DNA of 64,000 bases from an uncultured Synechococcus sp. (GTDB lineage: Bacteria > Cyanobacteriota > Cyanobacteriia > PCC-6307 > Cyanobiaceae): positions 1,105-65,104 of the forward strand of contig CAINZT010000103.1 in NCBI GenBank assembly GCA_903855705.1, written 5' to 3'. Below, piece by piece: positions 1-64,000 of this stretch. The notes under the pieces are model-generated. The model saw only the letters and a list, made by a program, of their open reading frames with translations, had not been told where the DNA came from and made no database searches. The first letter of the stretch is position 1; every line of letters starts with the position of its first letter. The position numbers and the translations under genes are program-made.

Positions 1-1506
1 TCGGCCCCGGTATTTGATACACGCGTCGGCAATTATGCTGGCAAGATTGCCAACCGCTTTGTTCTGCCTACCCTTGCCCTCGCTGGCCTCTCACTAGTCC
101 TTAGTGCCGGCAACATTGCCCAGGCGGCCTCCCTGCTGATGTTTGACCTGGGCACGGGTCTGAGGGTTTCTGTGCCCACAGCAATCATGGCGGCCCTGAC
201 CAAGGCCGGCAGTCAGGGCCTGTTAATCCGCAGTGGTCGGGCCCTAGAACAATTGGCCGATGTTGATGTGGTGGTCTTTGACAAGACCGGCACCCTCACC
301 GAGGGCCATCCCTCGGTTGTTGAAGTTGCCCTCCTAGGCAACGCTGATCTCCACCGATTGATTCAGCTAGCAGCATCGGCCGAACAGGGACTCAATCATC
401 CCGTCGCCGAGGCCGTGATTAACCACGCCACGTCCCTTGGAATTGATACCAGGCCTTGTGAGCGATGGGATTACCGCATCGGCCGGGGGGTGAGCGCCCA
501 GATTGAGGGCCACTCTGTGTTGGTTGGCAATGCAAGGCTGCTGCGCGAAGAGGGTCTTGAACCTGCCAAAGCGACGAATGCGGAGCCACACCTGGCGACG
601 GCGACGCCGGTCTATCTGGCCGTCGATGGCGTGCTTGAAGCAGTGATCTATGCGGCAGATGCGATCCGGCCCGACAGCCGCCAGTTGATTCAGGAATTAC
701 ACCGGAGGGGTATCCAGGCCCACATGCTGACCGGGGATGTGGCCGCTGTGGCCCATGCAGTGGCCGAACGGTTGGGATTGGCGCCTGAAGAAGTTCATGC
801 CGAAGCCTTGCCAGATCAAAAGGCTGAACTGGTCAAACAACTTGCCCAGCAAGGCCACAAGGTTGCCTTTGTTGGCGATGGCATCAACGATTCAGCGGCC
901 CTTGCCTATGCCGATGTCTCGATTTCGTTTGCATCCGGCAGTGATTTAGCCCGGGAAACCGCCGACATCGTGCTGACCAATGACAAGGTTTCGGGCCTAC
1001 TCGTGGCTCAAGATCTCTCGCGGCGCACCTTTGAACTGGTCAAGCAGAACATCGGCATCGTCGGTGTGCCCAACCTCACAGCCCTGGTGATTGGCACCTT
1101 CCTGCCGATCAGTCCTATTTTGGCGGTGCTTCTCAATAATGGCTCCAGCCTGGTTGCTGCGGCTAATGCCATGCGTGTTCTCGGCTTCCGTGCCAAGGAT
1201 TTGCCCCCTGCCAACGAGATAACCGTTCAACCCGTCCAAACAGGTCGTTCAGGGTCTGGCAATGGAAAGGAATCTGTTGAAGCCAGCATCCAACCTGACG
1301 CTAGTTCCCAAGAGTTGTCCAGCCCCAGCAACAGCCTTGAAGTGAGCCTGGTAGAACTCTCAAGCCGCCTGAGCATCAAACATCAAGCGATCACGGCCAG
1401 GCGCCGGCGTGCGGATTTTTCCCATTGGGTGCGCAGCCATGATCCCGAAGGCCACGGCTGGAGCTACTGCAGCCAAAGCAAGATGTATCGCAGCGTTGTG
1501 GCCTAA
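1..1506 (+). CDS. P1B-type (heavy-metal) P-type ATPase, 5'-truncated by window edge
   Basis: Frame 1 is open from nt 1, so the gene starts upstream. It has the DKTGTLT phosphorylation motif (nt 280-300), the HP locus (LNHPVAEA), MLTGD and VGDGINDSAAL, then two C-terminal TM helices followed by a ~105-aa hydrophilic tail. Confidence 0.85.
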   Translation, partial: SAPVFDTRVGNYAGKIANRFVLPTLALAGLSLVLSAGNIAQAASLLMFDLGTGLRVSVPTAIMAALTKAGSQGLLIRSGRALEQLADVDVVVFDKTGTLTEGHPSVVEVALLGNADLHRLIQLAASAEQGLNHPVAEAVINHATSLGIDTRPCERWDYRIGRGVSAQIEGHSVLVGNARLLREEGLEPAKATNAEPHLATATPVYLAVDGVLEAVIYAADAIRPDSRQLIQELHRRGIQAHMLTGDVAAVAHAVAERLGLAPEEVHAEALPDQKAELVKQLAQQGHKVAFVGDGINDSAALAYADVSISFASGSDLARETADIVLTNDKVSGLLVAQDLSRRTFELVKQNIGIVGVPNLTALVIGTFLPISPILAVLLNNGSSLVAAANAMRVLGFRAKDLPPANEITVQPVQTGRSGSGNGKESVEASIQPDASSQELSSPSNSLEVSLVELSSRLSIKHQAITARRRRADFSHWVRSHDPEGHGWSYCSQSKMYRSVVA

Positions 1507-2052
1507 ATGGCTGGGCCCCCTGCCGCCCTCCAGCTGGAGCGCTGTGCCCAGCTGGTCCATTCCATGCCCCTGCGCAAGCGCTATCGGTTGACCTCCACAA
1601 CCACAATTGTGTGGCCCCTACTGGAGAAGCACCTTAAGGAGCACCTGCCTGGCCGAGGCTTGCACTGGCGACTCAATCCATCGGCTCACTCCGTTGTGAT
1701 CTGCAGCCAGCCAGATGGCAGTTCGGCGCCCCTAGACCAGGGATTGCCAATCCTGATTGCCGCCCTGGCCCGCGCCGGTGCACGGCCCCCTGCAGCGGAG
1801 GTGGTGAGGATTTCGCTGGGCAAGACGAGCCAAGCCCTGCGCCCATGGTGCTTGCTGCTCTGGCCCGTCAATCTTGCCAGTCTGGGGCTGAGCCTGTCCT
1901 TTCTTTCCTTGGCAGCCTGCCTGTCCCTGCTAGGAATTGTTGGGCTGATGCTGCCGCTGGCGCCTGGTGCCCAATTGTTAATCCTGGCCAGTCTCATGGT
2001 GGAGCTTGCTTTGCTTCTGCGCAGCCCCTTTCTTGCCCGGCCAGCCGCCTGA
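1507..2052 (+). CDS. small membrane protein with HMA-like N-domain lacking CxxC, and a C-terminal TM hairpin
   Basis: The ATG directly abuts the ATPase TAA (taaATG). The N-terminal ~100 aa (...LPGRGLHWRLNPSAHSVVI...) resembles the PGRIRLR...INPLSGSLSV domain of the next gene. The C-terminus is strongly hydrophobic (LSLSFLSLAACLSLLGIVGLMLPLAPGAQLLILASLMVELALLL). Confidence 0.5.
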   Translation: MAGPPAALQLERCAQLVHSMPLRKRYRLTSTTTIVWPLLEKHLKEHLPGRGLHWRLNPSAHSVVICSQPDGSSAPLDQGLPILIAALARAGARPPAAEVVRISLGKTSQALRPWCLLLWPVNLASLGLSLSFLSLAACLSLLGIVGLMLPLAPGAQLLILASLMVELALLLRSPFLARPAA

Positions 2053-2096
2053 ACAATCCGAGTCAGCTCCTTAGTACCCCTTGTTGAGCAGTCACC

Positions 2097-4253
2097 ATGA
2101 GAGCCATCAGTGGTCAGATCGTGATTCCCAGCGTTTGCAACCTGATCAGTGATCTGCCAGGGCGGATCAGACTGCGCTCTGACCAACTGATTGACTCAGA
2201 GGAGCTGCGGCGGCACTGCCGGCTGACCCTCTATAGCTGCCATTGGCTGGTCTCCTTTCGGATCAATCCACTCAGTGGCTCCCTCAGCGTTCGCTTTCCA
2301 GATGGGCGGCGCCAGGAGCTGGGCTTACTCCTCAAGGATGCCTTCGCACCGCCGGATTTACTGCCTAGCTCGACAATCGCTGAAGGAGATCTCAGCCTAG
2401 GCGGGGGCCTTAAACGGCTGAATACCCGTCAGGCCCTGCGCCATGGAGGTGTAGCGGCCTTGATCGTGGGGGTGGACCTGATCTTTCCAATTCCGGCACT
2501 TCTGTTGTCTGGTGCAACCGCCCTAATGCTCTTTCCGCTGATGGGAAGTGTGATCAAACATATTCGCAGCCACCACGAATTACCGGTAGATAGCCTTGAT
2601 CTTGGTTTTTCAACCGTGTTGATCAGCCAGGGCCTGGCCGGTGAAGCCCTGATTGACCTGGCTATCGGCGATGCCAGCACGGCTTTGCAAAGTGCCTTCC
2701 TGCAGGGGGGGCTCGATCCGTTGGCCAGGGGCCTGGTGGATCGACTGGGTCATGCCATCACCGTGACCATCACCGCTCCCTGGGCGGGTGAAAAACAACT
2801 GCTTGAGATCAAGGTGGGGGATCGCTACAGAGGGGAACCCCAGAGTTTGATTTACCTCAAAAGCCGGATCCACTCCGGAGAACTCACTGTCTTCAATCGG
2901 CTTGTGGATGGCGAATGGGCACCCCGGTTGCTGAAGGCCGGCGACTCCTTACAACCGGGCTCCTTTGTGATCCAGGGTCAGGCTGAGCTGGTCGTGGAGC
3001 AAACCATGCTCAACCATGCGATCTATACCCAATCCCACAGGCCCTCCGGCGCCCGCTTGCAACAGACCCGTGTGCAACAGGGCCTGAACCTTTACAAGCA
3101 ACTGGTGGCTCCTGCCCTGCTGGCCTGCGGTACCTTCTGGTATTTCAGCGGAGCGATTCAACGGTCTTTAAGCGCCTTCCAATTCAATCCCCTTAACGAC
3201 TGGCAAACCAGCAATCTTGCATCCCGCCTGACGGCCATGGCCGAACTGCGGTTGCACAGTCTGCAGATCCGCGACCCTGATTCCCTCACGATCCTCGGCA
3301 AGATCAGCCATATCGTGATCAGCCGCAGTTGCCTTGACCAAATAGGTGGCATCATGCCGATTGAACACCTTCAACCGGGCAGCGCCCTTCCTGACCATAC
3401 CTTGCTCAGCCTTTTAGCCGGAATGCAGCGATATCTGGTGACCAATGACAGCATTCCGATCTGGTCCACCCAGCTGAGCCTGGGCGAAGATCCCCTGGCT
3501 GTGAAACAACTCGACCTCGATAATGGAGCAGGGGGCTGGCGGGTGCAACTAGACGATGGCAGGGTGTTTGATGTCGCCCAGCAAGCTAATCCTCCCGCTT
3601 CAATCCCGCGCACCCATCTCAATCCACTGGAAATCCGCCTAGACGACCAGGTGATCGGCTACGTGGAACTGCGCACATCTCCCGATCCCAGCTGGATTGA
3701 GCTCAGCAAAGCCCTTAGCGAGCTGGGCGTGGTGATCCACATCGTTGGCTCCGATAGGCGCGAGCGCATCGCCCAGATGGTGGAGCCCTTGGCGCTCCCC
3801 AATCCTGAAACCATCCACGGAGAGTGCTCGTGGTCAGAGCGGCTGGATTTAGTGAAACAGCTACAAGCAGATGGTTCCGGTGTGGCCTATGTGGGCTATG
3901 TGATGAATGACATGCCAGCCGCATTCCAGGCCGATGTTTCGATCAGTATTGACGTGGATGATGACAGTGCCTTCACCGAGGGGATCTGCGATGTAGTGAT
4001 TGATGAAGATGCGGCCTGGATTGCCCGTCTGATTGACATGAGTCGCCGACTAGAAGCAACCGCAAACAGTAACTTTGGCCTAATTGGAATCACCCACCTG
4101 CTTTCCGCTGCTGCCACGGCTACAGCCTTGATCAATCCCCTGCAAACGGTTCTGCTAGCCGATCTACCGCTCGTGCTCGCCGAATTGCGCAATCTAGCCG
4201 TGATGAGCAACCTGAAGGGCCGTAAACGCTTCAACAGCCCATCAGCCGCCTAG
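2097..4253 (+). CDS. P-type ATPase-like protein with degenerate catalytic motifs (probable pseudo-enzyme)
   Basis: 718 aa and colinear with P1B ATPases: an HMA-like N-domain (LPGRIRLRS...), TM segments, SGEL in place of TGES, HIVISRSCLD in place of FDKTGTLT (Ser codon 3321-3323 at the Asp position), VGSD in place of TGD, and VGYVMNDM in place of GDGINDA. Confidence 0.75.
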   Translation: MRAISGQIVIPSVCNLISDLPGRIRLRSDQLIDSEELRRHCRLTLYSCHWLVSFRINPLSGSLSVRFPDGRRQELGLLLKDAFAPPDLLPSSTIAEGDLSLGGGLKRLNTRQALRHGGVAALIVGVDLIFPIPALLLSGATALMLFPLMGSVIKHIRSHHELPVDSLDLGFSTVLISQGLAGEALIDLAIGDASTALQSAFLQGGLDPLARGLVDRLGHAITVTITAPWAGEKQLLEIKVGDRYRGEPQSLIYLKSRIHSGELTVFNRLVDGEWAPRLLKAGDSLQPGSFVIQGQAELVVEQTMLNHAIYTQSHRPSGARLQQTRVQQGLNLYKQLVAPALLACGTFWYFSGAIQRSLSAFQFNPLNDWQTSNLASRLTAMAELRLHSLQIRDPDSLTILGKISHIVISRSCLDQIGGIMPIEHLQPGSALPDHTLLSLLAGMQRYLVTNDSIPIWSTQLSLGEDPLAVKQLDLDNGAGGWRVQLDDGRVFDVAQQANPPASIPRTHLNPLEIRLDDQVIGYVELRTSPDPSWIELSKALSELGVVIHIVGSDRRERIAQMVEPLALPNPETIHGECSWSERLDLVKQLQADGSGVAYVGYVMNDMPAAFQADVSISIDVDDDSAFTEGICDVVIDEDAAWIARLIDMSRRLEATANSNFGLIGITHLLSAAATATALINPLQTVLLADLPLVLAELRNLAVMSNLKGRKRFNSPSAA

Positions 4254-4353
4254 AAAAGGCCCACCTGGCTCGACTCAAACTCCAGATCAGACAAGCTGAA
4301 TCACCCGTAAAAAACAGCAACCATCTGGCCAAGACTTAGTAGCAAAGTCGCCA

Positions 4354-7300
4354 TTATTTGGCTTCCATCCAGTTTGGGCCCACCCCCGTTTCCACCAGCA
4401 GTGGGACGGACAGCTGCACCGCCGTTTCCATGGTGCGTCGGGTGATAGCCAGAACCGATTCCAGCGCGTCCGGGGCCGCCTCTAGCACAAGTTCATCGTG
4501 CACCTGCAGGAGCAACCTGGCGGGCAAGCCTGCGGCGGCCAGTTCCCGGTGCAGCTGGACCATCGCCAGTTTGATGATGTCGGCGCTGGATCCCTGAATC
4601 GGCGCATTGGCGGCTGCCCTCAGTTGCTGGGCCTCCATGCCGGCGCGGCGGGCCACCTCCAGATCAATCTCGAGGGGGTCCTTGCCCAGGAGTCGGCCCA
4701 GGCCATTGGGATCAAAGGCAAAGGGTCGGCGCCGGCCCAGGATTGTTTCCACGTAGCCGCGGCTGAGGGCGAGACGCTCCTGCAGTTCCAAGAACGAGAA
4801 CACCCTGGGATAGCGCTGTTTGTATTTGGTGAGGAACTCCTTGGCCTTGGCCTGGCTGACGCCGGTTTCGCGGGCAAAGCGTTGGGCGCCCATGCCGTAG
4901 ATCACACCAAAATTGATCGTTTTGCCAAGCCGGCGCTCATCGGCGCTCACCTCGTCTTTGTCAAGCAGCAACCGGGCCGTGAGGGCGTGCACGTCGTCGC
5001 CGCCTTGGTAGGCCTCCACCAGCACCGGTTCGCCCGAGAGGTGGGTGAGGATGCGCAGCTCGATCTGGCTGTAATCGGCACTGATCAGCTGCCACCCCTC
5101 CTGGGGCAGGAAAGCCTTACGAATCCGCCGGGAGAATTCCGTGCGGATGGGGATGTTCTGCAGGTTGGGATTGCTGCTCGACAGGCGCCCGGTGGCGGTC
5201 ACCGCCTGGTTGAAATCGGTGTGGACCCGGCCCGTTTCTGGCTCCATCAGGGCCGGCAAGGCATCCACGTAGGTGCTTTTGAGCTTGCTCAAGGTGCGAT
5301 GTTCCAGCACCAGGGGCACCACCGGATGGGCGTCCTCGAGTTTTTCCAGCACGGCCGCATCGGTGCTCCAGCCGGTCTTGGTTTTGCGCGATTTCTTGCG
5401 ATCCAGGCCCAGCTTGTCAAAGAGCAACTCACCGAGCTGCTTGGGTGAGGCCAAGTTGAAATCCAAGCCAGCGGCGGCGCGGGCTTCCAGCTCCAGCCGG
5501 GCCAAGGTGGTGGCCAGCTCGACGGAGAGCTCCGCCAGGTAGGCGGTATCAATGCGAATGCCGGTGGCCTCCATCAGGGCGAGCACGGGCTCTAGGGGCA
5601 GCTCCACCCCATCCAGCAGGGCGGCAAGGGCCGGGCCCAGGTCAGCGAGTTGCTGGCGAAGCTGACCCGTCAGCCGCCAAGTGAGGTGCACGTCCATGCC
5701 GCAATAGAGGGCGGCCGCCTCAATCGGCACCGAGGCAAAGGTCGCCCCCTTCGGCACCAGCTCAGCGAAACCGGTGGGACTGAAGCCGAAGTTGCGCTCG
5801 GCCAGGGCGTCGAGGCCATGTTTGGCATTGGCATCGCGCAGGTAGTCCGCCAGCAGGGTGTCCATCACCACGCCGCCCAGGGGCAGGCCGTGGCGCATCA
5901 GCACCAACCGGTCGTATTTGGCGTTTTGGAGGGTTTTGGGGTGGTCGGCGCTGGCCAGCCAGGGGGCGAGGGCCGCCAACACATGCTCCAGGGGCAGCTG
6001 GGGCGGGGCCGGTGGCGCCGCGCTGAGCAGGTCGGCGGCGGCGGGGGGATGGTGGCCAATCGGGATGTAGGCCAGATCGGCCAGACCCTCGCCCCAACAG
6101 AGGCCGATCCCGACCAGCTCCGCCTGGAAGGGATTGAGGGCTGTGGTTTCGGTATCCAGGGCAATGGGGCTGGCTGGATCGGTCGTCGCCCACAGTCGCT
6201 CCACCAGGGCTTGTAACTCGCCCTCGCAGCCGATCAGTTGGGGAGCCAGGGGGGGCAGCTGGCCCGGCTCGTTGTTGGGCTGGGCCTGGCCCTGGACCTG
6301 CTTCCCTAAGGACTTGGTGCCAGGGCCGGGCGGTTCAGCCTGCTTGGGAGCAGGCCCTGCCGGGGGAGCATCCACGCTTGCTTCAGGCGGCGGCTCTGCC
6401 GAGAAAATCCGCGCGAAGTTGCCCACCTGTTTCACCAGGCTGAACAACTCCAGGCCCTCCAAACTCTCCGCCAGGCTGGTGGCATTCACCGCCCCCAGGG
6501 CCAGCCGTGGCTCGCTCGGCAGGGGGATGTCGACCAGGATCTCGGCCAACATGCGCGAGCGGTAGGCGTTGTCGCGATCGGCGCTGAGTTTGGCCTTCAG
6601 GGCCCCCTTCAAGGCGCCTTTGCTGTCCTTGTCGCCCAGGCCATCGAGGGCGGCATAGACGCCATCGAGGTCGCCGTTCTCCTTCAGCAGGCTGATCGCC
6701 GTTTTTGGACCCACCCCCTTCACCCCAGGGATGTTGTCGGAGCTGTCGCCGGTGAGGGCCTTGAGATCCACCACCTCCTCGGGGGGCACGCCCAACTTGG
6801 CAATCACCCCCTCGCGCTTGATTTCCAACGGCCCACTGCTTTTGGCGTAGGGCCCACCGCCCATATACAAAACCGAGATGTCACGGCCGTCATCCACCAG
6901 CTGGAACAGGTCCCGGTCGCCCGAGAGGATCCGCACCCGCCAGCCTTCGTCCGCAGCCCGGTTGGCCAGGGTGCCGAGCACGTCGTCGGCCTCGAAGCCG
7001 GGGGCCATGCAGAGGGGCAGATCAAGGGCGGTTTCGAGGATCTGCTGCAGGTTTGCCAGGTCGGCGAAGAAGTGCTCTGGCGCCTGATCGCGGTGGGCCT
7101 TGTAGGCGCTATCGGCCTCATGGCGGAAGGTGGGATGGGCCGTGTCGAAGGCGATCACAACCCCCTGGGGGGCCAGGCCCTTGCAGTTGTCGAGCAGGGC
7201 TTTGAGGAAGCCGTAGGTCACCGAAGTGGGCACACCCTCCTTGGTGCTCAGGCCCCCCTCGCCTCCCTTGGAAAAGGCATAGAAGCTGCGAAAAGCCAGG

Positions 7301-7479
7301 CTGTGGCCATCGACCAACAGCAACAGGGGGGCTGGGGCAGCAGGGCTGCGAGTACCGGGCTCTCCAGCTGCTGAACCCGCCGCGCCTGTGGGTAGGACCG
7401 TCGCCGTGGAAAGCCGTCTTTCCGCACTGGCTTCGCCAGCCCCTCCACCCCTATTCGGATCCAAGCCCACTGCTCCCAT
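4354..7479 (-). CDS. polA: DNA polymerase I
   Basis: 5'-nuclease N-domain (LLLVDGHSLAFRSFYAF), 3'-5' exo block (IALDTETTAL), and pol motifs (ISADYSQIELRIL, RRLGKTINFGVIYG, QVHDELVLE). The start is uncertain. The ORF is open to 7593, ATG 7479 is given here, and TTG codons just before LLLVDG are also possible. Confidence 0.9.
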   Translation of the reverse strand: MGAVGLDPNRGGGAGEASAERRLSTATVLPTGAAGSAAGEPGTRSPAAPAPLLLLVDGHSLAFRSFYAFSKGGEGGLSTKEGVPTSVTYGFLKALLDNCKGLAPQGVVIAFDTAHPTFRHEADSAYKAHRDQAPEHFFADLANLQQILETALDLPLCMAPGFEADDVLGTLANRAADEGWRVRILSGDRDLFQLVDDGRDISVLYMGGGPYAKSSGPLEIKREGVIAKLGVPPEEVVDLKALTGDSSDNIPGVKGVGPKTAISLLKENGDLDGVYAALDGLGDKDSKGALKGALKAKLSADRDNAYRSRMLAEILVDIPLPSEPRLALGAVNATSLAESLEGLELFSLVKQVGNFARIFSAEPPPEASVDAPPAGPAPKQAEPPGPGTKSLGKQVQGQAQPNNEPGQLPPLAPQLIGCEGELQALVERLWATTDPASPIALDTETTALNPFQAELVGIGLCWGEGLADLAYIPIGHHPPAAADLLSAAPPAPPQLPLEHVLAALAPWLASADHPKTLQNAKYDRLVLMRHGLPLGGVVMDTLLADYLRDANAKHGLDALAERNFGFSPTGFAELVPKGATFASVPIEAAALYCGMDVHLTWRLTGQLRQQLADLGPALAALLDGVELPLEPVLALMEATGIRIDTAYLAELSVELATTLARLELEARAAAGLDFNLASPKQLGELLFDKLGLDRKKSRKTKTGWSTDAAVLEKLEDAHPVVPLVLEHRTLSKLKSTYVDALPALMEPETGRVHTDFNQAVTATGRLSSSNPNLQNIPIRTEFSRRIRKAFLPQEGWQLISADYSQIELRILTHLSGEPVLVEAYQGGDDVHALTARLLLDKDEVSADERRLGKTINFGVIYGMGAQRFARETGVSQAKAKEFLTKYKQRYPRVFSFLELQERLALSRGYVETILGRRRPFAFDPNGLGRLLGKDPLEIDLEVARRAGMEAQQLRAAANAPIQGSSADIIKLAMVQLHRELAAAGLPARLLLQVHDELVLEAAPDALESVLAITRRTMETAVQLSVPLLVETGVGPNWMEAK

Positions 7480-7660
7480 GGTCCGCCGGAACCGCCTCAG
7501 ACTGGCAGAGGGTCCCTCCCGATTGGGCGGCCCGCCTAGGTGCCATGACCCAGGCCCCTGCCGGATGGACCCGATGGGGCTCGGCCCCTCCATGCCAGCA
7601 GAGCAAAACTGAATCGCCAGTGCCCCTGGGGCTACGGCATCCTGGATTAGAGATCCTTCA

Positions 7661-7918
7661 ATGGCGTCTACAGCAATGGCCCGTACGCCCAGCCACTACG
7701 CCATTCATCTGCTCTTGGCCGGTGGTCACAAGCAGGTGGTTCAATTCGCTGACCTAGCCGCTTTTCAACAGTGGTACGGCAACGTGTTGAACGCTGGTCC
7801 GGCCGAGGCCTTCGTGAACGTGCCGATTACCGATCTGCAGGGGGAATACCTGGTGGTCCGTCCCAGTGGCGTGGTCGGGATCCGGGTGGAACCCCAATTC
7901 ACCTCCTTCGCCGAATGA
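7661..7918 (+). CDS. hypothetical small protein (85 aa)
   Basis: Intact ATG ORF in an otherwise gene-free slot between polA and the antiporter, with protein-like composition. No motif recognised. Confidence 0.4.
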   Translation: MASTAMARTPSHYAIHLLLAGGHKQVVQFADLAAFQQWYGNVLNAGPAEAFVNVPITDLQGEYLVVRPSGVVGIRVEPQFTSFAE

Positions 7919-7937
7919 TGTCCATGGAGCACGCCGT

Positions 7938-9251
7938 TTGAATCGCCTTGAGCTGCTCTGGAGCGAGTCCTTCTTTGCCGGCTCCCTGGCCCAGTTGATC
8001 GCCAGGCTTACGGGCCTGCCGGCGGTGGTTCTGTTGCTCGGGGTTGGCCTGATTATTGGCCGGGCCGGATTCAACTTGGTCGAGCCCGAAACCCTCGGCC
8101 GGGGCCTGGAACCCCTGGTGGGCCTGCTGGTGAGCCTGGTGCTCTTCGATGGCGGCCTCAACCTGCGCCTGGCCGGCCGGGACCTCCAACGCACCGTCGT
8201 GCAACTTGTGGTGGTGCGGGGGGTGCTGGGCCTGCTTGGAGGCGCCCTGCTAGCCCACCAGCTGGCCGGGCTGGCCTGGCCCCTGGCCTGGGTGTTTGCG
8301 GCCATTTCCCTGGCCACCGGGCCCACGGTGGTGACGCCGATGGTGCAGCAGATGCGCCTGGTTCCCGGCCTGGGCCAGATTCTCCAAGCCGAGGGGTTGA
8401 TCCTCGAGCCGATCGGCGCCGTGCTGGCCCTGCTGCTGCTGCAGCTGGCCCTGGGCGATCTGGCGGGCTGGGCCGATGTGGTGTCCCTGCTCGGATTAAG
8501 GGTGGGCGGCGGAGTCGCGATTGGCGCCGCAGGCGGCTTGCTGCTCAGCCTGGTGCTGGAACACCTGCCCAGGGGCTCGGGCACAGAGCAGGAGGACCCC
8601 TTACCCCTGCAACTGATCCTTGGCGCCCTGTTCCTGCTGGTGAGCGGCACCGAATGGCTGCTGCCGGAAGCCGGGTTTCCTGCTGCCGTAGCGGCGGGCG
8701 TTGTGGTGGGCCTGCGGCTCGATAAGGAGGCCAGCCAGCTAGATGAACTGATCGCCCAACTGGCCCAGCTGGCGATCACCGTGCTGTTCCCGCTGCTGGC
8801 AGCCGACCTGTCCTGGGGGGAACTCAGCCCCCTGGGCCTAGGCGGGGTGGGCTGTGTGCTGGCCCTGATGCTCTACCGCTGGATCGTGATCCAGCTGGGT
8901 TCCATCGGCCTGCCGAGCCTGGGTTGGAGCGAGAAGCTGATTCTCAGCTGGATCGCGCCGCGGGGCATCGTGACCGCGGCTGTGGCCAGCCTGTTTGCCC
9001 TGCAACTCGAGGCCGCCGGGGTACCTGGAGCCTCGGACCTCAAGGGCCTGGTGTTCCTGATGATCCTGCTCACCGTGGGCCTGCAGGGCTTCACGGCCCC
9101 CAGCTTGGCCCGCCGCCTGGGCCTGGTGCTGGAGCCAGAACCGACGGCGATCGATCCCCTGGCCGGACACCCGAAGGCGGGAGATCCGTTGGAAGCCGAT
9201 GCCGCCAAGGGCCCATCCCCCCAGGTCGAATCCCCCGGAGCAGGGCCTTAG
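7938..9251 (+). CDS. Na+/H+ (cation/proton) antiporter, CPA1/NhaP-like
   Basis: Polytopic membrane protein with typical exchanger segments (LLLGVGLIIGRAG..., ATGPTVVTP, WIAPRGIVTAAVASLF). The ORF is open from 7866 but that would overlap the previous ORF, so the in-frame TTG at 7938 is proposed. Confidence 0.75.
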   Translation: MNRLELLWSESFFAGSLAQLIARLTGLPAVVLLLGVGLIIGRAGFNLVEPETLGRGLEPLVGLLVSLVLFDGGLNLRLAGRDLQRTVVQLVVVRGVLGLLGGALLAHQLAGLAWPLAWVFAAISLATGPTVVTPMVQQMRLVPGLGQILQAEGLILEPIGAVLALLLLQLALGDLAGWADVVSLLGLRVGGGVAIGAAGGLLLSLVLEHLPRGSGTEQEDPLPLQLILGALFLLVSGTEWLLPEAGFPAAVAAGVVVGLRLDKEASQLDELIAQLAQLAITVLFPLLAADLSWGELSPLGLGGVGCVLALMLYRWIVIQLGSIGLPSLGWSEKLILSWIAPRGIVTAAVASLFALQLEAAGVPGASDLKGLVFLMILLTVGLQGFTAPSLARRLGLVLEPEPTAIDPLAGHPKAGDPLEADAAKGPSPQVESPGAGP

Positions 9252-9263
9252 GCCCCTAGCGAA

Positions 9264-10724
9264 TCAGAGGCTGCGGCGGATGCGCGCAGCCGCCTCGCCG
9301 CTGGGTTGGAGTAGGAGCCAGGTGCTCAATAGGTCGGGGCCTTGAAGGCTGCCGAGCAGGGCGGCCCGCAGGGTTTTCATCAACACCCCCTTCTTGACCC
9401 CGGCAGCGGCCACCGCCTCGGTCAACAGGGCTTGGGCCTGCTCAAGGGTCAAGGGTCCCTCAGCTAGGCGCTCGAATAGGGCTTGCAGGGCCTCGCGGGC
9501 CCCCGCACTCTGCAGTTGGCTGACGGCGGCTTCACTGAGCTCGGGCCGGCTGAAGAAGGGCCGGGCCTGGTCGATGCCATCTCGCAAGGTGACCAGGGAA
9601 GGGCCGATCAGGCCACAGAGCGACTCCAGCCAGGCCTGATCGGGGCCGGCAGCAGCAGCATCTCCCATGGGATCCAGCCAACCCTCAACCGCCCAGAGGG
9701 GTTGCAAGGCGGCCCGTAAGTCCGCTGGGCTTAGGTCATGGAGCACCTGGCTGTTCAACCAGTTGAGCTTGTCCCAGTCGAAACGGGCTCCGGCCTTGTT
9801 GACCCGATCAAAATCGAACAGGGGGGCGGCCTCCGCCAGGCTGAAGCGCTCGCCCATGCCCTCCGGCGGTGACCAGCCCAGCAGGGTCATGTAATTGGCC
9901 AGGGCGGCGGGGCTGTAGCCCTGGGCGCGGAAATCGCCCACGGAGGTGACCCCATCGCGTTTGGACAGTTTCTTGCCCTCTTTGTTGAGGATCAGGGGCG
10001 TGTGGGCAAAGACCGGCAGGTCCAGGCCCAGGGCCTCGTAGAGCAGGATTTGCTTGGCTGTGTTGGCGATGTGGTCTTCACCGCGGATCACGTGGCTGAT
10101 CGCCATGGCGGCGTCATCCACCACCACCACAAGGTTGTACAGGGGATCACCGATCTGGTCGGCGGGGGCCCGGCGGGCAATCACCATGTCGCCGCCAAGG
10201 TCGGCGCCGGCCCAGCGCATTTCGCCCCGCACCAAATCGGTCCAGCCAATGCTGGCGCCATCGTCGATGCGGAAGCGCACCGTGGCCTGGCGCCCTTCGG
10301 CGACGTAGGCCTGCTGCTGCTCAGGGCTCAGGTCGCGGTGACGGTTGTCGTAGCGGGGAGGCTTGTTTTCTGCCGCCTGACGTTCGCGCATCTCCTGGAG
10401 CTCGGTCTCGCTGGCGTAGCAGCGGTAGGCATGGCCAGACGCCAGCAGCTGGACGATGGCGGCGCGATGGGCCTCAATGCGCTCGCTTTGAACCACCGGC
10501 TCCCCATCCCAGGCCAGCCCGAGCCATTGCAGGCCTTCGAGGATGTTGGCGGTGAATTCGGGCTTGCTACGTTCCCGGTCGGTGTCCTCGATCCGAAGCA
10601 AGAATTGGCCGCCGTGGCGTTTGGCGAACAGCCAGTTGAACACCGCCGTGCGGGCGGTGCCGATGTGGAGGGTGCCGGTGGGGCTAGGAGCCAGACGGAC
10701 ACGCACCGAACCAGTGTTCGCCAT
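9264..10724 (-). CDS. gltX: glutamyl-tRNA synthetase
   Basis: Class I motifs: HIGTARTA (HIGH) near the N-terminus and KLSKRDG (KMSKS). Length 486 aa. Confidence 0.92.
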
Positions 10725-10765
10725 GGTCGCGTGACTCCTAAGTGGATTGAACAGGTTGGTTTGAA

Positions 10766-10839
10766 CGGGACTGACGGGGCTCGAACCCGCAACTTCCGCC
10801 GTGACAGGGCGGTGCTCTAACCGATTGAACTACAGTCCC
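10766..10839 (-). tRNA. tRNA-Asp: tRNA-Asp (GTC)
   Basis: The reverse complement folds as a cloverleaf by hand: acceptor GGGACTG/CAGTCCC, D-stem GTTC/GAGC, anticodon stem CCGCC/GGCGG with loop CTGTCAC (GTC), and T-arm GCGGG-TTCGAGC-CCCGT. 74 nt, with no encoded CCA. Confidence 0.93.
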
Positions 10840-11023
10840 AAGTTGGTTTTGAAACCAGCTTTGTTTGGTATTACAACCAAAACCACAGATTGGCCTGAAG
10901 CCAGATCTGGACCGCCCGGGCAACAGCTGCTGCCCTGCGCTTCGAACAGTATCCGCTGCGACGGGCCCCTGCGTCAACCAGTTGGTTGCACCGGAGGCGC
11001 CCCCCAAACAAGGCAACAGACCA

Positions 11024-11067
11024 TCAAAAATCCCCTGACCGGGCTCTGGGGGAGCGCGATCAGGGGA
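11024..11067 (-). terminator. putative rho-independent terminator downstream of the 62-aa ORF
   Basis: On the minus strand there is an 8-bp stem TCCCCTGA/TCAGGGGA (11060-11067 / 11031-11038) with an inner GCTC/GAGC sub-stem, followed by TTTTT (plus-strand A-run 11026-11030). Confidence 0.5.
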
Positions 11068-11110
11068 CAGGCGTTAGGTGCCAGGAAAGCACCAAAAACA
11101 ACGGATGGTG

Positions 11111-11299
11111 TCAGGGACGGAAGCCGGCCGGTTCAATCAGGCGAACCTGATTTCCCCGGGCCGTGAATTCCCGACCCTGGTCGCTCTGAACAACGACTCG
11201 ACCACCGGATTTGACACGGATCACCCGAGCCCGAACCCAGCCAAGGGCTGCGGACTCGAGAACTTTGACCACATCACCAGGCTGTAGATCCAACTCCAT
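11111..11299 (-). CDS. small hypothetical protein (62 aa), possibly SH3/KOW-like
   Basis: The track ORF (to 11365) overlaps tRNA-Trp, so the internal ATG at 11299 is used (MELDLQPGDVVKVLESAALGWVRARVIRVK...). A terminator hairpin follows. Confidence 0.45.
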   Translation of the reverse strand: MELDLQPGDVVKVLESAALGWVRARVIRVKSGGRVVVQSDQGREFTARGNQVRLIEPAGFRP

Positions 11300-11335
11300 G
11301 TCCGGAACCACGAAACTGCAGGAGGGGGAATCGGA

Positions 11336-11408
11336 CGCGCCGTGGAGGACTTGAACCCCCGGCATCAGGTTTTGGAGACCTGCGTTCTACCAACTGAACT
11401 AACGGCGC
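11336..11408 (-). tRNA. tRNA-Trp: tRNA-Trp (CCA)
   Basis: The reverse complement has acceptor GCGCCGT/ACGGCGC, D-arm GTTC-AGTTGGT-AGAAC, anticodon stem CAGGT/ACCTG with loop CTCCAAA (CCA), and T-arm GGGGG-TTCAAGT-CCTCC. 73 nt. Confidence 0.93.
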
Positions 11409-11477
11409 AAGGCGATCCCCCCCACGGTCAAGGCCCATGCAAGATGGACATTGACCTGAACAAATGAGGCGTAAGCC

Positions 11478-11963
11478 TCAGCGATCGAAGCGCTGCTTGA
11501 CGCGAGTGGCCTTGCCCACCCGATCGCGCAGATAAAAGAGCTTCGCTCTACGCACCTTACCGCGCCGCTCCACCTTGATGGAAGCGACTTGGGGGCTATG
11601 CAGCATGAAGACACGCTCCACGCCAACCCCCTGGAAGATGCGACGCACGGTGATGGTCTCATTGAGACCGCCGTGGCGCTTAGCAATCACAACACCCTCG
11701 TAGGGCTGGATGCGTTCCTTGTTGCCTTCACTGATGCGCACACCAACGCGGACGGTATCGCCCACGTAGATGTCGGGCAGATCGCTCTTGAGCTGATCGG
11801 CTTCGAAAGCCCGGATCAGGTCCTGGGCACTGAGTTTGCCCGTGGTGGCCTTTACAGGCTCCAGGGTTGCCACCGCAGGGGTGCTGGTCTCCAAGCTGGT
11901 CTCCACCGTGGTGGTCTCCGTCTCGCTGGTCATGTCATTGATCTCGTTGGAATCCGCTGCCAT
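11478..11963 (-). CDS. rplS: 50S ribosomal protein L19
   Basis: The conserved L19 core is present ([36 protein letters not shown]...RRAKLFYLR). ATG 11963 was chosen because GGAG lies 5 nt upstream. The ORF is open to 11996. Confidence 0.9.
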
Positions 11964-12029
11964 CCCAGCTCCGAAAGACGCCTGGCCAAACAACAAGTGT
12001 ACCGCTCAGGCAGACCCACCCTTGGCTGC

Positions 12030-12383
12030 TCATGGGCCGGGTTCGGCTGGCCGGCTGGGTTCGGCAGACCGGCCAACCCGCTGGCCCTGGCGCCAGCGTT
12101 GCAGCACCAGGGTGGCCCCCGTGATCAGCATCCAGAGCAGGCCCAGGCCGTTAAGCAACACATAAATGGGTTCGAGGGCCTTGCCGAGCCATTCGCCCTC
12201 ATGCAGCACCATCAGCAGATGCACCTGGTCCCGGCCCAGGCCGGCCCAGTCCTTGAGCAGCCTGTAGGCCATGCCACTGCACACCGTGATCAGGAGGGGG
12301 GCCAAAACAAACGGAGCCACCGCCCCATGGAGCCGGCGGAACTGCTGGAACCTCTGAGGCGTCAGCCCAGGCAGGGACATCAC
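12030..12383 (-). CDS. hypothetical membrane protein (117 aa)
   Basis: Two clear hydrophobic helices (VAPFVLAPLLITVCSGMAY; IYVLLNGLGLLWMLITGATLVL). No enzymatic motif recognised. Confidence 0.5.
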   Translation of the reverse strand: MMSLPGLTPQRFQQFRRLHGAVAPFVLAPLLITVCSGMAYRLLKDWAGLGRDQVHLLMVLHEGEWLGKALEPIYVLLNGLGLLWMLITGATLVLQRWRQGQRVGRSAEPSRPAEPGP

Positions 12384-12455
12384 AGGGCGGGAACGGGGCG
12401 GACAACAGGGAACCGGCCTCCCGTTCTACCTTGACAATCGGCCCTGGACCTTTCG

Positions 12456-13334
12456 ATGAATCTTTTCGCTGATCTGCTGGCCACCACCAACCGTCAAGCG
12501 GCCGCCAGCCCGTCAGCAGCGGCCCAGGCGGCCGCCACCCAGACCGGCCCCCGCATCCAGAAGGGGCGCCGGGGGGTGGAAATCAAATCGGCCCGTGAAA
12601 TTGCGATCATGCGCAAGGCCAGCCGAATCGTGGCAACCGTGCTGCGGGAAATCAGCGAGCTGGCCGCTCCGGGTATGACCACCGCTGACCTGGATCGCCA
12701 CGCTGAGCAGCGGATCCGGGAAATGGGGGCCACCCCCAGCTTCAAGGGCTACCACGGCTTTCCCGCCAGCATCTGCGCCTCGATCAACCATGAAGTCGTG
12801 CATGGAATCCCCAGCAGCAAACGGGTGATCCGCTCCGGTGACCTGGTCAAAATCGACACGGGCGCCTACTTCGAGGGCTACCACGGCGACAGCTGCATCA
12901 GTCTCTGCGTCGGCGAAGGGGCTAGTGAAGAAGCCCAGCGGCTCACCCGGGTGGCCCAGGAGTCGCTAATGAAAGGCCTGGCCCGCATCAAGGCCGGCAA
13001 CAGCCTGCTGGATATCGCCGGCGCCGTGCAGGACCACGTCGAAGCCCATGGCTACGCAGTGGTGGAGGACTACACCGGCCATGGCGTGGGCCGCAACCTG
13101 CATGAGGAGCCCTCGGTGTTCAACTTCCGCACCCGGGACCTCCCCAACATGACCCTGAGGGCCGGCATGACCCTGGCGGTGGAACCCATCCTCAATGCCG
13201 GCAGCAAGGCCTGCCGCACCCTCAAGGACCGCTGGACCGTGGTAACGGAAGACGGCAGCCTCTCGGCCCAGTGGGAGCACACCATCGCCGTGACCAGCGA
13301 CGGCTGTGAAATCCTCACCGACCGAGATTTCTAA
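12456..13334 (+). CDS. map: type I methionine aminopeptidase
   Basis: Pita-bread fold motifs are present ([69 protein letters not shown]), preceded by a ~45-aa N-terminal extension. Confidence 0.9.
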
Positions 13335-13339
13335 GCCGA

Positions 13340-14110
13340 TCAGGCTGGGGACTGGTGCCCGGGCCGGCTGAAGAGGCCCATGTAGATCCAACGGATCAGC
13401 GCCACCAAGGGCATCAAGACATAGGTAAGGGGGTTGGGCGTGACGATGATCAACCCCCAGTCCCAAGCGGCCAGCCTCAGAACGGCCTGGGCCACAAAAG
13501 CGGCACCCATAACCCCGATCGGATTGAGGTTGGAGCGGAAAGGTCCCAGCACCAGCCGGCGAATGCGCAATTTCGGACCGGCAAGATCGAAGGCCCTCAG
13601 GCTGATCAACTGACCCAGCAGCCGCTTGCTGATCTCGTAGAGGGGGCTCACGGCCGGCAGGATTTCCGCCTCGGAGCTGTTGATCCAGACCTCGCGGCGG
13701 GGCGGCTCCCCTGGGCCTGGCTTCACGGAACCATTGGGGTCCTGGGCTGCTGAGGCAAAGAGCTCAAGCAAGCGAATGCTGCTGAGGGCATTCACCTCAA
13801 GGGAGCGTTCCAGGGCAGCGGCACTGCGATCGGCATGGGCATTGATCCCGTGGTTGATCACGAGGATGTCGATGTGGCTGAGCAGCTCGCTGAGCTCGGC
13901 TTCTTGGCCGCAGCGCCAGCTGCGCTGCTCCAGGGGAATGGGGTCTCCGCTGGCTGACATCAGCTGCAGGGGCTCGGAGCTGGTGGTGAGGGCCACCAGG
14001 CTGGCGCCGCAGCTGTGAAAGGCCCTCAACAACTCCCTCCCCAGGCTGCCGCTGGCACCGGTGATGGCAACGCGCCGGCCCGCGAATGGACTGCTGCGAC
14101 CAGCGGACAT
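13340..14110 (-). CDS. short-chain dehydrogenase/reductase-like protein with hydrophobic C-terminus
   Basis: N-terminal Rossmann motif VAITGASGSLGREL and NHGIN, plus a C-terminal membrane-like segment. Confidence 0.65.
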   Translation of the reverse strand: MSAGRSSPFAGRRVAITGASGSLGRELLRAFHSCGASLVALTTSSEPLQLMSASGDPIPLEQRSWRCGQEAELSELLSHIDILVINHGINAHADRSAAALERSLEVNALSSIRLLELFASAAQDPNGSVKPGPGEPPRREVWINSSEAEILPAVSPLYEISKRLLGQLISLRAFDLAGPKLRIRRLVLGPFRSNLNPIGVMGAAFVAQAVLRLAAWDWGLIIVTPNPLTYVLMPLVALIRWIYMGLFSRPGHQSPA

Positions 14111-14170
14111 CAGGCTCCCCTCGTATCAAGCTTCAGCATGCGCCATCCTTGAAGCCGAGAGCTCGACTTG

Positions 14171-14701
14171 ATGGAGAGGGATCTGAACGATCGTGAAGCC
14201 CAGGTGGCCCTTTACGCCCCCTATTGCGAAGGGCTTGAAAAGCCCCAGCAGCTGGACCAGGCTTTAGAGGTGCTTGCCGCCGGCCGATTCAACGGCAGTC
14301 GCCGCCTCAAACCCGATGGCAATCACCCCTATGAACTCTCCTGGCTCCACGGAGACTCACCCCAGGAGCCCTGCCGCTGCCAGCTGATCTTTCCAGCGTT
14401 CACGTCTGTCACTTACCAGTTTTCCTTGCCCACGGCCCAGCTGGTGCTTTGGCTGATGGAAGCCTTTGAGCACCGGGCCGGCCCTCTCCCCAGGCCTGCA
14501 GGTGTGCAGATCCCTCCCCCACCCCAGCCAGCTTCAGGCCCCTATGTCCCGGGGCTGCCAGCTCCCGCCTTGCCCCCACCGCCCCTGCCTTTTGGGGTAC
14601 CGGCCCAGGCAGCCGATCGGAACGTAGGCCCCTTGGATCTGCCCGATAGTTTCTGGTGCTGGTTACTCGTGGGGGTCTTACCCGCCGATCGATCCGCCTA
14701 G
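14171..14701 (+). CDS. hypothetical protein with Pro-rich C-terminal half
   Basis: Intact ORF (TTG 14168 / ATG 14171). The N-terminal half is protein-like and the C-terminal half is Pro-rich (PPPPQPASGPYVPGLPAPALPPPPLPFG). No motif recognised. Confidence 0.4.
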   Translation: MERDLNDREAQVALYAPYCEGLEKPQQLDQALEVLAAGRFNGSRRLKPDGNHPYELSWLHGDSPQEPCRCQLIFPAFTSVTYQFSLPTAQLVLWLMEAFEHRAGPLPRPAGVQIPPPPQPASGPYVPGLPAPALPPPPLPFGVPAQAADRNVGPLDLPDSFWCWLLVGVLPADRSA

Positions 14702-14737
14702 ATTCGCGCCACCGCAACTGCGCACGGGGCAACCACG

Positions 14738-15967
14738 ATGCCGTCGACCAGGGTTTCCCCTTCCGCCACACCATCAGCCGGTCCGAGTTCCGTTCTGCTG
14801 GTTGGCTCCTGCGAACCCTTCAGTGGTAAGTCGGCTCTGGTCCTTGGTCTGGCACGCCACCTCATGGGGAAGGGGGCCGTGATCAGTTTCGGTAAACCCC
14901 TGGCCACCAGTGATGAAGCGGAACGGCGAGCGGCTAGTGCGGAATCGGAGCGCAGCAGCAGCGCAGGCTCCTCCCAGGGGGAGCGATCCCCGGCAGACCA
15001 GTTGTTGGACAAGGGGTCTGGCAACAGTGAACTGGTCCTTGATGCGGACGTGCGATTTATCGGCGAAATTCTGGGCCTAGGGCCTGACCAGCTCCTGCCC
15101 TCCTTGCATCTCTCTGATCCGAGCACGGCCAGGGATCGGCTGCTCTGCGGTGATCTCGATGCCGGTAGTGGCCTGACCCAGCTCCAGACCCAATTGGCAA
15201 CTGCGGGTCCCGATCGGATCACCCTGTTAGAAGCGGCGGGAAGCTTTTCTGAAGGCCTGCTCTACGGCTTGAGCTTGCCCCAACTGGCCCACCAGCTCCA
15301 GGCTCCTGTTGTGCTCGTGCACCCCTGGAACGATGCCCGCAGTGTCGATCCCCTACTTGAGGCCTTCGGCCAACTCGGGCCCCTGCTGGCTGGGGTGGTG
15401 CTCAACGGGGTCGCGCCCGAGGCCGTTGCCGGCCTGCTTCAGGCTGAAGTGCCAGCCCTGGAACGGCTGGGTATCCCCGTGCTGGGGGTGATGCCCCGTA
15501 GCCCCCTGCTGCGCAGCGTCACCGTGGAGGAACTTGCCCGCCGCCTGGAGGCCAGGGTGCTCTGTTGCCGGGAGCGGCTCGACCTGCTGGTCGAGACCTT
15601 GAGCATCGGCGCCATGAATGTCAATTCCGCCATGGAGTTTTTCCGGCGCCGCCGCAACATGGCCGTCGTGACTGGAGCCGACCGCACCGATATCCAATTG
15701 GCGGCCCTCGAGGCCTCCACCCAGTGCCTGATCCTCACAGGCGCCGGCGAACCGCTGCCCCAGCTGATCTCCCGCGCTGAAGAGCTCGACGTCCCATTGC
15801 TGAAGGTCGACCATGACACCCTGACCACGGTCGAAGTGATCGAGCGCACCTTTGGCCACGTCCGCCTCAACGAATCGGTCAAGGCCACCTATGCCTTCCG
15901 GCTGGTGGAGGAGCACTGCCAGTTCGATCGCCTCGATGCGCGACTGCACTTGCCGGTTCCGGCCTGA
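14738..15967 (+). CDS. phosphotransacetylase-N-terminal-like protein (CobQ/MinD-like P-loop + DRTGG domain)
   Basis: P-loop-like GSCEPFSGKSALVLGLARHL, and a DRTGG signature VVTGADRTDIQLAALE...LILTGAG. Confidence 0.7.
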   Translation: MPSTRVSPSATPSAGPSSVLLVGSCEPFSGKSALVLGLARHLMGKGAVISFGKPLATSDEAERRAASAESERSSSAGSSQGERSPADQLLDKGSGNSELVLDADVRFIGEILGLGPDQLLPSLHLSDPSTARDRLLCGDLDAGSGLTQLQTQLATAGPDRITLLEAAGSFSEGLLYGLSLPQLAHQLQAPVVLVHPWNDARSVDPLLEAFGQLGPLLAGVVLNGVAPEAVAGLLQAEVPALERLGIPVLGVMPRSPLLRSVTVEELARRLEARVLCCRERLDLLVETLSIGAMNVNSAMEFFRRRRNMAVVTGADRTDIQLAALEASTQCLILTGAGEPLPQLISRAEELDVPLLKVDHDTLTTVEVIERTFGHVRLNESVKATYAFRLVEEHCQFDRLDARLHLPVPA

Positions 15968-16038
15968 AGCAGGCCTCGTTTTCGCAAGCACCACGAGCTC
16001 ATCACTGCTAGTTTCACAATGCAAATAGAGGGCGATTA

Positions 16039-16551
16039 GTGACCCGGTCCCTAGATCTCCCTGCCATGGACCGCATCGACACCCTGGCCCAGGAGCTGGC
16101 CTTACTCCAGGATCGGGGCAAGCGTCGCATCGCCATCCTGGGCAGCCGCCATGTGCCTGTGGTGTCGGTGCATCTGGTGGAGCTGGTGGCCCGCTCCCTC
16201 GCCCAGGAAGGCCACAGCCTGGTCACCTCCGGAGCCCTCGGTGTGAACTCGGCCGTGATTCGCAGTGTGCTGGATGTGGATCCAGCCCGCCTCACCGTGT
16301 TGCTGCCCCAAAGCCTCGATCGCCAACCCAGCGAATCCCGGGAGCAACTGGAGCGGGTGTTGAATTTGGTCGAAAAGCCGGAACACGACGAGTTGCCCCT
16401 GCCGATGGCCAGCAGCCTCTGCAACCAGGAAATCATCAGCCGTTGTGACCAGCTGATCTGCTACGCCTTCCACGACAGCGAAACCCTGCTGGCCAGTTGC
16501 CGCATCGCCGAAGACATGGGCAAGGTTGTCAGTCTGATGTTCTTTGACTGA
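16039..16551 (+). CDS. DprA/LOG-like Rossmann-fold protein (DNA recombination-mediator protein A-like)
   Basis: RIAILGSRHVP...LVTSGALGVNSAVIRSVL resembles the DprA/Smf core. Start ambiguous (GTG 16039 or ATG 16066). Confidence 0.5.
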   Translation: MTRSLDLPAMDRIDTLAQELALLQDRGKRRIAILGSRHVPVVSVHLVELVARSLAQEGHSLVTSGALGVNSAVIRSVLDVDPARLTVLLPQSLDRQPSESREQLERVLNLVEKPEHDELPLPMASSLCNQEIISRCDQLICYAFHDSETLLASCRIAEDMGKVVSLMFFD

Positions 16552-17098
16552 GGCTGGCAACCAACGTCAGGCTGCGATCCCATCTGCTCGGGATTGGGCC
16601 CGGACCATCAGACCAGCCCGCTCCGCGCAAAAGACTGTCGTCGAAAGGATGGGGTTCCACCTTTTTCAAGGACAGGTCGCCCGTCTGAGCGAGATTCACT
16701 CCGCCAAGCGCAGGCCCCGGCCAAGCAAGGGACCCAGGACCTGGGCAGCAACGAGGCCAGTCAATTCGACCTCCTCAGGGGGCATCGCTCCAGGGGCAAG
16801 CGGGGCCTCAGCCAGCGCTGAAAAATGCAAACCTTGGTGGCCATTCAAGCTCCGAAGGGATTGCAACAACTCAGGAAAACGTCTGGTTTGGAGCAGAGCT
16901 GTCGCAGCCCCAATGAACCAAGACCAACACCATGTGGGCCCAAAGCTGCCCAATCAGGGCTTAGGCCAAGACCATTGCCTGCTTTGGCAGCAACGCCCGA
17001 TTCCCATCGACCCTAAACCTGCTGACAGGTAGCCCAACCAGAAACCCTGGACGGGCTGCCCAGGCTGGGGGGGTTTAGCTGAATCCAGGCCCCTGGAT

Positions 17099-17554
17099 CT
17101 AGGTCCCATCCCCAGGCGATTCACGGGCGAGCACCTGCAGGCGGATCCCTTCTCTGCCCAGCACGCTGACGCGGTTGCCAATCGCCAGCCCCCGTGACGG
17201 TTCGAGATTGACCGCCGCCCAGCTCTGACCCTGCCAGCGCACCCGACCCAGGCCCTCCCGATCAAAGGCTGCGATCACTTCGGCCTGGTCGGCCGAGGCC
17301 GCCGGCGCAATGGCCCTCGCGCCCTGACGACGGGACCAACGCCGCAGCAGTCCATAACCGCCGCCAGAAACCCCAGCAAAAAAGATCAGTTGGCCCACCA
17401 GGGGAACCGACGGCGCCAGGCTGGTGACGAGTACCAGCAGCAGTCCGCAGAGGCCCAGAACCAGCAGCAGGCCGTCACTGTCCGCCCCCAGCAACACCAG
17501 GACAAGGGCCAGGGCCGCCAGGAGCAACCAAAGCAGGGGAGGCGCCAGAGCCAT
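17099..17554 (-). CDS. NfeD-family membrane protein
   Basis: N-terminal TM helices and a C-terminal OB-like NfeD segment (GRVRWQGQSWAAVNLEPSRGLAIGNRVSVLGREGIRLQV). The internal ATG 17554 opens directly onto the hydrophobic region. Confidence 0.7.
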   Translation of the reverse strand: MALAPPLLWLLLAALALVLVLLGADSDGLLLVLGLCGLLLVLVTSLAPSVPLVGQLIFFAGVSGGGYGLLRRWSRRQGARAIAPAASADQAEVIAAFDREGLGRVRWQGQSWAAVNLEPSRGLAIGNRVSVLGREGIRLQVLARESPGDGT

Positions 17555-17662
17555 GCAGGAAACAGCCGAAGGAAGGGTGCACAGGATTCGGCTGGTTCCA
17601 GGGAACCAGCTCCAGGCCGATCGCTCCACTGTGCCTAGATTTCAGCCCGTTGCCCCCAAGCC

Positions 17663-18574
17663 ATGGAAGCCCTAGTTCCGGTCGTGCTGGCCTTGCTCGC
17701 AGGCCTTGGCTTTGGCAGTTTGCGCGTCACCAGCAGCAGCCGCTCCATGCTGGTGGAACGACTTGGCAAATACAACCGCCAGCTAACTCCGGGCCTGTCC
17801 CTGGTGCTTCCCGGCATTGAGCGGGTGGTGAGTCATGAGTCTTTGAAGGAACGGGTGCTCGACATCCCGCCCCAGCAGTGCATCACCCGCGACAACGTGT
17901 CCATTGAGGTGGATGCCGTGGTCTATTGGCAATTGCTTGAGCATGCCCGCGCCTATTACGCCGTCGACAACCTGCAGGCGGCGATGGTGAATGTGGTGTT
18001 GACCCAGATCCGGGCCGAGATGGGCAAGCTCGACCTCGACCAAACCTTCACCACCCGCTCGGAAATCAATGATGTGCTGCTGCGCGAACTCGACCAGGCC
18101 ACCGACCCCTGGGGAGTGAAGGTAACCCGGGTCGAACTGCGGGACATCCAGCCGTCCCATGGGGTGCAGCAGGCGATGGAGCAGCAGATGACCGCCGAAC
18201 GGGAGAAGCGGGCCTCAATCCTGCGCTCCGAGGGTGAGAGGGAGTCCCAGATCAACGCCGCCCGCGGCAGGGCCGAAGCCCTGGTGCTTGATGCAAAGGC
18301 CAAACAGGAGGCCCTGCTGCTGGAGGCCGATGCCCAGGCCAAGCAGCAGGGCCTGCTGGCCAGGGCCCGGGCCGACGCCGCCACCCAACTGGCCGAGGCG
18401 ATCGAGGCCCATCCCGCCGCCGCCGAGAGCCTGCGGTTGCTGCTGGCCAAGGACTGGATCGCCATGGGCGAACAGCTCTCCAAAGCCCCGGGGGGCTCGG
18501 TGCTGCTGGTGGATCCCCAGAGCCCCGCCTCCCTGCTCACGGCCCTCCAGGGCCTGCAGAACCAGAAGGGCTAG
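17663..18574 (+). CDS. SPFH/band-7 (stomatin/prohibitin-like) protein
   Basis: N-terminal TM segment, then the SPFH core (VVERLGKYNRQLTPGL...DNVSIEVDAVVYWQ...WGVKVTRVELRDIQP) and a coiled-coil A/E/Q-rich tail. Confidence 0.88.
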   Translation: MEALVPVVLALLAGLGFGSLRVTSSSRSMLVERLGKYNRQLTPGLSLVLPGIERVVSHESLKERVLDIPPQQCITRDNVSIEVDAVVYWQLLEHARAYYAVDNLQAAMVNVVLTQIRAEMGKLDLDQTFTTRSEINDVLLRELDQATDPWGVKVTRVELRDIQPSHGVQQAMEQQMTAEREKRASILRSEGERESQINAARGRAEALVLDAKAKQEALLLEADAQAKQQGLLARARADAATQLAEAIEAHPAAAESLRLLLAKDWIAMGEQLSKAPGGSVLLVDPQSPASLLTALQGLQNQKG

Positions 18575-18602
18575 GGCCTTGGTCCCCCATTGCCGGGATC
18601 AA

Positions 18603-19067
18603 TCAGTTCGCCAACAGCACCAGCAGGCCTGCCCCGTAGAGCAGGGAGCTGCAGAACAGGGCCGTTGCCCAGCAGAGCGAGCGCAGCAGTGGCTTGTTGC
18701 CGACGTAGGCGCCGATATAAACGAGCCTCAACAGCGGATGCAGCAGCGCCGCCGCTGCCGCCCAGGGAGCCGTCACCCCCACCAGCAGGCAGAGCAAGGC
18801 CGCCGGGGCATGGAGCACGAAGGCCTCGAAACAATTCTGATGGGCCCAACTGGCCCGCTGGCCCCAGCCGGGCAGCCGCTCAAACATCGCCCGGGGGGCG
18901 GCGATGTCGGCCATCGTGAAATTGGATTGGGACCGGGCCGCCCCCAGGGGCACGATGCTCACCACCACCACCCCAGCAGCCAGCACTAGGGACCAGGCGA
19001 AGGGCGCCAAGGCCGTGGAGGCCGTGGGGCCCAGCAGGGCCTGCGACGCGAGAGCAAAGGGGATCAA
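18603..19067 (-). CDS. MAPEG-family membrane protein
   Basis: Four-helix membrane protein with the MAPEG-like segment RAHQNCFEAFVLHAPAALL...LHPLLRLVYIGAYV. Confidence 0.65.
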   Translation of the reverse strand: MIPFALASQALLGPTASTALAPFAWSLVLAAGVVVVSIVPLGAARSQSNFTMADIAAPRAMFERLPGWGQRASWAHQNCFEAFVLHAPAALLCLLVGVTAPWAAAAALLHPLLRLVYIGAYVGNKPLLRSLCWATALFCSSLLYGAGLLVLLAN

Positions 19068-19517
19068 GGCGGCGATGGCGACTGACTCTTTCTAAGTCGC
19101 CAGTGGTGAAACCCTGTTGCAACGGGCCTGTGAAGGCCGACCCCAGTGGGGCCAAGGGCTGGCCCCTCAACCATTGGCAACGCTGCTCGGGCCGCCGCGA
19201 ACGATAAGCAACGCTGTGCTGCCCGGTTTTCCCCGGCTGTCCGTTGTTTTCCCCAGAAAAGTGGACCTTTTCCCCCAACGTCCTGGCCGAGACCCCGCCA
19301 GGGCTGATGGCCGGGGCCAATCCCTGGGGAATGGTCCCCTTGCCCTTGACGGGGATGGGGTGAGGCCCTCACCGGGGACCTGGCAAAGCAAGACGGGTCC
19401 GAATGACAAGTGGCTGGCAAATTCCCAGAGGTTGTCCCACGGGTCCCGGATCCCAGGGGCCGCTTGCACGGCAGGGGATGGTTGGGGGGTCTTCGGCCTT
19501 CGGGCAGTCAAGAACGC

Positions 19518-19760
19518 ATGAGCCATATCCCCGACCACGCACCCCGCAGTGTTTCCGTGGAGAACCAGTTCCCTGAGGACCTCTTCGACGCCATGCGGGA
19601 GTTCGTGCGGGTGCATCCCCAGTGGGACCAATACCGCCTGATGCAGGCAGCCCTGGCCGGCTTCCTCTTCCAGCAGGGTTGCCAAGATCGGTCCGTGGCA
19701 CGCCATTACCTTGACGGCCTATTCCAGCGGGACAGCAGCCCCCACCGAAGCGCTGGCTGA
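19518..19760 (+). CDS. small conserved cyanobacterial protein (DUF2811-like)
   Basis: The internal ATG 19518 gives MSHIPDHAPRSVSVENQFPEDLFDAMREFVRVHPQWDQYRLMQAALAGFLFQQG..., which I recall as a DUF2811-type sequence. The upstream part of the track ORF looks non-coding. Confidence 0.5.
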   Translation: MSHIPDHAPRSVSVENQFPEDLFDAMREFVRVHPQWDQYRLMQAALAGFLFQQGCQDRSVARHYLDGLFQRDSSPHRSAG

Positions 19761-19825
19761 GCGGTCCAGGGCTGCAGGCAAGGGGAACCCCGGCCTAGAA
19801 CACTCACTATCGACGGCAAAAGACC

Positions 19826-20557
19826 ATGCTCCTAGCGGTCAGTGGAGCCTCAGGCAAGACAGGCTGGCGGGTGGTGCAGGAGGCCCTCGCCCGGGGCCAT
19901 CGGGTAAGGGCCCTAGTGCGCCCAGGGTCCGATGTGCCAGCGGGACTGCAGGGCGCCGAGCTGGTGCGACTGGAGCTCAGCGATGGTCCAGCCCTGGCCA
20001 ACGCCCTGCAGGGCTGCGAGGCCTTGGTGATCGCCACCGGCGCCAGGCCGGGTATCGATCTGACGGCGCCCCTGCGGGTTGATGCCTGGGCCGTTGACAG
20101 CCAGATCCGGGCCTGCGAAGCCTTAGGAGTGAAGCGGGTGCTACTGGTCAGCTCCCTTTGCGCCGGACTGTTGTGGCACCCCCTAAACCTCTTCGGTCTG
20201 ATCCTGGTGGTGAAGCGGCTGGGCGAACAGGCCCTCGAACGCAGCAGTCTCGATTGGACAATCATCCGCCCGGGCGGACTGACGGAATCAGAAACGGGGC
20301 TTGAACAGCAGACCATCCACTATTCCAACACCGACCAACAACAGGACGGAAGCATTCCGCGCCGGCTGGTGGCCAGGGTGTGCCTTGATGCCCTAGAAAC
20401 GCCCCTGAGCCACAACCGCATCATTGAAATCACCAGCAGGCACCCGGCCGAAGCCGGCAGTGAATCAAGCAACAGGGAAACAAACAACGCTGTAAAGTTG
20501 GCAGCGCCGTCAGAGACAAGCGTCCGGAGTCTTTCCAACTGGCTTACTGAAAGTTAA
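19826..20557 (+). CDS. NAD(P)-binding atypical SDR (NmrA-like)
   Basis: N-terminal MLLAVSGASGKTGWRVVQEALARGHRVRALVR Rossmann motif, plus RVLLVSS and IIRPGGL segments. Confidence 0.8.
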   Translation: MLLAVSGASGKTGWRVVQEALARGHRVRALVRPGSDVPAGLQGAELVRLELSDGPALANALQGCEALVIATGARPGIDLTAPLRVDAWAVDSQIRACEALGVKRVLLVSSLCAGLLWHPLNLFGLILVVKRLGEQALERSSLDWTIIRPGGLTESETGLEQQTIHYSNTDQQQDGSIPRRLVARVCLDALETPLSHNRIIEITSRHPAEAGSESSNRETNNAVKLAAPSETSVRSLSNWLTES

Positions 20558-20793
20558 CAGCACATGGGCAATTGGAGGTGATCCATGGCGGATTCAGACG
20601 CATCAGATCTGGCGCATAAGTTTCGTTGCCACTGGCATTCTCTGACCACTACTTGCCGCTGATGATGGTCAAGGTTGCACCGATCAAGCGCTGTGTCCAG
20701 GCTCAACCTTGGTCAACGCGAAAGGCGGCAAGGGATTAGGCAGGGTCCCGAAACTTGCGTTCAACCGGGATAAACTCCTCACCCGACCATCCC

Positions 20794-21282
20794 ATGGGCA
20801 CCTTGGCGAAGGCGCTGCTGATCGCCAATCTGGCCGCCAGCCCCAGCGCCTGGCCAGCGCCGCCCTGGGGCCCGGCCCCAGCCCCCATGCTGTACCTAAC
20901 GTCGATTGATAATGGCCGCAGCCTGGACATTGAACAGGGCAGCGAGATCCAGCTAAGATTGAGCGAAAATGCCTCCACCGGCTATCGCTGGAGCCTGGGC
21001 CCCCTAGACCCGGCCCTGATCGAACTGGTCACTGAGCGGACCCAAACCAACCCCAGCGACGCTGCTGGCTCCCAGGGTCAGCCCGTGCCCGCCGGCAACC
21101 CTCGCCAGGTGGCCTTTCGCTTCAAGGCGCTGCGCCCCGGGCGAACCGAGATCACCTTGCGGCACCTGCGCAGTTGGGAGGGGGATCGTTCCACCATCGA
21201 TCGCTTTCGGCTGAGCTTGCACATTGATGCCAAGTCGGCACATCAAGGTGGCCCCCACCCAGGCCTGCCGGTTCAACCGTAG
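20794..21282 (+). CDS. chagasin-family (MEROPS I42) cysteine-peptidase inhibitor, secreted
   Basis: The three chagasin loop signatures appear in order: ENASTGYRW (NPTTGY-W-like), a PVPAGNP loop and LRSWEG (RPWE-like). The N-terminus from ATG 20794 looks like a signal peptide (MGTLAKALLIANLAASPSA). Confidence 0.65.
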   Translation: MGTLAKALLIANLAASPSAWPAPPWGPAPAPMLYLTSIDNGRSLDIEQGSEIQLRLSENASTGYRWSLGPLDPALIELVTERTQTNPSDAAGSQGQPVPAGNPRQVAFRFKALRPGRTEITLRHLRSWEGDRSTIDRFRLSLHIDAKSAHQGGPHPGLPVQP

Positions 21283-21558
21283 GGCCCAACGAATCAATTT
21301 AGATCCCCAGCCCTAATTAACATCAGGGCATAGCACTCTCGCCCAAAGAGTTGTAACAAATTAATCATTTCTGACTTAATTCAGCCAAGCAATAGCAGCA
21401 GTGACAATGAAATCTATGCCGCAGATCTGAGGCTCGATCAAGGCCAGGAGTCCAATCGAGGGTGACTAGCCTGAAGTTGGTCAAGGCGGCGTTAGCGGAT
21501 CCATCGCCAAGGGAGCCATCGCCCCTCGGGCCCTACAGAGCAGGCTCGCCCGATCCAA

Positions 21559-21585
21559 CCAATCCATCCAATCCATCCAATCCAA
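21559..21585 (+). repeat. 9-nt tandem repeat CCAATCCAT x3 in the hsp20 5' leader
   Basis: ccaatccat ccaatccat ccaatccaa, read directly from the sequence, immediately upstream of the SD. Confidence 0.8.
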
Positions 21586-21599
21586 TTGGAGTTCTTGCC

Positions 21600-21962
21600 A
21601 TGGCCTTAATCAAGTGGGAGCCCTTCCGCGACATCGAGGATCTGGTTGGCCATTCCCTCGCCTGGCCCCTAGGACGGGCCCAGTCGATGCTGGGGCTGGG
21701 GCTGGGGGATTGGAATCCCCGCGTGGACATCAGCGAAAGCAACGGGAATTACATCATCAAGGCCGATATTCCGGGCGTTGCCAAGGAGAATCTCAAAGTG
21801 ACACTAGATAATGGCGTACTCACCCTTCATGGCGAACGCAAACAGGACAAGGAGGAAGACAACAAACGCGGCCATCGCATCGAACGCTTCTATGAGAGCT
21901 TCTCGCGCAGTTTCTCCCTGCCAGAGGATGCGGATGCCATGGGCCTTAAGGCCACGGCCTAG
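21600..21962 (+). CDS. Hsp20/alpha-crystallin small heat-shock protein, truncated by in-frame TAG
   Basis: MALIKWEPFRDIED..., and an ACD core WNPRVDISESNGNYIIKADIPGVAKENLKVTLDNGVLTLHGERK...ERFYESFSRSFSLPEDAD. GGAG lies 8 nt upstream of ATG 21600. The TAG at 21960-21962 interrupts recognisable homology that continues to 22055. Confidence 0.8.
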   Translation: MALIKWEPFRDIEDLVGHSLAWPLGRAQSMLGLGLGDWNPRVDISESNGNYIIKADIPGVAKENLKVTLDNGVLTLHGERKQDKEEDNKRGHRIERFYESFSRSFSLPEDADAMGLKATA

Positions 21963-22133
21963 GAGCGCCAGTTAGTCGTGAGTGTGCCCCGTAAAAATGT
22001 GCCCCGTAAAACAGTTGCTCCCTCAGCTGAGGCCCTACAGGTGCCGATCGAATAAGGCCCTCGACCAGGATGCTCGAAGGCCTTAAATTAGGGCCAAAAT
22101 CTGTCACCCCGTTGATCCCAACACCGCTTGCTG

Positions 22134-23786
22134 CCCATGGCCCCTGATTCCTTGGCGCTTAAACAGAGCATGGCTGCGGCGGAGGCCGATCCCCAGGTGG
22201 ATACGGGCCCAGCGGCCGTTGCCCTGATGCAGCAATGGCTGGCCCGCCACGAAGGTGAGATCATCAAACGCCGGCTGGAGTCACCAAGGGAGTTCAACGG
22301 CACGATGATTCAGTGGTTTCATTGGTATGGCGAGGCTGATGGCGGCCACTGGCGGCGCCTTAGCCAGGAGGCGACGAACCTGGCGGCAGCAGGCTTTACG
22401 GGGATCTGGTTGCCACCGGCTTTCAAGGGCACAGGTCCAGTCGATGTGGGCTACGGGGTCTACGACCTCTATGACCTGGGCGAATTTGACCAGAAGGGCA
22501 CGATTCGCACCCGTTATGGAACCAAGCAGGAGTATTTGGCAGCGGTGCAGGCCTGCCGGCAAGCGGGCCTGCAGGTGTATGCCGATGTGGTCTTCAACCA
22601 CAAGATGGGGGCCGATTCCCCTGAAGACTTTGGCGCCACCCCCTTTGATCCAGCCAACCGCAACCAGCGGCTCGGCGACGAGCGTGGGATCCGGGCCTGG
22701 ACGAACTTCCGCTTTGAGGGGCGCCAGGGGTGCTATTCCAACCTGATCTGGCATTGGTATCACTTTGATGCCGTTGATCACAACCTGCTGGATCAGGGCA
22801 TGCAGGCCATCTGGAAGGTACATGGTGCCGATTTCGAGCACAACGTAGATCTAGAGAAGGGAAATTACGATTATTTAATGGGCTGCGATCTTAATATGAA
22901 TCACCCAGAAGTGCGCACCGAACTCAAGGCTTGGGGCGAATGGACGCTCAATACGGTGGGCGTGGATGGCTTTCGCCTCGATGCGATCAAGCACATCGCC
23001 AGTGATTTCCTCATCGACTGGATTGGCCATGTGGAACAGTATGCCCAAAGAGATCTGTTTGTGGTGGGTGAATACTGGAGCAATAAACTGGAAAGCCTGA
23101 GCTGGTATGCGGCTAACAGTGGCGGCCGCATGAGCCTATTTGATGCACCTATCCACTACAACTTTCATGCCGCCAGCACGAGTGGCGGCCAGTTCAACAT
23201 GCAACGACTGCTTGACGGCAGCCTGATGCAAACGATGCCGCTGCTGGCCGTCACCTTGGTCGACAACCATGACACCCAGCCCCTGCAGGCGTTGGAATCC
23301 ACGGTGGAGCCCTGGTTCAAGCCCCTGGCCTATGCGGTGATCCTGCTGCGCGACCAGGGCTATCCCTGTGTGTTTCACGCCGATTACTACGGGGCCCACT
23401 ATGACGATCAGCGCAATGGCCAGGAGATCTCCATCAGCATGGCGAGCCATCGCTTCCTGATTGATCGTTTCCTGCTGGCCCGTTCTAGTTGCGCCTATGG
23501 TGCCCAATACGATTACTTTGACCATTTCAATTGCATTGGTTGGACTCGCCTAGGAACGGCTAGCCATCCAAGGGCGATGGCGGTGTTGATGAGTGATGGC
23601 GATGCCGGCTGGAAATGGATGGAGGTGGGCAAAGCCCATACGGTGTTCCGGGATCTGAGCGGCCATATCCGCGATGCCATCACCACGAATGCCGATGGCT
23701 GGGCCAATTGGCGCTGCTTGGGTGGCTCGGTGTCGGTGTGGGTGGAGCAGGAGCTGATCACGGAGCTGGGTGTGGTGCTGGATTGA
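22134..23786 (+). CDS. GH13 alpha-amylase (cytoplasmic AmyA-like)
   Basis: MIQWFHWY, DVVFNHK, GFRLDAIKH, EYW and VDNHDTQP, the conserved GH13 regions I-IV. Start TTG 22128 or ATG 22134. Confidence 0.88.
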   Translation, partial: PMAPDSLALKQSMAAAEADPQVDTGPAAVALMQQWLARHEGEIIKRRLESPREFNGTMIQWFHWYGEADGGHWRRLSQEATNLAAAGFTGIWLPPAFKGTGPVDVGYGVYDLYDLGEFDQKGTIRTRYGTKQEYLAAVQACRQAGLQVYADVVFNHKMGADSPEDFGATPFDPANRNQRLGDERGIRAWTNFRFEGRQGCYSNLIWHWYHFDAVDHNLLDQGMQAIWKVHGADFEHNVDLEKGNYDYLMGCDLNMNHPEVRTELKAWGEWTLNTVGVDGFRLDAIKHIASDFLIDWIGHVEQYAQRDLFVVGEYWSNKLESLSWYAANSGGRMSLFDAPIHYNFHAASTSGGQFNMQRLLDGSLMQTMPLLAVTLVDNHDTQPLQALESTVEPWFKPLAYAVILLRDQGYPCVFHADYYGAHYDDQRNGQEISISMASHRFLIDRFLLARSSCAYGAQYDYFDHFNCIGWTRLGTASHPRAMAVLMSDGDAGWKWMEVGKAHTVFRDLSGHIRDAITTNADGWANWRCLGGSVSVWVEQELITELGVVLD

Positions 23787-23866
23787 GGCTCCGCAACGGT
23801 GGGGCTGCCTAGCCGGGTCTGCGACCAGCCAGCATCGGGCCAAGCGACTAGGACAAAACCCTGCCG

Positions 23867-24850
23867 ATGCCAATCGTTTGCGCCGAACGCCTCAGCAAGA
23901 CCTACCGGGTGGCCCAAAAGCAGCCGGGTTTGGGCGGCACCCTGCGCCATTTCTTCTGGCGCCGCAGCCGCGCCGTGGAGGCTGTGCGCGAGCTCAGCTT
24001 CTCGATCGAGCCCGGCGAAATGGTGGGCTTCCTCGGCGCCAATGGGGCGGGAAAGACCACCACACTGAAAATGCTCAGTGGCCTGGTCCATCCCAGTGGC
24101 GGCAGCCTGCAGGTGGCAGGCCACCGGCCCCAGCGCCGCCAGGCCCCTTTTCTGCAAAAAATCACGCTTGTGATGGGGCAAAAGCAGCAGCTGATCTGGG
24201 ACCTGCCACCGCTCGATTCCTTTCGGGTCAATGCCGCGGTCTATGGCCTCGATGACAGCGAAGCCAAGCGGCGCATCAACGAATTGGCCGAGATGTTGGA
24301 GCTGGGCGAGGAACTCACCCGGCCAGTGCGCAAGTTATCCCTGGGGGAGCGCATGAAGGCCGAACTGCTGGCGGCCCTGTTGCACCGCCCCTCGCTGCTG
24401 TTTCTCGATGAACCCACCCTGGGCCTCGATGTCAACGCCCAGGCGCGGGTGCGCACGTTCCTAGCCGATTACAACCGTCGCTACGGCGCCACCGTGCTGC
24501 TCACTAGCCACTACATGGCCGACATCACCGCCCTCTGCCCCAGGGTGCTGCTGATCCACCAAGGCAGCCTTTTCTATGACGGCAGCCTGGAGGCCCTGAC
24601 CCAGCGGCTCTCCCCCTGCCGAATGGTGCGCCTGGAGTTGAAAACGCCCCTGCCAGCCCCAGCCTTGGCCGCCTATGGCCAGGTGGAGGCCATCAATGGC
24701 CGCGAAGTGCGGCTGCTGATCGAACGGAACCAACTCACTGGCACCGTGGCGCGGCTGCTGGGGGACCTAGAGGTGCTGGATCTGGAGGTGGCGGATCCAC
24801 CGATTGAGGATCTGATCGGCCAACTCTTCCAGAAAGGGGTGGTGTCTTGA
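23867..24850 (+). CDS. ABC transporter ATP-binding protein
   Basis: Walker A GANGAGKTT, signature LSLGERMK and Walker B LLFLDEPT. Confidence 0.9.
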   Translation: MPIVCAERLSKTYRVAQKQPGLGGTLRHFFWRRSRAVEAVRELSFSIEPGEMVGFLGANGAGKTTTLKMLSGLVHPSGGSLQVAGHRPQRRQAPFLQKITLVMGQKQQLIWDLPPLDSFRVNAAVYGLDDSEAKRRINELAEMLELGEELTRPVRKLSLGERMKAELLAALLHRPSLLFLDEPTLGLDVNAQARVRTFLADYNRRYGATVLLTSHYMADITALCPRVLLIHQGSLFYDGSLEALTQRLSPCRMVRLELKTPLPAPALAAYGQVEAINGREVRLLIERNQLTGTVARLLGDLEVLDLEVADPPIEDLIGQLFQKGVVS

Positions 24851-25653
24851 AAGGGATTCAAGCGATTCGCATTGCCCGGGTCTTGCTCTCCAGCCAATAC
24901 GCCTACATGCTCGAATACCGGGCAGAAATTGCCCTCTGGGCCCTCTCTGGGGTGGTGCCCTTCATCATGCTGGCCCTCTGGAGCCAGGTGGATGCGAGCG
25001 GCGGCAGCCCTGGAACCCTGGGCCTAAGTCGGCTGCAGCTGGGTCGCTATTTCCTTTCGGCCTTCATCGTGCGCCAGTTCACGATCGCCTGGGTGGTGTG
25101 GGCCTTCGAAGAAGACGCCCTGCAGGGGCGCCTCTCCCATGCCCTACTACAACCCCTGCATCCACTCTGGCGCTACCTCAGCGCCCACCTGGCCGAACAA
25201 GCGACCAGGCTGCCCTTTGTGGCCGTGCTGGTGGGGCTGTTTTTTCTGCTGCAACCAGACACCGTATGGCTGCCGTCTTTGGCTCAGGCCCTGACGGCGC
25301 TGCTGGCGATCTGGATGGCCTTTGCGATCAACTTCCTCCTGCAGAGCGCCATCGCCATTCTCTGCTTCTGGAGTGAACGGGCCAGTGCCCTGGAGCGGCT
25401 GCTCTACATCCCCTATCTCTTCCTCTCGGGGCTGATGGCGCCCTTAGAGGTGTTTCCGCCAGCCGTGCGCGCCTTCGCCCTCTGGACCCCCTTCCCCTAC
25501 ATGATTGCCTTTCCAGCCCAGCTGCTCTCGGGTAACCCCCTGACCTTCAGTGGAGCCTTTGCGGCCATGGCGGGCTGGATCGCCCTGTTGCTGCCCCTGG
25601 TTGGGTTGCTCTGGAGGGCAGGGGTGCGCCGCTACTCCGCCATGGGGGCCTGA
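24847..25653 (+). CDS. ABC-2-type transporter permease
   Basis: Overlaps the ATPase stop by 4 nt. Polytopic membrane protein of about 6 TM. Confidence 0.7.
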   Translation: MKGIQAIRIARVLLSSQYAYMLEYRAEIALWALSGVVPFIMLALWSQVDASGGSPGTLGLSRLQLGRYFLSAFIVRQFTIAWVVWAFEEDALQGRLSHALLQPLHPLWRYLSAHLAEQATRLPFVAVLVGLFFLLQPDTVWLPSLAQALTALLAIWMAFAINFLLQSAIAILCFWSERASALERLLYIPYLFLSGLMAPLEVFPPAVRAFALWTPFPYMIAFPAQLLSGNPLTFSGAFAAMAGWIALLLPLVGLLWRAGVRRYSAMGA

Positions 25654-25656
25654 TCG

Positions 25657-26445
25657 ATGGGGCGATACCTGCTCACCCTGCGGCGCTTCTGGGCCACGGC
25701 CCTAGCCGGCCAACTCGAATACCAACTCAATCTGCTGATCGACCTGCTCGCCATGGCCGGCAACCTGGCCGGCAGCCTATTTGTAATCAGCCTTTTTTAC
25801 GGACCCGGCCGCAACCTGGGGGGCTGGAGCTGGGAAGCGGCCCTGGTGGTGCTGGGGGTTTACACGGTGCTGGATGGCGCCTGCAGTTCGCTGCTTCGGC
25901 CCAACCTGGGCACGATCGTCACCCACGTGCAGCAGGGCACCCTGGATTTCATCCTGCTCAAACCGATCGATAGTCAGTTTTGGCTGTCCTTTCGGACCTT
26001 TTCGCCCGCAGGCCTGCCGGAGATTGTCACGGGCCTGGGCCTGACCATCTGGGCCGCTGCCAAGGCCGGCGCAACCCCCAACCCGACGGGTGTTCTAACT
26101 GCGGCGTTGATGCTGGCCTCAAGCCTGGTGATTCTCTACAGCCTCTGGTTTGGCCTGGCTACGACCTCGATCTGGTTCGTCAAAACCTGGAACGCCACCG
26201 AGGTGTTGCGCGCGGCCCTAACGGCAGGGCGGTATCCGATCAGCGCCTATCCCCTACAGCTGCGCAGCCTGCTCACGGTGGTGCTGCCGGTGGCCTTCCT
26301 CACCACGGTTCCGGCCGAGGCCATCCTGGGGGGAATCAGTGTCAACGCCGGTGCGGCCTCCCTGCTGATGGCCACGGTCTGTCTACTGCTGTGCCGGGGG
26401 TTCTGGGGCTATGCCTTGCGCTTTTACACCTCGGCGTCGAGTTAA
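25657..26445 (+). CDS. ABC-2-type transporter permease (second subunit)
   Basis: Begins 3 nt after the previous stop. Polytopic membrane protein, paralogous in architecture to the previous permease. Confidence 0.7.
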   Translation: MGRYLLTLRRFWATALAGQLEYQLNLLIDLLAMAGNLAGSLFVISLFYGPGRNLGGWSWEAALVVLGVYTVLDGACSSLLRPNLGTIVTHVQQGTLDFILLKPIDSQFWLSFRTFSPAGLPEIVTGLGLTIWAAAKAGATPNPTGVLTAALMLASSLVILYSLWFGLATTSIWFVKTWNATEVLRAALTAGRYPISAYPLQLRSLLTVVLPVAFLTTVPAEAILGGISVNAGAASLLMATVCLLLCRGFWGYALRFYTSASS

Positions 26446-26535
26446 ACGGGCTAAAGGGTGAACAGGGACGCTGCTCCCTGTCGGCAAGATCACCGGCCCC
26501 GTTGCCCGTGATGCGAGAAGCTGGAATCACGACAA

Positions 26536-26976
26536 GTGCTATCCATGCCCCAGACCCTGCGGGACCGCCGCTCACCGCTAATGAGTCTGCGCCCGGCCAC
26601 CAACGATCAAACTGATGCGGCCAACACGGATCCGAACTCCAAGGCCGGGGCGTCCAGTCGGAGCAATGGCTTTGGAGGGGGCTCCAAGAAAGGCTCGGCG
26701 AAAGCCGGCAAGCCGGGTGCCAAAGGCCGCAAGAAAAAGGGTACCGGCCTGAGCGCTGCCGATCGGGGCCCCCTGGGCAAGGATCCAGACCTTGAAGCGA
26801 TTGTGGCCAGGCAACGGTTGCACCTCCCCCTCTCCGGTCGGCTGGGAGAAGCCGAAGTGACCCGGGCCTGGAAGCTGGCAGCCGGCGAGCACCATCCAGA
26901 CCGGGGCGGCCTGCACGACACCATGCAACTCATTAATGGCGCCCGGGACCTCCTACTGGGCAGGGGCCTGGTTTGA
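26536..26976 (+). CDS. J-domain-containing protein with basic low-complexity N-terminus
   Basis: HPD motif in the context AWKLAAGEHHPDRGG...INGARDLLLG at the C-terminus. The N-terminal half is Gly/Lys/Ser-rich. Confidence 0.55.
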   Translation: MLSMPQTLRDRRSPLMSLRPATNDQTDAANTDPNSKAGASSRSNGFGGGSKKGSAKAGKPGAKGRKKKGTGLSAADRGPLGKDPDLEAIVARQRLHLPLSGRLGEAEVTRAWKLAAGEHHPDRGGLHDTMQLINGARDLLLGRGLV

Positions 26977-27254
26977 ATGGCCGCCTAACTGGGGATTGAA
27001 CCAAAGAAAGGGCTTAACCGCCTAATTTAACGACAACTTCAACCGCAGTTTTAGCCCCAATGCCAACGCAAGTGGCCTGGCCAGTAATGGGTTACTACAT
27101 AACGGCCGCATCCATGGCCCTAGCCGATTAGTTTCGTGTCCTTGACAACTGATCCTTATGAGAGAACGAAAATGAGAGACCTATTTCATGCCGCCCTTGA
27201 ACAGATACCAGCATCTACTTTAATTTCAAAGTCGACCACCAGTCCCCTAGCATT

Positions 27255-27280
27255 ATCCGAATACTGAATCCGAATACTGA
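27255..27280. repeat. perfect 13-nt tandem duplication ATCCGAATACTGA x2
   Basis: Read directly from the sequence in the low-GC spacer between the J-domain gene and the pseudouridine synthase gene. Confidence 0.8.
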
Positions 27281-27582
27281 ATAGGTATCTCTAGCAATTG
27301 CCATGCAGTCTCCCTCGCCCAACCCCAGCCGAGCAAGGGAAACACTTCTGATTGGCCCGCTCGCTTGAACGTCCACCAAGGTCGGCATGGACTAATTCCC
27401 ATTCCCAATGGGATTGCGACCCTGACACCCCTGAGCCTGTGGCCAAGCCCCCCTATCCACCGCCACCGGCCCGACCCGATTTTCCGCCGCCCGCCCGGCC
27501 GCCCCGGCCAGGCGAGTTGAAGGGCCGATGGGCCTGACGACGGCTGGGCGCCGGCCCCTCGGCAATCCATTGCCCAGGCTCG

Positions 27583-28212
27583 CTACCCACTAGTGCGGCG
27601 ACGGCCGCGGGTGGCTGGGGCCAGCAGCGCCGCCAGTCGCACCGATTCGGCCCCATCAGCCAGGCGCCATTGGCCGGGGGCCAACCCGACGAGGCCCAGG
27701 GGATCGCCGCCATCCATCAGATCAATCGCAACTCGAATCAGCCGCAGGGTGGGCAGACCAACGGCCGCCGTCATGCGCCGCACCTGGCGGTTGCGCCCCT
27801 CGCGCAGCTCCAGCTCCAGCCAGGCGGTCGGCACCTGCAACCGGTGACGAATCGGCGGCTGGCGTTCCGCGATCGCCGCCGCCTCGAGTTCCGCCGGTTC
27901 AAGCGTGCGGGCCCGGGCCTGCAGGGTTGGCCGACCTTGGATCAAGAGCCCCTGACGCAGGGCCGCCAGCGCTTCCTGGGTGGGCATCCCCTCCACCTGG
28001 ACCCAGTAACGGCGCCAATGGCCCCAGGCCGGATCGGTGAGCCGGTGTTGCAGCCGGCCGTTGTCCGTTAACAGCAACAGGCCCTCGCTATCGGCATCGA
28101 GGCGGCCGGCTGCATAAATCCCAGGAACCTGGATGTGGTCGGCCAGGCAGCCCCAGCGACTCCCCGCCTCGGGGGTGAACTGGCTGAGCAGCCCGTAGGG
28201 CTTGTGGAACAA
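27583..28212 (-). CDS. pseudouridine synthase, RsuA/RluE family
   Basis: LFHKPYGLLSQF and the catalytic-Asp motif AAGRLDADSEGLLLLTDNG, plus REGRNRQVRRM. The start codon is non-ATG (TTG 28212, with CTG candidates up to 28233). Confidence 0.85.
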   Translation of the reverse strand: MFHKPYGLLSQFTPEAGSRWGCLADHIQVPGIYAAGRLDADSEGLLLLTDNGRLQHRLTDPAWGHWRRYWVQVEGMPTQEALAALRQGLLIQGRPTLQARARTLEPAELEAAAIAERQPPIRHRLQVPTAWLELELREGRNRQVRRMTAAVGLPTLRLIRVAIDLMDGGDPLGLVGLAPGQWRLADGAESVRLAALLAPATRGRRRTSG

Positions 28213-28481
28213 CAGGGTGGTCAGGGGCTCCAGGGGGGCTGGGGTTCAGGAAGCCTGGCGGGCCTTCCAAAGGTTGACGGCACCGATGCAGATCAATAAC
28301 AGGCCCAGGTCCATCGACAGCGGAGGCAGGATCATCAAAGGAAGGGCCAGGCCGGCGCTAGGGATAGTGGCGTGACCCTAGGCGCCAGTCCCAAGCTGCG
28401 GGGATGGGTTTCTCCCACCTGTCCGGGAATGGCGCCGCCTAAGGTGGATGGTGCAGTTCGAAATGGTCCTAGCGGCAGCGC

Positions 28482-28751
28482 ATGATCGAGACATCCGGCG
28501 TGATCGAGAAGGAGCAGGGCAACGGGTTTTACCTGGTGACGCTCGAGCAGCCGGCCGGTCACCAGTGCCTCTGCCGGGCGGCGGGCAAACTGACGAAATT
28601 CCGCATCAAGCTGCTGGCGGGCGACAAGGTGTTGGTGGAAATCAGCCCCTACGACCTGACCCGCGGCCGCATTACCTATCGGGAGCGCAATGCAGGCGCC
28701 ACCGGTCCCCGTCCCGGCGGCAACAGGCCCGGCGGTCCCCGCCGCCGTTGA
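28482..28751 (+). CDS. infA: translation initiation factor IF-1
   Basis: S1-like core GVIEKEQGNGFYLVTL...CRAAGKLTKFRIKLLAGDKVLVEISPYDLTRGRITYR, with a Gly/Pro/Arg-rich ~18-aa tail. Confidence 0.92.
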   Translation: MIETSGVIEKEQGNGFYLVTLEQPAGHQCLCRAAGKLTKFRIKLLAGDKVLVEISPYDLTRGRITYRERNAGATGPRPGGNRPGGPRRR

Positions 28752-28936
28752 GCTGGCGGCCCTAGCAAGCAGGCTGGTCCTGGAAGTGCTGGCTTGGATA
28801 CTGGGACGAATGCCCTCAGGGCTATAAAAACCAGCGCCCTAGGCCGAATCAGCCCAGGGTTAGGTCGTGGAGCGCTTAAGCCCCAGGCCTAGGCCCCCAC
28901 CCCAAGGCCGGGGTAGGGGCACCAGCGGCTCCAGCC

Positions 28937-30331
28937 CTACAGCAGGGCCTCTATCGCAGCTTTGAATTCGCTGCGCTGCTTCACGCCTTTGAACTGCTGC
29001 TTGAGTTCCTTACGGAAGAACAGCTGCACCGTTGGGGTACCGGTCACACCGGCTTGCTCGGCAATCGCCTGGTCGGCCTCAATATCGATCTCCACCCCTT
29101 GGGCGGCGCCAGCGAAGTCTTGGAGCACCCGCTTGAGCTGGGGCTTGAGCACATGGCAGGGGCCGCAGCTGGGCGACGAATAGACCACCAGCAGGGGCTT
29201 CTCGCAATCGTGGTAGAGCTTGCGCAGGGCGTAGCTGCCCTTCTGCCACAGGGCTGAGGGGTCGTAGTTGGCCTCATCGCTGATCGCCGTGCGCACCGGC
29301 TCTCCGGCCGGAGCCGGATCAACCGGGTCGTGGCTGACGGTGACCGCCAGGTCGTTGTGGGTGAGCCAGCGTTCCGCCGCCAGGGCCGCCTGGCAGCCAC
29401 TGCCGGCGGCCGTGATCCCCTGGCGCCATTCGGTATCGGCCACATCACCGGCGGCAAACACCCCCTCAACACTGGTTTCGGGCCGGCCGGAGCGCACCTG
29501 CACGTAGCCCTGGCCATCCAGCTCGATCTGGCCAGCCACCAGGCCCGTATTGGGTGTGTGGCCGATTGCATAGAAGAGGCCCTTCACGGCCAGGGTTTCG
29601 TCCTGGCCACTGGCCGTATCGCGCAGCTGAATCGTTTCGAGCCAGTCGCCTCCGGCCACATCGACCAAATCCCGGTTCCAGTGGACGCTGATGGCGGGGT
29701 TGGCCAGCACCCGATCGGCCATGGCCTTGCTGGCCCGCAGGGCATCGCGGCGCACAATCAGATGGACCTGGCTGCCGTATTTGGTGAGATAGACCGCTTC
29801 CTCACAGGCCGAATCGCCGCCGCCGACCACGGCCAGTTCGGCGTTACGGAACTGGGGGGTGGCACCATCGCAAATGGCGCAGGCACTGATGCCCCGGGTC
29901 CAGAAGTCCTGTTCATGGGGCAGGCCCAGCCGGTTGGCCCTGGCGCCAGTGGCCAGGATCAGGGCCTGGGTTTCGATCACCTGGCCCTCGACGCTGAGGC
30001 GATAGGGCCGTTGGCCCAGGTCAATGGAATCGGCGTCAGCCTCGATCAGGCGGGTGCCCCAGCGCACGGCCTGGGCCCGCATCCGGTCCATCAGGTCGGG
30101 GCCCAGGATCCCATCGGGGAAGCCGGGGAAATTTTCCACATCGGTGGTGGTCATCAACTGGCCGCCGGCAATGCCTCCCGCCTGGAAACCTGTGATCAGA
30201 AGGGGGCTGAGGTTGGCCCGGGCGGCATAGATGGCGGCGGTATAGCCAGCGGGCCCGGAGCCGACGATGACCAGGTTTTCCGGGGCGACCTGGGGGGCAG
30301 CGGCAGGGACCATCGGGTAAAGCGGACTCAC
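28937..30331 (-). CDS. NADPH-thioredoxin reductase C (TrxB-Trx fusion, NTRC)
   Basis: FAD motif [18 protein letters not shown], redox CAICDG, NADPH motif [12 protein letters not shown], and a C-terminal thioredoxin module with SCGPCH. Confidence 0.9.
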
Positions 30332-30347
30332 TTCGCCTTGAATCTAG

Positions 30348-30373
30348 GGCTCCCAGCCTCAAGGTTGGGAGCC
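30348..30373 (-). promoter_or_regulatory. 5'-UTR hairpin immediately upstream of the NTRC start
   Basis: 11-bp stem GGCTCCCAGCC / GGTTGGGAGCC (one G-U pair) with a 4-nt loop, 17 nt from ATG 30331. There is no T-run, so it is not a classic terminator. Confidence 0.35.
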
Positions 30374-30472
30374 AGGGGCCCTAGGGGCAGATCCGGGAGC
30401 TCAGCCCAGGAGCGGGGGGCCAGGGAATACGGCGATTTGGGCGCGGAACCGCAGCAAATCCGAAGAAATGCT

Positions 30473-30751
30473 TTAAAATTCGATTCGTCCGTCCGACTCC
30501 CTGCCCCGCCAGTCCCGCAGTCCATCGCCCGTCGGGCGATCGGCCAGGGGATCCCCTGGTAAGGCCCTAGGAACCATCAACACCGATTCAGCTAGGAGCT
30601 CTGGCTGGTCATCCAGGCAGAGGATCCACTCCCGAAACTCCTGGGTTAGGGCGTAGCTGTCCTCATAGCGCTCGCGGGCGTCCAGGTTGGCAATACGCGC
30701 TACAGACCAGTTCATCGCCACCGAGAGGCGCCGCTGGATCGAACCGTGCAT
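30473..30751 (-). CDS. hypothetical protein (92 aa)
   Basis: Intact ATG ORF with protein-like composition (…ARERYEDSYALTQEFREWILCLDDQPELLAES…). No motif recognised. Confidence 0.45.
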   Translation of the reverse strand: MHGSIQRRLSVAMNWSVARIANLDARERYEDSYALTQEFREWILCLDDQPELLAESVLMVPRALPGDPLADRPTGDGLRDWRGRESDGRIEF

Positions 30752-30846
30752 GATTCAGCTCCGTTAGGGCCACGCTGGTCGACACAGGGCCGGGCCAGGG
30801 CGGCAAGTTCGCAGAAGTTCGCATTTTTTCTGGAATCAGACTGTAA

Positions 30847-32316
30847 TCACGGCTGCAGCAGAAAGTTCGGCAGTTGGGGACCGCGCAGACGAATCAGCTC
30901 TCCAGCTCCGTCGGCCATGGCCTCTAAGGGCAGCCCAGGCGCCCGTCCCCAGCCCTGGGGTTCGGCATCTTCCCCTAACCCAGGCCTGGTACGCAGCAGA
31001 TAGGGCTCACTGATCGTCCAGCTGCGGGCGTATTGCATCAGCAGCGGGTCCGCTGGGGCGAACACATAGGAGGGATGGCGGGGCACGGATTCCAGCTGGC
31101 TGCGATGTCCATCCATGCGCACCGCCCGGGTGATCGCTTGAACAAAGCGGCTACGGGTCACCACTGTTGTGAGATAGGCCACGACCCGCAGCCGCGGCGC
31201 ATCGAAGCCCTCCGAGGCCATGTCGATACTCACCAGCCAGTCGGCACGGCCGTTCTGGAAATCGGCCAGCCGGCTGGCGGCCTCCGGGTCCTGGGAATGG
31301 ACCAGCAGCACCTGGTCTCCCTCTTCGACCAGCAGCTGGCCGAGGCGGCGGGCGTGGGCGATGTCGCGGGCAATCACAATGCCGCCGGCGCCCGGATGGT
31401 GGCGTCGCACCATCTCCAAGCGTTTGCGGGCGTTGAGCAGCACCCGCAGGGCGATGCTGCTGCCATCGCCAAGGCGGATGGCCCGGCGCAGGTTGCGGGC
31501 CCGCCAGCTTTCCCGTTCCTCGGCGGACAGGGGCGAGCGTTCCAGGTCGGGATTGGTGCCCTCCTGGCGGCCGTGGTCGATCCAGCCATCTTGAAAGCGG
31601 AATTCCAGGGGCCGCACATCGCCTGCGGCGATCAACTGACGCGGTTCCACGCTCAGGTCCGGCGCTATCAGCTCAACCAGGGCGCCGGCCTCCTCCACCT
31701 GGATGCGGCGGGCGGAGCAAAAGCCCAGGTTGTCAGCCCGAAAAGGGGTGCCGGTGAGGCCCAGGCGCAGGCTGGCCCCGGCCGTTAAGGCGCTGAAGGT
31801 CTGGCCCCAGGCGCTGGCCTCCGGTTCTTCCGGATCGAGGCCCAGGTGGTGCACCTCATCGGCAATCGCCAGCCAGGCGCCAAGCTCGGCGCCGGCCAGC
31901 TGCTCCTGCAGGGCCGCCTGGTTGCGGCTGGCCGCCTGGTAGGTCAGCAGCAGGCCTTGCCAGGGGCCAGGGCTTTCGCTTGGCAGATCCAAAGGGGAGG
32001 CAGGGTCCCAGTCGCGCAGCTCCAAACCGAGGCGACTGGCGGCCAGGCGCCATTGGCTGGCGATCGAACTGCGGTGGGTGAACACCACAAACCGCTGCAG
32101 CCGCCCATCGCTAGCGAGGGCTTGATACCCCAATAGGGCGCCGAGGGTTTTACCGGCTCCAGGACCGGCGTGGATCAGCACGTCTTGGCCGCCGGGGTCC
32201 TGGCGCTCCAGGCGGCGGCGCAACAACTGGATGAGCTGGCTCTGCCACTGGCGCGGCCGCGGCGACTGGGCTCCCTTGGCGGGGCCGGAAACCAGGGTGA
32301 AGGACGGTGCTGCCAT
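30847..32316 (-). CDS. superfamily-2 DEAD/DEAH-box helicase (Res-subunit-like)
   Basis: Walker A HAGPGAGKTLGA, motif II ADEVHHLG, TGTPFR, and a C-terminal helicase lobe (IVIARDIAHA...SIDMASEGFDAPRL...QAITRAVR). Confidence 0.8.
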   Translation of the reverse strand: MAAPSFTLVSGPAKGAQSPRPRQWQSQLIQLLRRRLERQDPGGQDVLIHAGPGAGKTLGALLGYQALASDGRLQRFVVFTHRSSIASQWRLAASRLGLELRDWDPASPLDLPSESPGPWQGLLLTYQAASRNQAALQEQLAGAELGAWLAIADEVHHLGLDPEEPEASAWGQTFSALTAGASLRLGLTGTPFRADNLGFCSARRIQVEEAGALVELIAPDLSVEPRQLIAAGDVRPLEFRFQDGWIDHGRQEGTNPDLERSPLSAEERESWRARNLRRAIRLGDGSSIALRVLLNARKRLEMVRRHHPGAGGIVIARDIAHARRLGQLLVEEGDQVLLVHSQDPEAASRLADFQNGRADWLVSIDMASEGFDAPRLRVVAYLTTVVTRSRFVQAITRAVRMDGHRSQLESVPRHPSYVFAPADPLLMQYARSWTISEPYLLRTRPGLGEDAEPQGWGRAPGLPLEAMADGAGELIRLRGPQLPNFLLQP

Positions 32317-32471
32317 GGCGCCATTGTGTCCCCGCCCCTCGAATCGGCATCCGGACTGCAGATTGGAGCCTTGATTGCAGCAAACAATGGGTGTTTTGGC
32401 CCATTCCCAATCGAGCCAGGCTATTTAGTTTCAAGCCATCAGCCAGCTTCAGGGTCTTGCCCTGCCGGCCC

Positions 32472-32648
32472 ATGGATGCCTGCTTCCCCTTCTCTTTCGC
32501 GGTGGACCATTGGCGCGAGCGTTTCGAGCACGCTTGGCAGCAGGATTGCGACATTGATCCGATCATCCTGCGCACCCGCCTGTTGCGCTTACAGGGCCGC
32601 TGGCAACAGGCACGCTGCCTAGATCAGGAGTTGCTGCCCTATTTCTGA
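32472..32648 (+). CDS. possible small protein (58 aa)
   Basis: The ATG 32472 ORF gives MDACFPFSFAVDHWRERFEHAWQQDCDIDPIILRTRLLRLQGRWQQARCLDQELLPYF. The longer track ORF overlaps the helicase start. Support is composition only. Confidence 0.3.
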   Translation: MDACFPFSFAVDHWRERFEHAWQQDCDIDPIILRTRLLRLQGRWQQARCLDQELLPYF

Positions 32649-32691
32649 AGGGGCTGTTGGCATCAAGCGAAGCGGGGTCCCTGGCATGAAC

Positions 32692-32721
32692 CAAACAAAA
32701 ACCCAGGCTCTCGCCTGGGTT
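32692..32721 (-). terminator. rho-independent terminator (minus strand)
   Basis: 9-bp perfect stem AACCCAGGC / GCCTGGGTT (32700-32708 / 32713-32721) with loop TCTC, followed on the minus strand by TTTTTGTTT. Confidence 0.6.
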
Positions 32722-32960
32722 GGCAAAGCTCAATACATTAGAAGCGATTTCTAAGCACTATCATTACCATCAAAACCAGCCAATAGGCCCTAGGCCAGGG
32801 TTGCCCTAAGCCGTTGAGCAGGATCACCAGCTTGGCCATGCACGACCAAGCTGAATAACCACTCAAAAGCACTCTTTATCGCCTTCTCTTCGATAGTCGG
32901 TTGGTATAATCAATAGGCGCCGATAGCAAGCTTGGAAATGGCTTTGGCGCCCTGGGTTGT

Positions 32961-33542
32961 TCAACCGATCGCTTCGGTGTGGTTAACCAAGAGGTGCTGC
33001 ACCTCATCAACCCCTTCGCTCGCAACCTGGCGGGCCAGATCCTGGGTGGCACCTGCGGTTTCGATCAACACGGCGGCCATGCGCTCAACCAGGGCCTGGC
33101 GTTGGCTGGTGAGGTGGCTGATCAGTTCCTGCTCAATCAGGTGGCGCACAGCCTTACCCCGCAGGCCGTTCTGGTCGGCTTCGGCCAGGGTGCCTTGCAC
33201 GAGCTCCTTGACGAACAGGCGCTGCACTTCGGTGCTGCGCAGGAAGCTTTCCATCGCATTGATGGCCCCGTCCACGACGGTGCGCTCCACTTCGGCGGGT
33301 TCCTCGTTGAGCTTGAACTCCCAGTCGAGGTGACGGCGCTGCCAGCCCTGCTGCTGCAGGTTAGGCATCACCGTTTGGCAGAAACTATCAACAGAAATTT
33401 CATAGACCCGTTCTGCCAGGCGCTCGCACCAATCGGAGCCGTGGGCGTGCAGGTTGTCGCGCAGAACTTCGCGCACCACCGCATGGCCGCCGTGGTGACT
33501 GTGGCAGACGCCATCGGGGCATTCGACCGCCGTGATCGCCAT
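32961..33542 (-). CDS. hypothetical protein with Cys/His-rich N-terminus (193 aa)
   Basis: ATG 33542 gives MAITAVECPDGVCHSHHGGHAVV...HAHGSDWCERL..., and the remainder looks helical. The longer track ORF overlaps the pntA upstream region. Confidence 0.55.
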   Translation of the reverse strand: MAITAVECPDGVCHSHHGGHAVVREVLRDNLHAHGSDWCERLAERVYEISVDSFCQTVMPNLQQQGWQRRHLDWEFKLNEEPAEVERTVVDGAINAMESFLRSTEVQRLFVKELVQGTLAEADQNGLRGKAVRHLIEQELISHLTSQRQALVERMAAVLIETAGATQDLARQVASEGVDEVQHLLVNHTEAIG

Positions 33543-33675
33543 GGGAATAGGGACGCAAAGAACAGACCATGGCCTAGCCAGGCCCCGAACTCTGGGCAAC
33601 AGGGCAAGGGCCAGTAGGGGCAATTGTGCTGGTCTGCGCACAATTGAGCTGGATCGCTTGTCTTGTCAGGAGCGA

Positions 33676-34884
33676 ATGACGATCACTGAATGGACAGCTC
33701 AAGGAGAGCTTGGTTTGACGACTGTGTTAGTTGCCCGCGAACGGCGGGCTGGTGAAACGCGGGTGGCGGCCACACCGGAAACGGTGAAACGGCTGGTCGG
33801 CCTGGGCTGCAGCGTGCAGGTGGAGCAGGGGGCCGGCATGGCCGCCGGTTACCCGGATGGCGCCTATGGCGACGCCGGGGCCGAGCTCTTCGATGGCACC
33901 GCTGGCGAGGCAACCGATCGCTGGGCCGGGGCCGATGTGCTCCTGGCCGTCCAGGCCCCCCAGGCCGGCGCCGGGGCTGGCCTGGCCCAGCTGCGGCCGG
34001 GCGCCTTGGTGATGGGGCTGCTTGATCCCTTTGCCAACCGGGACCTGATCGGCACCCTGCTGGAACGCAAGCACTCGGCCATTGCCTTGGAGCTGCTGCC
34101 CCGCATCAGCCGGGCCCAGGCCATGGATGCCCTTTCCTCCCAGGCCAACATCGCCGGTTACAAGGCCGCCCTCCAGGCCGCTGCGGCCCTGGATCGCTTC
34201 TTCCCGATGCTGATGACCGCCGCCGGCACGGTGCAACCGGCCAAGGTGGTGGTGCTTGGGGCCGGCGTGGCGGGCCTGCAGGCGGTAGCCACGGCCCGCA
34301 GGCTCGGAGCCCTGGTCAAGGTCAGCGATGTGCGTCCGGCCGCCCGGGAACAGGTGGAATCCCTCGGCGCCCGCTTTATTGAACCGCCGGTGATGGAGCA
34401 AAGCCCCGGCGAAGCCGGCGGCTACGCCAAGGAGGCGGGTGCCGTATTCCTCGAAGCCCAGCGCCAGCTGCTAGCTCCCCACCTAGCCGAGGCCGATGTG
34501 GTGATCACCACGGCCCTCGTGCCTGGGCGGCCAGCCCCCCTGCTGATCACCCGCGACATGCTCGGCCTGTTGCGGCCCGGTGCCGTGGTGATGGACCTCG
34601 CCGTGGCCCAGGGCGGCAACTGCGCCGCCAGCCAGCCGGACCAGGAAACTGTGGTGGAAGGCGTGCGCGTGATTGGCGCCGGCAACCTGCCGGCATCGGT
34701 GCCCTTCCATGCCAGCTCCCTCTACGCCCGCAACTTGGCGGCCCTGCTCGAGTACGTGCTCAAGCAAGGCGGCCTAGCCCAGCTCGATCCGGAGGATCCC
34801 CTGATCGATCCCTGCCTGATCACCCACCAGGGCCAGTGCCGGCGCGCCGACCTCAGCCCCGTGGGCCAGGAGGTGGCGGCATGA
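33676..34884 (+). CDS. pntA: NAD(P) transhydrogenase subunit alpha, part 1
   Basis: AlaDH/PNT-type domains (ERRAGETRVAATPETVKRL..., VVVLGAGVAGLQAVATARRLGA). AGGAG lies 4 nt upstream of ATG 33676. Confidence 0.9.
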   Translation: MTITEWTAQGELGLTTVLVARERRAGETRVAATPETVKRLVGLGCSVQVEQGAGMAAGYPDGAYGDAGAELFDGTAGEATDRWAGADVLLAVQAPQAGAGAGLAQLRPGALVMGLLDPFANRDLIGTLLERKHSAIALELLPRISRAQAMDALSSQANIAGYKAALQAAAALDRFFPMLMTAAGTVQPAKVVVLGAGVAGLQAVATARRLGALVKVSDVRPAAREQVESLGARFIEPPVMEQSPGEAGGYAKEAGAVFLEAQRQLLAPHLAEADVVITTALVPGRPAPLLITRDMLGLLRPGAVVMDLAVAQGGNCAASQPDQETVVEGVRVIGAGNLPASVPFHASSLYARNLAALLEYVLKQGGLAQLDPEDPLIDPCLITHQGQCRRADLSPVGQEVAA

Positions 34885-35177
34885 GCGACTTTTCCCTCAA
34901 CGAGGCCCTCTGGGTGTTGCTGCTCGGCAGCCTCCTCGGCTTCGAGCTGATCGGCAAGGTGCCCCCCACCCTGCACACACCGCTGATGTCCGGGGCAAAC
35001 GCCATCAGTGGCATCACCCTGCTGGCAGCCCTGGCCCTGATCGGCCAGGCCCCCTCACCGCCTTTACAAGCGCTTGGGGCCGTGGCCCTGGGCTTTGCCC
35101 TCTTCAACGTGATTGGTGGCTTCCTGGTCACCGACCGCATGCTCGCCATGTTCCGCCGCCGCGGAGGTGCCGCTTGA
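34881..35177 (+). CDS. NAD(P) transhydrogenase subunit alpha, part 2 (membrane)
   Basis: ATG 34881 overlaps the pntAA TGA (ATGA). 98 aa with 3 TM helices (PLMSGANAISGITLL), as expected for PntAB. Confidence 0.85.
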   Translation: MSDFSLNEALWVLLLGSLLGFELIGKVPPTLHTPLMSGANAISGITLLAALALIGQAPSPPLQALGAVALGFALFNVIGGFLVTDRMLAMFRRRGGAA

Positions 35178-36580
35178 ACCAGTTACTGCTTGATCTCAGC
35201 GCCGTCCTGCTGCTGGCCCTGGGCCTGCGGGGATTGGCCAAATTGCGCACCGCCCGCATGGCCAACGGCCTCGCCGCCCTGGCCATTGGCCTGGCGGTGG
35301 TGGGCCTGCTGGTCAGCCAAGGCCTAGCCGGCTGGCCCTGGATGCTGGGCGGCCTGGCCGTCGGTGGCGGCATTGGGGTGGTGCTGGCCCTGCGGGTGCC
35401 CATGACCGCCATGCCCGAAACCGTGGCCCTGTTCAACGGCTGTGGTGGCATGGCCTCCCTACTGGTGGCCCTCGGGGCCGTTGGCCTGCCCGGCCCCATG
35501 GGCCTGCTGGCGACCGTGTCGGTGTTGGCCTCCGTCTTGGTTGGGGCGATCACCTTTAGCGGTTCGCTGGTGGCCATGGCCAAGCTGCAGGAATGGCTGG
35601 ATACGCCTGCCTGGACCCAGCGCCAGGCCCGCCACGCCGTCAACATCACCCTGGCCGTGGCCTGCCTGGCCTGCTGCGTGGTGGTGGTGCAGGGCCAGCC
35701 CTGGGGCCTGGCGCCCTTGACGGTTTTGGCCCTGCTGCTGGGGATCGGCCTGACCCTGCCGATCGGCGGGGCCGACATGCCGGTGGTGATTTCCCTGCTC
35801 AACTCCTATTCCGGGGTGGCTGCTGCCGCCGCCGGCTTTGTGGTGGGCAGTGCCCTGCTGATCGTGGCAGGCGCCATGGTGGGCGCCGCCGGCCTAATCC
35901 TCACCCAGGTGATGTGCACGGCCATGAACCGCTCGCTCACCTCGGTGCTGTTTGGTGGGGCCCTGGGGGCCAGCGCTGGCGCCGGCGGTGGCGAAAAGAA
36001 AGAAGCGGAGTCGTACGGGCGCATCACCAGCTGCAGCGCCGAGGAATGCGCCATGGCCCTGGAGCAGGCCGAGCGGGTGGTGTTTGTGCCCGGCTACGGC
36101 CTGGCCGTGGCCCAGGCCCAGCACAGCCTGCGGGAACTGGCCCGCCTGCTCGAAGGCCATGGCGTGGAGGTGAGCTACGCGATTCATCCGGTGGCCGGCC
36201 GCATGCCCGGCCACATGAACGTGCTGCTGGCCGAAGCCGATGTGCCCTACGACCAGCTGGTCGAGATGGACGTGATCAACCCCGAGTTTCCGCGAACCGA
36301 TGTGGTGATCGTGCTCGGGGCCAATGACGTGGTGAATCCCCAGGCCAAAAATGACCCCAGCAGCCCCCTCTTTGGCATGCCCGTGCTCGAGGTGGACCAG
36401 GCCCGCTCGGTCTATGTGGTGAAGCGGGGCCTGGGAGCTGGCTACGCCGGCATCAAGAACGGCCTGTTCGAGCTGCCCCAGACCGCCATGGTCTTTGGCG
36501 ATGCCAAGGCCGTGCTCAATGGCCTGATCACCGAGCTGCGCGGCATGGGCGTGGGCAAAAAGGCCCTGGCGGCGGTTTGA
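35174..36580 (+). CDS. pntB: NAD(P) transhydrogenase subunit beta
   Basis: Polytopic N-terminal half and a C-terminal NADP(H) domain (VFVPGYGLAVAQAQH...HPVAGRMPGHMNVLLAEA...VLGANDVVNP). Overlaps the previous stop by 4 nt. Confidence 0.92.
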   Translation: MNQLLLDLSAVLLLALGLRGLAKLRTARMANGLAALAIGLAVVGLLVSQGLAGWPWMLGGLAVGGGIGVVLALRVPMTAMPETVALFNGCGGMASLLVALGAVGLPGPMGLLATVSVLASVLVGAITFSGSLVAMAKLQEWLDTPAWTQRQARHAVNITLAVACLACCVVVVQGQPWGLAPLTVLALLLGIGLTLPIGGADMPVVISLLNSYSGVAAAAAGFVVGSALLIVAGAMVGAAGLILTQVMCTAMNRSLTSVLFGGALGASAGAGGGEKKEAESYGRITSCSAEECAMALEQAERVVFVPGYGLAVAQAQHSLRELARLLEGHGVEVSYAIHPVAGRMPGHMNVLLAEADVPYDQLVEMDVINPEFPRTDVVIVLGANDVVNPQAKNDPSSPLFGMPVLEVDQARSVYVVKRGLGAGYAGIKNGLFELPQTAMVFGDAKAVLNGLITELRGMGVGKKALAAV

Positions 36581-36647
36581 GGCCCAGGGCCTCGGGCCGC
36601 TGAGCGGACGACGCCAGGCCTGTTGATCAGCTCATGTTGGATGGATT

Positions 36648-36682
36648 GGCGGTGCCTTTTCAAAGGCCGCCGCCTTTTTGAT
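36648..36682 (+). terminator. rho-independent terminator after pntB
   Basis: GGCGGTGCCTTT-TCA-AAGGCCGCCGCC imperfect hairpin followed by TTTTTGATTG. Confidence 0.6.
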
Positions 36683-36759
36683 TGACCAGGGATCCACTCC
36701 GCAGGACTGGCTCAGTGCGATCGCCCCCTCGCGGGGAGGGGCCTGGCCGGGTGAGCCCA

Positions 36760-37971
36760 ATGGACGGGCTTGCTGACAAGCTGCCAGCCCCAAGCGAGCG
36801 TCTTGCCTTGAAGTCGTCCCTGGCCGCCGAGCTGGGTCTGCCCCCGTTTCGGCCACGCTGGCCCTGGTGGGGCGCCGACCTCCAAACCCTGCGGGACACG
36901 CTGCGGATGTCGCCCTTTGGGCCCGATAAGGGCCAGCCCGTCCTGACGGATCTGGGGCCAGGGGAGCGGTTGCTGTCGTTCCTTGATGGGCCCCTTGATG
37001 GGCCAATCAATCAGCCCCTGCCCCATCCCCTCACGGCGAGGGGCGATCTGGGCCAAGCCCGGGGCCTGGTGCTCGTGCTCCACGGTCTGGGCGGTTCGAG
37101 CCAGGCCCCGGGCGTGCGGCGCCTGGGCCAGCTCCTGCAGCAAAATGGCTTTGGCGTGCTGCGTCCCAACCTGCGCGGCGCCGGCCTGGGCCGCCCCCTG
37201 GCCCAGGGCTCCTACGCGGCCCAGTGCAATCGCGACCTGCTGCCGTTGCTCGCCCAGGCGCGCCAGCTGGCCGAGGGGCGTCCCCTGCTGGCGGTGGGCC
37301 TTTCCCTGGGGGGAACGGTGTTGCTGAATGGCTGCCTGGCCCAAACTTCGCTGGGCTCGCCGGCCCCAAGCCCCCCGGGCCTGCCCTGCCTCGATGGCCT
37401 GGCCTGCGTCAGCAGCCCCTTGGATCTGGCCGCCTGTTCGGCCCAGATCGACCAGCCCCGCAACCGGATCTACCAACGCTGGCTGCTGCAGCGGCTCGAT
37501 CAGCAGGTGCGAGGCGATGCCCGGGCCGATCGCCCGGATGGCTTGTCAGCGGGCCCAGGCGGGCCGGCGCCATCGATCCGCAGCTTCGATGCCCAGATCA
37601 CGGCTCCCCGCTGGGGCTACCCCTCGGTGGACGCTTACTACGCCGAGGCCAGTCCCCTGGCACCGCTGCTCCAGGGCGCCCAGGGCCAGGGGCTAGGCCT
37701 GCCGCCGACCCTCTGGCTTCATGCCAGCGATGACCCCTGGGTGCCCGCGAACGGCACTGAAGCTCTGGCTGAAGCTCTGGCTGGGGCTCTGGCTGGGGCC
37801 CTAGCCGGATCCTGGGACGCCCAAGCTCCTCGGCGAGGGCCTTGGGAGGTGCTGATCACCCCTGGCGGCGGCCACAACGGCTTCCATGGCCAAGGGGATC
37901 CGAGCACCGCCAGCTGGAGCGATCGACTGGTGTTGGCGTGGCTGCTGCGGCTAGTGGGATCAGCCGGCTGA
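36760..37971 (+). CDS. alpha/beta-fold hydrolase (YheT-like)
   Basis: LVLVLHGLGGSS...LRGAG and the nucleophile-elbow-like AVGLSLGG, with a late HASDDPWVP and GGGHNGF. The track start at 36682 overlaps the pntB terminator, so ATG 36760 is used. Confidence 0.75.
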   Translation: MDGLADKLPAPSERLALKSSLAAELGLPPFRPRWPWWGADLQTLRDTLRMSPFGPDKGQPVLTDLGPGERLLSFLDGPLDGPINQPLPHPLTARGDLGQARGLVLVLHGLGGSSQAPGVRRLGQLLQQNGFGVLRPNLRGAGLGRPLAQGSYAAQCNRDLLPLLAQARQLAEGRPLLAVGLSLGGTVLLNGCLAQTSLGSPAPSPPGLPCLDGLACVSSPLDLAACSAQIDQPRNRIYQRWLLQRLDQQVRGDARADRPDGLSAGPGGPAPSIRSFDAQITAPRWGYPSVDAYYAEASPLAPLLQGAQGQGLGLPPTLWLHASDDPWVPANGTEALAEALAGALAGALAGSWDAQAPRRGPWEVLITPGGGHNGFHGQGDPSTASWSDRLVLAWLLRLVGSAG

Positions 37972-37993
37972 CTCAGCTGCTGACCCTGAATGG

Positions 37994-38365
37994 CTAAGGC
38001 GATCCCGCTTGGGCCTCAAGGGGCAAGGACCGCTCCTGGAACGGCCATCGCTGCAGAATCCAGGCCTCGATTGGCTGGCCGCCGACCACATGCTCCGCAA
38101 CGATCCGCTCGATCCGCTCTGGCGTGACCCCGCCGTAGACGATGCCTTCGGGCCAGATCAACAGGATCGGGCCATCCCGACAGATGCGCAGGCAGTCGGC
38201 TTTGGTGCGCAGCACGATGCCCCCGGGGCGGCCAGGGATCTCGAGGCCCAGCTCGCGCACTAGGGCCTTGAGCCGCTCCCAGCTGGCTTGGCCCACGGCT
38301 GGATCCGCCGGGCAGCAAAGGTTCTTGCTGGGGGTAGCGCAGAGAAGCAGGTGGTGGGCGATCAC
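37994..38365 (-). CDS. thioredoxin-like [2Fe-2S] ferredoxin-domain protein
   Basis: Cys pattern LLLCATPSKNLCCP...KADCLRICRDGPILLIWPEGIVY, typical of this family. Confidence 0.6.
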   Translation of the reverse strand: MIAHHLLLCATPSKNLCCPADPAVGQASWERLKALVRELGLEIPGRPGGIVLRTKADCLRICRDGPILLIWPEGIVYGGVTPERIERIVAEHVVGGQPIEAWILQRWPFQERSLPLEAQAGSP

Positions 38366-38427
38366 GGTCGGGGGGGCGATCAGGCGGGTCGATGGGTCCG
38401 ATCAATCCGGCAGGTTCATTGGGCGGT

Positions 38428-39678
38428 TCAACCGGCCGCCGTGACCACCGGGCGAGCGCCCGATCCGGCGGCAGCCTCCCGCACGGCCTGGCGGGCCCAG
38501 GCATCCGTGGCCAGCACATCGGCCAGGGCGGGATCGGCCTTGAGATCGACCCGGTGGCGATCACAGACCCGTTCGATCAGCCTGGGAATGTCCACAAAGG
38601 CGATCTGTTCCTCTAGGAACAGGGCCACGGCCTGTTCATTGGCGGCATTCATGGCCGCCGGCATGGTGCCGCCGGCCCGGCCTGCCGCGTAGGCCAGCTG
38701 CATGCAGGGGTATTTGGCCGGATCGGGCTGGCGGAACGTGAGCTGGCCCACGGCGGTGAGATCGAGGCGGCGCCAGGGGGTCTCCAACCGCTCGGGCCAG
38801 CTGAGGCAGTAGAGGATTGGCAGTTTCATGTCGGGCCAACCCAGCTGGGCTAGCACCGAGGAATCGGCCAGTTCCACCATCGAATGGATGATCGATTGGG
38901 GGTGGATGATGATTTCAATCTGGTCGTAATCGATGCCAAAGAGGTAGTGGGCCTCGATCACTTCGAGGCCCTTGTTCATCAGGCTGGCGCTATCGACCGT
39001 GATCTTGCGGCCCATGCTCCAGTTGGGATGGCTGGTGGCATCGGCCACCGTGGCCTTCACCAAGTCGGCGGCGTCCCAATCGCGGAAGGCGCCACCCGAG
39101 GCGGTGAGCTGGATGCGGCGCAGGCCGGGGGTGGGGATTCCGGTGGAGAGCCGGGCCGTGTCGGCCCAAGGGGTGCCCTGAAGGCACTGGAAGATGGCGG
39201 AGTGCTCGGAATCGGCCGGCAGCAACCGCGAGCCGGAGCGGGCCAGCTCCGGCAGCACCACCGGTCCGGCGGCGATCAAGGTTTCCTTGTTGGCCAGGGC
39301 CAGGTCCTTGCCGGCCCGGATCGCAGCGAGGGTGGGCAGCAGGCCGGCGCAGCCAACGATCCCGGTGACGACCAGATCGGCCGTGGGCCAGGCGGCGGCA
39401 GCGCAGAGGCCTTCGGAGCCGCCCAGCAATTCAGGGAAGGGGGACGGGCGATCTTGGGGATCGAGGGCCAGCAGCCGCTCCCGGAGCGTCGCCACCAGCT
39501 CGCCATCGGCCAAGGCCACCACTTCGGGGAGATGGCGCTGGATTTGCTCAATCAGCAGGTCGAGGTTGCGGCCGGCGGTGAGGGCCACCACGCGGAAGCG
39601 ATCCGGGAAATCCTCGACGATCTCCAGGGTTTGGGTGCCGATCGAGCCCGTGGATCCCAGCACGCTGAGGGCTTTCAC
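38428..39678 (-). CDS. dxr: 1-deoxy-D-xylulose-5-phosphate reductoisomerase
   Basis: [23 protein letters not shown] motif, plus [18 protein letters not shown] and HPNWSMG. GTG 39678 ([14 protein letters not shown]) is proposed. The ORF is open to 39762. Confidence 0.92.
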
Positions 39679-39836
39679 AGGCGGATCGGCAACGGTGGCG
39701 GCCAGTCTCCCACCGGGCCCGCAGCCGGGGCTCCAGACCGGCCGGCAGCGGACACCCAGCACTTGGCCTGGGATGCCCGATGCCCAGGGAGAGGCTTAAC
39801 TGGGGCAAATTGCCACCCACCGGTTGGGGCTGCCCC

Positions 39837-40079
39837 ATGAGCGCGTTCCTGACCAACCTGCAAGGGCTGCTGCAGCGCTGGAATTTCATCGAGCGGGCCA
39901 AGCTGGAGAGCCAGCTTTGGGAAGCCTTTGAGCGGGGCGAAGCCCTCGAAACCCTGGTGGATCAATGCCCTCCTGGGTTTCAGAAGGAGGTGTGGACCAC
40001 CACCTTGGTGCGCATTCGCAAGATTGAACAACTGATGCAGGGCAAACAAGCCCCAGCAATCCAACCTGATGCGGACTAA
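39837..40079 (+). CDS. hypothetical small protein (80 aa)
   Basis: The ATG 39837 ORF MSAFLTNLQGLLQRWNFIERAKLESQLWEAFERGEALETLV... has protein-like composition. No motif recognised. Confidence 0.4.
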   Translation: MSAFLTNLQGLLQRWNFIERAKLESQLWEAFERGEALETLVDQCPPGFQKEVWTTTLVRIRKIEQLMQGKQAPAIQPDAD

Positions 40080-40150
40080 ATCCTGCCCTGAACGTGAGGG
40101 TTTGAATCCTTGGGTGCTGGCCTGAAGGCTGGGGAAAGGGCTTCCACGGC

Positions 40151-41611
40151 TCAGCCCCGCAGCCAATCGGTCAGGCCTCCTGGCTTATCGATGAGTTCGA
40201 TCCCCTGATCCAGCAGGTTGGCGCGGATTCGATCGGCTTCGCCATAGTTTTTGGCCGCCTTCGCCGCCTGGCGCTCTGCAATCGCTGCGGCGATCTCTGC
40301 CTCGCTGGGCCCGCCAATGGCCGCCCCCCCAGGGCGGGACTCCCCTTCTGGTTTGAGGCCCAGGACGCCGGCCAACTCCAGCACCAGTTGGGACTCTGCG
40401 TGCAAGGCCAACGCCTCAGCGGCGGCATGGGCATCACCCCGCTCGCTGCGATTCGCAAGAGATCGCAGGGGTTTGGCGAGTTCAAACAGCACGGCCAAGG
40501 CCGCGGAGGTGTTGAGGTCATCGTCCATGGCCGCGCTGAAGCGCAGACGCCCTTCCGACAGCAGGTCGCTCGCCTGGGCTTCGGTAGCAGGGCCCCAATC
40601 TCCAGACCCCACCTGGGCAGCCAATTGCAAGGCAGCATTGAGGCCTTTCCAGCCCGTGGCAGCAGCGGCCAAAGCCTCAGTGGTGAAGTCGAGCGGTTTG
40701 CGGTAATGGGCCTGGAGAACGAACAGTCGCAGGGTCATCGCCGAGGTACCGCTCTCAAGCAGGGCACGGATCGTGGTGAAGTTGCCCAAGGATTTGGACA
40801 TCTTTTCGCCGCCCACATTGACCATGCCGTTATGGAGCCACCAGCGGGCCAGTTGCTGACCCGTTGCGGCTTCCGACTGGGCGATCTCATTTTCATGGTG
40901 GGGGAAGATCAGATCGGCGCCGCCCAGGTGAATGTCGATCGTGGTGCCTAGTTCCTGACGCACCATCGCCGAGCATTCGATATGCCAGCCCGGCCGACCC
41001 GGTCCCCAAGGGGAGGGGAAACTGGGCTCACCCGGTTTGGCCCCCTTCCAGAGGGCGAAATCAAAGGGGTGGTGCTTGCGGGCTTCCTCACTACCCGACA
41101 CACGCCCGTCGGCGTTCTGCTGTTGCTCCGAGAGATCCCGGCCCGAGAGTTTGCCGTAGCCGGCGTGTTTCATCACGGCGAAATAAACATCGCCATCGGC
41201 GCCATAGGCCGCTCCTTTGGCTTGGAGTTCGCCAATCAACTCGCGGATCGCATCGAGGCTCTGGGTGGCCCGGGGCATGCGGTCCGCCGGCAGGATGTTG
41301 AGGGCAGCCATGTCCGCCACGAAGGCGTCAATATTGCGTTCACTGACCAGCTCCATCGAACTGCCTTCCTCGGCGGCCCGTTTGAGGATCTTGTCGTCGA
41401 TGTCGGTGTAGTTCTGCACGAACGTGACCTGGTAGCCGCTCCAGAGCAGGTAGCGACGCAGCACGTCCCAGGCGATGTAACTGCGGGCGTGGCCTAGGTG
41501 GCAGAGGTCGTAAACCGTGACCCCACAGCAATACATCGACACCTGGCCGGGCTGTAGCGGCTCAAACGGTTCGGTGCGGCGGGTGAGCGAGTTGGTAAGC
41601 CGCAGGGTCAC
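40151..41611 (-). CDS. cysS: cysteinyl-tRNA synthetase
   Basis: HIGH-type [17 protein letters not shown] and the Zn-binding Cys context. GTG 41611 ([12 protein letters not shown]) is proposed. The ORF is open to 41713. Confidence 0.92.
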
Positions 41612-41658
41612 TGGCGTCAGATCAAGGGCTAGGACGGCTGGACCGTAAGGCCCATCCC

Positions 41659-43083
41659 ATGGTCGCCCCCCGCGGCACCCCGCCCCTGGCTGGCCCCGCC
41701 AGCGACGCCCCATCCGCGGATCCGGAAGGGAATCCCAGCTGGCAAGCCGAGCGGGCGGGCGCAGCGTTCTGGTGGCTCTGGGGCGGGCAGCTGGTCTCCA
41801 ACCTGGGCACCCAGGTGAGCCTCTATGGGGTGGGGCTGTGGTTGTTTCAGCTCCAGCAGCACCTGCTCGATTTCGCCGCCGTGGCGATTGTTGTTCAGTT
41901 GGCCAAGATCCTGGCGCTGCCGCTCGTCGGCCCCCGCTTGCAGCGCTGGCGACGGCGGCGAGTGATGGTAGTGGCGAATGGCCTTGGTGCCCTAGGCACC
42001 CTGGCGCTAGCGGGTCTGCTGCTGGCGACGGGCCCGGGAGCGAGCCGGCCTGCCCTGGCGGTGCTGCTGCCCTTGCAAGGCTTAGCGGCAGGGGCTGAGG
42101 CCACCTTGGTGCTCTGTTTTGCGAGCCTGATCCCCCTGCTGGTGCCGGCTCGAGCGGCGCGCCACCAGGCCAATGGCCTGTTTGCCAGCAGCGATGGGCT
42201 GGTGTTGATCGCGGCGCCGTTTCTGGGGGCCTGGCTTGTGGGGATCACAGGCCTGCGGGGCGTGCTGGTGCTCGATGGCATGAGTTTTGGCCTGGCCATG
42301 GCCTGCGTGCTCTTAGCCCCCTGGCCCCAGGCAGCCCTGGGGCCGGCCTCGGCGCCAGGGCTGCGTGAAGATCCCTCCCCCGAACCGTCTTGGGCCCAGG
42401 CGCCGATCCGCTTTGGCCGCGATCTGGCCGGCCTGTGGCGCGACGGGGCCCTACGCCGACTGGCCCTCCTCGGTACGGCGATGGCCTTTGTCTATGGCGC
42501 CACCGAAGTGCTGTTCCCCGCCTGGGTGATCACGGCCCTAGGCCATGGGCGCCTCGGCGGTTCCCTGGTGGTGGGGGGCCTGGCCTATGGCCTGGGGCTG
42601 CGCCTCTGGCTGGCCCTACCCCCCAGGGTCTGGGGGCCAACCCTGGCCAATTTGCTGGTGATCCAGAGCCTGGCCTTGATGGGGGCGGGACTGGTGGTAT
42701 TTGAAGGCCTGATCCCCCTCTGGTACGGAGGTCTGGGATGCTTCACCCTGGCCTTGCCGGTGTGTTTGGCGATCGTGCAGAGCCGCTGGCTGCAACTGGT
42801 GCCGGTGGGTGAACTGCCGCGGCTGCTGGCTGTGCGCTATGCCCTGGAATGGCTAGCCCGGCTGGCGGCCTTCAGTAGCAGCGCCCTCGTGGTGGATCGG
42901 CTGCTGCGGCCCGCCCTGGCCTGGCCCCATTGGCCCAGCTGGCTGCCGGATGCCCTGGGCACCGGACCGGGCCGGCCCATGGCCGTGGCCCTGGGGGGCC
43001 TGGGCTGGGTGCTGCTGCTGACCTTGGTCAGCCAAACGATCCGGCCGCCTGATCTGGGATGGCAGGGCCGGGACACCCCTTGA
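41659..43083 (+). CDS. MFS transporter
   Basis: About 12 hydrophobic helices, with an N-terminal [27 protein letters not shown] typical of EntS/macrolide-type MFS. Start uncertain. Confidence 0.7.
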
Positions 43084-43141
43084 TCGGCAGGCTCCCGGTT
43101 AGGCAGGCCTGGGACCTTGCCGCGAATGGGACCATGGCCCG

Positions 43142-44308
43142 ATGCGGGTATTGATCTTCACCTCCAGTGGTGGCACCGCCCACGACGCCGCCGCCGAGGC
43201 CCTACGCGATTGGCTGCGCCAGTGGGATCCCGGCGGCGAGGTGTGGATCGAGCAGGTCCTGGAGAACGCCAGCGGCCCCTATCGGAGCGGGGTGGGCTTC
43301 TACAACTGGATCCAGAAGTACGCCCCCTGGATCCATCAGGCCTACTGGTGCCTGATGGAGTTCGAGGACCTCATCAAACCCGGCACTCTCCTGTTCGGCC
43401 GCCGCTATGTGGGCGATCTGCTGCGCCGATTCAAACCAGATCTGATCATTTCCACCCACCCCCACACCAACCGGGGCCACTTTCCTTTCGCCAAGCGCCT
43501 GCTGGGCCCCCAGCTGCGCTGCCTCACCTGCTGCACCGAACTCGCTGGCGGCTTCGGCTTCAGCCGCAACTGGATCAGCTCCCGCGCCGATGCCATCTGG
43601 GTCCAGACCCCCGAAGTTGCCGAAGAACTCCGGCGGCGGCGCTATCCCGCCGAGCGCATCGCCCTGCTGGGTCCCCTGCTGTATCCCGCTTACCACCGCC
43701 CGGTCCCCGCAATCCAGACGCCTGGAACGGGCCCCGAAGCCATTGCCTCTGCCAGGCCTGGGGCTGACGATCCCGACGCAAACAATGGGCTGCCGCTCTT
43801 GGTATTGGGAGCCGGCGCCAATGGGGCCAATAACCATTGCCGGCTGCTGGAGGCCCTCCGGCCCTTCGCCGGCCGATTGGCAGTGGTGGCCCTGACGGGA
43901 CGGCGCCAGGCGGCTTTTGACCAGGTGCAGGCCTGGGCGGCGGCCCATCCGGACCTGGCGGTGCGGGCCCTCGGCTTCCAAGGACCAGAGCAGATGGCGG
44001 CCCTCTATCGCAGGGCCTGGGCCATGGTGGCCCGGCCAGGAGCTCGCACGGCCACCGAAGCCTTGGTATTGGGCTGCCCGCTTGTCTTCAACAGCTTCGG
44101 CACAACCATGCCCCAGGAATGGCTGGCCCGCCGCTATTTCCGCCGGCGCGGCCTGGAGCGCACGATCCATCGGCCTGGGCAGCTGGCGGCCTTGGTGGGC
44201 GATTGGCTGGATCAGCCCGAGAGCTATAGACGCTGGCAGCGTCTCTGCGAAAAGCAGCTGCTCAAGTCTGATCCAATGGTGGTCTGGCAGTTGATCCGGG
44301 GGAACTGA
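43142..44308 (+). CDS. GT28 glycosyltransferase (MGDG-synthase/UgtP-like)
   Basis: MRVLIFTSSGGTAHDAAAEAL... and PDLIISTHP match the MGDG_synth N-domain pattern. The C-terminal half is a GT-B lobe (ARPGARTATEALVLGCPLVFN). Confidence 0.8.
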   Translation: MRVLIFTSSGGTAHDAAAEALRDWLRQWDPGGEVWIEQVLENASGPYRSGVGFYNWIQKYAPWIHQAYWCLMEFEDLIKPGTLLFGRRYVGDLLRRFKPDLIISTHPHTNRGHFPFAKRLLGPQLRCLTCCTELAGGFGFSRNWISSRADAIWVQTPEVAEELRRRRYPAERIALLGPLLYPAYHRPVPAIQTPGTGPEAIASARPGADDPDANNGLPLLVLGAGANGANNHCRLLEALRPFAGRLAVVALTGRRQAAFDQVQAWAAAHPDLAVRALGFQGPEQMAALYRRAWAMVARPGARTATEALVLGCPLVFNSFGTTMPQEWLARRYFRRRGLERTIHRPGQLAALVGDWLDQPESYRRWQRLCEKQLLKSDPMVVWQLIRGN

Positions 44309-44414
44309 GCTGTTATTCGGTAGGCTCAGCTAGCACCGGAGGCGCCAAAAGCGTGATCCTGCAAGGACTTGCAGTTTCCTCAATCCAGCTGAAGACCGCC
44401 CATCAACCGCCGCG

Positions 44415-47400
44415 TTGCCTCCGCCGATCGTCCCTTCGTTGACCTCCTTGCCGTCAGTCCCAAGCCCCGAACCCATTGCGATTGTGGGGATGGGTTGTCG
44501 GCTTCCTGGTGGCATTGGCTCGCCCGAGGCCTTCTGGGAGTTTCTGCGCGATGGGCGCGATGGGATTACGGACGTTCCCGCCAGCCGTTGGGACCTGGGC
44601 CAGCATTTCGATCCCGATCCGCTCAAGCCCCTCAGCCAGCACGTGAGGCGCGGCGGCTTCATTGAAAATATTGACCAGTTTGACGCGGCCTTCTTCGGCA
44701 TCTCGCCGCGGGAAGCCCTCTGCATGGATCCCCAACAGCGCCTGCTGCTGGAGGTGTCCTGGCGCGCCCTGGAGCACGGCGGCCAACCGTTGGAGCGCCT
44801 GCGCGGCCAGCCGGTGGGGGTGTTCATCGGCATCTCCAGCCTCGATTACAGCTCCCTGCTCTGGGCTTCGAGTGAGCACTACGCCACCCCGGATAACGAG
44901 CCGTTCGTGCTGCCGGGCAATACGGGCTGCATTGCCGCCAATCGGATTTCCTACTTCCTCGATCTGAAGGGCCCCAGCTTCACGGTCGACACCGCCTGCT
45001 CCTCCTCACTAGTGGCCGTGCATCTGGCCTGCGAAAGCCTCTGGCGCGGTGAATCCACGGCGGCCCTAGCCGGAGGGGTGCAGGCCCTGATCCATCCGGG
45101 CATCCAAATGAGCTTCTGCAAGGCGGGGCTGCTGGCGCCCGACGGCCGTTGCAAGAGTTTCGATGCCAGCGCCGATGGCTACGTGCGCTCGGAAGGGGCG
45201 GGGGTGGTGCTGCTCAAACCCCTCTCAGAAGCCCGACGCTGCGGCGATCCGATCGTGGCCCTGATCCAGGGCACGGCTGTCAATTCCGACGGCCGCAGCA
45301 ATGGCATGGCCGCCCCCAACCTCAAGGCCCAAATGGCCTGCGTGCGCCAGGCCTTTGCCCGCTCCGGCCTGGAACCGGCCGCCACCCAATACGTAGAAGC
45401 CCATGGCACGGGCACGCGCCAGGGGGATCCGATCGAACTGCGGGCCCTCGGCACGGTGCTGGGCGAAGGACGCCCAAGCGACCAGCCCTGCCGGGTGGGA
45501 TCGGTCAAAACGAACCTGGGCCACGGCGAAACCGCTGCCGGGATCACCGGGTTGATCAAGGCGGCCCTGTGCATCCAGCACCGCCAGATCCCGGCCAGCC
45601 TGCACTTCCGCACGCCCAATCCGGCGATTGATTTCGCCGGGCTGAAACTCCAGGTGCAAACCGCCCTGGAACCCTTCCCAGCCCCGGACCAGCCGGCGGT
45701 GGTGGGGGTGAGTTCCTTTGGCTTTGGCGGCACCAATGCCCATGCGGTGCTGGCCGAGGCGCCGCCGCCGGAAACCGGGTCTCTAGGCGGTCCGCCCCTT
45801 CCCCTCCAGGTATTGACCCTGTCGGCCCGCACCAGCCCAGCCCTACGGGCCACGGCTCGCCGCTACCTGGACTTGCTGCGCCAACGGCCATCCCTGGCCC
45901 TGGCCGATCTCTGCGCCAGCGCCAACCAACAGCGCACCGCCTTCCAGCAGCGCCTGGTCTGTCTGGCCCAAGATCGCACCGATCTGGAACGCCAGCTTGA
46001 GGCCTTTGCCGAGGGCAAGGCCACGGCGACGGAAAACGCCTTAGCGCCGAAAACCACCACGACGCCTGAAGTCGCCCAATCCCCCCTGGTGGCCGTGGCC
46101 GGGCGCCGGCCGGGGAAGGTCGCCTTTCTGATCAGCGGCCAAGGCTCCCAGGAGCTGGCCATGGCCCGGGAGCTCTATGGCCGCCATCCGGTGTTCCGGG
46201 AGGCCTTCGATCGGGCCGCAGCCTTGGCAGACCCCAGCCTGGAGCTGCCCCTGAAGCGGGTGCTGCTGCCGGACCCTGGAGAAGAGCAGCAGGCGGCCCT
46301 GGCCCTGCAGCAAACCGCCATCGCCCAACCAGCCCATTTTGTGGTCGGCTACGCCCTCAGCCAACTCTGGGCCAGCTGGGGGGTGCAGCCAGACCTGCTG
46401 CTCGGCCATGGCGCCGGCGAAGTGTTGGCAGCCCATCTGGCCGGGGTGTTCGACCTGGCCGATGGGATTCGGCTGATCACGGCCCGGGGCCAACTGATGC
46501 AGGCCCTGCCGGCCGACGGGGGCATGGACCCCATGCTGGCTGCCTTTGGCCAGCTCCTGGCCCAACTGAACTTCTCCAAGCCAACTCGGGCCCTGGTTAG
46601 CAGCATCAGCGGTGAGCTGGCTGGAGCAGAACTCACCCAGCCGACCTATTGGTGTGACCAGCTGCTCATGCCGCTGCGATCCGCCAAGGGGGTGGAGACC
46701 CTCAGAGCCCAGGGGGCCAATCTCTTTGTCGATCTGGGGGCCGGGCCCAGCCTGATGGACCTGGCCCGGCAGACCCTGGCCGGCGATCCCGTCCCAGGCC
46801 AGGCCGCCCTTGCACAGGACTCGCTGTTTCTACCCTCCCTGGTGCCTGGCCCAGCCGATTGGAACGTGATCCTGGGCAGCCTGGCCCAGCTGCATCTGCG
46901 CGGCCTGGCGGTTGATTGGCGCGGTTTCCATGCCCCCTTTGCCCAGCGCCGCGTGGCCCTACCGGGCTACCCCTTCGAGCGCCAGCGCCATTGGTGGCCG
47001 GCCAGCCCAGGACCACTCCCCGGCGCCCACCGCTGGCTCGACCACCTGGGCCTGGCCAGCGTTGATCAGGCCCTAGGCGAGCCAGCGACCACGAGCAACG
47101 CCTCCCTTCCACCTTCCCAGCAACAGTCCCTCGGCCTGATCCCGGGAGGAGCCCCCGGCCCTAGCCAAAAAGCGAGCAGCAACGGATGGGCTGGCGTTCA
47201 AAGCCAGGATTTTGCAAGATCAGCATCAACGCAATTAAGCCCCAATGGATGGGCTCACTCCAGCCCGGTAGCGGCTACTAGCCGCACTCCCCAACGGCTG
47301 GATCTGCCCCCGGGCCGGGTCCATTACCAGGTCACCCTCGACCCCAGCCAGCAGGCCGATCTGGCCGACCACGCCATCCGCGACCAGCCCGTCTTTCCGG

Positions 47401-50400
47401 CGGCCGGGTTCCTGGTGCTGGCGGCCCAGGTGGCGGCCGAGGAGGGGCTGGCCCTGAGCTTTGGTCCCCTCAGCCTGGAGCGCCCCCTGCGCCTGGGCGA
47501 TGGCCCCAGGCAGCTGCAATTGGTGCTGGAGGAAGGATCCATCGCCTTCCATAGCCTTAATCCCGCCGAGCGGGCTGGCGGCTGGAGCAGCCATGGCCGC
47601 CTGGGCCTGACCCATGCCCCTGGCCCGATCAGCCCTAGCTCGGCTGGACTGGCCCCGGAAAGCGCCCCCTTCGCCCCAGGTTTGGCCCCAGAGGGCGCCG
47701 AAACCCTTGATACCGCTGGCTTCTACGCAGCCCTAGGCCGCTGCGGCCTGAACTATGGCCCCCGCTTTCGGGGCCTCAAGACGGTGAAACGCCAGGACGG
47801 CCGGGCCTGGGCTGAGCTGGTGCGCCCCGCCGCTGGCGGGGCCGAAGGCCTGCTGGACAGCTGCTTCCAACTGGTGGCCGCCAGCCTGGATCCGGAGGCC
47901 GCCGGCGGCCAGCTGTTCCTGCCCGTGGGCCTGGAGGCCCTGGCCCTGGCGACAGCGGAATGGCCCGAGCGGTTGAGCTGCGAGGTGCGGTTGCAAACCA
48001 ACCCGGAGCCGGCCCAGGTGCAGGCCGACCTGATCTGGCATGCCAACGGACAACTGCTGGGTTGGATTCGGGGCTTCCGCCTGCGCCGCCTGCCGCGCCA
48101 GGCGGTGGACTGGATGTTCCCAGCAGCCCAGCTGCCACCCCCAGAGCCGGCGCTCGATCCGGCCAGCTGGCTGATCCAAAGCCACTGGGAACCGCTTGCT
48201 AAGGATCCGGCCCAAGCCGTTGAAGTCCCCCAGTCGCCTTCAGCCCTAACCCGAGATCTGCCGTTGCTGGATCGGCCCCTGCTGATCGGTGCTGGCAACC
48301 AACAGGCCCAAGCCTTTGGGTCCTGGGCCAGCGCCCAGGGCCAACCGCCCTGGCGCCTTGGCTTTGGCGACCCCCTTCCCGTCGGCAACGGCCCTGTGCT
48401 GGTCTGGCCAGATCCGAACAGAGCCGAGCCCCAGACCTTGGCCACCCAGCTGCTGGCCCTAGTGCAGCAGCTCCAGTCCCCCGGGCCCCAGGCGCCGGCG
48501 GACTCCAACACCGCGCTTCCAGAGCAGGCAACTGGCCTTAGCACCTCAGGCCACCGGCAGCCCCGGCCCCTCTGGCTAGTGCTGGAGGGCGACGGCCCCT
48601 GGACCGGGGTGCTGGCGGGCTTTGCCCAAACGGCCGCCCTGGAAACCCCCCAGCTGGCCTGGACCCACCTGCAGCTCCCCGCCGATCCCCAGCAGCAGCC
48701 CCAGTCCAGGGACTGGGACCAGCTCTGGGCCCTGGCAACCACCGAAGCGAGCTTGCTCTGGCGTTCGGGCCAAATCCATGGGCAACGGCTGAAACGGCTG
48801 GCCCCTGAACGGTTCCGCTTCGTTAGTGAGGACCCCGGCCGCCTCGAAGCCCTAGTGCGCCAGCCCCTAGCGCCAACCACCCTGGTGAATGGCGAGCTGG
48901 AGCTGGCCGTGGAGGCCACCGGCCTGAATTTCCGCGACGTGCTCAATGCCCTGGGCCTGCTGGCGGCCTACGGGGAGGAGCTGGGCCTGGCCGAGGGCGC
49001 CCAGGTGCCCTTTGGCGGCGAGTGCGTGGGCCGGGTGGTGGCGGTGGGTCCCGGCGTGGATCCGGCCCTGGTCGGCCAGCGGGTGTTGGCGGCCCTGGCC
49101 GTGGGCAGCCTGGCCAGCCATGTCAGCTGCCGCTCCGAACTCTGCATCCCCCTACCAACCGGGCTCGATAGCGAAACGGGCGCCAGCCTCAGCACCGTGT
49201 TCCTCACGGCCCTTTACGGGCTGGTGCAGCTGGCCCGGCTCCAGCCGGGGGAAACGGTGTTGATCCATGCGGGCGCCGGCGGCGTCGGCCAGGCCGCCCT
49301 GCAGGTGGCCCGCCACTGCGGTGCCCGCATCCTGGCCACCGCCAGTGCGCCCAAACAACAGGGCCTCCTGGACCAGGGGGTGGAGGCCGTCTTCGACTCC
49401 CGCAGCCTGGCCTTTGCCGAGCAGGTGCGCTCCCATACCGGCGGCAAGGGCGTCGATGTGGTGCTCAACAGCCTCAAGGGGGACTGGGTCGATGCCAGCT
49501 TCCAGGCCCTAGCTCCAGGCGGGCGCTTCATCGAACTGGGCAAAATTGAGATCTGGAGCCGGACCCAAGCCCAGGAGCGCCGCCCCGATGCGGCCTACCT
49601 GCCCTTCGACCTGCTGGAGGTGGCCGCCGCCGAGCCCCAGCTGGTGCGCCAGCTGCTCCTCGACTTTTTGGCCGACCTGGAGCAGGGCACCTACCAGCCC
49701 ATTCCGATTGAGGTGTATCCGATCTCGGCGGTGCCGGAGGCCTTCCGGCTCCTGGCCCAGGCCCGGCACCGGGGCAAGGTAGTCGTGCGCCAGGACGAGC
49801 GGTCCGCGCCCCTGACGATTGGGTCCCAGGCCACATACCTGATCACGGGCGCCCTGGGAGGCATCGGCCTGCGGCTGATCGACTGGCTGGCCCAACGGGG
49901 AGCCACCTCCCTGCTGCTCGTCAGCCGCTCGGCTGGGGCACCCGCGCCGGAGGTCCAGCACCGGCTTCAGGAGCTGGAGGCCCGGGGCGTCCGCTGCAGC
50001 CTGGTGGCCCTCGATCTGGCCGCCGGCCCAGGCACAGCATCCACCTCCGTCCTGGCCGATGCGATCCGGGCCTTGCCATCCGAGCAGCCCTTACGCGGCC
50101 TATTCCATGCCGCTGGCGTGCTGGACGACGGCCTGGTCGGCGGCCTTACGCCCGAGCGGCTGGCGGCCGTGCTGGCGCCCAAGTTGGCCGGCTGGCAACT
50201 GGTGGAGGCCGCCATTGCCGAAGCGAAAGGGTCCGATGGTCTGGCCTTTTCCATCGCCTTTTCATCGCTGGCATCCTTGCTGGGATCACCCGGTCAGGCC
50301 GCCTATGGGGCCGCCAACGGGGGCCTCGATGCCCTCTGCCGCCAGGAGTTCGCTGATAGGGATGCCCTTGATGGGGAGGCCGCTTGTGGGGAGGCTGCTT

Positions 50401-52238
50401 TTGGGGAGGACGCCCATGGGGACGACGGCCCTGGTCAGCCCCTGCGGCTGGCGATCCAGTGGGGTCCCTGGGACGGGGCAGGCATGGCGGCAGGCAAAAC
50501 AAGACGCCTGGAAGGACTGGGCGTGGGACTCCTGCCGGCAGAAGGGGCTTTCCAGGCCCTGGACTTGCTAATGGAACGGGGCCAAGGCGGCGTGGTGGCC
50601 GTGCTGAATAACGATTGGATGCGCCTATGGGACCAGGCCGATTCCCGCCAGCGGCCCGTGCTGGCCCCCCTGCTCCAGGACGGCACCGGCGGAACCAGAA
50701 CCACGGCGGCCTCCCAAGCCGCGGCGGCCCTGGCAGTCCTGTTGGCCCGACTGGCGGAGGCGGCACCGGGCCAGGGAGTGGACCTAGTCCTTGAGCTGTT
50801 GCAGGAGCGCCTCGGCCAGGTGATGGGGCTGGCCGAAGGTCAGACGATCGATGCGGGCGAATCCCTGTTCCAGCTCGGCCTCGATTCGCTGATGGCCGTG
50901 GAATTCGCCGCCGGGCTTCAAGCCGACCTGGGCCTCAAGGTGGACTTCGAATCCCTCAGCGGCGACCCCAGCCTGGAGAGCCTGGCTGACCTGCTCCTGG
51001 CCGATTTGCAAATGGAGGGCGGAGCCCCCTCCAAAACGGGCCTGGACCTGGGCGAGCAGGCCCGGCTGGATCCCAATTGGCCCAGGCCTGATCGCGAGCT
51101 GCGCCAAAGCGGCTCCCCGGAGGCTCCAGGCGACGCGATCCTGCTCACCGGCAGCACTGGCTTTCTGGGGGCCTACCTGCTGGCCGGCCAGCTGCAGCGC
51201 TGGCCCGAGCTGCGGGTGCGGGCGCTGGTGCGCTGCCCATCGGCGGCTGAGGGCCTGGATCGGATCCGCACCAACCTGGAGCGCTACCAGCTTTGGCAGG
51301 ACGGCTGGCAGCAGCGCCTGGAGGTCGTGCCCGGCGACCTAGCCCAGCCCCAGTTCGGCCTCGAGGCCAGTGCCTTTGCATCCCTGGCCTCCGGCTTGGG
51401 CGGGATTCTCCATAACGGCGCCCAACTCAGCCAGATGGCGGGCTACGGCCAACTGGCGCCCGCCAATGTGGGAGGCACCCGCGAGGTGTTGCGGCTCGCC
51501 AGCCTGGAGCGGCCCCTGGCGGTGCAAATGATTTCGAGTGTGGCGGTGTTTGAAGCCACGGCCTACCGCAACCGCCTGATCCTCGAAACCGATGACCTGA
51601 CGGAATGGCGGGGCATCCACCTGGGCTACTCCCAAACCAAGTGGGTGAGTGAGCGGCTGGTGCTGGCGGCCGGAGCGACGGGCTTGCCGGTCAGCATCTA
51701 TCGGCCACCCCTGATCGGCGGCCATTCCCGCAGCGGAGCCTGGCATCAGGACGACCTGCTGCACCGGCTGCTGCAGGGTTGCCTAGAGCTCGGCCTGGCC
51801 CCGGACCTGGCCTGGGAGCTGGATCTGGTGCCCGTCGATTACGTGGCCGATGCGGTCACCGCCCTGGCCTGGCGGCCTGAAGCCGTGGGCCGCGCCTATC
51901 ACCTGCACCATCCCCAGCCAGTCATGCTGCAGGTCCTGCTCGAGCAACTGGTTGAGGGCGGTGCAGCCCTTGAGGTGGTGGCAATGGAACGCTGGCTCGA
52001 GGCCATTGAGGCCGATCCGGCGAATCCCCTCTATCCGCTGCGGGCCTTTTTCCACCAGCGCTGGGGCGATGACCAGCTCACCTATCCACAGCTCAACCAA
52101 CTAGGCCTGCGGGCCCGCCCCAGCGCCGAGGCCACCGTGGCGACCCTGGCGCCCCTGGGGGTGCGCTGCCCCAGCTTCACGGAGCTGATCGCGCCCTATG
52201 GGATGGCCCTGCTGGGCGCAAGCGCGAGCAGACGATGA
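44415..52238 (+). CDS. type I polyketide synthase, single module KS-AT(degenerate)-DH-ER-KR-ACP-thioester reductase
   Basis: KS: DTACSSSL (Cys codon 44997), EAHGTGT, NLGHGE. AT: GQGSQ (46137) but GHGAGE (46404-46421). DH: LADHAIRDQPVFPAAG (His 47370) and DSCFQ. ER: GLNFRDV, HAGAGGVGQAA (~49264). KR: ITGALGGIG (~49833), AAYGAAN. ACP: LGLDSLMAVE (Ser 50886). R: LLTGSTGFLGAYLL (~51138), YSQTKW. Start TTG 44415 (uncertain). Confidence 0.93.
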   Translation: MPPPIVPSLTSLPSVPSPEPIAIVGMGCRLPGGIGSPEAFWEFLRDGRDGITDVPASRWDLGQHFDPDPLKPLSQHVRRGGFIENIDQFDAAFFGISPREALCMDPQQRLLLEVSWRALEHGGQPLERLRGQPVGVFIGISSLDYSSLLWASSEHYATPDNEPFVLPGNTGCIAANRISYFLDLKGPSFTVDTACSSSLVAVHLACESLWRGESTAALAGGVQALIHPGIQMSFCKAGLLAPDGRCKSFDASADGYVRSEGAGVVLLKPLSEARRCGDPIVALIQGTAVNSDGRSNGMAAPNLKAQMACVRQAFARSGLEPAATQYVEAHGTGTRQGDPIELRALGTVLGEGRPSDQPCRVGSVKTNLGHGETAAGITGLIKAALCIQHRQIPASLHFRTPNPAIDFAGLKLQVQTALEPFPAPDQPAVVGVSSFGFGGTNAHAVLAEAPPPETGSLGGPPLPLQVLTLSARTSPALRATARRYLDLLRQRPSLALADLCASANQQRTAFQQRLVCLAQDRTDLERQLEAFAEGKATATENALAPKTTTTPEVAQSPLVAVAGRRPGKVAFLISGQGSQELAMARELYGRHPVFREAFDRAAALADPSLELPLKRVLLPDPGEEQQAALALQQTAIAQPAHFVVGYALSQLWASWGVQPDLLLGHGAGEVLAAHLAGVFDLADGIRLITARGQLMQALPADGGMDPMLAAFGQLLAQLNFSKPTRALVSSISGELAGAELTQPTYWCDQLLMPLRSAKGVETLRAQGANLFVDLGAGPSLMDLARQTLAGDPVPGQAALAQDSLFLPSLVPGPADWNVILGSLAQLHLRGLAVDWRGFHAPFAQRRVALPGYPFERQRHWWPASPGPLPGAHRWLDHLGLASVDQALGEPATTSNASLPPSQQQSLGLIPGGAPGPSQKASSNGWAGVQSQDFARSASTQLSPNGWAHSSPVAATSRTPQRLDLPPGRVHYQVTLDPSQQADLADHAIRDQPVFPAAGFLVLAAQVAAEEGLALSFGPLSLERPLRLGDGPRQLQLVLEEGSIAFHSLNPAERAGGWSSHGRLGLTHAPGPISPSSAGLAPESAPFAPGLAPEGAETLDTAGFYAALGRCGLNYGPRFRGLKTVKRQDGRAWAELVRPAAGGAEGLLDSCFQLVAASLDPEAAGGQLFLPVGLEALALATAEWPERLSCEVRLQTNPEPAQVQADLIWHANGQLLGWIRGFRLRRLPRQAVDWMFPAAQLPPPEPALDPASWLIQSHWEPLAKDPAQAVEVPQSPSALTRDLPLLDRPLLIGAGNQQAQAFGSWASAQGQPPWRLGFGDPLPVGNGPVLVWPDPNRAEPQTLATQLLALVQQLQSPGPQAPADSNTALPEQATGLSTSGHRQPRPLWLVLEGDGPWTGVLAGFAQTAALETPQLAWTHLQLPADPQQQPQSRDWDQLWALATTEASLLWRSGQIHGQRLKRLAPERFRFVSEDPGRLEALVRQPLAPTTLVNGELELAVEATGLNFRDVLNALGLLAAYGEELGLAEGAQVPFGGECVGRVVAVGPGVDPALVGQRVLAALAVGSLASHVSCRSELCIPLPTGLDSETGASLSTVFLTALYGLVQLARLQPGETVLIHAGAGGVGQAALQVARHCGARILATASAPKQQGLLDQGVEAVFDSRSLAFAEQVRSHTGGKGVDVVLNSLKGDWVDASFQALAPGGRFIELGKIEIWSRTQAQERRPDAAYLPFDLLEVAAAEPQLVRQLLLDFLADLEQGTYQPIPIEVYPISAVPEAFRLLAQARHRGKVVVRQDERSAPLTIGSQATYLITGALGGIGLRLIDWLAQRGATSLLLVSRSAGAPAPEVQHRLQELEARGVRCSLVALDLAAGPGTASTSVLADAIRALPSEQPLRGLFHAAGVLDDGLVGGLTPERLAAVLAPKLAGWQLVEAAIAEAKGSDGLAFSIAFSSLASLLGSPGQAAYGAANGGLDALCRQEFADRDALDGEAACGEAAFGEDAHGDDGPGQPLRLAIQWGPWDGAGMAAGKTRRLEGLGVGLLPAEGAFQALDLLMERGQGGVVAVLNNDWMRLWDQADSRQRPVLAPLLQDGTGGTRTTAASQAAAALAVLLARLAEAAPGQGVDLVLELLQERLGQVMGLAEGQTIDAGESLFQLGLDSLMAVEFAAGLQADLGLKVDFESLSGDPSLESLADLLLADLQMEGGAPSKTGLDLGEQARLDPNWPRPDRELRQSGSPEAPGDAILLTGSTGFLGAYLLAGQLQRWPELRVRALVRCPSAAEGLDRIRTNLERYQLWQDGWQQRLEVVPGDLAQPQFGLEASAFASLASGLGGILHNGAQLSQMAGYGQLAPANVGGTREVLRLASLERPLAVQMISSVAVFEATAYRNRLILETDDLTEWRGIHLGYSQTKWVSERLVLAAGATGLPVSIYRPPLIGGHSRSGAWHQDDLLHRLLQGCLELGLAPDLAWELDLVPVDYVADAVTALAWRPEAVGRAYHLHHPQPVMLQVLLEQLVEGGAALEVVAMERWLEAIEADPANPLYPLRAFFHQRWGDDQLTYPQLNQLGLRARPSAEATVATLAPLGVRCPSFTELIAPYGMALLGASASRR

Positions 52239-53620
52239 CCCTGACTCCGGCGGCGGCGCCCGGATTGGGGCTAGCCGTCACGTCTGGGGTCTCCATGGGG
52301 TTGCCCCCGATTGGCGAGCTGGCCTCCCACCTGGCCTTACTCCTGGCCTGGGCCTTGGTCCTCAGCCTCAGCCTGCAGACCCTGCTCACGGGCTGGTTTG
52401 TGATGCGGGTGCGCTGGTTGTTGCAGCAACGCCAGCGCTGGCCAACGGAACCCGCTGGCGGCTGGCCGGCGGCGGAGGTAGTGCTCTGCCTGCGCGGCGC
52501 CGATCCCAGCCTGGCCGGAGCCCTGGCAGCCCTCGCCTCCCAGACCTACCCAGGCCCCTGGCGCCTGCAGCTGGTGGTGGATTCCCAGGCCGATCCGGCC
52601 TGGTCCGTGGCTAAAGCCAGCCTGGCGGCCCTGGAAGCCTGCGGGCGGGCCGGCTGGCTGGCGGCCCAGCTCAGGCCCCTGGAGCAGCGCCCCCGCCGGG
52701 GCTCCCTCAAAAGTGCCTCCCTGCGCCAGGCCTTTGCGCACTTGCACCCCGATACGGCCCTGGTGGCCCTGGTCGATGCCGATGCGATCGTCTCGCCCCA
52801 GTGGCTGGCCAACCTGGCCCGGGCCTGCAGCCAGCCCGGGGTCGGGGCGGTATCGGGCAATCGCTGGTACCAGCCCCAGGGCCCCAGTCTGGCGGGACGG
52901 GTGCGGGCCGGCTGGAACGGCGGCGCCCTGGTGCTGATGACCCTGCTAGGGATCCCCTGGGGGGGCTCCCTAGCCGTGCGCCGCCAGGTAATCGACGCCG
53001 GCGCCTGGAGTGACCGGCTGATCAGCAGCCTCTGTGAAGACACCTCCCTAATCCAGCCCCTGCGACAGCTGGGCTGGCGCTACGCCTTCCGGCCCGAACT
53101 GATCGCCCTCGACCAGGACAACAGCCTGGCCTTCGCTGAGCTGGTCCCCTGGATCGGCCGCCAACTGCTCACCGCCCGGCTGCACCATCCGGCCTGGCCC
53201 CTGGTGGCCCTCCATGGCGCCGGTAGCGCCCTACTGCTCTCAGCCGCCGCCGCCTGGCTGCTGCTGGGCCGCTCCGCCCTGCTGGCTGGGGCCCTCGGGC
53301 TCTACGAACTGGGCTGCATGGGCCTGCTGCTCTGGATCGAAGCCACCGCCCTCTCGGCCCTGACCAGACCTGGGAGCGACACCATCCCCCGCCAGGCCGC
53401 CCCCATTTGGCGCCGGGCCTGGGATTGGCTGAGGGACCTCCCCGTGACCCAACTCGTCTACGCCGTCGCCTTTTGGCATGGCTGCTGGGATCGCCAGGTG
53501 GGTTGGCGCGGCGTCACCTACCGGGTGCTGGGACGCCGCGAGCCTGGAGGGCCAGGGGTGGAAGCCCTGGGCTGGGATGACGAACTCAACCGTTCAACAG
53601 GCCCCAGGTCCAGGTTTTAG
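52235..53620 (+). CDS. membrane-bound family-2 glycosyltransferase (ceramide-glucosyltransferase/GT21-like)
   Basis: The ATG overlaps the PKS TGA (ATGA). It has an N-terminal TM, the GT-A core VVLCLRGADPSL...VDADAIV (DxD ~52772-52792)...GNRWY...LAVRR, and C-terminal TM helices. Confidence 0.75.
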   Translation: MTLTPAAAPGLGLAVTSGVSMGLPPIGELASHLALLLAWALVLSLSLQTLLTGWFVMRVRWLLQQRQRWPTEPAGGWPAAEVVLCLRGADPSLAGALAALASQTYPGPWRLQLVVDSQADPAWSVAKASLAALEACGRAGWLAAQLRPLEQRPRRGSLKSASLRQAFAHLHPDTALVALVDADAIVSPQWLANLARACSQPGVGAVSGNRWYQPQGPSLAGRVRAGWNGGALVLMTLLGIPWGGSLAVRRQVIDAGAWSDRLISSLCEDTSLIQPLRQLGWRYAFRPELIALDQDNSLAFAELVPWIGRQLLTARLHHPAWPLVALHGAGSALLLSAAAAWLLLGRSALLAGALGLYELGCMGLLLWIEATALSALTRPGSDTIPRQAAPIWRRAWDWLRDLPVTQLVYAVAFWHGCWDRQVGWRGVTYRVLGRREPGGPGVEALGWDDELNRSTGPRSRF

Positions 53621-53632
53621 TCAGGCCGGAGC

Positions 53633-54265
53633 TCACCTAGCCAGCATCAGCCGCCTAAGGACCCCCATGGACTGGCGCAGATTGGCCTCATTGAGGTCGT
53701 CGTAGGTCGGCCGCAAAAAAGCGGGTAGATCGGGCTCCAGGTCGATCTGGTGTTGCACGAGCACACCAGCCCGCACAGGGGTCAAGCTCCACTGCCCCTG
53801 CAAGCTGAGAATGCGCTCGCCGCGGAGCATGCGATAGCGCATCAACCGGGGTGGACTTTCCTCGACCGCGAGCACGACCTTGATCGGCAGGCCGAAGGTG
53901 GAGGCGGCCTGGTAGGTCTGGGCGAGCTCCAGCTGGTTGCCGTGGCGGCTGAGCACCTTGGCCTGCTTGATGTCGGGCATCAGGCCCGCCATCGCTTCGT
54001 AATTGGTCAGCACGGCCCAGGCCCGGGCCTGGTTCACGGGCACAAAGAACTTGGCGGTGTAATGCCCCTTACTACCGATCAGGACCAAATCGCCTAACGC
54101 CTGGGCCATCTGACCGCCCGCGCCAGCCGGGTCGGCCCGGGCCCCTTGGCCTAGACACCACCAGCTCACGCCAGTGGCCACGCTTAGGATCAGCCCATGC
54201 AAAAGCAGCCACTGGAAGGGTCCAGCTGGCTGCTTGCCTAACGCCCTGGAGCCCCCCATGACCAT
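53633..54265 (-). CDS. SRPBCC (START/polyketide-cyclase-like) lipid-binding protein with N-terminal signal/TM
   Basis: ...KFFVPVNQARAWAVLTNYEAMAGLMPDIKQAKVL...LELAQTYQA...MRYRMLRGERILSLQGQW is typical of cyclase/dehydrase-type SRPBCC proteins. ATG 54265 precedes a hydrophobic segment. Confidence 0.65.
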   Translation of the reverse strand: MVMGGSRALGKQPAGPFQWLLLHGLILSVATGVSWWCLGQGARADPAGAGGQMAQALGDLVLIGSKGHYTAKFFVPVNQARAWAVLTNYEAMAGLMPDIKQAKVLSRHGNQLELAQTYQAASTFGLPIKVVLAVEESPPRLMRYRMLRGERILSLQGQWSLTPVRAGVLVQHQIDLEPDLPAFLRPTYDDLNEANLRQSMGVLRRLMLAR

Positions 54266-54289
54266 GTTTCTGCAGCGAATCAAACCATT

Positions 54290-55690
54290 GTGATTGGCTG
54301 GGGAACGGGGGAAGATCCATTGACTAAGGGGCCCTTGAAACCGCCATCTCAAGGGGCTTCGGCAACTGCTGATTCAGTTGTCCATCATTCCATTGGCTTT
54401 CCTTCCCCCAGCTCTGGAAGAACGACTCGGGCCGCAGCTGGAGCCCAGAACCTTGATTTAAAGCGCCGGCTCTATTTTTTAAGTGGTTTTGATCCCCGCG
54501 GCGCCTCCTTTTATTGGCGGCTCTTTGCAGAGGAAGTGGAGCACCGCAAGGCCAAGGGCGCAACGGGCGACGCCCAGGCCATCAAGCTGGTGCGCCGCAG
54601 GCAGGAGCGGGATCGCCTACTCAGCCGTTGGCGGATTCAGCCATCCCAGGCCTCCAGCCCGGGCGCCTCGACCAGCGGCCCCCGCCGCGCTGAAGATCCT
54701 GCCCAGGTGGGCCACGACCTTCCAGGCCATGGGTCGGTCCCGCCAAATCCAACCAGCCACGAAATCGCTTTCCTGCACTGGGACGACATCGCCCGCAGCC
54801 ACTGGCCTAGGCGCTCCTTGGCCATGGTCGGTGAGATCGCCGCGGTCTATCGCTGGTACCTGCTGCAAGGGGGTTTGCTGCGGATTGGCCGCCTCTGCCC
54901 CGGGGTGGCCCTTTGCGGCGCCTATCCAGGACTCTTCACCGCGCTAGCGCTGATGATTGCCCTGCTCGGCGGCGCTGGCCTGGGAGGGCTGACCTACGGG
55001 GCGATCCCGGCCGCAGGCCTGGCCTGGGGCGTCGCTGTGTTGGTAGCCCTAGGAACCACCTGGCTGCTGCTGCTGGCAGCCTGGGCCCTGGCCGATCGGC
55101 TCGGGGTGGTGTGGCTCTGGCGCTCGATCCGCTTCACCCACCGGCTCGGCCAGGCCCGCGATGGCGACCTACGCCTCCGGGTGGGCGAGCTGGCCCGGCG
55201 AATCCTGGAGTTGGAAGCGGAAGCCCCAGCCGAAACAGTGCTGCTAGTGGGCCATAGCTCCGGCTCCTTTGTGATGGCAATGGTGGCGGCCGAGCTGCGC
55301 CGCCAGGACCCGGGCGCTGCGCTGACGGGCCGGCTCAGCCTGCTCAGCCTGGGCCAGAACCTGGCCAACCTGGCCGTCTATCCCGGCGCCCAGGCCTTCC
55401 ACGCCGATTTGCAGGAGTTGGCCCAGGAGCCCCGCCTGCCCTGGCTGGATGTCACCAGCGCCGATGACCTGCTCTGCTTTGCCGGCGTCGATCCCTACCG
55501 CAGCTGCGGCCTGCCGGCCCCAACTGGCACCCCCTATCCAGAGCTGAAGATGGTGGCCCTGGCCCAACCCCAAACGCTCCTGGGGCGCCTACGGCTGGCG
55601 TTTCGGCAGTTCGATCTCCACTTCCTTTACCTGCGCCAGGCCCCAGCCAGCCACGGCTTTGATCCCCTCAGCCAGCTGCTCAAACCATGA
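54290..55690 (+). CDS. membrane protein with alpha/beta-hydrolase (GxSxG) C-terminal domain
   Basis: Central TM helices (LFTALALMIALLGGAGLGGL...GVAVLVALGTTWLLLLAAWAL) followed by LLVGHSSGSF (Ser codon 55255-55257). Non-ATG start (GTG 54290 or TTG 54320). Confidence 0.55.
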   Translation: MIGWGTGEDPLTKGPLKPPSQGASATADSVVHHSIGFPSPSSGRTTRAAAGAQNLDLKRRLYFLSGFDPRGASFYWRLFAEEVEHRKAKGATGDAQAIKLVRRRQERDRLLSRWRIQPSQASSPGASTSGPRRAEDPAQVGHDLPGHGSVPPNPTSHEIAFLHWDDIARSHWPRRSLAMVGEIAAVYRWYLLQGGLLRIGRLCPGVALCGAYPGLFTALALMIALLGGAGLGGLTYGAIPAAGLAWGVAVLVALGTTWLLLLAAWALADRLGVVWLWRSIRFTHRLGQARDGDLRLRVGELARRILELEAEAPAETVLLVGHSSGSFVMAMVAAELRRQDPGAALTGRLSLLSLGQNLANLAVYPGAQAFHADLQELAQEPRLPWLDVTSADDLLCFAGVDPYRSCGLPAPTGTPYPELKMVALAQPQTLLGRLRLAFRQFDLHFLYLRQAPASHGFDPLSQLLKP

Positions 55691-57381
55691 CCTCCCCCCC
55701 GCCATCGGGCCCCACCCCAGCCCCGGGAGCGGCCGCCGTTCTGGCCAGTTCTGATCCAGCCCTTGAAGGGTCTGGGTCGGCCAAGTCTGGGCCAGAGGCC
55801 AGCGAGCCGATCTGGCCCCAACCCCAACCCTTCACCGCCAATCTGCTCAAGCGCCTGAGCCGGGGCCTGGGCTCCTGGTTTGGCCTGCTGAATGAGTGGG
55901 ATTTCCGCATCGGCATTGGCAGCACCCGTTGTTTCGGGCTGGAGTTGGTCCTGGTCAACCAGCCGGACCTGGTGCGCCAGGTGCTCGTAGAAGAACCAGA
56001 GACCTTCCCTAAACATCCCTACACCCAGTGGCTCTTGGAGCCCCTGATTGGCCAGGGACTCTTTGCGGTAAATGGGGCCGAATGGCAGCGCCAACGGCGC
56101 CTGGTCGATCAGGCCCTGCAGGTCACCCAGCTGCGACGGGTGTTTCCCCTGATGGAAGGGGCGGTGCAGGCCATGGTGGAACGGTTTGAGGCCCAAGCGG
56201 CAGCCCAAAGACCGGGGCAAGGCCCAAGTCCTGACGCAAGCAAGGCCGGTGAGAGCGAGCGAGCCGAGTTCAGCTTCGATGCCCAGGAAGCAATGACCCT
56301 GGTCACGGCCGATGTGATTGTGCGCACGATCCTCTCGCGCGCCCTCGACCCCAGCGAGGCCAGGGAGATCTTTAACGCCTTTGGCCGTTACCAACGCCGG
56401 GCAGGCCTGGCGTTGGTGCTGCGCTTTCTGCGCCTGCCCAAGCCCTGGCTGAAAGGGCTGCTGCAAGCCGATGCCGCCCGGATCCGGCACTGGATCGCCG
56501 CCGCGATTGGGGAACGGCAACGCTCTAGGGCAACAGTCCAGCCCGGCTCAGGCCCAGCTGAGCCGCACCAGGACCTGCTCGACGCCCTGGAGAGGGCCGA
56601 GGACAGGCCAGAAGGCCGGACCCGGGCCAGCAACCAACCAGAACTGACTGGTGGAGATGGCGCTGAAGGACCAAGCGAACTCCAGGAAGGGGTGGACGAG
56701 GGCGGCAGTCGCTTCAGCCAGGCAGAACTCGTCGACCAGGTCTGTGTGCTGTTTCTCGCCGGCCATGAAACCTCCGCCAGCGCCCTGGCCATGGCCTGCT
56801 ATCTGCTGGCCCGCTACCCGGAGGCCCAGGCCCGCTTTGCAGCTGAAATTCAGCAGGTTCTCAGGGGGCCCTTAGCCCCCGGAGCCCCAACCAGCCCCGG
56901 CCGTGCCCTGGGCTACGACGACCTGCGCCAGCTCCCCTATGGCACAGCATTGCTTCAGGAAACCCTGCGGCTCTATCCGCCCTTGAGCTTCTTCATCCGC
57001 GAAAGCCAGGCCCCAAGCCAACTGGGCGAAAGCCGTTGCCCCATGGGGGCCTTGCTAGCGATTTCCCCCTGGGTGATCCAACGCCACGAGCAGCACTGGA
57101 ACGATCCCAACAGTTTTCGGCCGGAGCGCTTTCTAACAAACCAGGCCAGCGACGCGGAGAAACAATGGGCTCGGGACGCCTATCTGCCCTTTGGCCTGGG
57201 GCCACGCAAATGTCCCGGGGCCGCCTTTGCCCTACAGGAAGCCCTGCTGGTGCTGGCGGAGCTGGTCAGCCGCTATGAACTGCTCAGCGAACCGGGCCAG
57301 GAGCCGGAACTGGCCTGCAACCTGACCCTGCGCTCCCGTAATGGGGTGCGCCTGCGCCTGCGAAGGCGTCCAAAGGACTAA
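55687..57381 (+). CDS. cytochrome P450
   Basis: I-helix LFLAGHETSA, K-helix ETLRLYPP, and heme loop FGLGPRKCPGAAFA (Cys codon 57211-57213). The ATG overlaps the upstream stop (ATGA). Confidence 0.88.
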   Translation: MTSPPPSGPTPAPGAAAVLASSDPALEGSGSAKSGPEASEPIWPQPQPFTANLLKRLSRGLGSWFGLLNEWDFRIGIGSTRCFGLELVLVNQPDLVRQVLVEEPETFPKHPYTQWLLEPLIGQGLFAVNGAEWQRQRRLVDQALQVTQLRRVFPLMEGAVQAMVERFEAQAAAQRPGQGPSPDASKAGESERAEFSFDAQEAMTLVTADVIVRTILSRALDPSEAREIFNAFGRYQRRAGLALVLRFLRLPKPWLKGLLQADAARIRHWIAAAIGERQRSRATVQPGSGPAEPHQDLLDALERAEDRPEGRTRASNQPELTGGDGAEGPSELQEGVDEGGSRFSQAELVDQVCVLFLAGHETSASALAMACYLLARYPEAQARFAAEIQQVLRGPLAPGAPTSPGRALGYDDLRQLPYGTALLQETLRLYPPLSFFIRESQAPSQLGESRCPMGALLAISPWVIQRHEQHWNDPNSFRPERFLTNQASDAEKQWARDAYLPFGLGPRKCPGAAFALQEALLVLAELVSRYELLSEPGQEPELACNLTLRSRNGVRLRLRRRPKD

Positions 57382-57811
57382 AGAAGCCCTGAATCATCGA
57401 CATTCACCAAGCCAAGCAAAAGACTAGAAAAGGAGCCCCATCTCTCTATTTCTCGCCTGCTAAAGCTATTCAGGCTTCCAAAAATTGATGAAATTTGCTC
57501 ACAGCTCCGCCACCCCAAAGGCAGGCTTCTCCTCAGCAGAAATACAACGCTAGCGTCCAACGGCCAATCCATTAAACCTAATCCGATGGAAGCCAAATAC
57601 ACTGTTCCGCGCTGAAGAAGCAGGCTTCACTGAGATATCCAACTAATTGGCCAGGCCAAGACATTTTGGCAATATTTGCATAGGGGAGATGAATCCTACC
57701 AACAGAGTGCTAATGTTTAGCAAGATATGCGTGGCTCCACGAGAGGCCGCTCCACCCAAGATGCCCTCCCCATCTGTAAGGCCCCTCGCGGAGCGTATTG
57801 GCTTCAGTTGG

Positions 57812-59017
57812 ATGACAGCAGCGATTTTTTTGCTTCCCCTGCTGCCCCCGCTGGCCGCCCTGGCTGCGTCCCCTCCCCCTGGCGCCAAGCGCCCAGCGTT
57901 GGTGCCCCAACAACGGGCGCGGGTGACCTACGACACCTACTTGTTGGGCCCTGGGGACAGTTTGCAAATTGAACTGGAGAACATCCCCGAGCTGTCTGGG
58001 ACCTTCACGATTGGCCCCGATGGCACCCTCTATTTACCCAGGCTAAGAGCTCTGTTTGTTGAAGGTCTAAGCGTCGAGGAGCTGCGCGTTTTCCTGACCC
58101 AGCAGTTTCGAGCCTTTGTCCGCCAGCCCGAAATCTACCTGCGCCCGGTTGGCTATCGGCCGGTGCGGATTTATGTCGGTGGGGAGGTGCGTCGCCCGGG
58201 CTACTACACCTTGAGTGGTAGTCAGCAACTGGGCGGGGTCTCCAGTAGCGCTGATAATGCGATTCGAGAGAGTGGCGGTGACCAGATGGCTAGCCGCCCC
58301 GGTCTTAGCAGTGGCCAGGGTCTGGACTCAGGCAGCCGCGCCAGCAGCAGCGTCCCGGGCGCCGGCGGGGGGGGATCGGGTGGTCTCACAACCTATGGCG
58401 CCTTTTTCCCGACCGTTTTTGATGCCATTCGGGCAGCGCAAGGAATTACGCCCTACTCCAACCTTTCCTCAGTTCAAGTCACCCGCAAACTTCCACTCAG
58501 TAGCGGTGGGGGCAAAATAAGGACGTCCCTCAACTTTCTATCCCTAATTACCGAGGGCGACGAAAGCCAGAACATTCGTCTATTTGATGGCGACGTGGTC
58601 AGTATCTCCAAATCCCCCATCGTGTTGCGAGAGCAGCTCCTCAAGGCCGGTCAAACCAACCTGAGCCCCCAATTCATCACGGTCTACGTGAGTGGAAGGG
58701 TCAAGCTGCCCGGGGCAACTACATTGCCCCAGGGAGCCAGCCTTAATCAAGCCTTGATAAGCGCCGGTGGCCAACAGCTTCTCCATGGAAAAATTGAATT
58801 CGTGCGCTTTACCCGAGAAGGGGAACTCGATCGACGGGTCTTCAATTACAACGCAAATTCGGCATCAGATTCGGCAACCAATCCGATTTTGGTGAGTGGT
58901 GACATCATACGGGTTCAAGAATCAGCCTTTTCTGCTGGAGTTGGCATTCTCAACGAACTAACCGGCCCATTTGTCGGTATTTACTCCGTCTACAGCCTCT
59001 TTAGAGGTACTCGCTAA
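57812..59017 (+). CDS. Wza-like polysaccharide export protein (Poly_export + SLBB)
   Basis: Signal peptide from ATG 57812 (MTAAIFLLPLLPPLAALAAS), Poly_export signature YLLGPGDSLQIEL...GPDGTLYLPRL, and SLBB-like repeats (VYVSGRVKLPGATTLPQGASLNQALISAGG). Confidence 0.8.
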   Translation: MTAAIFLLPLLPPLAALAASPPPGAKRPALVPQQRARVTYDTYLLGPGDSLQIELENIPELSGTFTIGPDGTLYLPRLRALFVEGLSVEELRVFLTQQFRAFVRQPEIYLRPVGYRPVRIYVGGEVRRPGYYTLSGSQQLGGVSSSADNAIRESGGDQMASRPGLSSGQGLDSGSRASSSVPGAGGGGSGGLTTYGAFFPTVFDAIRAAQGITPYSNLSSVQVTRKLPLSSGGGKIRTSLNFLSLITEGDESQNIRLFDGDVVSISKSPIVLREQLLKAGQTNLSPQFITVYVSGRVKLPGATTLPQGASLNQALISAGGQQLLHGKIEFVRFTREGELDRRVFNYNANSASDSATNPILVSGDIIRVQESAFSAGVGILNELTGPFVGIYSVYSLFRGTR

Positions 59018-60733
59018 GTGATGAACCCATCCCTACAACCTCCCAGCCAGCCCATGCCAGCTGATGACGAAATTGACCTTGGCCAGCTAGCGGCAAGCCT
59101 GGGTCGTCGTCGCCGGCTGATCGCTGTTGTCACCGGTGGAACGGTCGTCCTCACCGGCTTACTCACGCTCCTACAGAAGCCCGTTTGGGAAGGGGAATTC
59201 CAAATTGTGTTGGCTAGTCAGGATAAGGGAGGCGGTCGCCTCGCCCAGCTTGCCGCCGCCAATCCGATGCTGGCAGGGGTTGCAATGCTTGGCACTGGCG
59301 GAGGCAGGGATAGCCTGGAAACGGAAGTCAAAATCCTGGAAAGTCCTTCCGTGCTAATGCCGGTCTTTGACTTTGTGCGTAGCTCGAAGATTGCAGCCGG
59401 GGAAGACATCAATCGGCTTCGTTATGATGCCTGGATCAAGAACAATCTTGATATCAAGCTCGAGAAAGGCACGTCCATTCTCAACATTTCCTACCGAGAT
59501 AATGACAAGCGCCTAATCCTACCCGTCATCGAAAAAATTTCCAAGACCTATCAGGATTACTCGGGCAGGGACCGACGCAGAGATATTTCCCAAGCCGTAG
59601 CCTATTTAAAAGGTCGCATTGCCAAAATTAGCCCAGAAGCTGATGCTTCCATGCGTCATGCCCAAGCCTTTGCCCTCTCCAATGGCCTGGGTATCCAAGA
59701 TGGCATTCCCACGGTTGCCAGCTCGGGGATGGAGGTGGGAGGGTCATCAGGAGCGAGTTCGGGATCCGTTGAGACGAATCGACTGACGGCCCAGGCCCAG
59801 GTGATTACCCTGCGCCAACAAATACGCAATGCGCAAGCCGCTGGCGCCGAAGTGCTCTTCCAGGCTCCCCAGCTAGAGGCCAATAAGGATCTCTACAAGC
59901 AGTATCAAAGTCTGGAGTCAAACCTGGCCGAACGACGCAGCCGCCTCAGGGAAAAAGATCCAATCATTGTGGGGCTGCTGCGTCAAAAAAGCGCCTTGAT
60001 CAATACCCTGAATCGGGAAACAATCTCCCTGCTGCAGGGCCAATTAGCATCCGCAAATGCTCGGCTTCAAGCCGCATCTCGTCCCAAAGAAGTGGTGCTA
60101 CAGCATCGCCAATTGGTGCGCCAGGCCCTGCGGGATGAGAAAACCTTGATCGAACTCGAAAACCAAATGCAGTTGGCTTCCTTAGAGCAAGCCAAGCAGA
60201 CCGATCCCTGGGAACTCATTTCAAACCCCACCCTGCTTGATCGCCCGGTAGCCCCTAAGAAAGGTCGCAACCTGGCCTTGGGGTTGTTGGCCGGTTTGGT
60301 GCTGGGAAGCGGGGCTGCCCTGGTGGCGGAACGGCGTACCGGTCGGATCCATGGCTCCGATGAACTGGCGTCCCTCTTGCCCGGTCCCCTTCTGGCCGTA
60401 CTCGAGGCGGATCAGCCAGCCGCTTGGAGCCAGCCGCTGCAATTGCTCAGTAGTGGACCCCTCGCTGGCGCCAGCACCCTTGCCCTGGTGTCGATCGGCT
60501 TGACCGCGGACGTTGCCGAGCCGATTGCCCAGGCCCTCCAGGCGGCGTCGGGTCGGCCCGTGCTCTGCAGCAGTGATCTGGTGGCGACCCGTAGTTGTGA
60601 TGCCCAGGTGCTTCTGACCAGCCCCGGAGCCGCTGAACGGGACCAGTTGCAACGGCTGCGGCGGGATTTGGAGCTGCAGGGCAGCCCTGTGGTCGGCTGG
60701 CTGCTGCTGAGCGCCCCCCGGCCCCATGGCTGA
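59018..60733 (+). CDS. Wzz/GumC-type chain-length-determinant (PCP) protein without recognisable kinase P-loop
   Basis: N-terminal Wzz segment (DDEIDLGQLAASLGRRRRLIAVVTGGTVVLTGLLTLL...FQIVL), a long coiled-coil, a second TM (LALGLLAGLVLGSGAALV), and a C-terminal domain lacking GxxGxGKS/T. Starts at GTG 59018 or ATG 59021, directly after the wza-like stop. Confidence 0.75.
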   Translation: MMNPSLQPPSQPMPADDEIDLGQLAASLGRRRRLIAVVTGGTVVLTGLLTLLQKPVWEGEFQIVLASQDKGGGRLAQLAAANPMLAGVAMLGTGGGRDSLETEVKILESPSVLMPVFDFVRSSKIAAGEDINRLRYDAWIKNNLDIKLEKGTSILNISYRDNDKRLILPVIEKISKTYQDYSGRDRRRDISQAVAYLKGRIAKISPEADASMRHAQAFALSNGLGIQDGIPTVASSGMEVGGSSGASSGSVETNRLTAQAQVITLRQQIRNAQAAGAEVLFQAPQLEANKDLYKQYQSLESNLAERRSRLREKDPIIVGLLRQKSALINTLNRETISLLQGQLASANARLQAASRPKEVVLQHRQLVRQALRDEKTLIELENQMQLASLEQAKQTDPWELISNPTLLDRPVAPKKGRNLALGLLAGLVLGSGAALVAERRTGRIHGSDELASLLPGPLLAVLEADQPAAWSQPLQLLSSGPLAGASTLALVSIGLTADVAEPIAQALQAASGRPVLCSSDLVATRSCDAQVLLTSPGAAERDQLQRLRRDLELQGSPVVGWLLLSAPRPHG

Positions 60734-62804
60734 GCCCTTTCCCTTGGGATCCCGGCGCTGGGCCTCGGCCCTTGTCGTGGCGACGGTGGCCCTTCAACCG
60801 GTCCAGGCCCAGCCCAGTTGGCAAGGCGTTTCGCCGCAAAAACCCTCTGGCGGTCAGAGCGCCGCGGGCCTGCCCCAGTGGCAACGGATCCCCCCTGCCG
60901 ATCCAATCGCCGGGGGCCGGTCCACCCCTGGGGGCAAGCAGGGAGCACCGATCTGGCAGCCCCTGCCTGGGGCCGCAGGCCCTTCCCCCCAGCTGGTTTG
61001 GGAGCCCGTAGCTCCAGTAGCAGCAGAGTCCAAACCAGGGATCGGAAGCCCTGGGGCCAAGCCTGGAAGTCCCCTGCCCCAGAGCTGGACCCGAACGAGC
61101 TCAGCAGATCCGCTTTCAGACGGAGCGGCACGCCAGGCCAAACCCGTGGCCGCGCCCCCCACCAGCCCGGCGGAAGCCCAGGCCCTGCTGGATGGGCTCA
61201 AGCCCACAGCCGCCGATTACACCCCCCAACTCCGCCTGGGTGAGGCCGTGCCCACGGCCCAGCAACTCTCCGACCAACAAAGTCAGCTGTCCTTCTTCCA
61301 GTTGGCCCCTTTTGGCGGCGCTAAGCAGGGCAGTGGCGGCGGCACCGGCAACCAGAATTATGCCGCCAGGCTGGATGCGGGCTTAACGGATCAGGTTCAG
61401 ATTTCGGCGTTTTATAGCGTTGCTGATGATCCGCTCTACGCGCCGATCACGGGCAAGATCATTCAGCCCGCCAATTTCTGGGAGAGCTATGGCGGGGCCT
61501 TGCAATGGCGTCTGCTCGGTTCGAGCAACACCCCATGGAAGCTAGCCATCGCAGGCTCGCTGGAGGGATGGACGGTGGGCAGCGGTGGCTGCGATTCCTT
61601 CTCCTGTAAAGGCCAGAACAATGCCAGTCCCAATATTTTCAACAACTCTGGCAGCCGGGTACAAACCACCAACCTGGTAGGTTCCCTGTCCCTACCGATG
61701 ACCTGGCAGGCCCTACCGAGCTTGGCGCTCAGCGTTACGCCGGGAGTGAGCTTTTTGCCCGGTAGCCAGGGCGAAGGACAAGGCGGCAGTGGACCCTTCT
61801 ATGGCACGAACGTGAATGTGGCTGCCGGTGCCAGTTGGCGACCGATCCCCAGCCTGACCCTATTCGGCTCGGGGTTAATGCCCCTGGGACCTGGCAACAA
61901 CAGTTTTAACGGCAATTTGGTTTTCGCCAGGGTTCCGATTCTCACGGCGGGCGTCAATTGGGCCCTGAACCCCCGCATTGCCTTAGAAGGCCAACTCACC
62001 AACGGCTGGGGTGCCACCCCTGCCACCGCCCTGCTCGCCCTGCCTTCCGACAATCGCCTGGGCTATTCGGGGCGCTTTGTGTTTACCCCTGGAGCGCTTG
62101 ACACGCCCCAGCCCGCCATGACCACGCGCCAACGGTCCCTTGCCCTGGGGGGGCTCACGGTGAATACGGCCTTAGTGCCGGCCCGGGGCACCACGGAGCT
62201 CTGGGCGAATGGCGATAGCCAGGGAGATGGCTTTGGCTACATCGGCTATTCGCTCTCCAATCTTTTCCAGCTAGATGTGTATAAGGGTGGTGCCTTCAAT
62301 AATGTGCGACCGCTGAACGCTCTTTCAACAACCTATGCCAGCGACGGTGGCTGGAACTATCGCTATGGCGGCAAGGCGATTGCCATGAGCCAACTGAGGG
62401 GGGCTCCCTTTTCGCTCGGCGGTCGCATCAGCCTAGGTCGCAATACGGACCCAGCCAGCTACCAGGGCTATATGTTTGTCGAATCCGTTTCCACCTGGGA
62501 GGCCAATTCCTGGCTAGCCCTCAATTTCAACCCCAAACTGGCCTGGAGCGGCGTTAGCACCCCCTGGGGGGTGGGCCTGGGTGCCAATATCCAATTGGGG
62601 CCCCACTTCCAGCTGATCCCAGAAGTGAATGTGGTGGGATCTCAGATCAGTGCCACCAACGGGACCCTGGCCCTGCGCTGGCTGGCCACAAGCAGCACCA
62701 ATTTGGAATTTTATGTCAGCAATGCAGCCGGCCTGTTTGACATGGGCCAACTCCTGGACAACACCAACGTGCGGGTGGGTGGCCGCTTGCTATTTAGTTT
62801 TTAG
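60726..62804 (+). CDS. putative outer-membrane beta-barrel protein
   Basis: Overlaps the upstream stop by 8 nt. It has a signal peptide (ALVVATVALQPVQAQ), a Pro/Gly-rich ~130-aa region, then alternating beta-strand-like sequence rich in G/S/N/Y, ending in ...VGGRLLFSF (C-terminal Phe). Confidence 0.55.
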   Translation: MAEPFPLGSRRWASALVVATVALQPVQAQPSWQGVSPQKPSGGQSAAGLPQWQRIPPADPIAGGRSTPGGKQGAPIWQPLPGAAGPSPQLVWEPVAPVAAESKPGIGSPGAKPGSPLPQSWTRTSSADPLSDGAARQAKPVAAPPTSPAEAQALLDGLKPTAADYTPQLRLGEAVPTAQQLSDQQSQLSFFQLAPFGGAKQGSGGGTGNQNYAARLDAGLTDQVQISAFYSVADDPLYAPITGKIIQPANFWESYGGALQWRLLGSSNTPWKLAIAGSLEGWTVGSGGCDSFSCKGQNNASPNIFNNSGSRVQTTNLVGSLSLPMTWQALPSLALSVTPGVSFLPGSQGEGQGGSGPFYGTNVNVAAGASWRPIPSLTLFGSGLMPLGPGNNSFNGNLVFARVPILTAGVNWALNPRIALEGQLTNGWGATPATALLALPSDNRLGYSGRFVFTPGALDTPQPAMTTRQRSLALGGLTVNTALVPARGTTELWANGDSQGDGFGYIGYSLSNLFQLDVYKGGAFNNVRPLNALSTTYASDGGWNYRYGGKAIAMSQLRGAPFSLGGRISLGRNTDPASYQGYMFVESVSTWEANSWLALNFNPKLAWSGVSTPWGVGLGANIQLGPHFQLIPEVNVVGSQISATNGTLALRWLATSSTNLEFYVSNAAGLFDMGQLLDNTNVRVGGRLLFSF

Positions 62805-63362
62805 GTCGGCATTTCCAAGCAGCACTGGGCAACGGCCCCGGAAATCAGAAAGCCTGTCAATGCCCCACTCATGGACAACGCGACTAGGAGCATCATTGCA
62901 GCTAACAACCAGGTTCTTACTCGAACTATTACTAGCTGTGCGCCAACCCAAATGGGCATCAAGTCACTAGATAGCCAAATCGCGAAGAACAACGCTCGAC
63001 CAGAATGGAGCAGGATTTAATTTAACTTTTTTTTGCACAATCCACTTGCTTCACCGCACGCGTCCGTCCGTCTCGCGACGCTATCGACACAAAGACGACA
63101 AGCCAAGCAGACAGATACCATTCGATCTATCCCCTAATTGCGCAAGTTTACTCCACAGTCATTCAAAGATGGCCTTTCCGCGCTCACCAGTCACCACCGA
63201 AAAGCCATGGCCTTGAGCCACCTCAAAGCACTACACCCCCTAGCATAAACGACTATTAACCGAAGCATAATATCGAGACTGACTGCCCAATCTAGAATTG
63301 GGCACCAACCCAGGCCCTGGCATGGATCAAGCACAATTGGTTCAACAGATGGTGCCCCATCC

Positions 63363-64000
63363 ATGATTGAAGACACAAAAGCGGATCTGTTTCGGCTGCG
63401 GCGAAGGCCTCTGACCGAAAAGCTCACCGATCAGTCCTTCCGACTGCTGGCCATCATCCTGGCGTCCCTAGTGGGTTTGATCCTGGCGGCGATCTTGATC
63501 ACGGTCTTAGTGGGATCCCGTTCCGCCATGTCGGCCTATGGACTTGGCTTCCTGACAACCTCTAACTGGAATCCAGTTACGAATGAATATGGGGCCTTTA
63601 CGGCGATCTACGGTACCGTTGTTACCTCCACTCTCTCCTTATTGATTGCCGTGCCCCTTGGCGTAGGCACAGCAATCTTTTTAACGGAAAACTTTATTCC
63701 AACCAAAGGCCGCCAAATCATTGGCATGATGGTTGAGCTTCTCGCTGCTATTCCATCTGTGGTGTTGGGATTGTGGGCGATTTTCGTGATGGAGCCGTTC
63801 CTCAGGCCGCTTCTTAACTCCCTGCATGACACCCTCGGTTGGCTCCCCTTCTTCTCGACCCAGCCGGAAGGTCCTGGCATGGCGCCAGCGATCCTGATCT
63901 TGGTTGTCATGATTTTGCCAATCATTACGGCCATCGCCAGGGATTCCTTGCTCCAAGTGCCCATTGAATTACGCCAGGCAGCCTATGGAATTGGCACCAC
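63363..64000 (+). CDS. pstC: phosphate ABC transporter permease PstC, 3'-truncated by window edge
   Basis: This open frame from ATG 63363 to the window end is absent from the ORF track because it has no stop. ...GLGFLTTSNWNPVTNEYGAFTAIYGTVVTSTLSLLIAVPLGVGTAIFLTE...ELLAAIPSVVLGLWA...ILPIITAIARDSL...AAYGIG aligns by eye with E. coli PstC. Confidence 0.88.
   Translation, partial: MIEDTKADLFRLRRRPLTEKLTDQSFRLLAIILASLVGLILAAILITVLVGSRSAMSAYGLGFLTTSNWNPVTNEYGAFTAIYGTVVTSTLSLLIAVPLGVGTAIFLTENFIPTKGRQIIGMMVELLAAIPSVVLGLWAIFVMEPFLRPLLNSLHDTLGWLPFFSTQPEGPGMAPAILILVVMILPIITAIARDSLLQVPIELRQAAYGIGT

What the first reader, a model, noticed from the sequence alone, without database searches (positions are those of the whole stretch)
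43142..62804. Self-contained PKS / two-glycosyltransferase / P450 / envelope-export island: candidate pathway for a glycosylated long-chain lipid
About 20 kb of mostly co-directional, partly translationally coupled genes combine five functions. (1) A GT28 MGDG-synthase-like glycosyltransferase. (2) A single-module, fully reducing type I PKS that has no loading module and ends in a thioester-reductase domain; it would be expected to extend a pre-made fatty acyl starter by one C2 unit and release an aldehyde or alcohol. (3) A membrane GT2 whose ATG overlaps the PKS stop. (4) An SRPBCC lipid-binding protein, a membrane GxSxG hydrolase and a P450 whose start overlaps the hydrolase stop (ATGA). (5) A Wza-like / Wzz-like / beta-barrel trio, with an MFS gene just upstream of the island. 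The logic of reductive release, then hydroxylation, then glycosylation, then export across the outer membrane resembles fatty-alcohol glycoside pathways such as heterocyst glycolipids. Here it is compressed into one megasynthase in a unicellular-type genome and paired with a polysaccharide-style exporter rather than DevBCA/TolC. I do not recognise this gene combination as a described cluster.
Basis: partly seen in the sequence, partly recalled or inferred. Interest (0 to 1): 0.8.

Follow-up and report, generated by a model that had tools for sequence, protein, structure and literature searches.

The report
Conserved picocyanobacterial PKS glycolipid-export gene cluster
This is a real, uncharacterised gene cluster, shared by some freshwater and marine picocyanobacteria (Cyanobium, Synechococcus, Prochlorococcus), that most likely builds a sugar-decorated long-chain lipid and sends it to the cell surface.

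Summary
All ten ORFs, their domain families and the ATGA start/stop overlaps sit at the stated coordinates.

- The SRPBCC gene is on the minus strand.
- The upstream MFS gene belongs to the cluster.
- The PKS acyltransferase (AT) domain is dead in this genome: GHSxG is now GHGAG, and a ~73-aa deletion removes the HAFH subdomain.
- Freshwater orthologues keep an intact malonyl-type AT. Marine orthologues lack the AT entirely. I infer that malonyl loading in trans is tolerated.

**Conservation**
- The genome scan returned 48 loci, all apparently picocyanobacterial (four MAG records carry other names); 44 remained after removing duplicates.
- Where sequence allows: PKS 35/35, SRPBCC 43/43, P450 39/40, GT2 33/39.
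- The barrel gene is adjacent in 25/31 loci and the full export trio in 19/27.
- The genes stay together through inversions and reordering.

**Fit of the enzyme families**
- Both glycosyltransferases belong to lipid-acceptor families (MGDG-synthase/YpfP-like; HpnI/GT21-like).
- The P450 is CYP4/46/97-like.
- The exporter resembles class-3 OPX/PCP/β-barrel polysaccharide translocons.

**Verdict**
- It is not an hgl island, an olefin synthase, or Calteau's cluster family CF-20.
- I found no paper describing it.
- The product is unknown. A lipid-anchored glycan is the main rival reading.
- I rate it a new variant of a known kind, with interest 0.6.

The parts
41659..43083 (+). MFS transporter (DHA3/Mef-like); candidate inner-membrane exporter or flippase. 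It belongs to the conserved cluster.
   Evidence: Pfam MFS_1 2.3e-13 and TIGR00900 3e-16. At least 9 hydrophobic segments. An MFS gene lies next to GT28 or the PKS in marine and rearranged loci. No PDB relative at E<0.01, so it is not demonstrably LtaA-like.
43142..44308 (+). GT28-type (MGDG-synthase/YpfP-like) glycosyltransferase with no TM segment; predicted to glycosylate a lipid hydroxyl.
   Evidence: Pfam MGDG_synth 35.3 bits (cutoff 25). NCBIfam diglucosyl-DAG synthase 4e-17, below the equivalog cutoff. PDB: processive DAG β-glucosyltransferase 9wde 2.2e-9 and plant MGD1 4wyi 2.5e-8. Conserved upstream of the PKS.
44415..52238 (+). Single-module type I PKS, KS-AT*-DH-ER-KR-ACP-R, 2607 codons from TTG, with no loading module.
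   Evidence: Pfam and NCBIfam domain calls. Motifs. Uninterrupted ORF. Orthologue present in 35/35 loci that reach far enough.
44469..45764 (+). KS domain, catalytically complete.
   Evidence: DTACSS (Cys), HGTGT and NLGH are invariant in 18 orthologues. Identity is 72-96%, the most conserved part of the protein.
46110..46994 (+). Degenerate AT domain. The active-site Ser is Gly (GHGAG, residue 666, nt 46410-46412). An in-frame deletion of ~73 aa after residue ~704 (nt ~46527) removes the small subdomain and the HAFH motif.
   Evidence: The Pfam AT match covers only profile positions 2-130 of 319. No GHSxG or HAFH motif. In the alignment, freshwater orthologues have GHSxGE and mostly HAFH (L009 has LGFH), while marine orthologues lack ~330 aa here. 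The same lesion is present in an independent 98.2%-identical contig, L054.
47295..48134 (+). DH domain.
   Evidence: Pfam PKS_DH_N and PS-DH. His986 in HxxxDxxxxP, GLNYGPRF, and DxxxQ (sequence shown).
48825..49799 (+). ER domain.
   Evidence: ADH_N, ADH_zinc_N and ADH_zinc_N_2. GGVGQAA NADPH motif. 58-92% identity to orthologues.
49812..50384 (+). KR domain (B-type, LDD motif).
   Evidence: Pfam KR 8.9e-40. TGALGGIG, LDD, and catalytic Tyr in GQAAYGAANG.
50790..51014 (+). ACP.
   Evidence: PP-binding 3.8e-11. LGLDSL with Ser2158.
51132..52214 (+). Terminal thioester reductase (R) domain; reductive release as aldehyde or alcohol.
   Evidence: NAD_binding_4 4.9e-56. TIGR01746 271 bits, above the 213 cutoff. 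TGSTGFLG and YSQTK.
52235..53620 (+). Membrane GT2 (HpnI/GT21-like). Its ATG overlaps the PKS stop.
   Evidence: Glyco_transf_21 35.2 bits (cutoff 21.7) and Glyco_tranf_2_3. HpnI model 9.6e-16 over nearly full length, below the equivalog cutoff. Conserved DADA, CEDT and RQLLTARLHH motifs. N-terminal and C-terminal TM segments. ATGA overlap. No PDB relative by sequence.
53633..54352 (-). SRPBCC/START-like lipid-binding protein with one N-terminal TM or signal anchor; divergent from the hydrolase gene. The true start is probably downstream of the listed TTG.
   Evidence: Polyketide_cyc2 2e-9. TM at residues 49-67. Present on the opposite strand in 43/43 loci. Called as 186-228 aa in related loci.
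54290..55690 (+). Cluster-specific membrane α/β-hydrolase-like protein (GHSSG), found only in the picocyanobacterial loci examined.
   Evidence: No Pfam or NCBIfam family. 195 homologues; every source-named hit in the listing is cyanobacterial. Invariant S323 (GHSSG), D387/D393 and H444. AF2 pLDDT 73.6 with a helical insert at residues 176-311. Foldseek hits are all lipases, esterases or type II thioesterases but weak (best E 4.5e-3). 2-3 TM segments.
55687..57381 (+). Cytochrome P450 (CYP4/46/97-like), translationally coupled to the hydrolase gene.
   Evidence: p450 1.7e-64. PDB best matches are 7wzl, CYP97 (LUT5), CYP46A1 and CYP4B1. AGHETS, ETLR and FGLGPRKCPG motifs in the translation. ATGA overlap. 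Present in 39/40 loci.
57647..59017 (+). OPX protein (Poly_export plus two SLBB) with no detectable Wza_C. The signal peptide begins near residue 56, so the real start is probably ~57812.
   Evidence: Pfam. PDB matches cover only Wza domain D1. NCBIfam EpsY/EpsE/PEP-CTERM export models, below cutoffs. Conserved 30-aa C-terminal tail. Hydrophobic segment at residues 51-69.
59018..60733 (+). PCP (Wzz/GNVR) with two TM segments, a ~365-aa periplasmic domain, and a ~130-aa cytoplasmic tail in which I saw no Walker A motif by eye.
   Evidence: Wzz 2.2e-11 and GNVR 3.3e-4. TM at residues 34-52 and 419-437. The periplasmic domain is hypervariable between strains of 98% nucleotide identity.
60726..62804 (+). 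Probable outer-membrane β-barrel protein of an undescribed family. It is the export component most tightly linked to the biosynthetic genes.
   Evidence: No Pfam or PDB match, even with a 19-sequence profile. Signal peptide, variable Pro-rich N-terminal region, a conserved ~520-aa domain with two conserved Cys, and a C-terminal ...LFSF. 335 clusters at 50% identity. Distant cyanobacterial members hit DUF5777 'membrane bound beta barrel' at 1e-5 and OMP_b-brl. Adjacent to P450 in 25/31 loci. Single-sequence AF2 was uninformative.

Best explanation
Window 41659-62804 is one accessory biosynthetic gene cluster of picocyanobacteria. It most likely makes a glycosylated, PKS-derived long-chain lipid and places it in or beyond the outer membrane.

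**Proposed sequence of steps.** Domain content is shown; the order of steps and the substrates are inferred.
1. The KS of the single-module PKS is primed with a fatty acyl thioester from primary metabolism, because there is no loading module.
2. Its ACP is malonylated. Freshwater orthologues can do this with their own AT. This genome and the AT-less marine orthologues would need an enzyme acting in trans, probably the housekeeping FabD.
3. KS, KR, DH and ER extend and fully reduce the chain, either once or iteratively.
4. The terminal R domain releases a fatty aldehyde or primary alcohol.
5. The CYP4/46/97-like P450 adds a further hydroxyl. The hydrolase/acyltransferase-like membrane protein, which is translationally coupled to the P450, modifies the lipid. 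The membrane-anchored SRPBCC protein may bind or hand over the hydrophobic intermediate.
6. The HpnI/GT21-like membrane GT2 and the MGDG-synthase/YpfP-like GT28 attach sugars to the lipid hydroxyls.
7. The MFS pump moves the product across the inner membrane (an MsbA-like ABC transporter is encoded in Prochlorococcus-type loci). The PCP/OPX pair and the cluster-specific putative β-barrel take it across the periplasm and outer membrane.
For: **Gene identities.**

**Active-site motifs.**
- Intact in KS, DH, ER, KR, ACP and R.
- Invariant in 18 orthologues for the KS.

**AT lesion.** It is real and shared by an independent contig of 98.2% nucleotide identity. The rest of the 7.8-kb ORF stays open, and the AT remnant is as conserved as the other domains.

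**AT in orthologues.** Intact in freshwater forms (HAFH in most, LGFH in L009) and cleanly missing in marine forms. The pathway therefore persists without a cis-AT.

**Co-conservation** over 44 non-duplicate picocyanobacterial loci at 39-90% identity of the hydrolase-like marker protein:
- SRPBCC 43/43, P450 39/40, PKS 35/35, GT2 33/39, barrel 25/31, full trio 19/27.
- The trio is inverted relative to the core in most lineages yet remains adjacent.
- In L026, L029 and L037 the same genes occur in another order.

**Translational coupling.** PKS/GT2 and hydrolase/P450 overlap as ATGA.

**Acceptor type.** Both GT families act on lipid acceptors. The nearest relatives are DAG glucosyltransferase and MGD1, and HpnI and GT21.

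**Marine loci.** They add an epimerase/dehydratase, a UDP-glucose 6-dehydrogenase and an MsbA-type ABC transporter.
Against: - No product is known and nothing was tested chemically.
- PCP/OPX modules are otherwise known as polysaccharide exporters, not glycolipid exporters (PMC9601211, PMC9603273).
- The PCP/OPX pair is replaced by a Wzc/Wzb/OPX set in close relatives. It is absent next to the core in Cyanobium FACHB-13342 and T1B-Tous. Its link to the lipid genes is therefore looser than that of the barrel gene.
- GC content of the OPX/PCP stretch (0.555-0.57) differs from that of the PKS (about 0.69-0.70).
- The AT in this genome is dead, so the pathway here depends on an unproven trans-acylation or may be inactive.
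- The GT2 could be processive.
- The barrel fold is not demonstrated.
Confidence: 0.62

Rival explanations
1. **Lipid-anchored or lipid-primed glycan.** The PKS makes a special lipid alcohol. The GT28 primes it with a first sugar. The membrane GT2 acts as a processive synthase that polymerises and translocates a glycan. The PCP/OPX/β-barrel machine exports the resulting capsule- or EPS-like polymer. This is analogous to capsule clusters that contain a monomodular PKS (wcbR/rkpA).
For: - The PCP, OPX and putative barrel are of the type that exports polysaccharides. Class-3 or D1D2 OPX proteins pair with an 18-stranded barrel (PMC9601211, PMC9603273).
- Close relatives carry a full Wzc-like PCP plus a Wzb-like phosphatase at the same place.
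- The GT2 has the N-terminal TM / GT-A / C-terminal TM layout and D, DxD, ED and RQxxxxR motifs shared with processive GT2 synthases.
- Monomodular type I PKS genes inside capsule biosynthesis and export clusters are documented for wcb and rkp (PMC3908369).
- Marine loci add UDP-glucose dehydrogenase and an epimerase, which are typical of acidic polysaccharides.
Against: - There is no Wzx, Wzy, initiating phosphoglycosyltransferase, KpsM/T, KpsC/S or TPR scaffold in the cluster.
- Only two GTs are present.
- The canonical QxxRW is not present.
- The best family matches of the GT2 are non-processive lipid GTs (HpnI, GT21).
- Two Cyanobium genomes keep the core without any adjacent PCP/OPX/barrel.
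Confidence: 0.22
2. **Two unrelated neighbours.** A lipid-tailoring PKS cluster (MFS to P450) lies next to a general exopolysaccharide exporter that serves some other polymer. The adjacency is inherited synteny without functional coupling.
For: - A 266-nt AT-rich gap and a GC drop separate the two parts.
- The exporter module is exchangeable and sometimes missing.
- A ~2-kb mosaic tract is confined to the PCP gene and the 5' part of the barrel gene.
Against: - Adjacency survives an inversion of the trio relative to the core across freshwater and marine lineages at 40-55% protein identity.
- The barrel gene stays next to P450 even where PCP/OPX are replaced.
- No polysaccharide assembly genes that the exporter could serve instead are present nearby in the window.
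Confidence: 0.11
3. **Inactive in this lineage.** In this particular genome the pathway is switched off. The AT lesion marks the start of pseudogenisation, and the cluster is a decaying remnant. This reading overlaps with the other three explanations and is not an exclusive alternative to them.
For: The catalytic Ser is replaced by Gly, and the subdomain carrying the catalytic His is deleted.
Against: - All ten genes have open frames, including a 7.8-kb ORF.
- The lesion is shared by a second strain with 98.2% nucleotide identity and no further damage.
- The AT remnant and all other domains remain as conserved as in relatives.
- Marine orthologues have lost the whole AT yet conserve everything else.
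Confidence: 0.1

Closest known systems
Heterocyst (heterocyte) glycolipid pathway, hgl island (HglE/F/G/D/C/A/B, HglT, DevBCA-HgdD)
   Same: The overall logic matches. A cyanobacterial PKS builds a long reduced chain, a thioester reductase releases it, a hydroxylated fatty alcohol is glycosylated, and the product is deposited outside the outer membrane (PMC11804610 for the hgl gene set).
   Different: - Here one modular-type megasynthase replaces the multi-subunit PUFA-synthase-like enzymes. The PfaA model scores 333 bits against 1110 for a modular PKS model.
- The GTs are GT28 and GT2, and a P450 is present.
- Export is by MFS plus PCP/OPX/barrel, not an ABC-TolC system.
- The hosts are unicellular and non-diazotrophic.
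- The 2025 hgl survey text does not mention picocyanobacteria.
Class-3 / D1D2 OPX plus 18-stranded β-barrel polysaccharide translocons (Myxococcus xanthus EpsY/EpsX = WzaX/WzpX, ExoA/ExoB, WzaB/WzpB)
   Same: An OPX with Poly_export and SLBB domains and no recognisable Wza_C pore helix is encoded next to a PCP and a signal-peptide protein that looks like an outer-membrane barrel (PMC9601211, PMC9603273).
   Different: - The barrel family here has no detectable sequence relation to any solved chain, including PgaA and AlgE, and its fold is unproven.
- There is no Wzx/Wzy or ABC-2 pathway in the cluster.
- The neighbours are lipid-biosynthesis genes.
- A conserved 30-aa OPX tail is unexplained.
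Capsule clusters with a monomodular type I PKS (Burkholderia wcbR, rhizobial rkpA)
   Same: A single-module type I PKS is encoded together with polysaccharide biosynthesis and export genes, and is thought to supply a lipid moiety (PMC3908369).
   Different: - Those clusters use KpsM/T-type ABC transport and Kps-like export (from my own knowledge, not tested here).
- The present cluster has an R-domain release, a P450, two lipid-type GTs, SRPBCC and an MFS instead.
- Orthology of the PKS to WcbR/RkpA was not tested.
Mycocerosic-acid-synthase-type iterative PKSs (MAS, Pks2, Pks5)
   Same: The reducing module is identical (KS-AT-DH-ER-KR-ACP), begins directly with the KS, and is primed by a preformed fatty acyl chain. 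MAS is among the top PDB matches (E 6e-204) and the Pks2 model scores 842 bits.
   Different: - Scores are below the equivalog cutoffs.
- Here a terminal R domain is fused.
- Where the AT is intact in orthologues it carries the malonyl-type HAFH motif.
- No FAAL partner is encoded nearby.
YpfP (UgtP) with LtaA in Staphylococcus: a GT28 glycolipid synthase next to an MFS glycolipid flippase (from my own knowledge)
   Same: A GT28 DAG-glucosyltransferase-like gene lies directly beside an MFS gene.
   Different: - The MFS here is DHA3/Mef-like and matched no solved MFS structure, LtaA included.
- The acceptor lipid is presumably the PKS product, not diacylglycerol.
HpnI (hopanoid GlcNAc transferase) and GT21 ceramide glucosyltransferase
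   Same: A membrane GT2 matches over its full length, and both reference enzymes glycosylate a lipid hydroxyl.
   Different: It scores 57.6 bits against an equivalog cutoff of 310. There are no hopanoid or sphingolipid genes in the cluster.

Membership tests
Type I fully reducing PKS module with terminal thioester reductase | KS with the Cys-His-His triad | tested here: met
   DTACSS, HGTGT and NLGH, invariant in 18 orthologues.
Type I fully reducing PKS module with terminal thioester reductase | Cis-AT with GHSxG Ser and the HAFH/YASH His | tested here: not met
   The window has GHGAG and lacks the small subdomain. The feature is met in freshwater orthologues (HAFH in most, LGFH in L009). The domain is absent in marine orthologues.
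Type I fully reducing PKS module with terminal thioester reductase | DH, ER, KR and ACP with catalytic or cofactor motifs | tested here: met
   Pfam hits. H986, GYxYGP, DxxxQ, GGVG, TGALGGIG, LDD, Tyr, and DSL.
Type I fully reducing PKS module with terminal thioester reductase | Terminal R domain above the curated cutoff | tested here: met
   TIGR01746 271 bits against a cutoff of 213.35. TGSTGFLG and YSQTK.
Heterocyst glycolipid (hgl) island | PUFA-synthase-like multi-subunit PKS (HglE/F/G/D/C/A/B) | tested here: not met
   There is a single modular-type ORF. The PfaA model scores 333 bits (cutoff 1010). The best matches are modular PKSs.
Heterocyst glycolipid (hgl) island | ABC/MFP/TolC exporter (DevBCA-HgdD) and an HglT-type GT | tested here: not met
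   The window cluster encodes an MFS, PCP, OPX and barrel. The GTs match GT28 and GT2/GT21 models.
Olefin synthase (Ols) | FAAL-ACP loading and C-terminal sulfotransferase-thioesterase | tested here: not met
   No AMP-binding, sulfotransferase or thioesterase domains. The protein starts with KS at residue 19 and ends with R.
Calteau et al. 2014 cluster family CF-20 (picocyanobacterial PKS) | A single PKS gene cluster of ~2.96 kb | tested here: not met
   All CF-20 entries are 2955-2972 bp. The PKS here is 7.8 kb and lies in a 21-kb cluster.
Class-3 (D1D2) OPX / β-barrel composite translocon | OPX with Poly_export and SLBB but without a Wza_C outer-membrane helix | tested here: inconclusive
   There is no Wza_C hit even at E<=10 in five orthologues, and PDB matches stop at Wza D1. 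However, a conserved ~30-aa C-terminal tail exists.
Class-3 (D1D2) OPX / β-barrel composite translocon | Adjacent PCP with a Wzz domain and two TM helices | tested here: met
   Wzz 2.2e-11, GNVR, and TM at residues 34-52 and 419-437.
Class-3 (D1D2) OPX / β-barrel composite translocon | Adjacent integral outer-membrane 16-18-stranded β-barrel | tested here: inconclusive
   A signal peptide and a C-terminal Phe are present, and distant homologues hit DUF5777 and OMP_b-brl. There is no Pfam or PDB match.
Class-3 (D1D2) OPX / β-barrel composite translocon | Embedded in a Wzx/Wzy- or ABC-2-dependent polysaccharide assembly cluster | tested here: not met
   No Wzx, Wzy, PGT or ABC-2 genes lie between 41.6 and 64 kb. 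An ABC-2 transporter lies 17 kb away at 23867-26445.
wcbR/rkpA-type capsule clusters | Monomodular type I PKS encoded with capsule export genes | tested here: met
   The PKS lies in the same cluster as OPX and PCP genes. This is a resemblance only.
wcbR/rkpA-type capsule clusters | KpsM/T ABC transporter and KpsC/S-type linker enzymes; orthology of the PKS to WcbR/RkpA | not tested
   No Kps-like models were hit by the cluster proteins. No WcbR or RkpA sequence was available for a direct comparison.
GT28 MGDG-synthase / YpfP family | Pfam MGDG_synth above the gathering score | tested here: met
   35.3 bits against 25. The NCBIfam equivalog cutoffs were not reached (62 against 500), so this gives family-level membership only.
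HpnI / GT21 lipid glycosyltransferases | Family model above its cutoff | tested here: inconclusive
   Glyco_transf_21 scores 35.2 against 21.7, which is met. The HpnI equivalog scores 57.6 against 310, which is not met.

The most novel reading that the evidence does not exclude
A polysaccharide-type envelope machine (PCP plus a short OPX plus a new family of outer-membrane barrel) has been recruited in picocyanobacteria for a new cargo. That cargo is either a PKS-made hydroxy-fatty-alcohol glycolipid, or a glycan built on such a lipid. The result would be a previously unrecognised surface lipid class in Prochlorococcus, Synechococcus and Cyanobium. Its synthase is also caught in the act of changing from cis-AT to trans-loaded: the AT is intact in most freshwater strains, crippled here, and deleted in marine strains.
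Probability: 0.3. Interest if true: 0.8.

Novelty: new variant of a known kind. Interest (0 to 1): 0.6.

Why it matters
- **A rare, conserved cluster in important organisms.** Picocyanobacteria are among the most abundant phototrophs on Earth and carry few biosynthetic gene clusters. A 21-kb cluster kept intact from freshwater Cyanobium to oceanic Prochlorococcus points to an unrecognised envelope lipid or lipoglycan.
- **Possible ecological role.** Such a product could affect grazing, phage adsorption, aggregation or vesicle release. The patchy distribution, the exchangeable exporter and the hypervariable tract in the PCP gene and the barrel gene's N-terminal region fit a surface trait under diversifying selection.
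- **AT domain loss.** The cluster gives a natural series of AT loss (intact, point-inactivated with a subdomain deletion, and fully deleted) inside one orthologous PKS. This is useful for understanding how trans-acylated synthases arise.
- **A candidate new barrel family.** It supplies a candidate new outer-membrane barrel family linked to OPX export.
- **Limited payoff if the simple reading is right.** If the product turns out to be a simple alkyl glycoside, this is a useful but ordinary orphan-cluster assignment.

Tried and rejected
1. **Calteau CF-20.** I first equated the cluster with the 'PKS CF-20 widely distributed in picocyanobacteria'. The supplement shows CF-20 clusters are ~2.96 kb single genes, so I rejected this. 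Only the 6537-bp orphan PKS listed for CC9311 might be an AT-less orthologue; I did not verify that.
2. **hgl or hgl-like island.** Rejected on synthase type, GT type and exporter.
3. **Olefin synthase.** Rejected because there are no FAAL, ST or TE domains.
4. **Full-length PKS homologue search.** The KS-AT query returned mainly generic actinomycete and myxobacterial modular PKSs at ~46% identity, so it gave no informative outgroup.
5. **Barrel protein.**
   - A profile search against PDB and Pfam found nothing.
   - Single-sequence AF2 gave pLDDT 29 and was discarded.
6. **MFS as an LtaA-like flippase.** There was no PDB match at E<0.01, so the parallel remains an analogy only.
7. **GT2 against PDB.** No sequence match. 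Processivity could not be decided from motifs.
8. **Foldseek of the hydrolase model.** All hits are α/β-hydrolases but weak (best E 4.5e-3, TM about 0.2-0.3). This supports the fold class and no specific function.
9. **Promoter and terminator scan.** It gave 0 promoter-like sites, and the 18 terminator-like sites were modestly above the shuffle mean of 11.7 (sd 2.9). It was not informative for this high-GC cyanobacterium.
10. **Rfam.** Only two tRNAs and no regulatory RNA in the window.
11. **Literature.** Searches for a characterised product in CC9311, Prochlorococcus, Cyanobium or picocyanobacteria found none.

Full report
**1. Is it there?**

Yes. ORF listing gives ten genes at or next to the stated coordinates:

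| Gene | Coordinates | Strand |
|---|---|---|
| MFS | 41659-43083 | + |
| GT28-like | 43142-44308 | + |
| PKS | 44415-52238 | + |
| GT2 | 52235-53620 | + |
| SRPBCC | 53633-54352 | − |
| GxSxG protein | 54290-55690 | + |
| P450 | 55687-57381 | + |
| OPX | 57647-59017 | + |
| PCP | 59018-60733 | + |
| 692-aa protein (BB) | 60726-62804 | + |

Reading the junctions confirms the PKS/GT2 and hydrolase/P450 ATGA overlaps, an 8-nt PCP/BB overlap, and a 266-nt AT-rich spacer before the OPX gene. The SRPBCC gene is on the opposite strand, and the 'hydrolase' and the last gene match no curated family.

**2. Host and setting.**

- Every source-named homologue of the cluster-specific hydrolase-like protein is cyanobacterial: Cyanobium, Synechococcus or unclassified cyanobacterial MAGs.
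- The closest genome records are freshwater 'Synechococcus sp. UW140' MAGs (taxonomy).
- Genes upstream are housekeeping: cysS, dxr, pntAB, an NTRC-like reductase, gltX and polA.
- A 98.2%-identical contig shows ABC permease genes downstream.
- The cluster is therefore an insertion in a core-genome neighbourhood.

**3. Are the genes a unit?**

A scan of one genome per species, using a profile of the hydrolase-like protein, returned 48 loci. Most are labelled as freshwater Synechococcus/Cyanobium, marine Synechococcus or Prochlorococcus single-cell genomes. Four MAG records carry other names (Pimelobacter, Chitinophaga, Klebsiella), which I take to be mislabels.

I ran tblastn of all window proteins against these loci and counted only loci with enough flanking DNA:

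| Gene | Loci with the gene / loci long enough |
|---|---|
| SRPBCC | 43/43 |
| P450 | 39/40 |
| PKS | 35/35 |
| GT2 | 33/39 |
| BB | 25/31 |
| Complete trio | 19/27 (three more with BB only) |

- GT28 and the MFS precede the PKS wherever the flank reaches them.
- In most lineages the trio is inverted (BB-PCP-OPX, convergent with P450). It is direct only in the window's clade.
- In L026, L029 and L037 the same genes occur in a different order.
- Conservation through inversion and reshuffling, at 39-55% protein identity, is strong evidence for a functional unit.

**4. The synthase.**

The PKS begins with the KS at residue 19 and has no loading domain. Its order is KS-AT-DH-ER-KR-ACP-R.

- KS Cys-His-His, DH His/GYxYGP/DxxxQ, ER GGVG, KR (TGALGGIG, LDD, Tyr), ACP DSL and R (TGSTGFLG, YSQTK) are all intact.
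- The R domain passes its curated cutoff.
- The AT is not intact. Pfam matches only the first 130 of 319 profile positions, the nucleophile elbow reads GHGAG, and no HAFH is present.
- An alignment of 18 orthologues gives three states:
  - Freshwater relatives have GHSxGE and, in most, a malonyl-type HAFH; L009 reads LGFH with the last His retained.
  - The window has Ser to Gly plus a ~73-aa in-frame deletion of the small subdomain.
  - All Prochlorococcus-type and marine Synechococcus orthologues lack the entire ~330-aa AT while keeping the flanking linkers.
- The window's lesion is also present in an independently assembled contig of 98.2% nucleotide identity.
- The AT remnant is as conserved as the other domains.
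- I infer that the cis-AT is dispensable and that malonyl-ACP is made in trans, probably by FabD. This step is inferred, not shown.
- Whether the module acts once or iteratively cannot be read from sequence. MAS-type iterative synthases with the same layout are among the best structural relatives.

**5. Tailoring genes.**

- **GT28.** It reaches the Pfam MGDG_synth threshold. Its nearest solved relatives are a processive diacylglycerol β-glucosyltransferase and plant MGD1.
- **GT2.** It has one N-terminal and several C-terminal TM segments and conserved DADA, CEDT and RQLLTARLHH motifs. It reaches the Glyco_transf_21 threshold and matches the HpnI model over its full length, below the equivalog cutoff. 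Both families glycosylate lipid hydroxyls.
- **P450.** It carries the I-helix, EXXR and Cys-ligand motifs. It is closest to CYP97, CYP46 and CYP4 enzymes, which act on isoprenoid, sterol or fatty chains.
- **Hydrolase-like protein.**
  - Its homologues come only from picocyanobacteria in the searches run.
  - It has an invariant GHSSG, two invariant Asp and an invariant His.
  - Its AF2 model (pLDDT 73.6) has a long helical, membrane-embedded insert.
  - It resembles only α/β-hydrolases, weakly.
  - Its role (esterase, acyltransferase or thioesterase) is open.
- **SRPBCC.** It has a single N-terminal anchor.

**6. Export genes.**

- **OPX.**
  - It has Poly_export and two SLBB domains and a signal peptide, with no lipobox that I could see.
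  - It has no detectable Wza_C.
  - This places it with class-3 / D1D2 OPX proteins, which in Myxococcus work with an adjacent 18-stranded barrel (PMC9601211, PMC9603273).
  - A conserved 30-residue C-terminal tail keeps this assignment open.
- **PCP.** It has the classic two-TM topology and a short cytoplasmic tail in which I saw no Walker A motif by eye.
- **BB.**
  - It has a signal peptide, a variable Pro-rich N-terminal region, a strongly conserved ~520-aa domain and a C-terminal ...LFSF.
  - It matches nothing in Pfam or PDB, even as a profile.
  - It belongs to a family of 335 clusters at 50% identity.
  - Distant members of that family, from Synechocystis and Elainellaceae, give weak hits to 'membrane bound beta barrel' DUF5777 and OMP_b-brl.
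  - A barrel is likely but not shown.
- **Exchangeable PCP/OPX.**
  - Relatives whose hydrolase-like protein is 89-90% identical to the window's carry, at the same place, BB plus a 798-aa Wzc-like PCP, a different OPX and a Wzb-like phosphatase (see also L006, L028 and L047).
  - Two Cyanobium genomes have none of the three next to the core.
  - The OPX/PCP stretch has lower GC than the rest of the cluster.
  - Between the window and its 98%-identical relative, a ~2-kb tract covering the PCP periplasmic domain and the BB N-terminal region is highly diverged, while the BB core is more than 99% identical.
- **Marine additions.** Prochlorococcus-type loci add an epimerase/dehydratase, a UDP-glucose 6-dehydrogenase and an MsbA-like ABC transporter.

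**7. Best explanation.**

This is a cluster for a PKS-derived, reductively released, hydroxylated and glycosylated lipid that is exported to the cell surface (confidence about 0.6).

- *Shown:* gene content, intact catalytic motifs, the AT states, co-conservation and translational coupling.
- *Inferred:* the starter, the number of extensions, aldehyde versus alcohol release, the position of hydroxylation, the sugars, the order of steps, and the cargo of the exporter.

**8. Rivals.**

- **(a) A lipid-primed glycan or capsule.** The GT2 would act as a synthase. This is favoured by the polysaccharide-type exporter and by the precedent of wcbR/rkpA capsule clusters that contain a monomodular PKS (PMC3908369). 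It is disfavoured by the absence of any polymer-assembly genes and by the GT2's best family matches.
- **(b) Two unrelated neighbouring modules.** This is disfavoured by adjacency that survives inversion, and by the persistence of BB.
- **(c) Decay in this genome.** This is disfavoured by open frames, a shared allele and the AT-less but otherwise conserved marine forms.

**9. Known or new?**

- It is not an hgl island, an olefin synthase or CF-20.
- Full-text searches for a characterised picocyanobacterial PKS/GT/P450 cluster found only generic genome-mining mentions.
- The library lacks most subscription journals, and I could not run antiSMASH or MIBiG, so 'undescribed' is provisional.
- All parts belong to known families. 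The combination, the AT-loss series and the barrel family are new. I file it as a new variant of a known kind, with interest 0.6.

Noticed in passing
window 59193-61155 (PCP periplasmic domain and the 5' part of the barrel gene), compared with L054: Against a contig that is 98.2-98.5% identical on both sides, this ~2-kb tract is mosaic. The PCP is only 61% identical overall; by eye, the TM and cytoplasmic parts are nearly identical and the periplasmic domain far less so. The barrel protein's Pro-rich first ~135 residues are much more diverged, while its core is more than 99% identical. The tract coincides with a GC dip to 0.555-0.60. This suggests recombination or diversifying selection on periplasmic or surface parts.
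   Followed up: partly
L057-L059 (and L006, L028, L047), downstream of P450: Relatives whose hydrolase-like protein is 89-90% identical to the window's keep the barrel gene. They replace the window's OPX-PCP pair with a 798-908-aa Wzc-like PCP, a 32-35%-identical OPX on the other strand, and a low-molecular-weight tyrosine phosphatase (Wzb-like). The downstream flank is the same. The exporter module has been swapped in place.
   Followed up: partly
window 58928-59017 (OPX C-terminal ~30 aa): The tail SAxSAG(I/V)xVLNELTGPFVGVYSVYSLF is conserved in nearly all OPX orthologues, from freshwater to Prochlorococcus-type loci, and matches no Pfam model (no Wza_C). It could be a short outer-membrane helix or a docking motif for the barrel.
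   Followed up: partly
L004, L024, L027, L030, L035 (Prochlorococcus-type loci), beyond the OPX gene: Marine versions of the cluster carry an NAD-dependent epimerase/dehydratase, a UDP-glucose 6-dehydrogenase and an MsbA-like ABC transporter. This hints at uronic-acid- or pentose-type sugars and at an alternative inner-membrane exporter. The epimerase also occurs in the rearranged freshwater loci L026 and L029.
   Followed up: partly
L036, L046 (marine Synechococcus): The MFS gene directly precedes the AT-less PKS, and no GT28 homologue is detected within the locus. GT28 is therefore not universal.
   Followed up: no
L003/L042 and L019 (Cyanobium FACHB-13342, T1B-Tous), 12.7-15.8 kb: Instead of the export trio, these loci have a second MFS gene on the opposite strand and a 575-aa protein with a GHSLGG motif, which suggests another α/β-hydrolase. 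It is unrelated to the barrel protein.
   Followed up: partly
window 54265-54352: The mechanical ORFs of the divergent SRPBCC and hydrolase genes overlap by ~60 nt at their 5' ends. SRPBCC genes are called as 186-228 aa in related loci, so its real start is probably internal. The two genes would then share a short divergent promoter region.
   Followed up: no
window 23867-26445: An ABC-2-type transporter operon (one ATPase and two ABC2_membrane_6 permeases) lies 17 kb upstream of the cluster. A link to the exporter was not tested.
   Followed up: no
window 10765-10840 and 11333-11409 (minus strand): tRNA-Asp(GTC) and tRNA-Trp(CCA) genes lie next to gltX. They are the only Rfam matches in the window.
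   Followed up: yes
window 28937-30331 (minus strand): A fused thioredoxin reductase-thioredoxin (NTRC-like) gene. A pntA/pntB transhydrogenase pair lies at 33532-36580. These are ordinary cyanobacterial housekeeping genes.
   Followed up: no
L009, PKS AT domain: One freshwater orthologue has GHSAGE, but LGFH in place of HAFH. This may be another step of AT drift in the window's clade.
   Followed up: no
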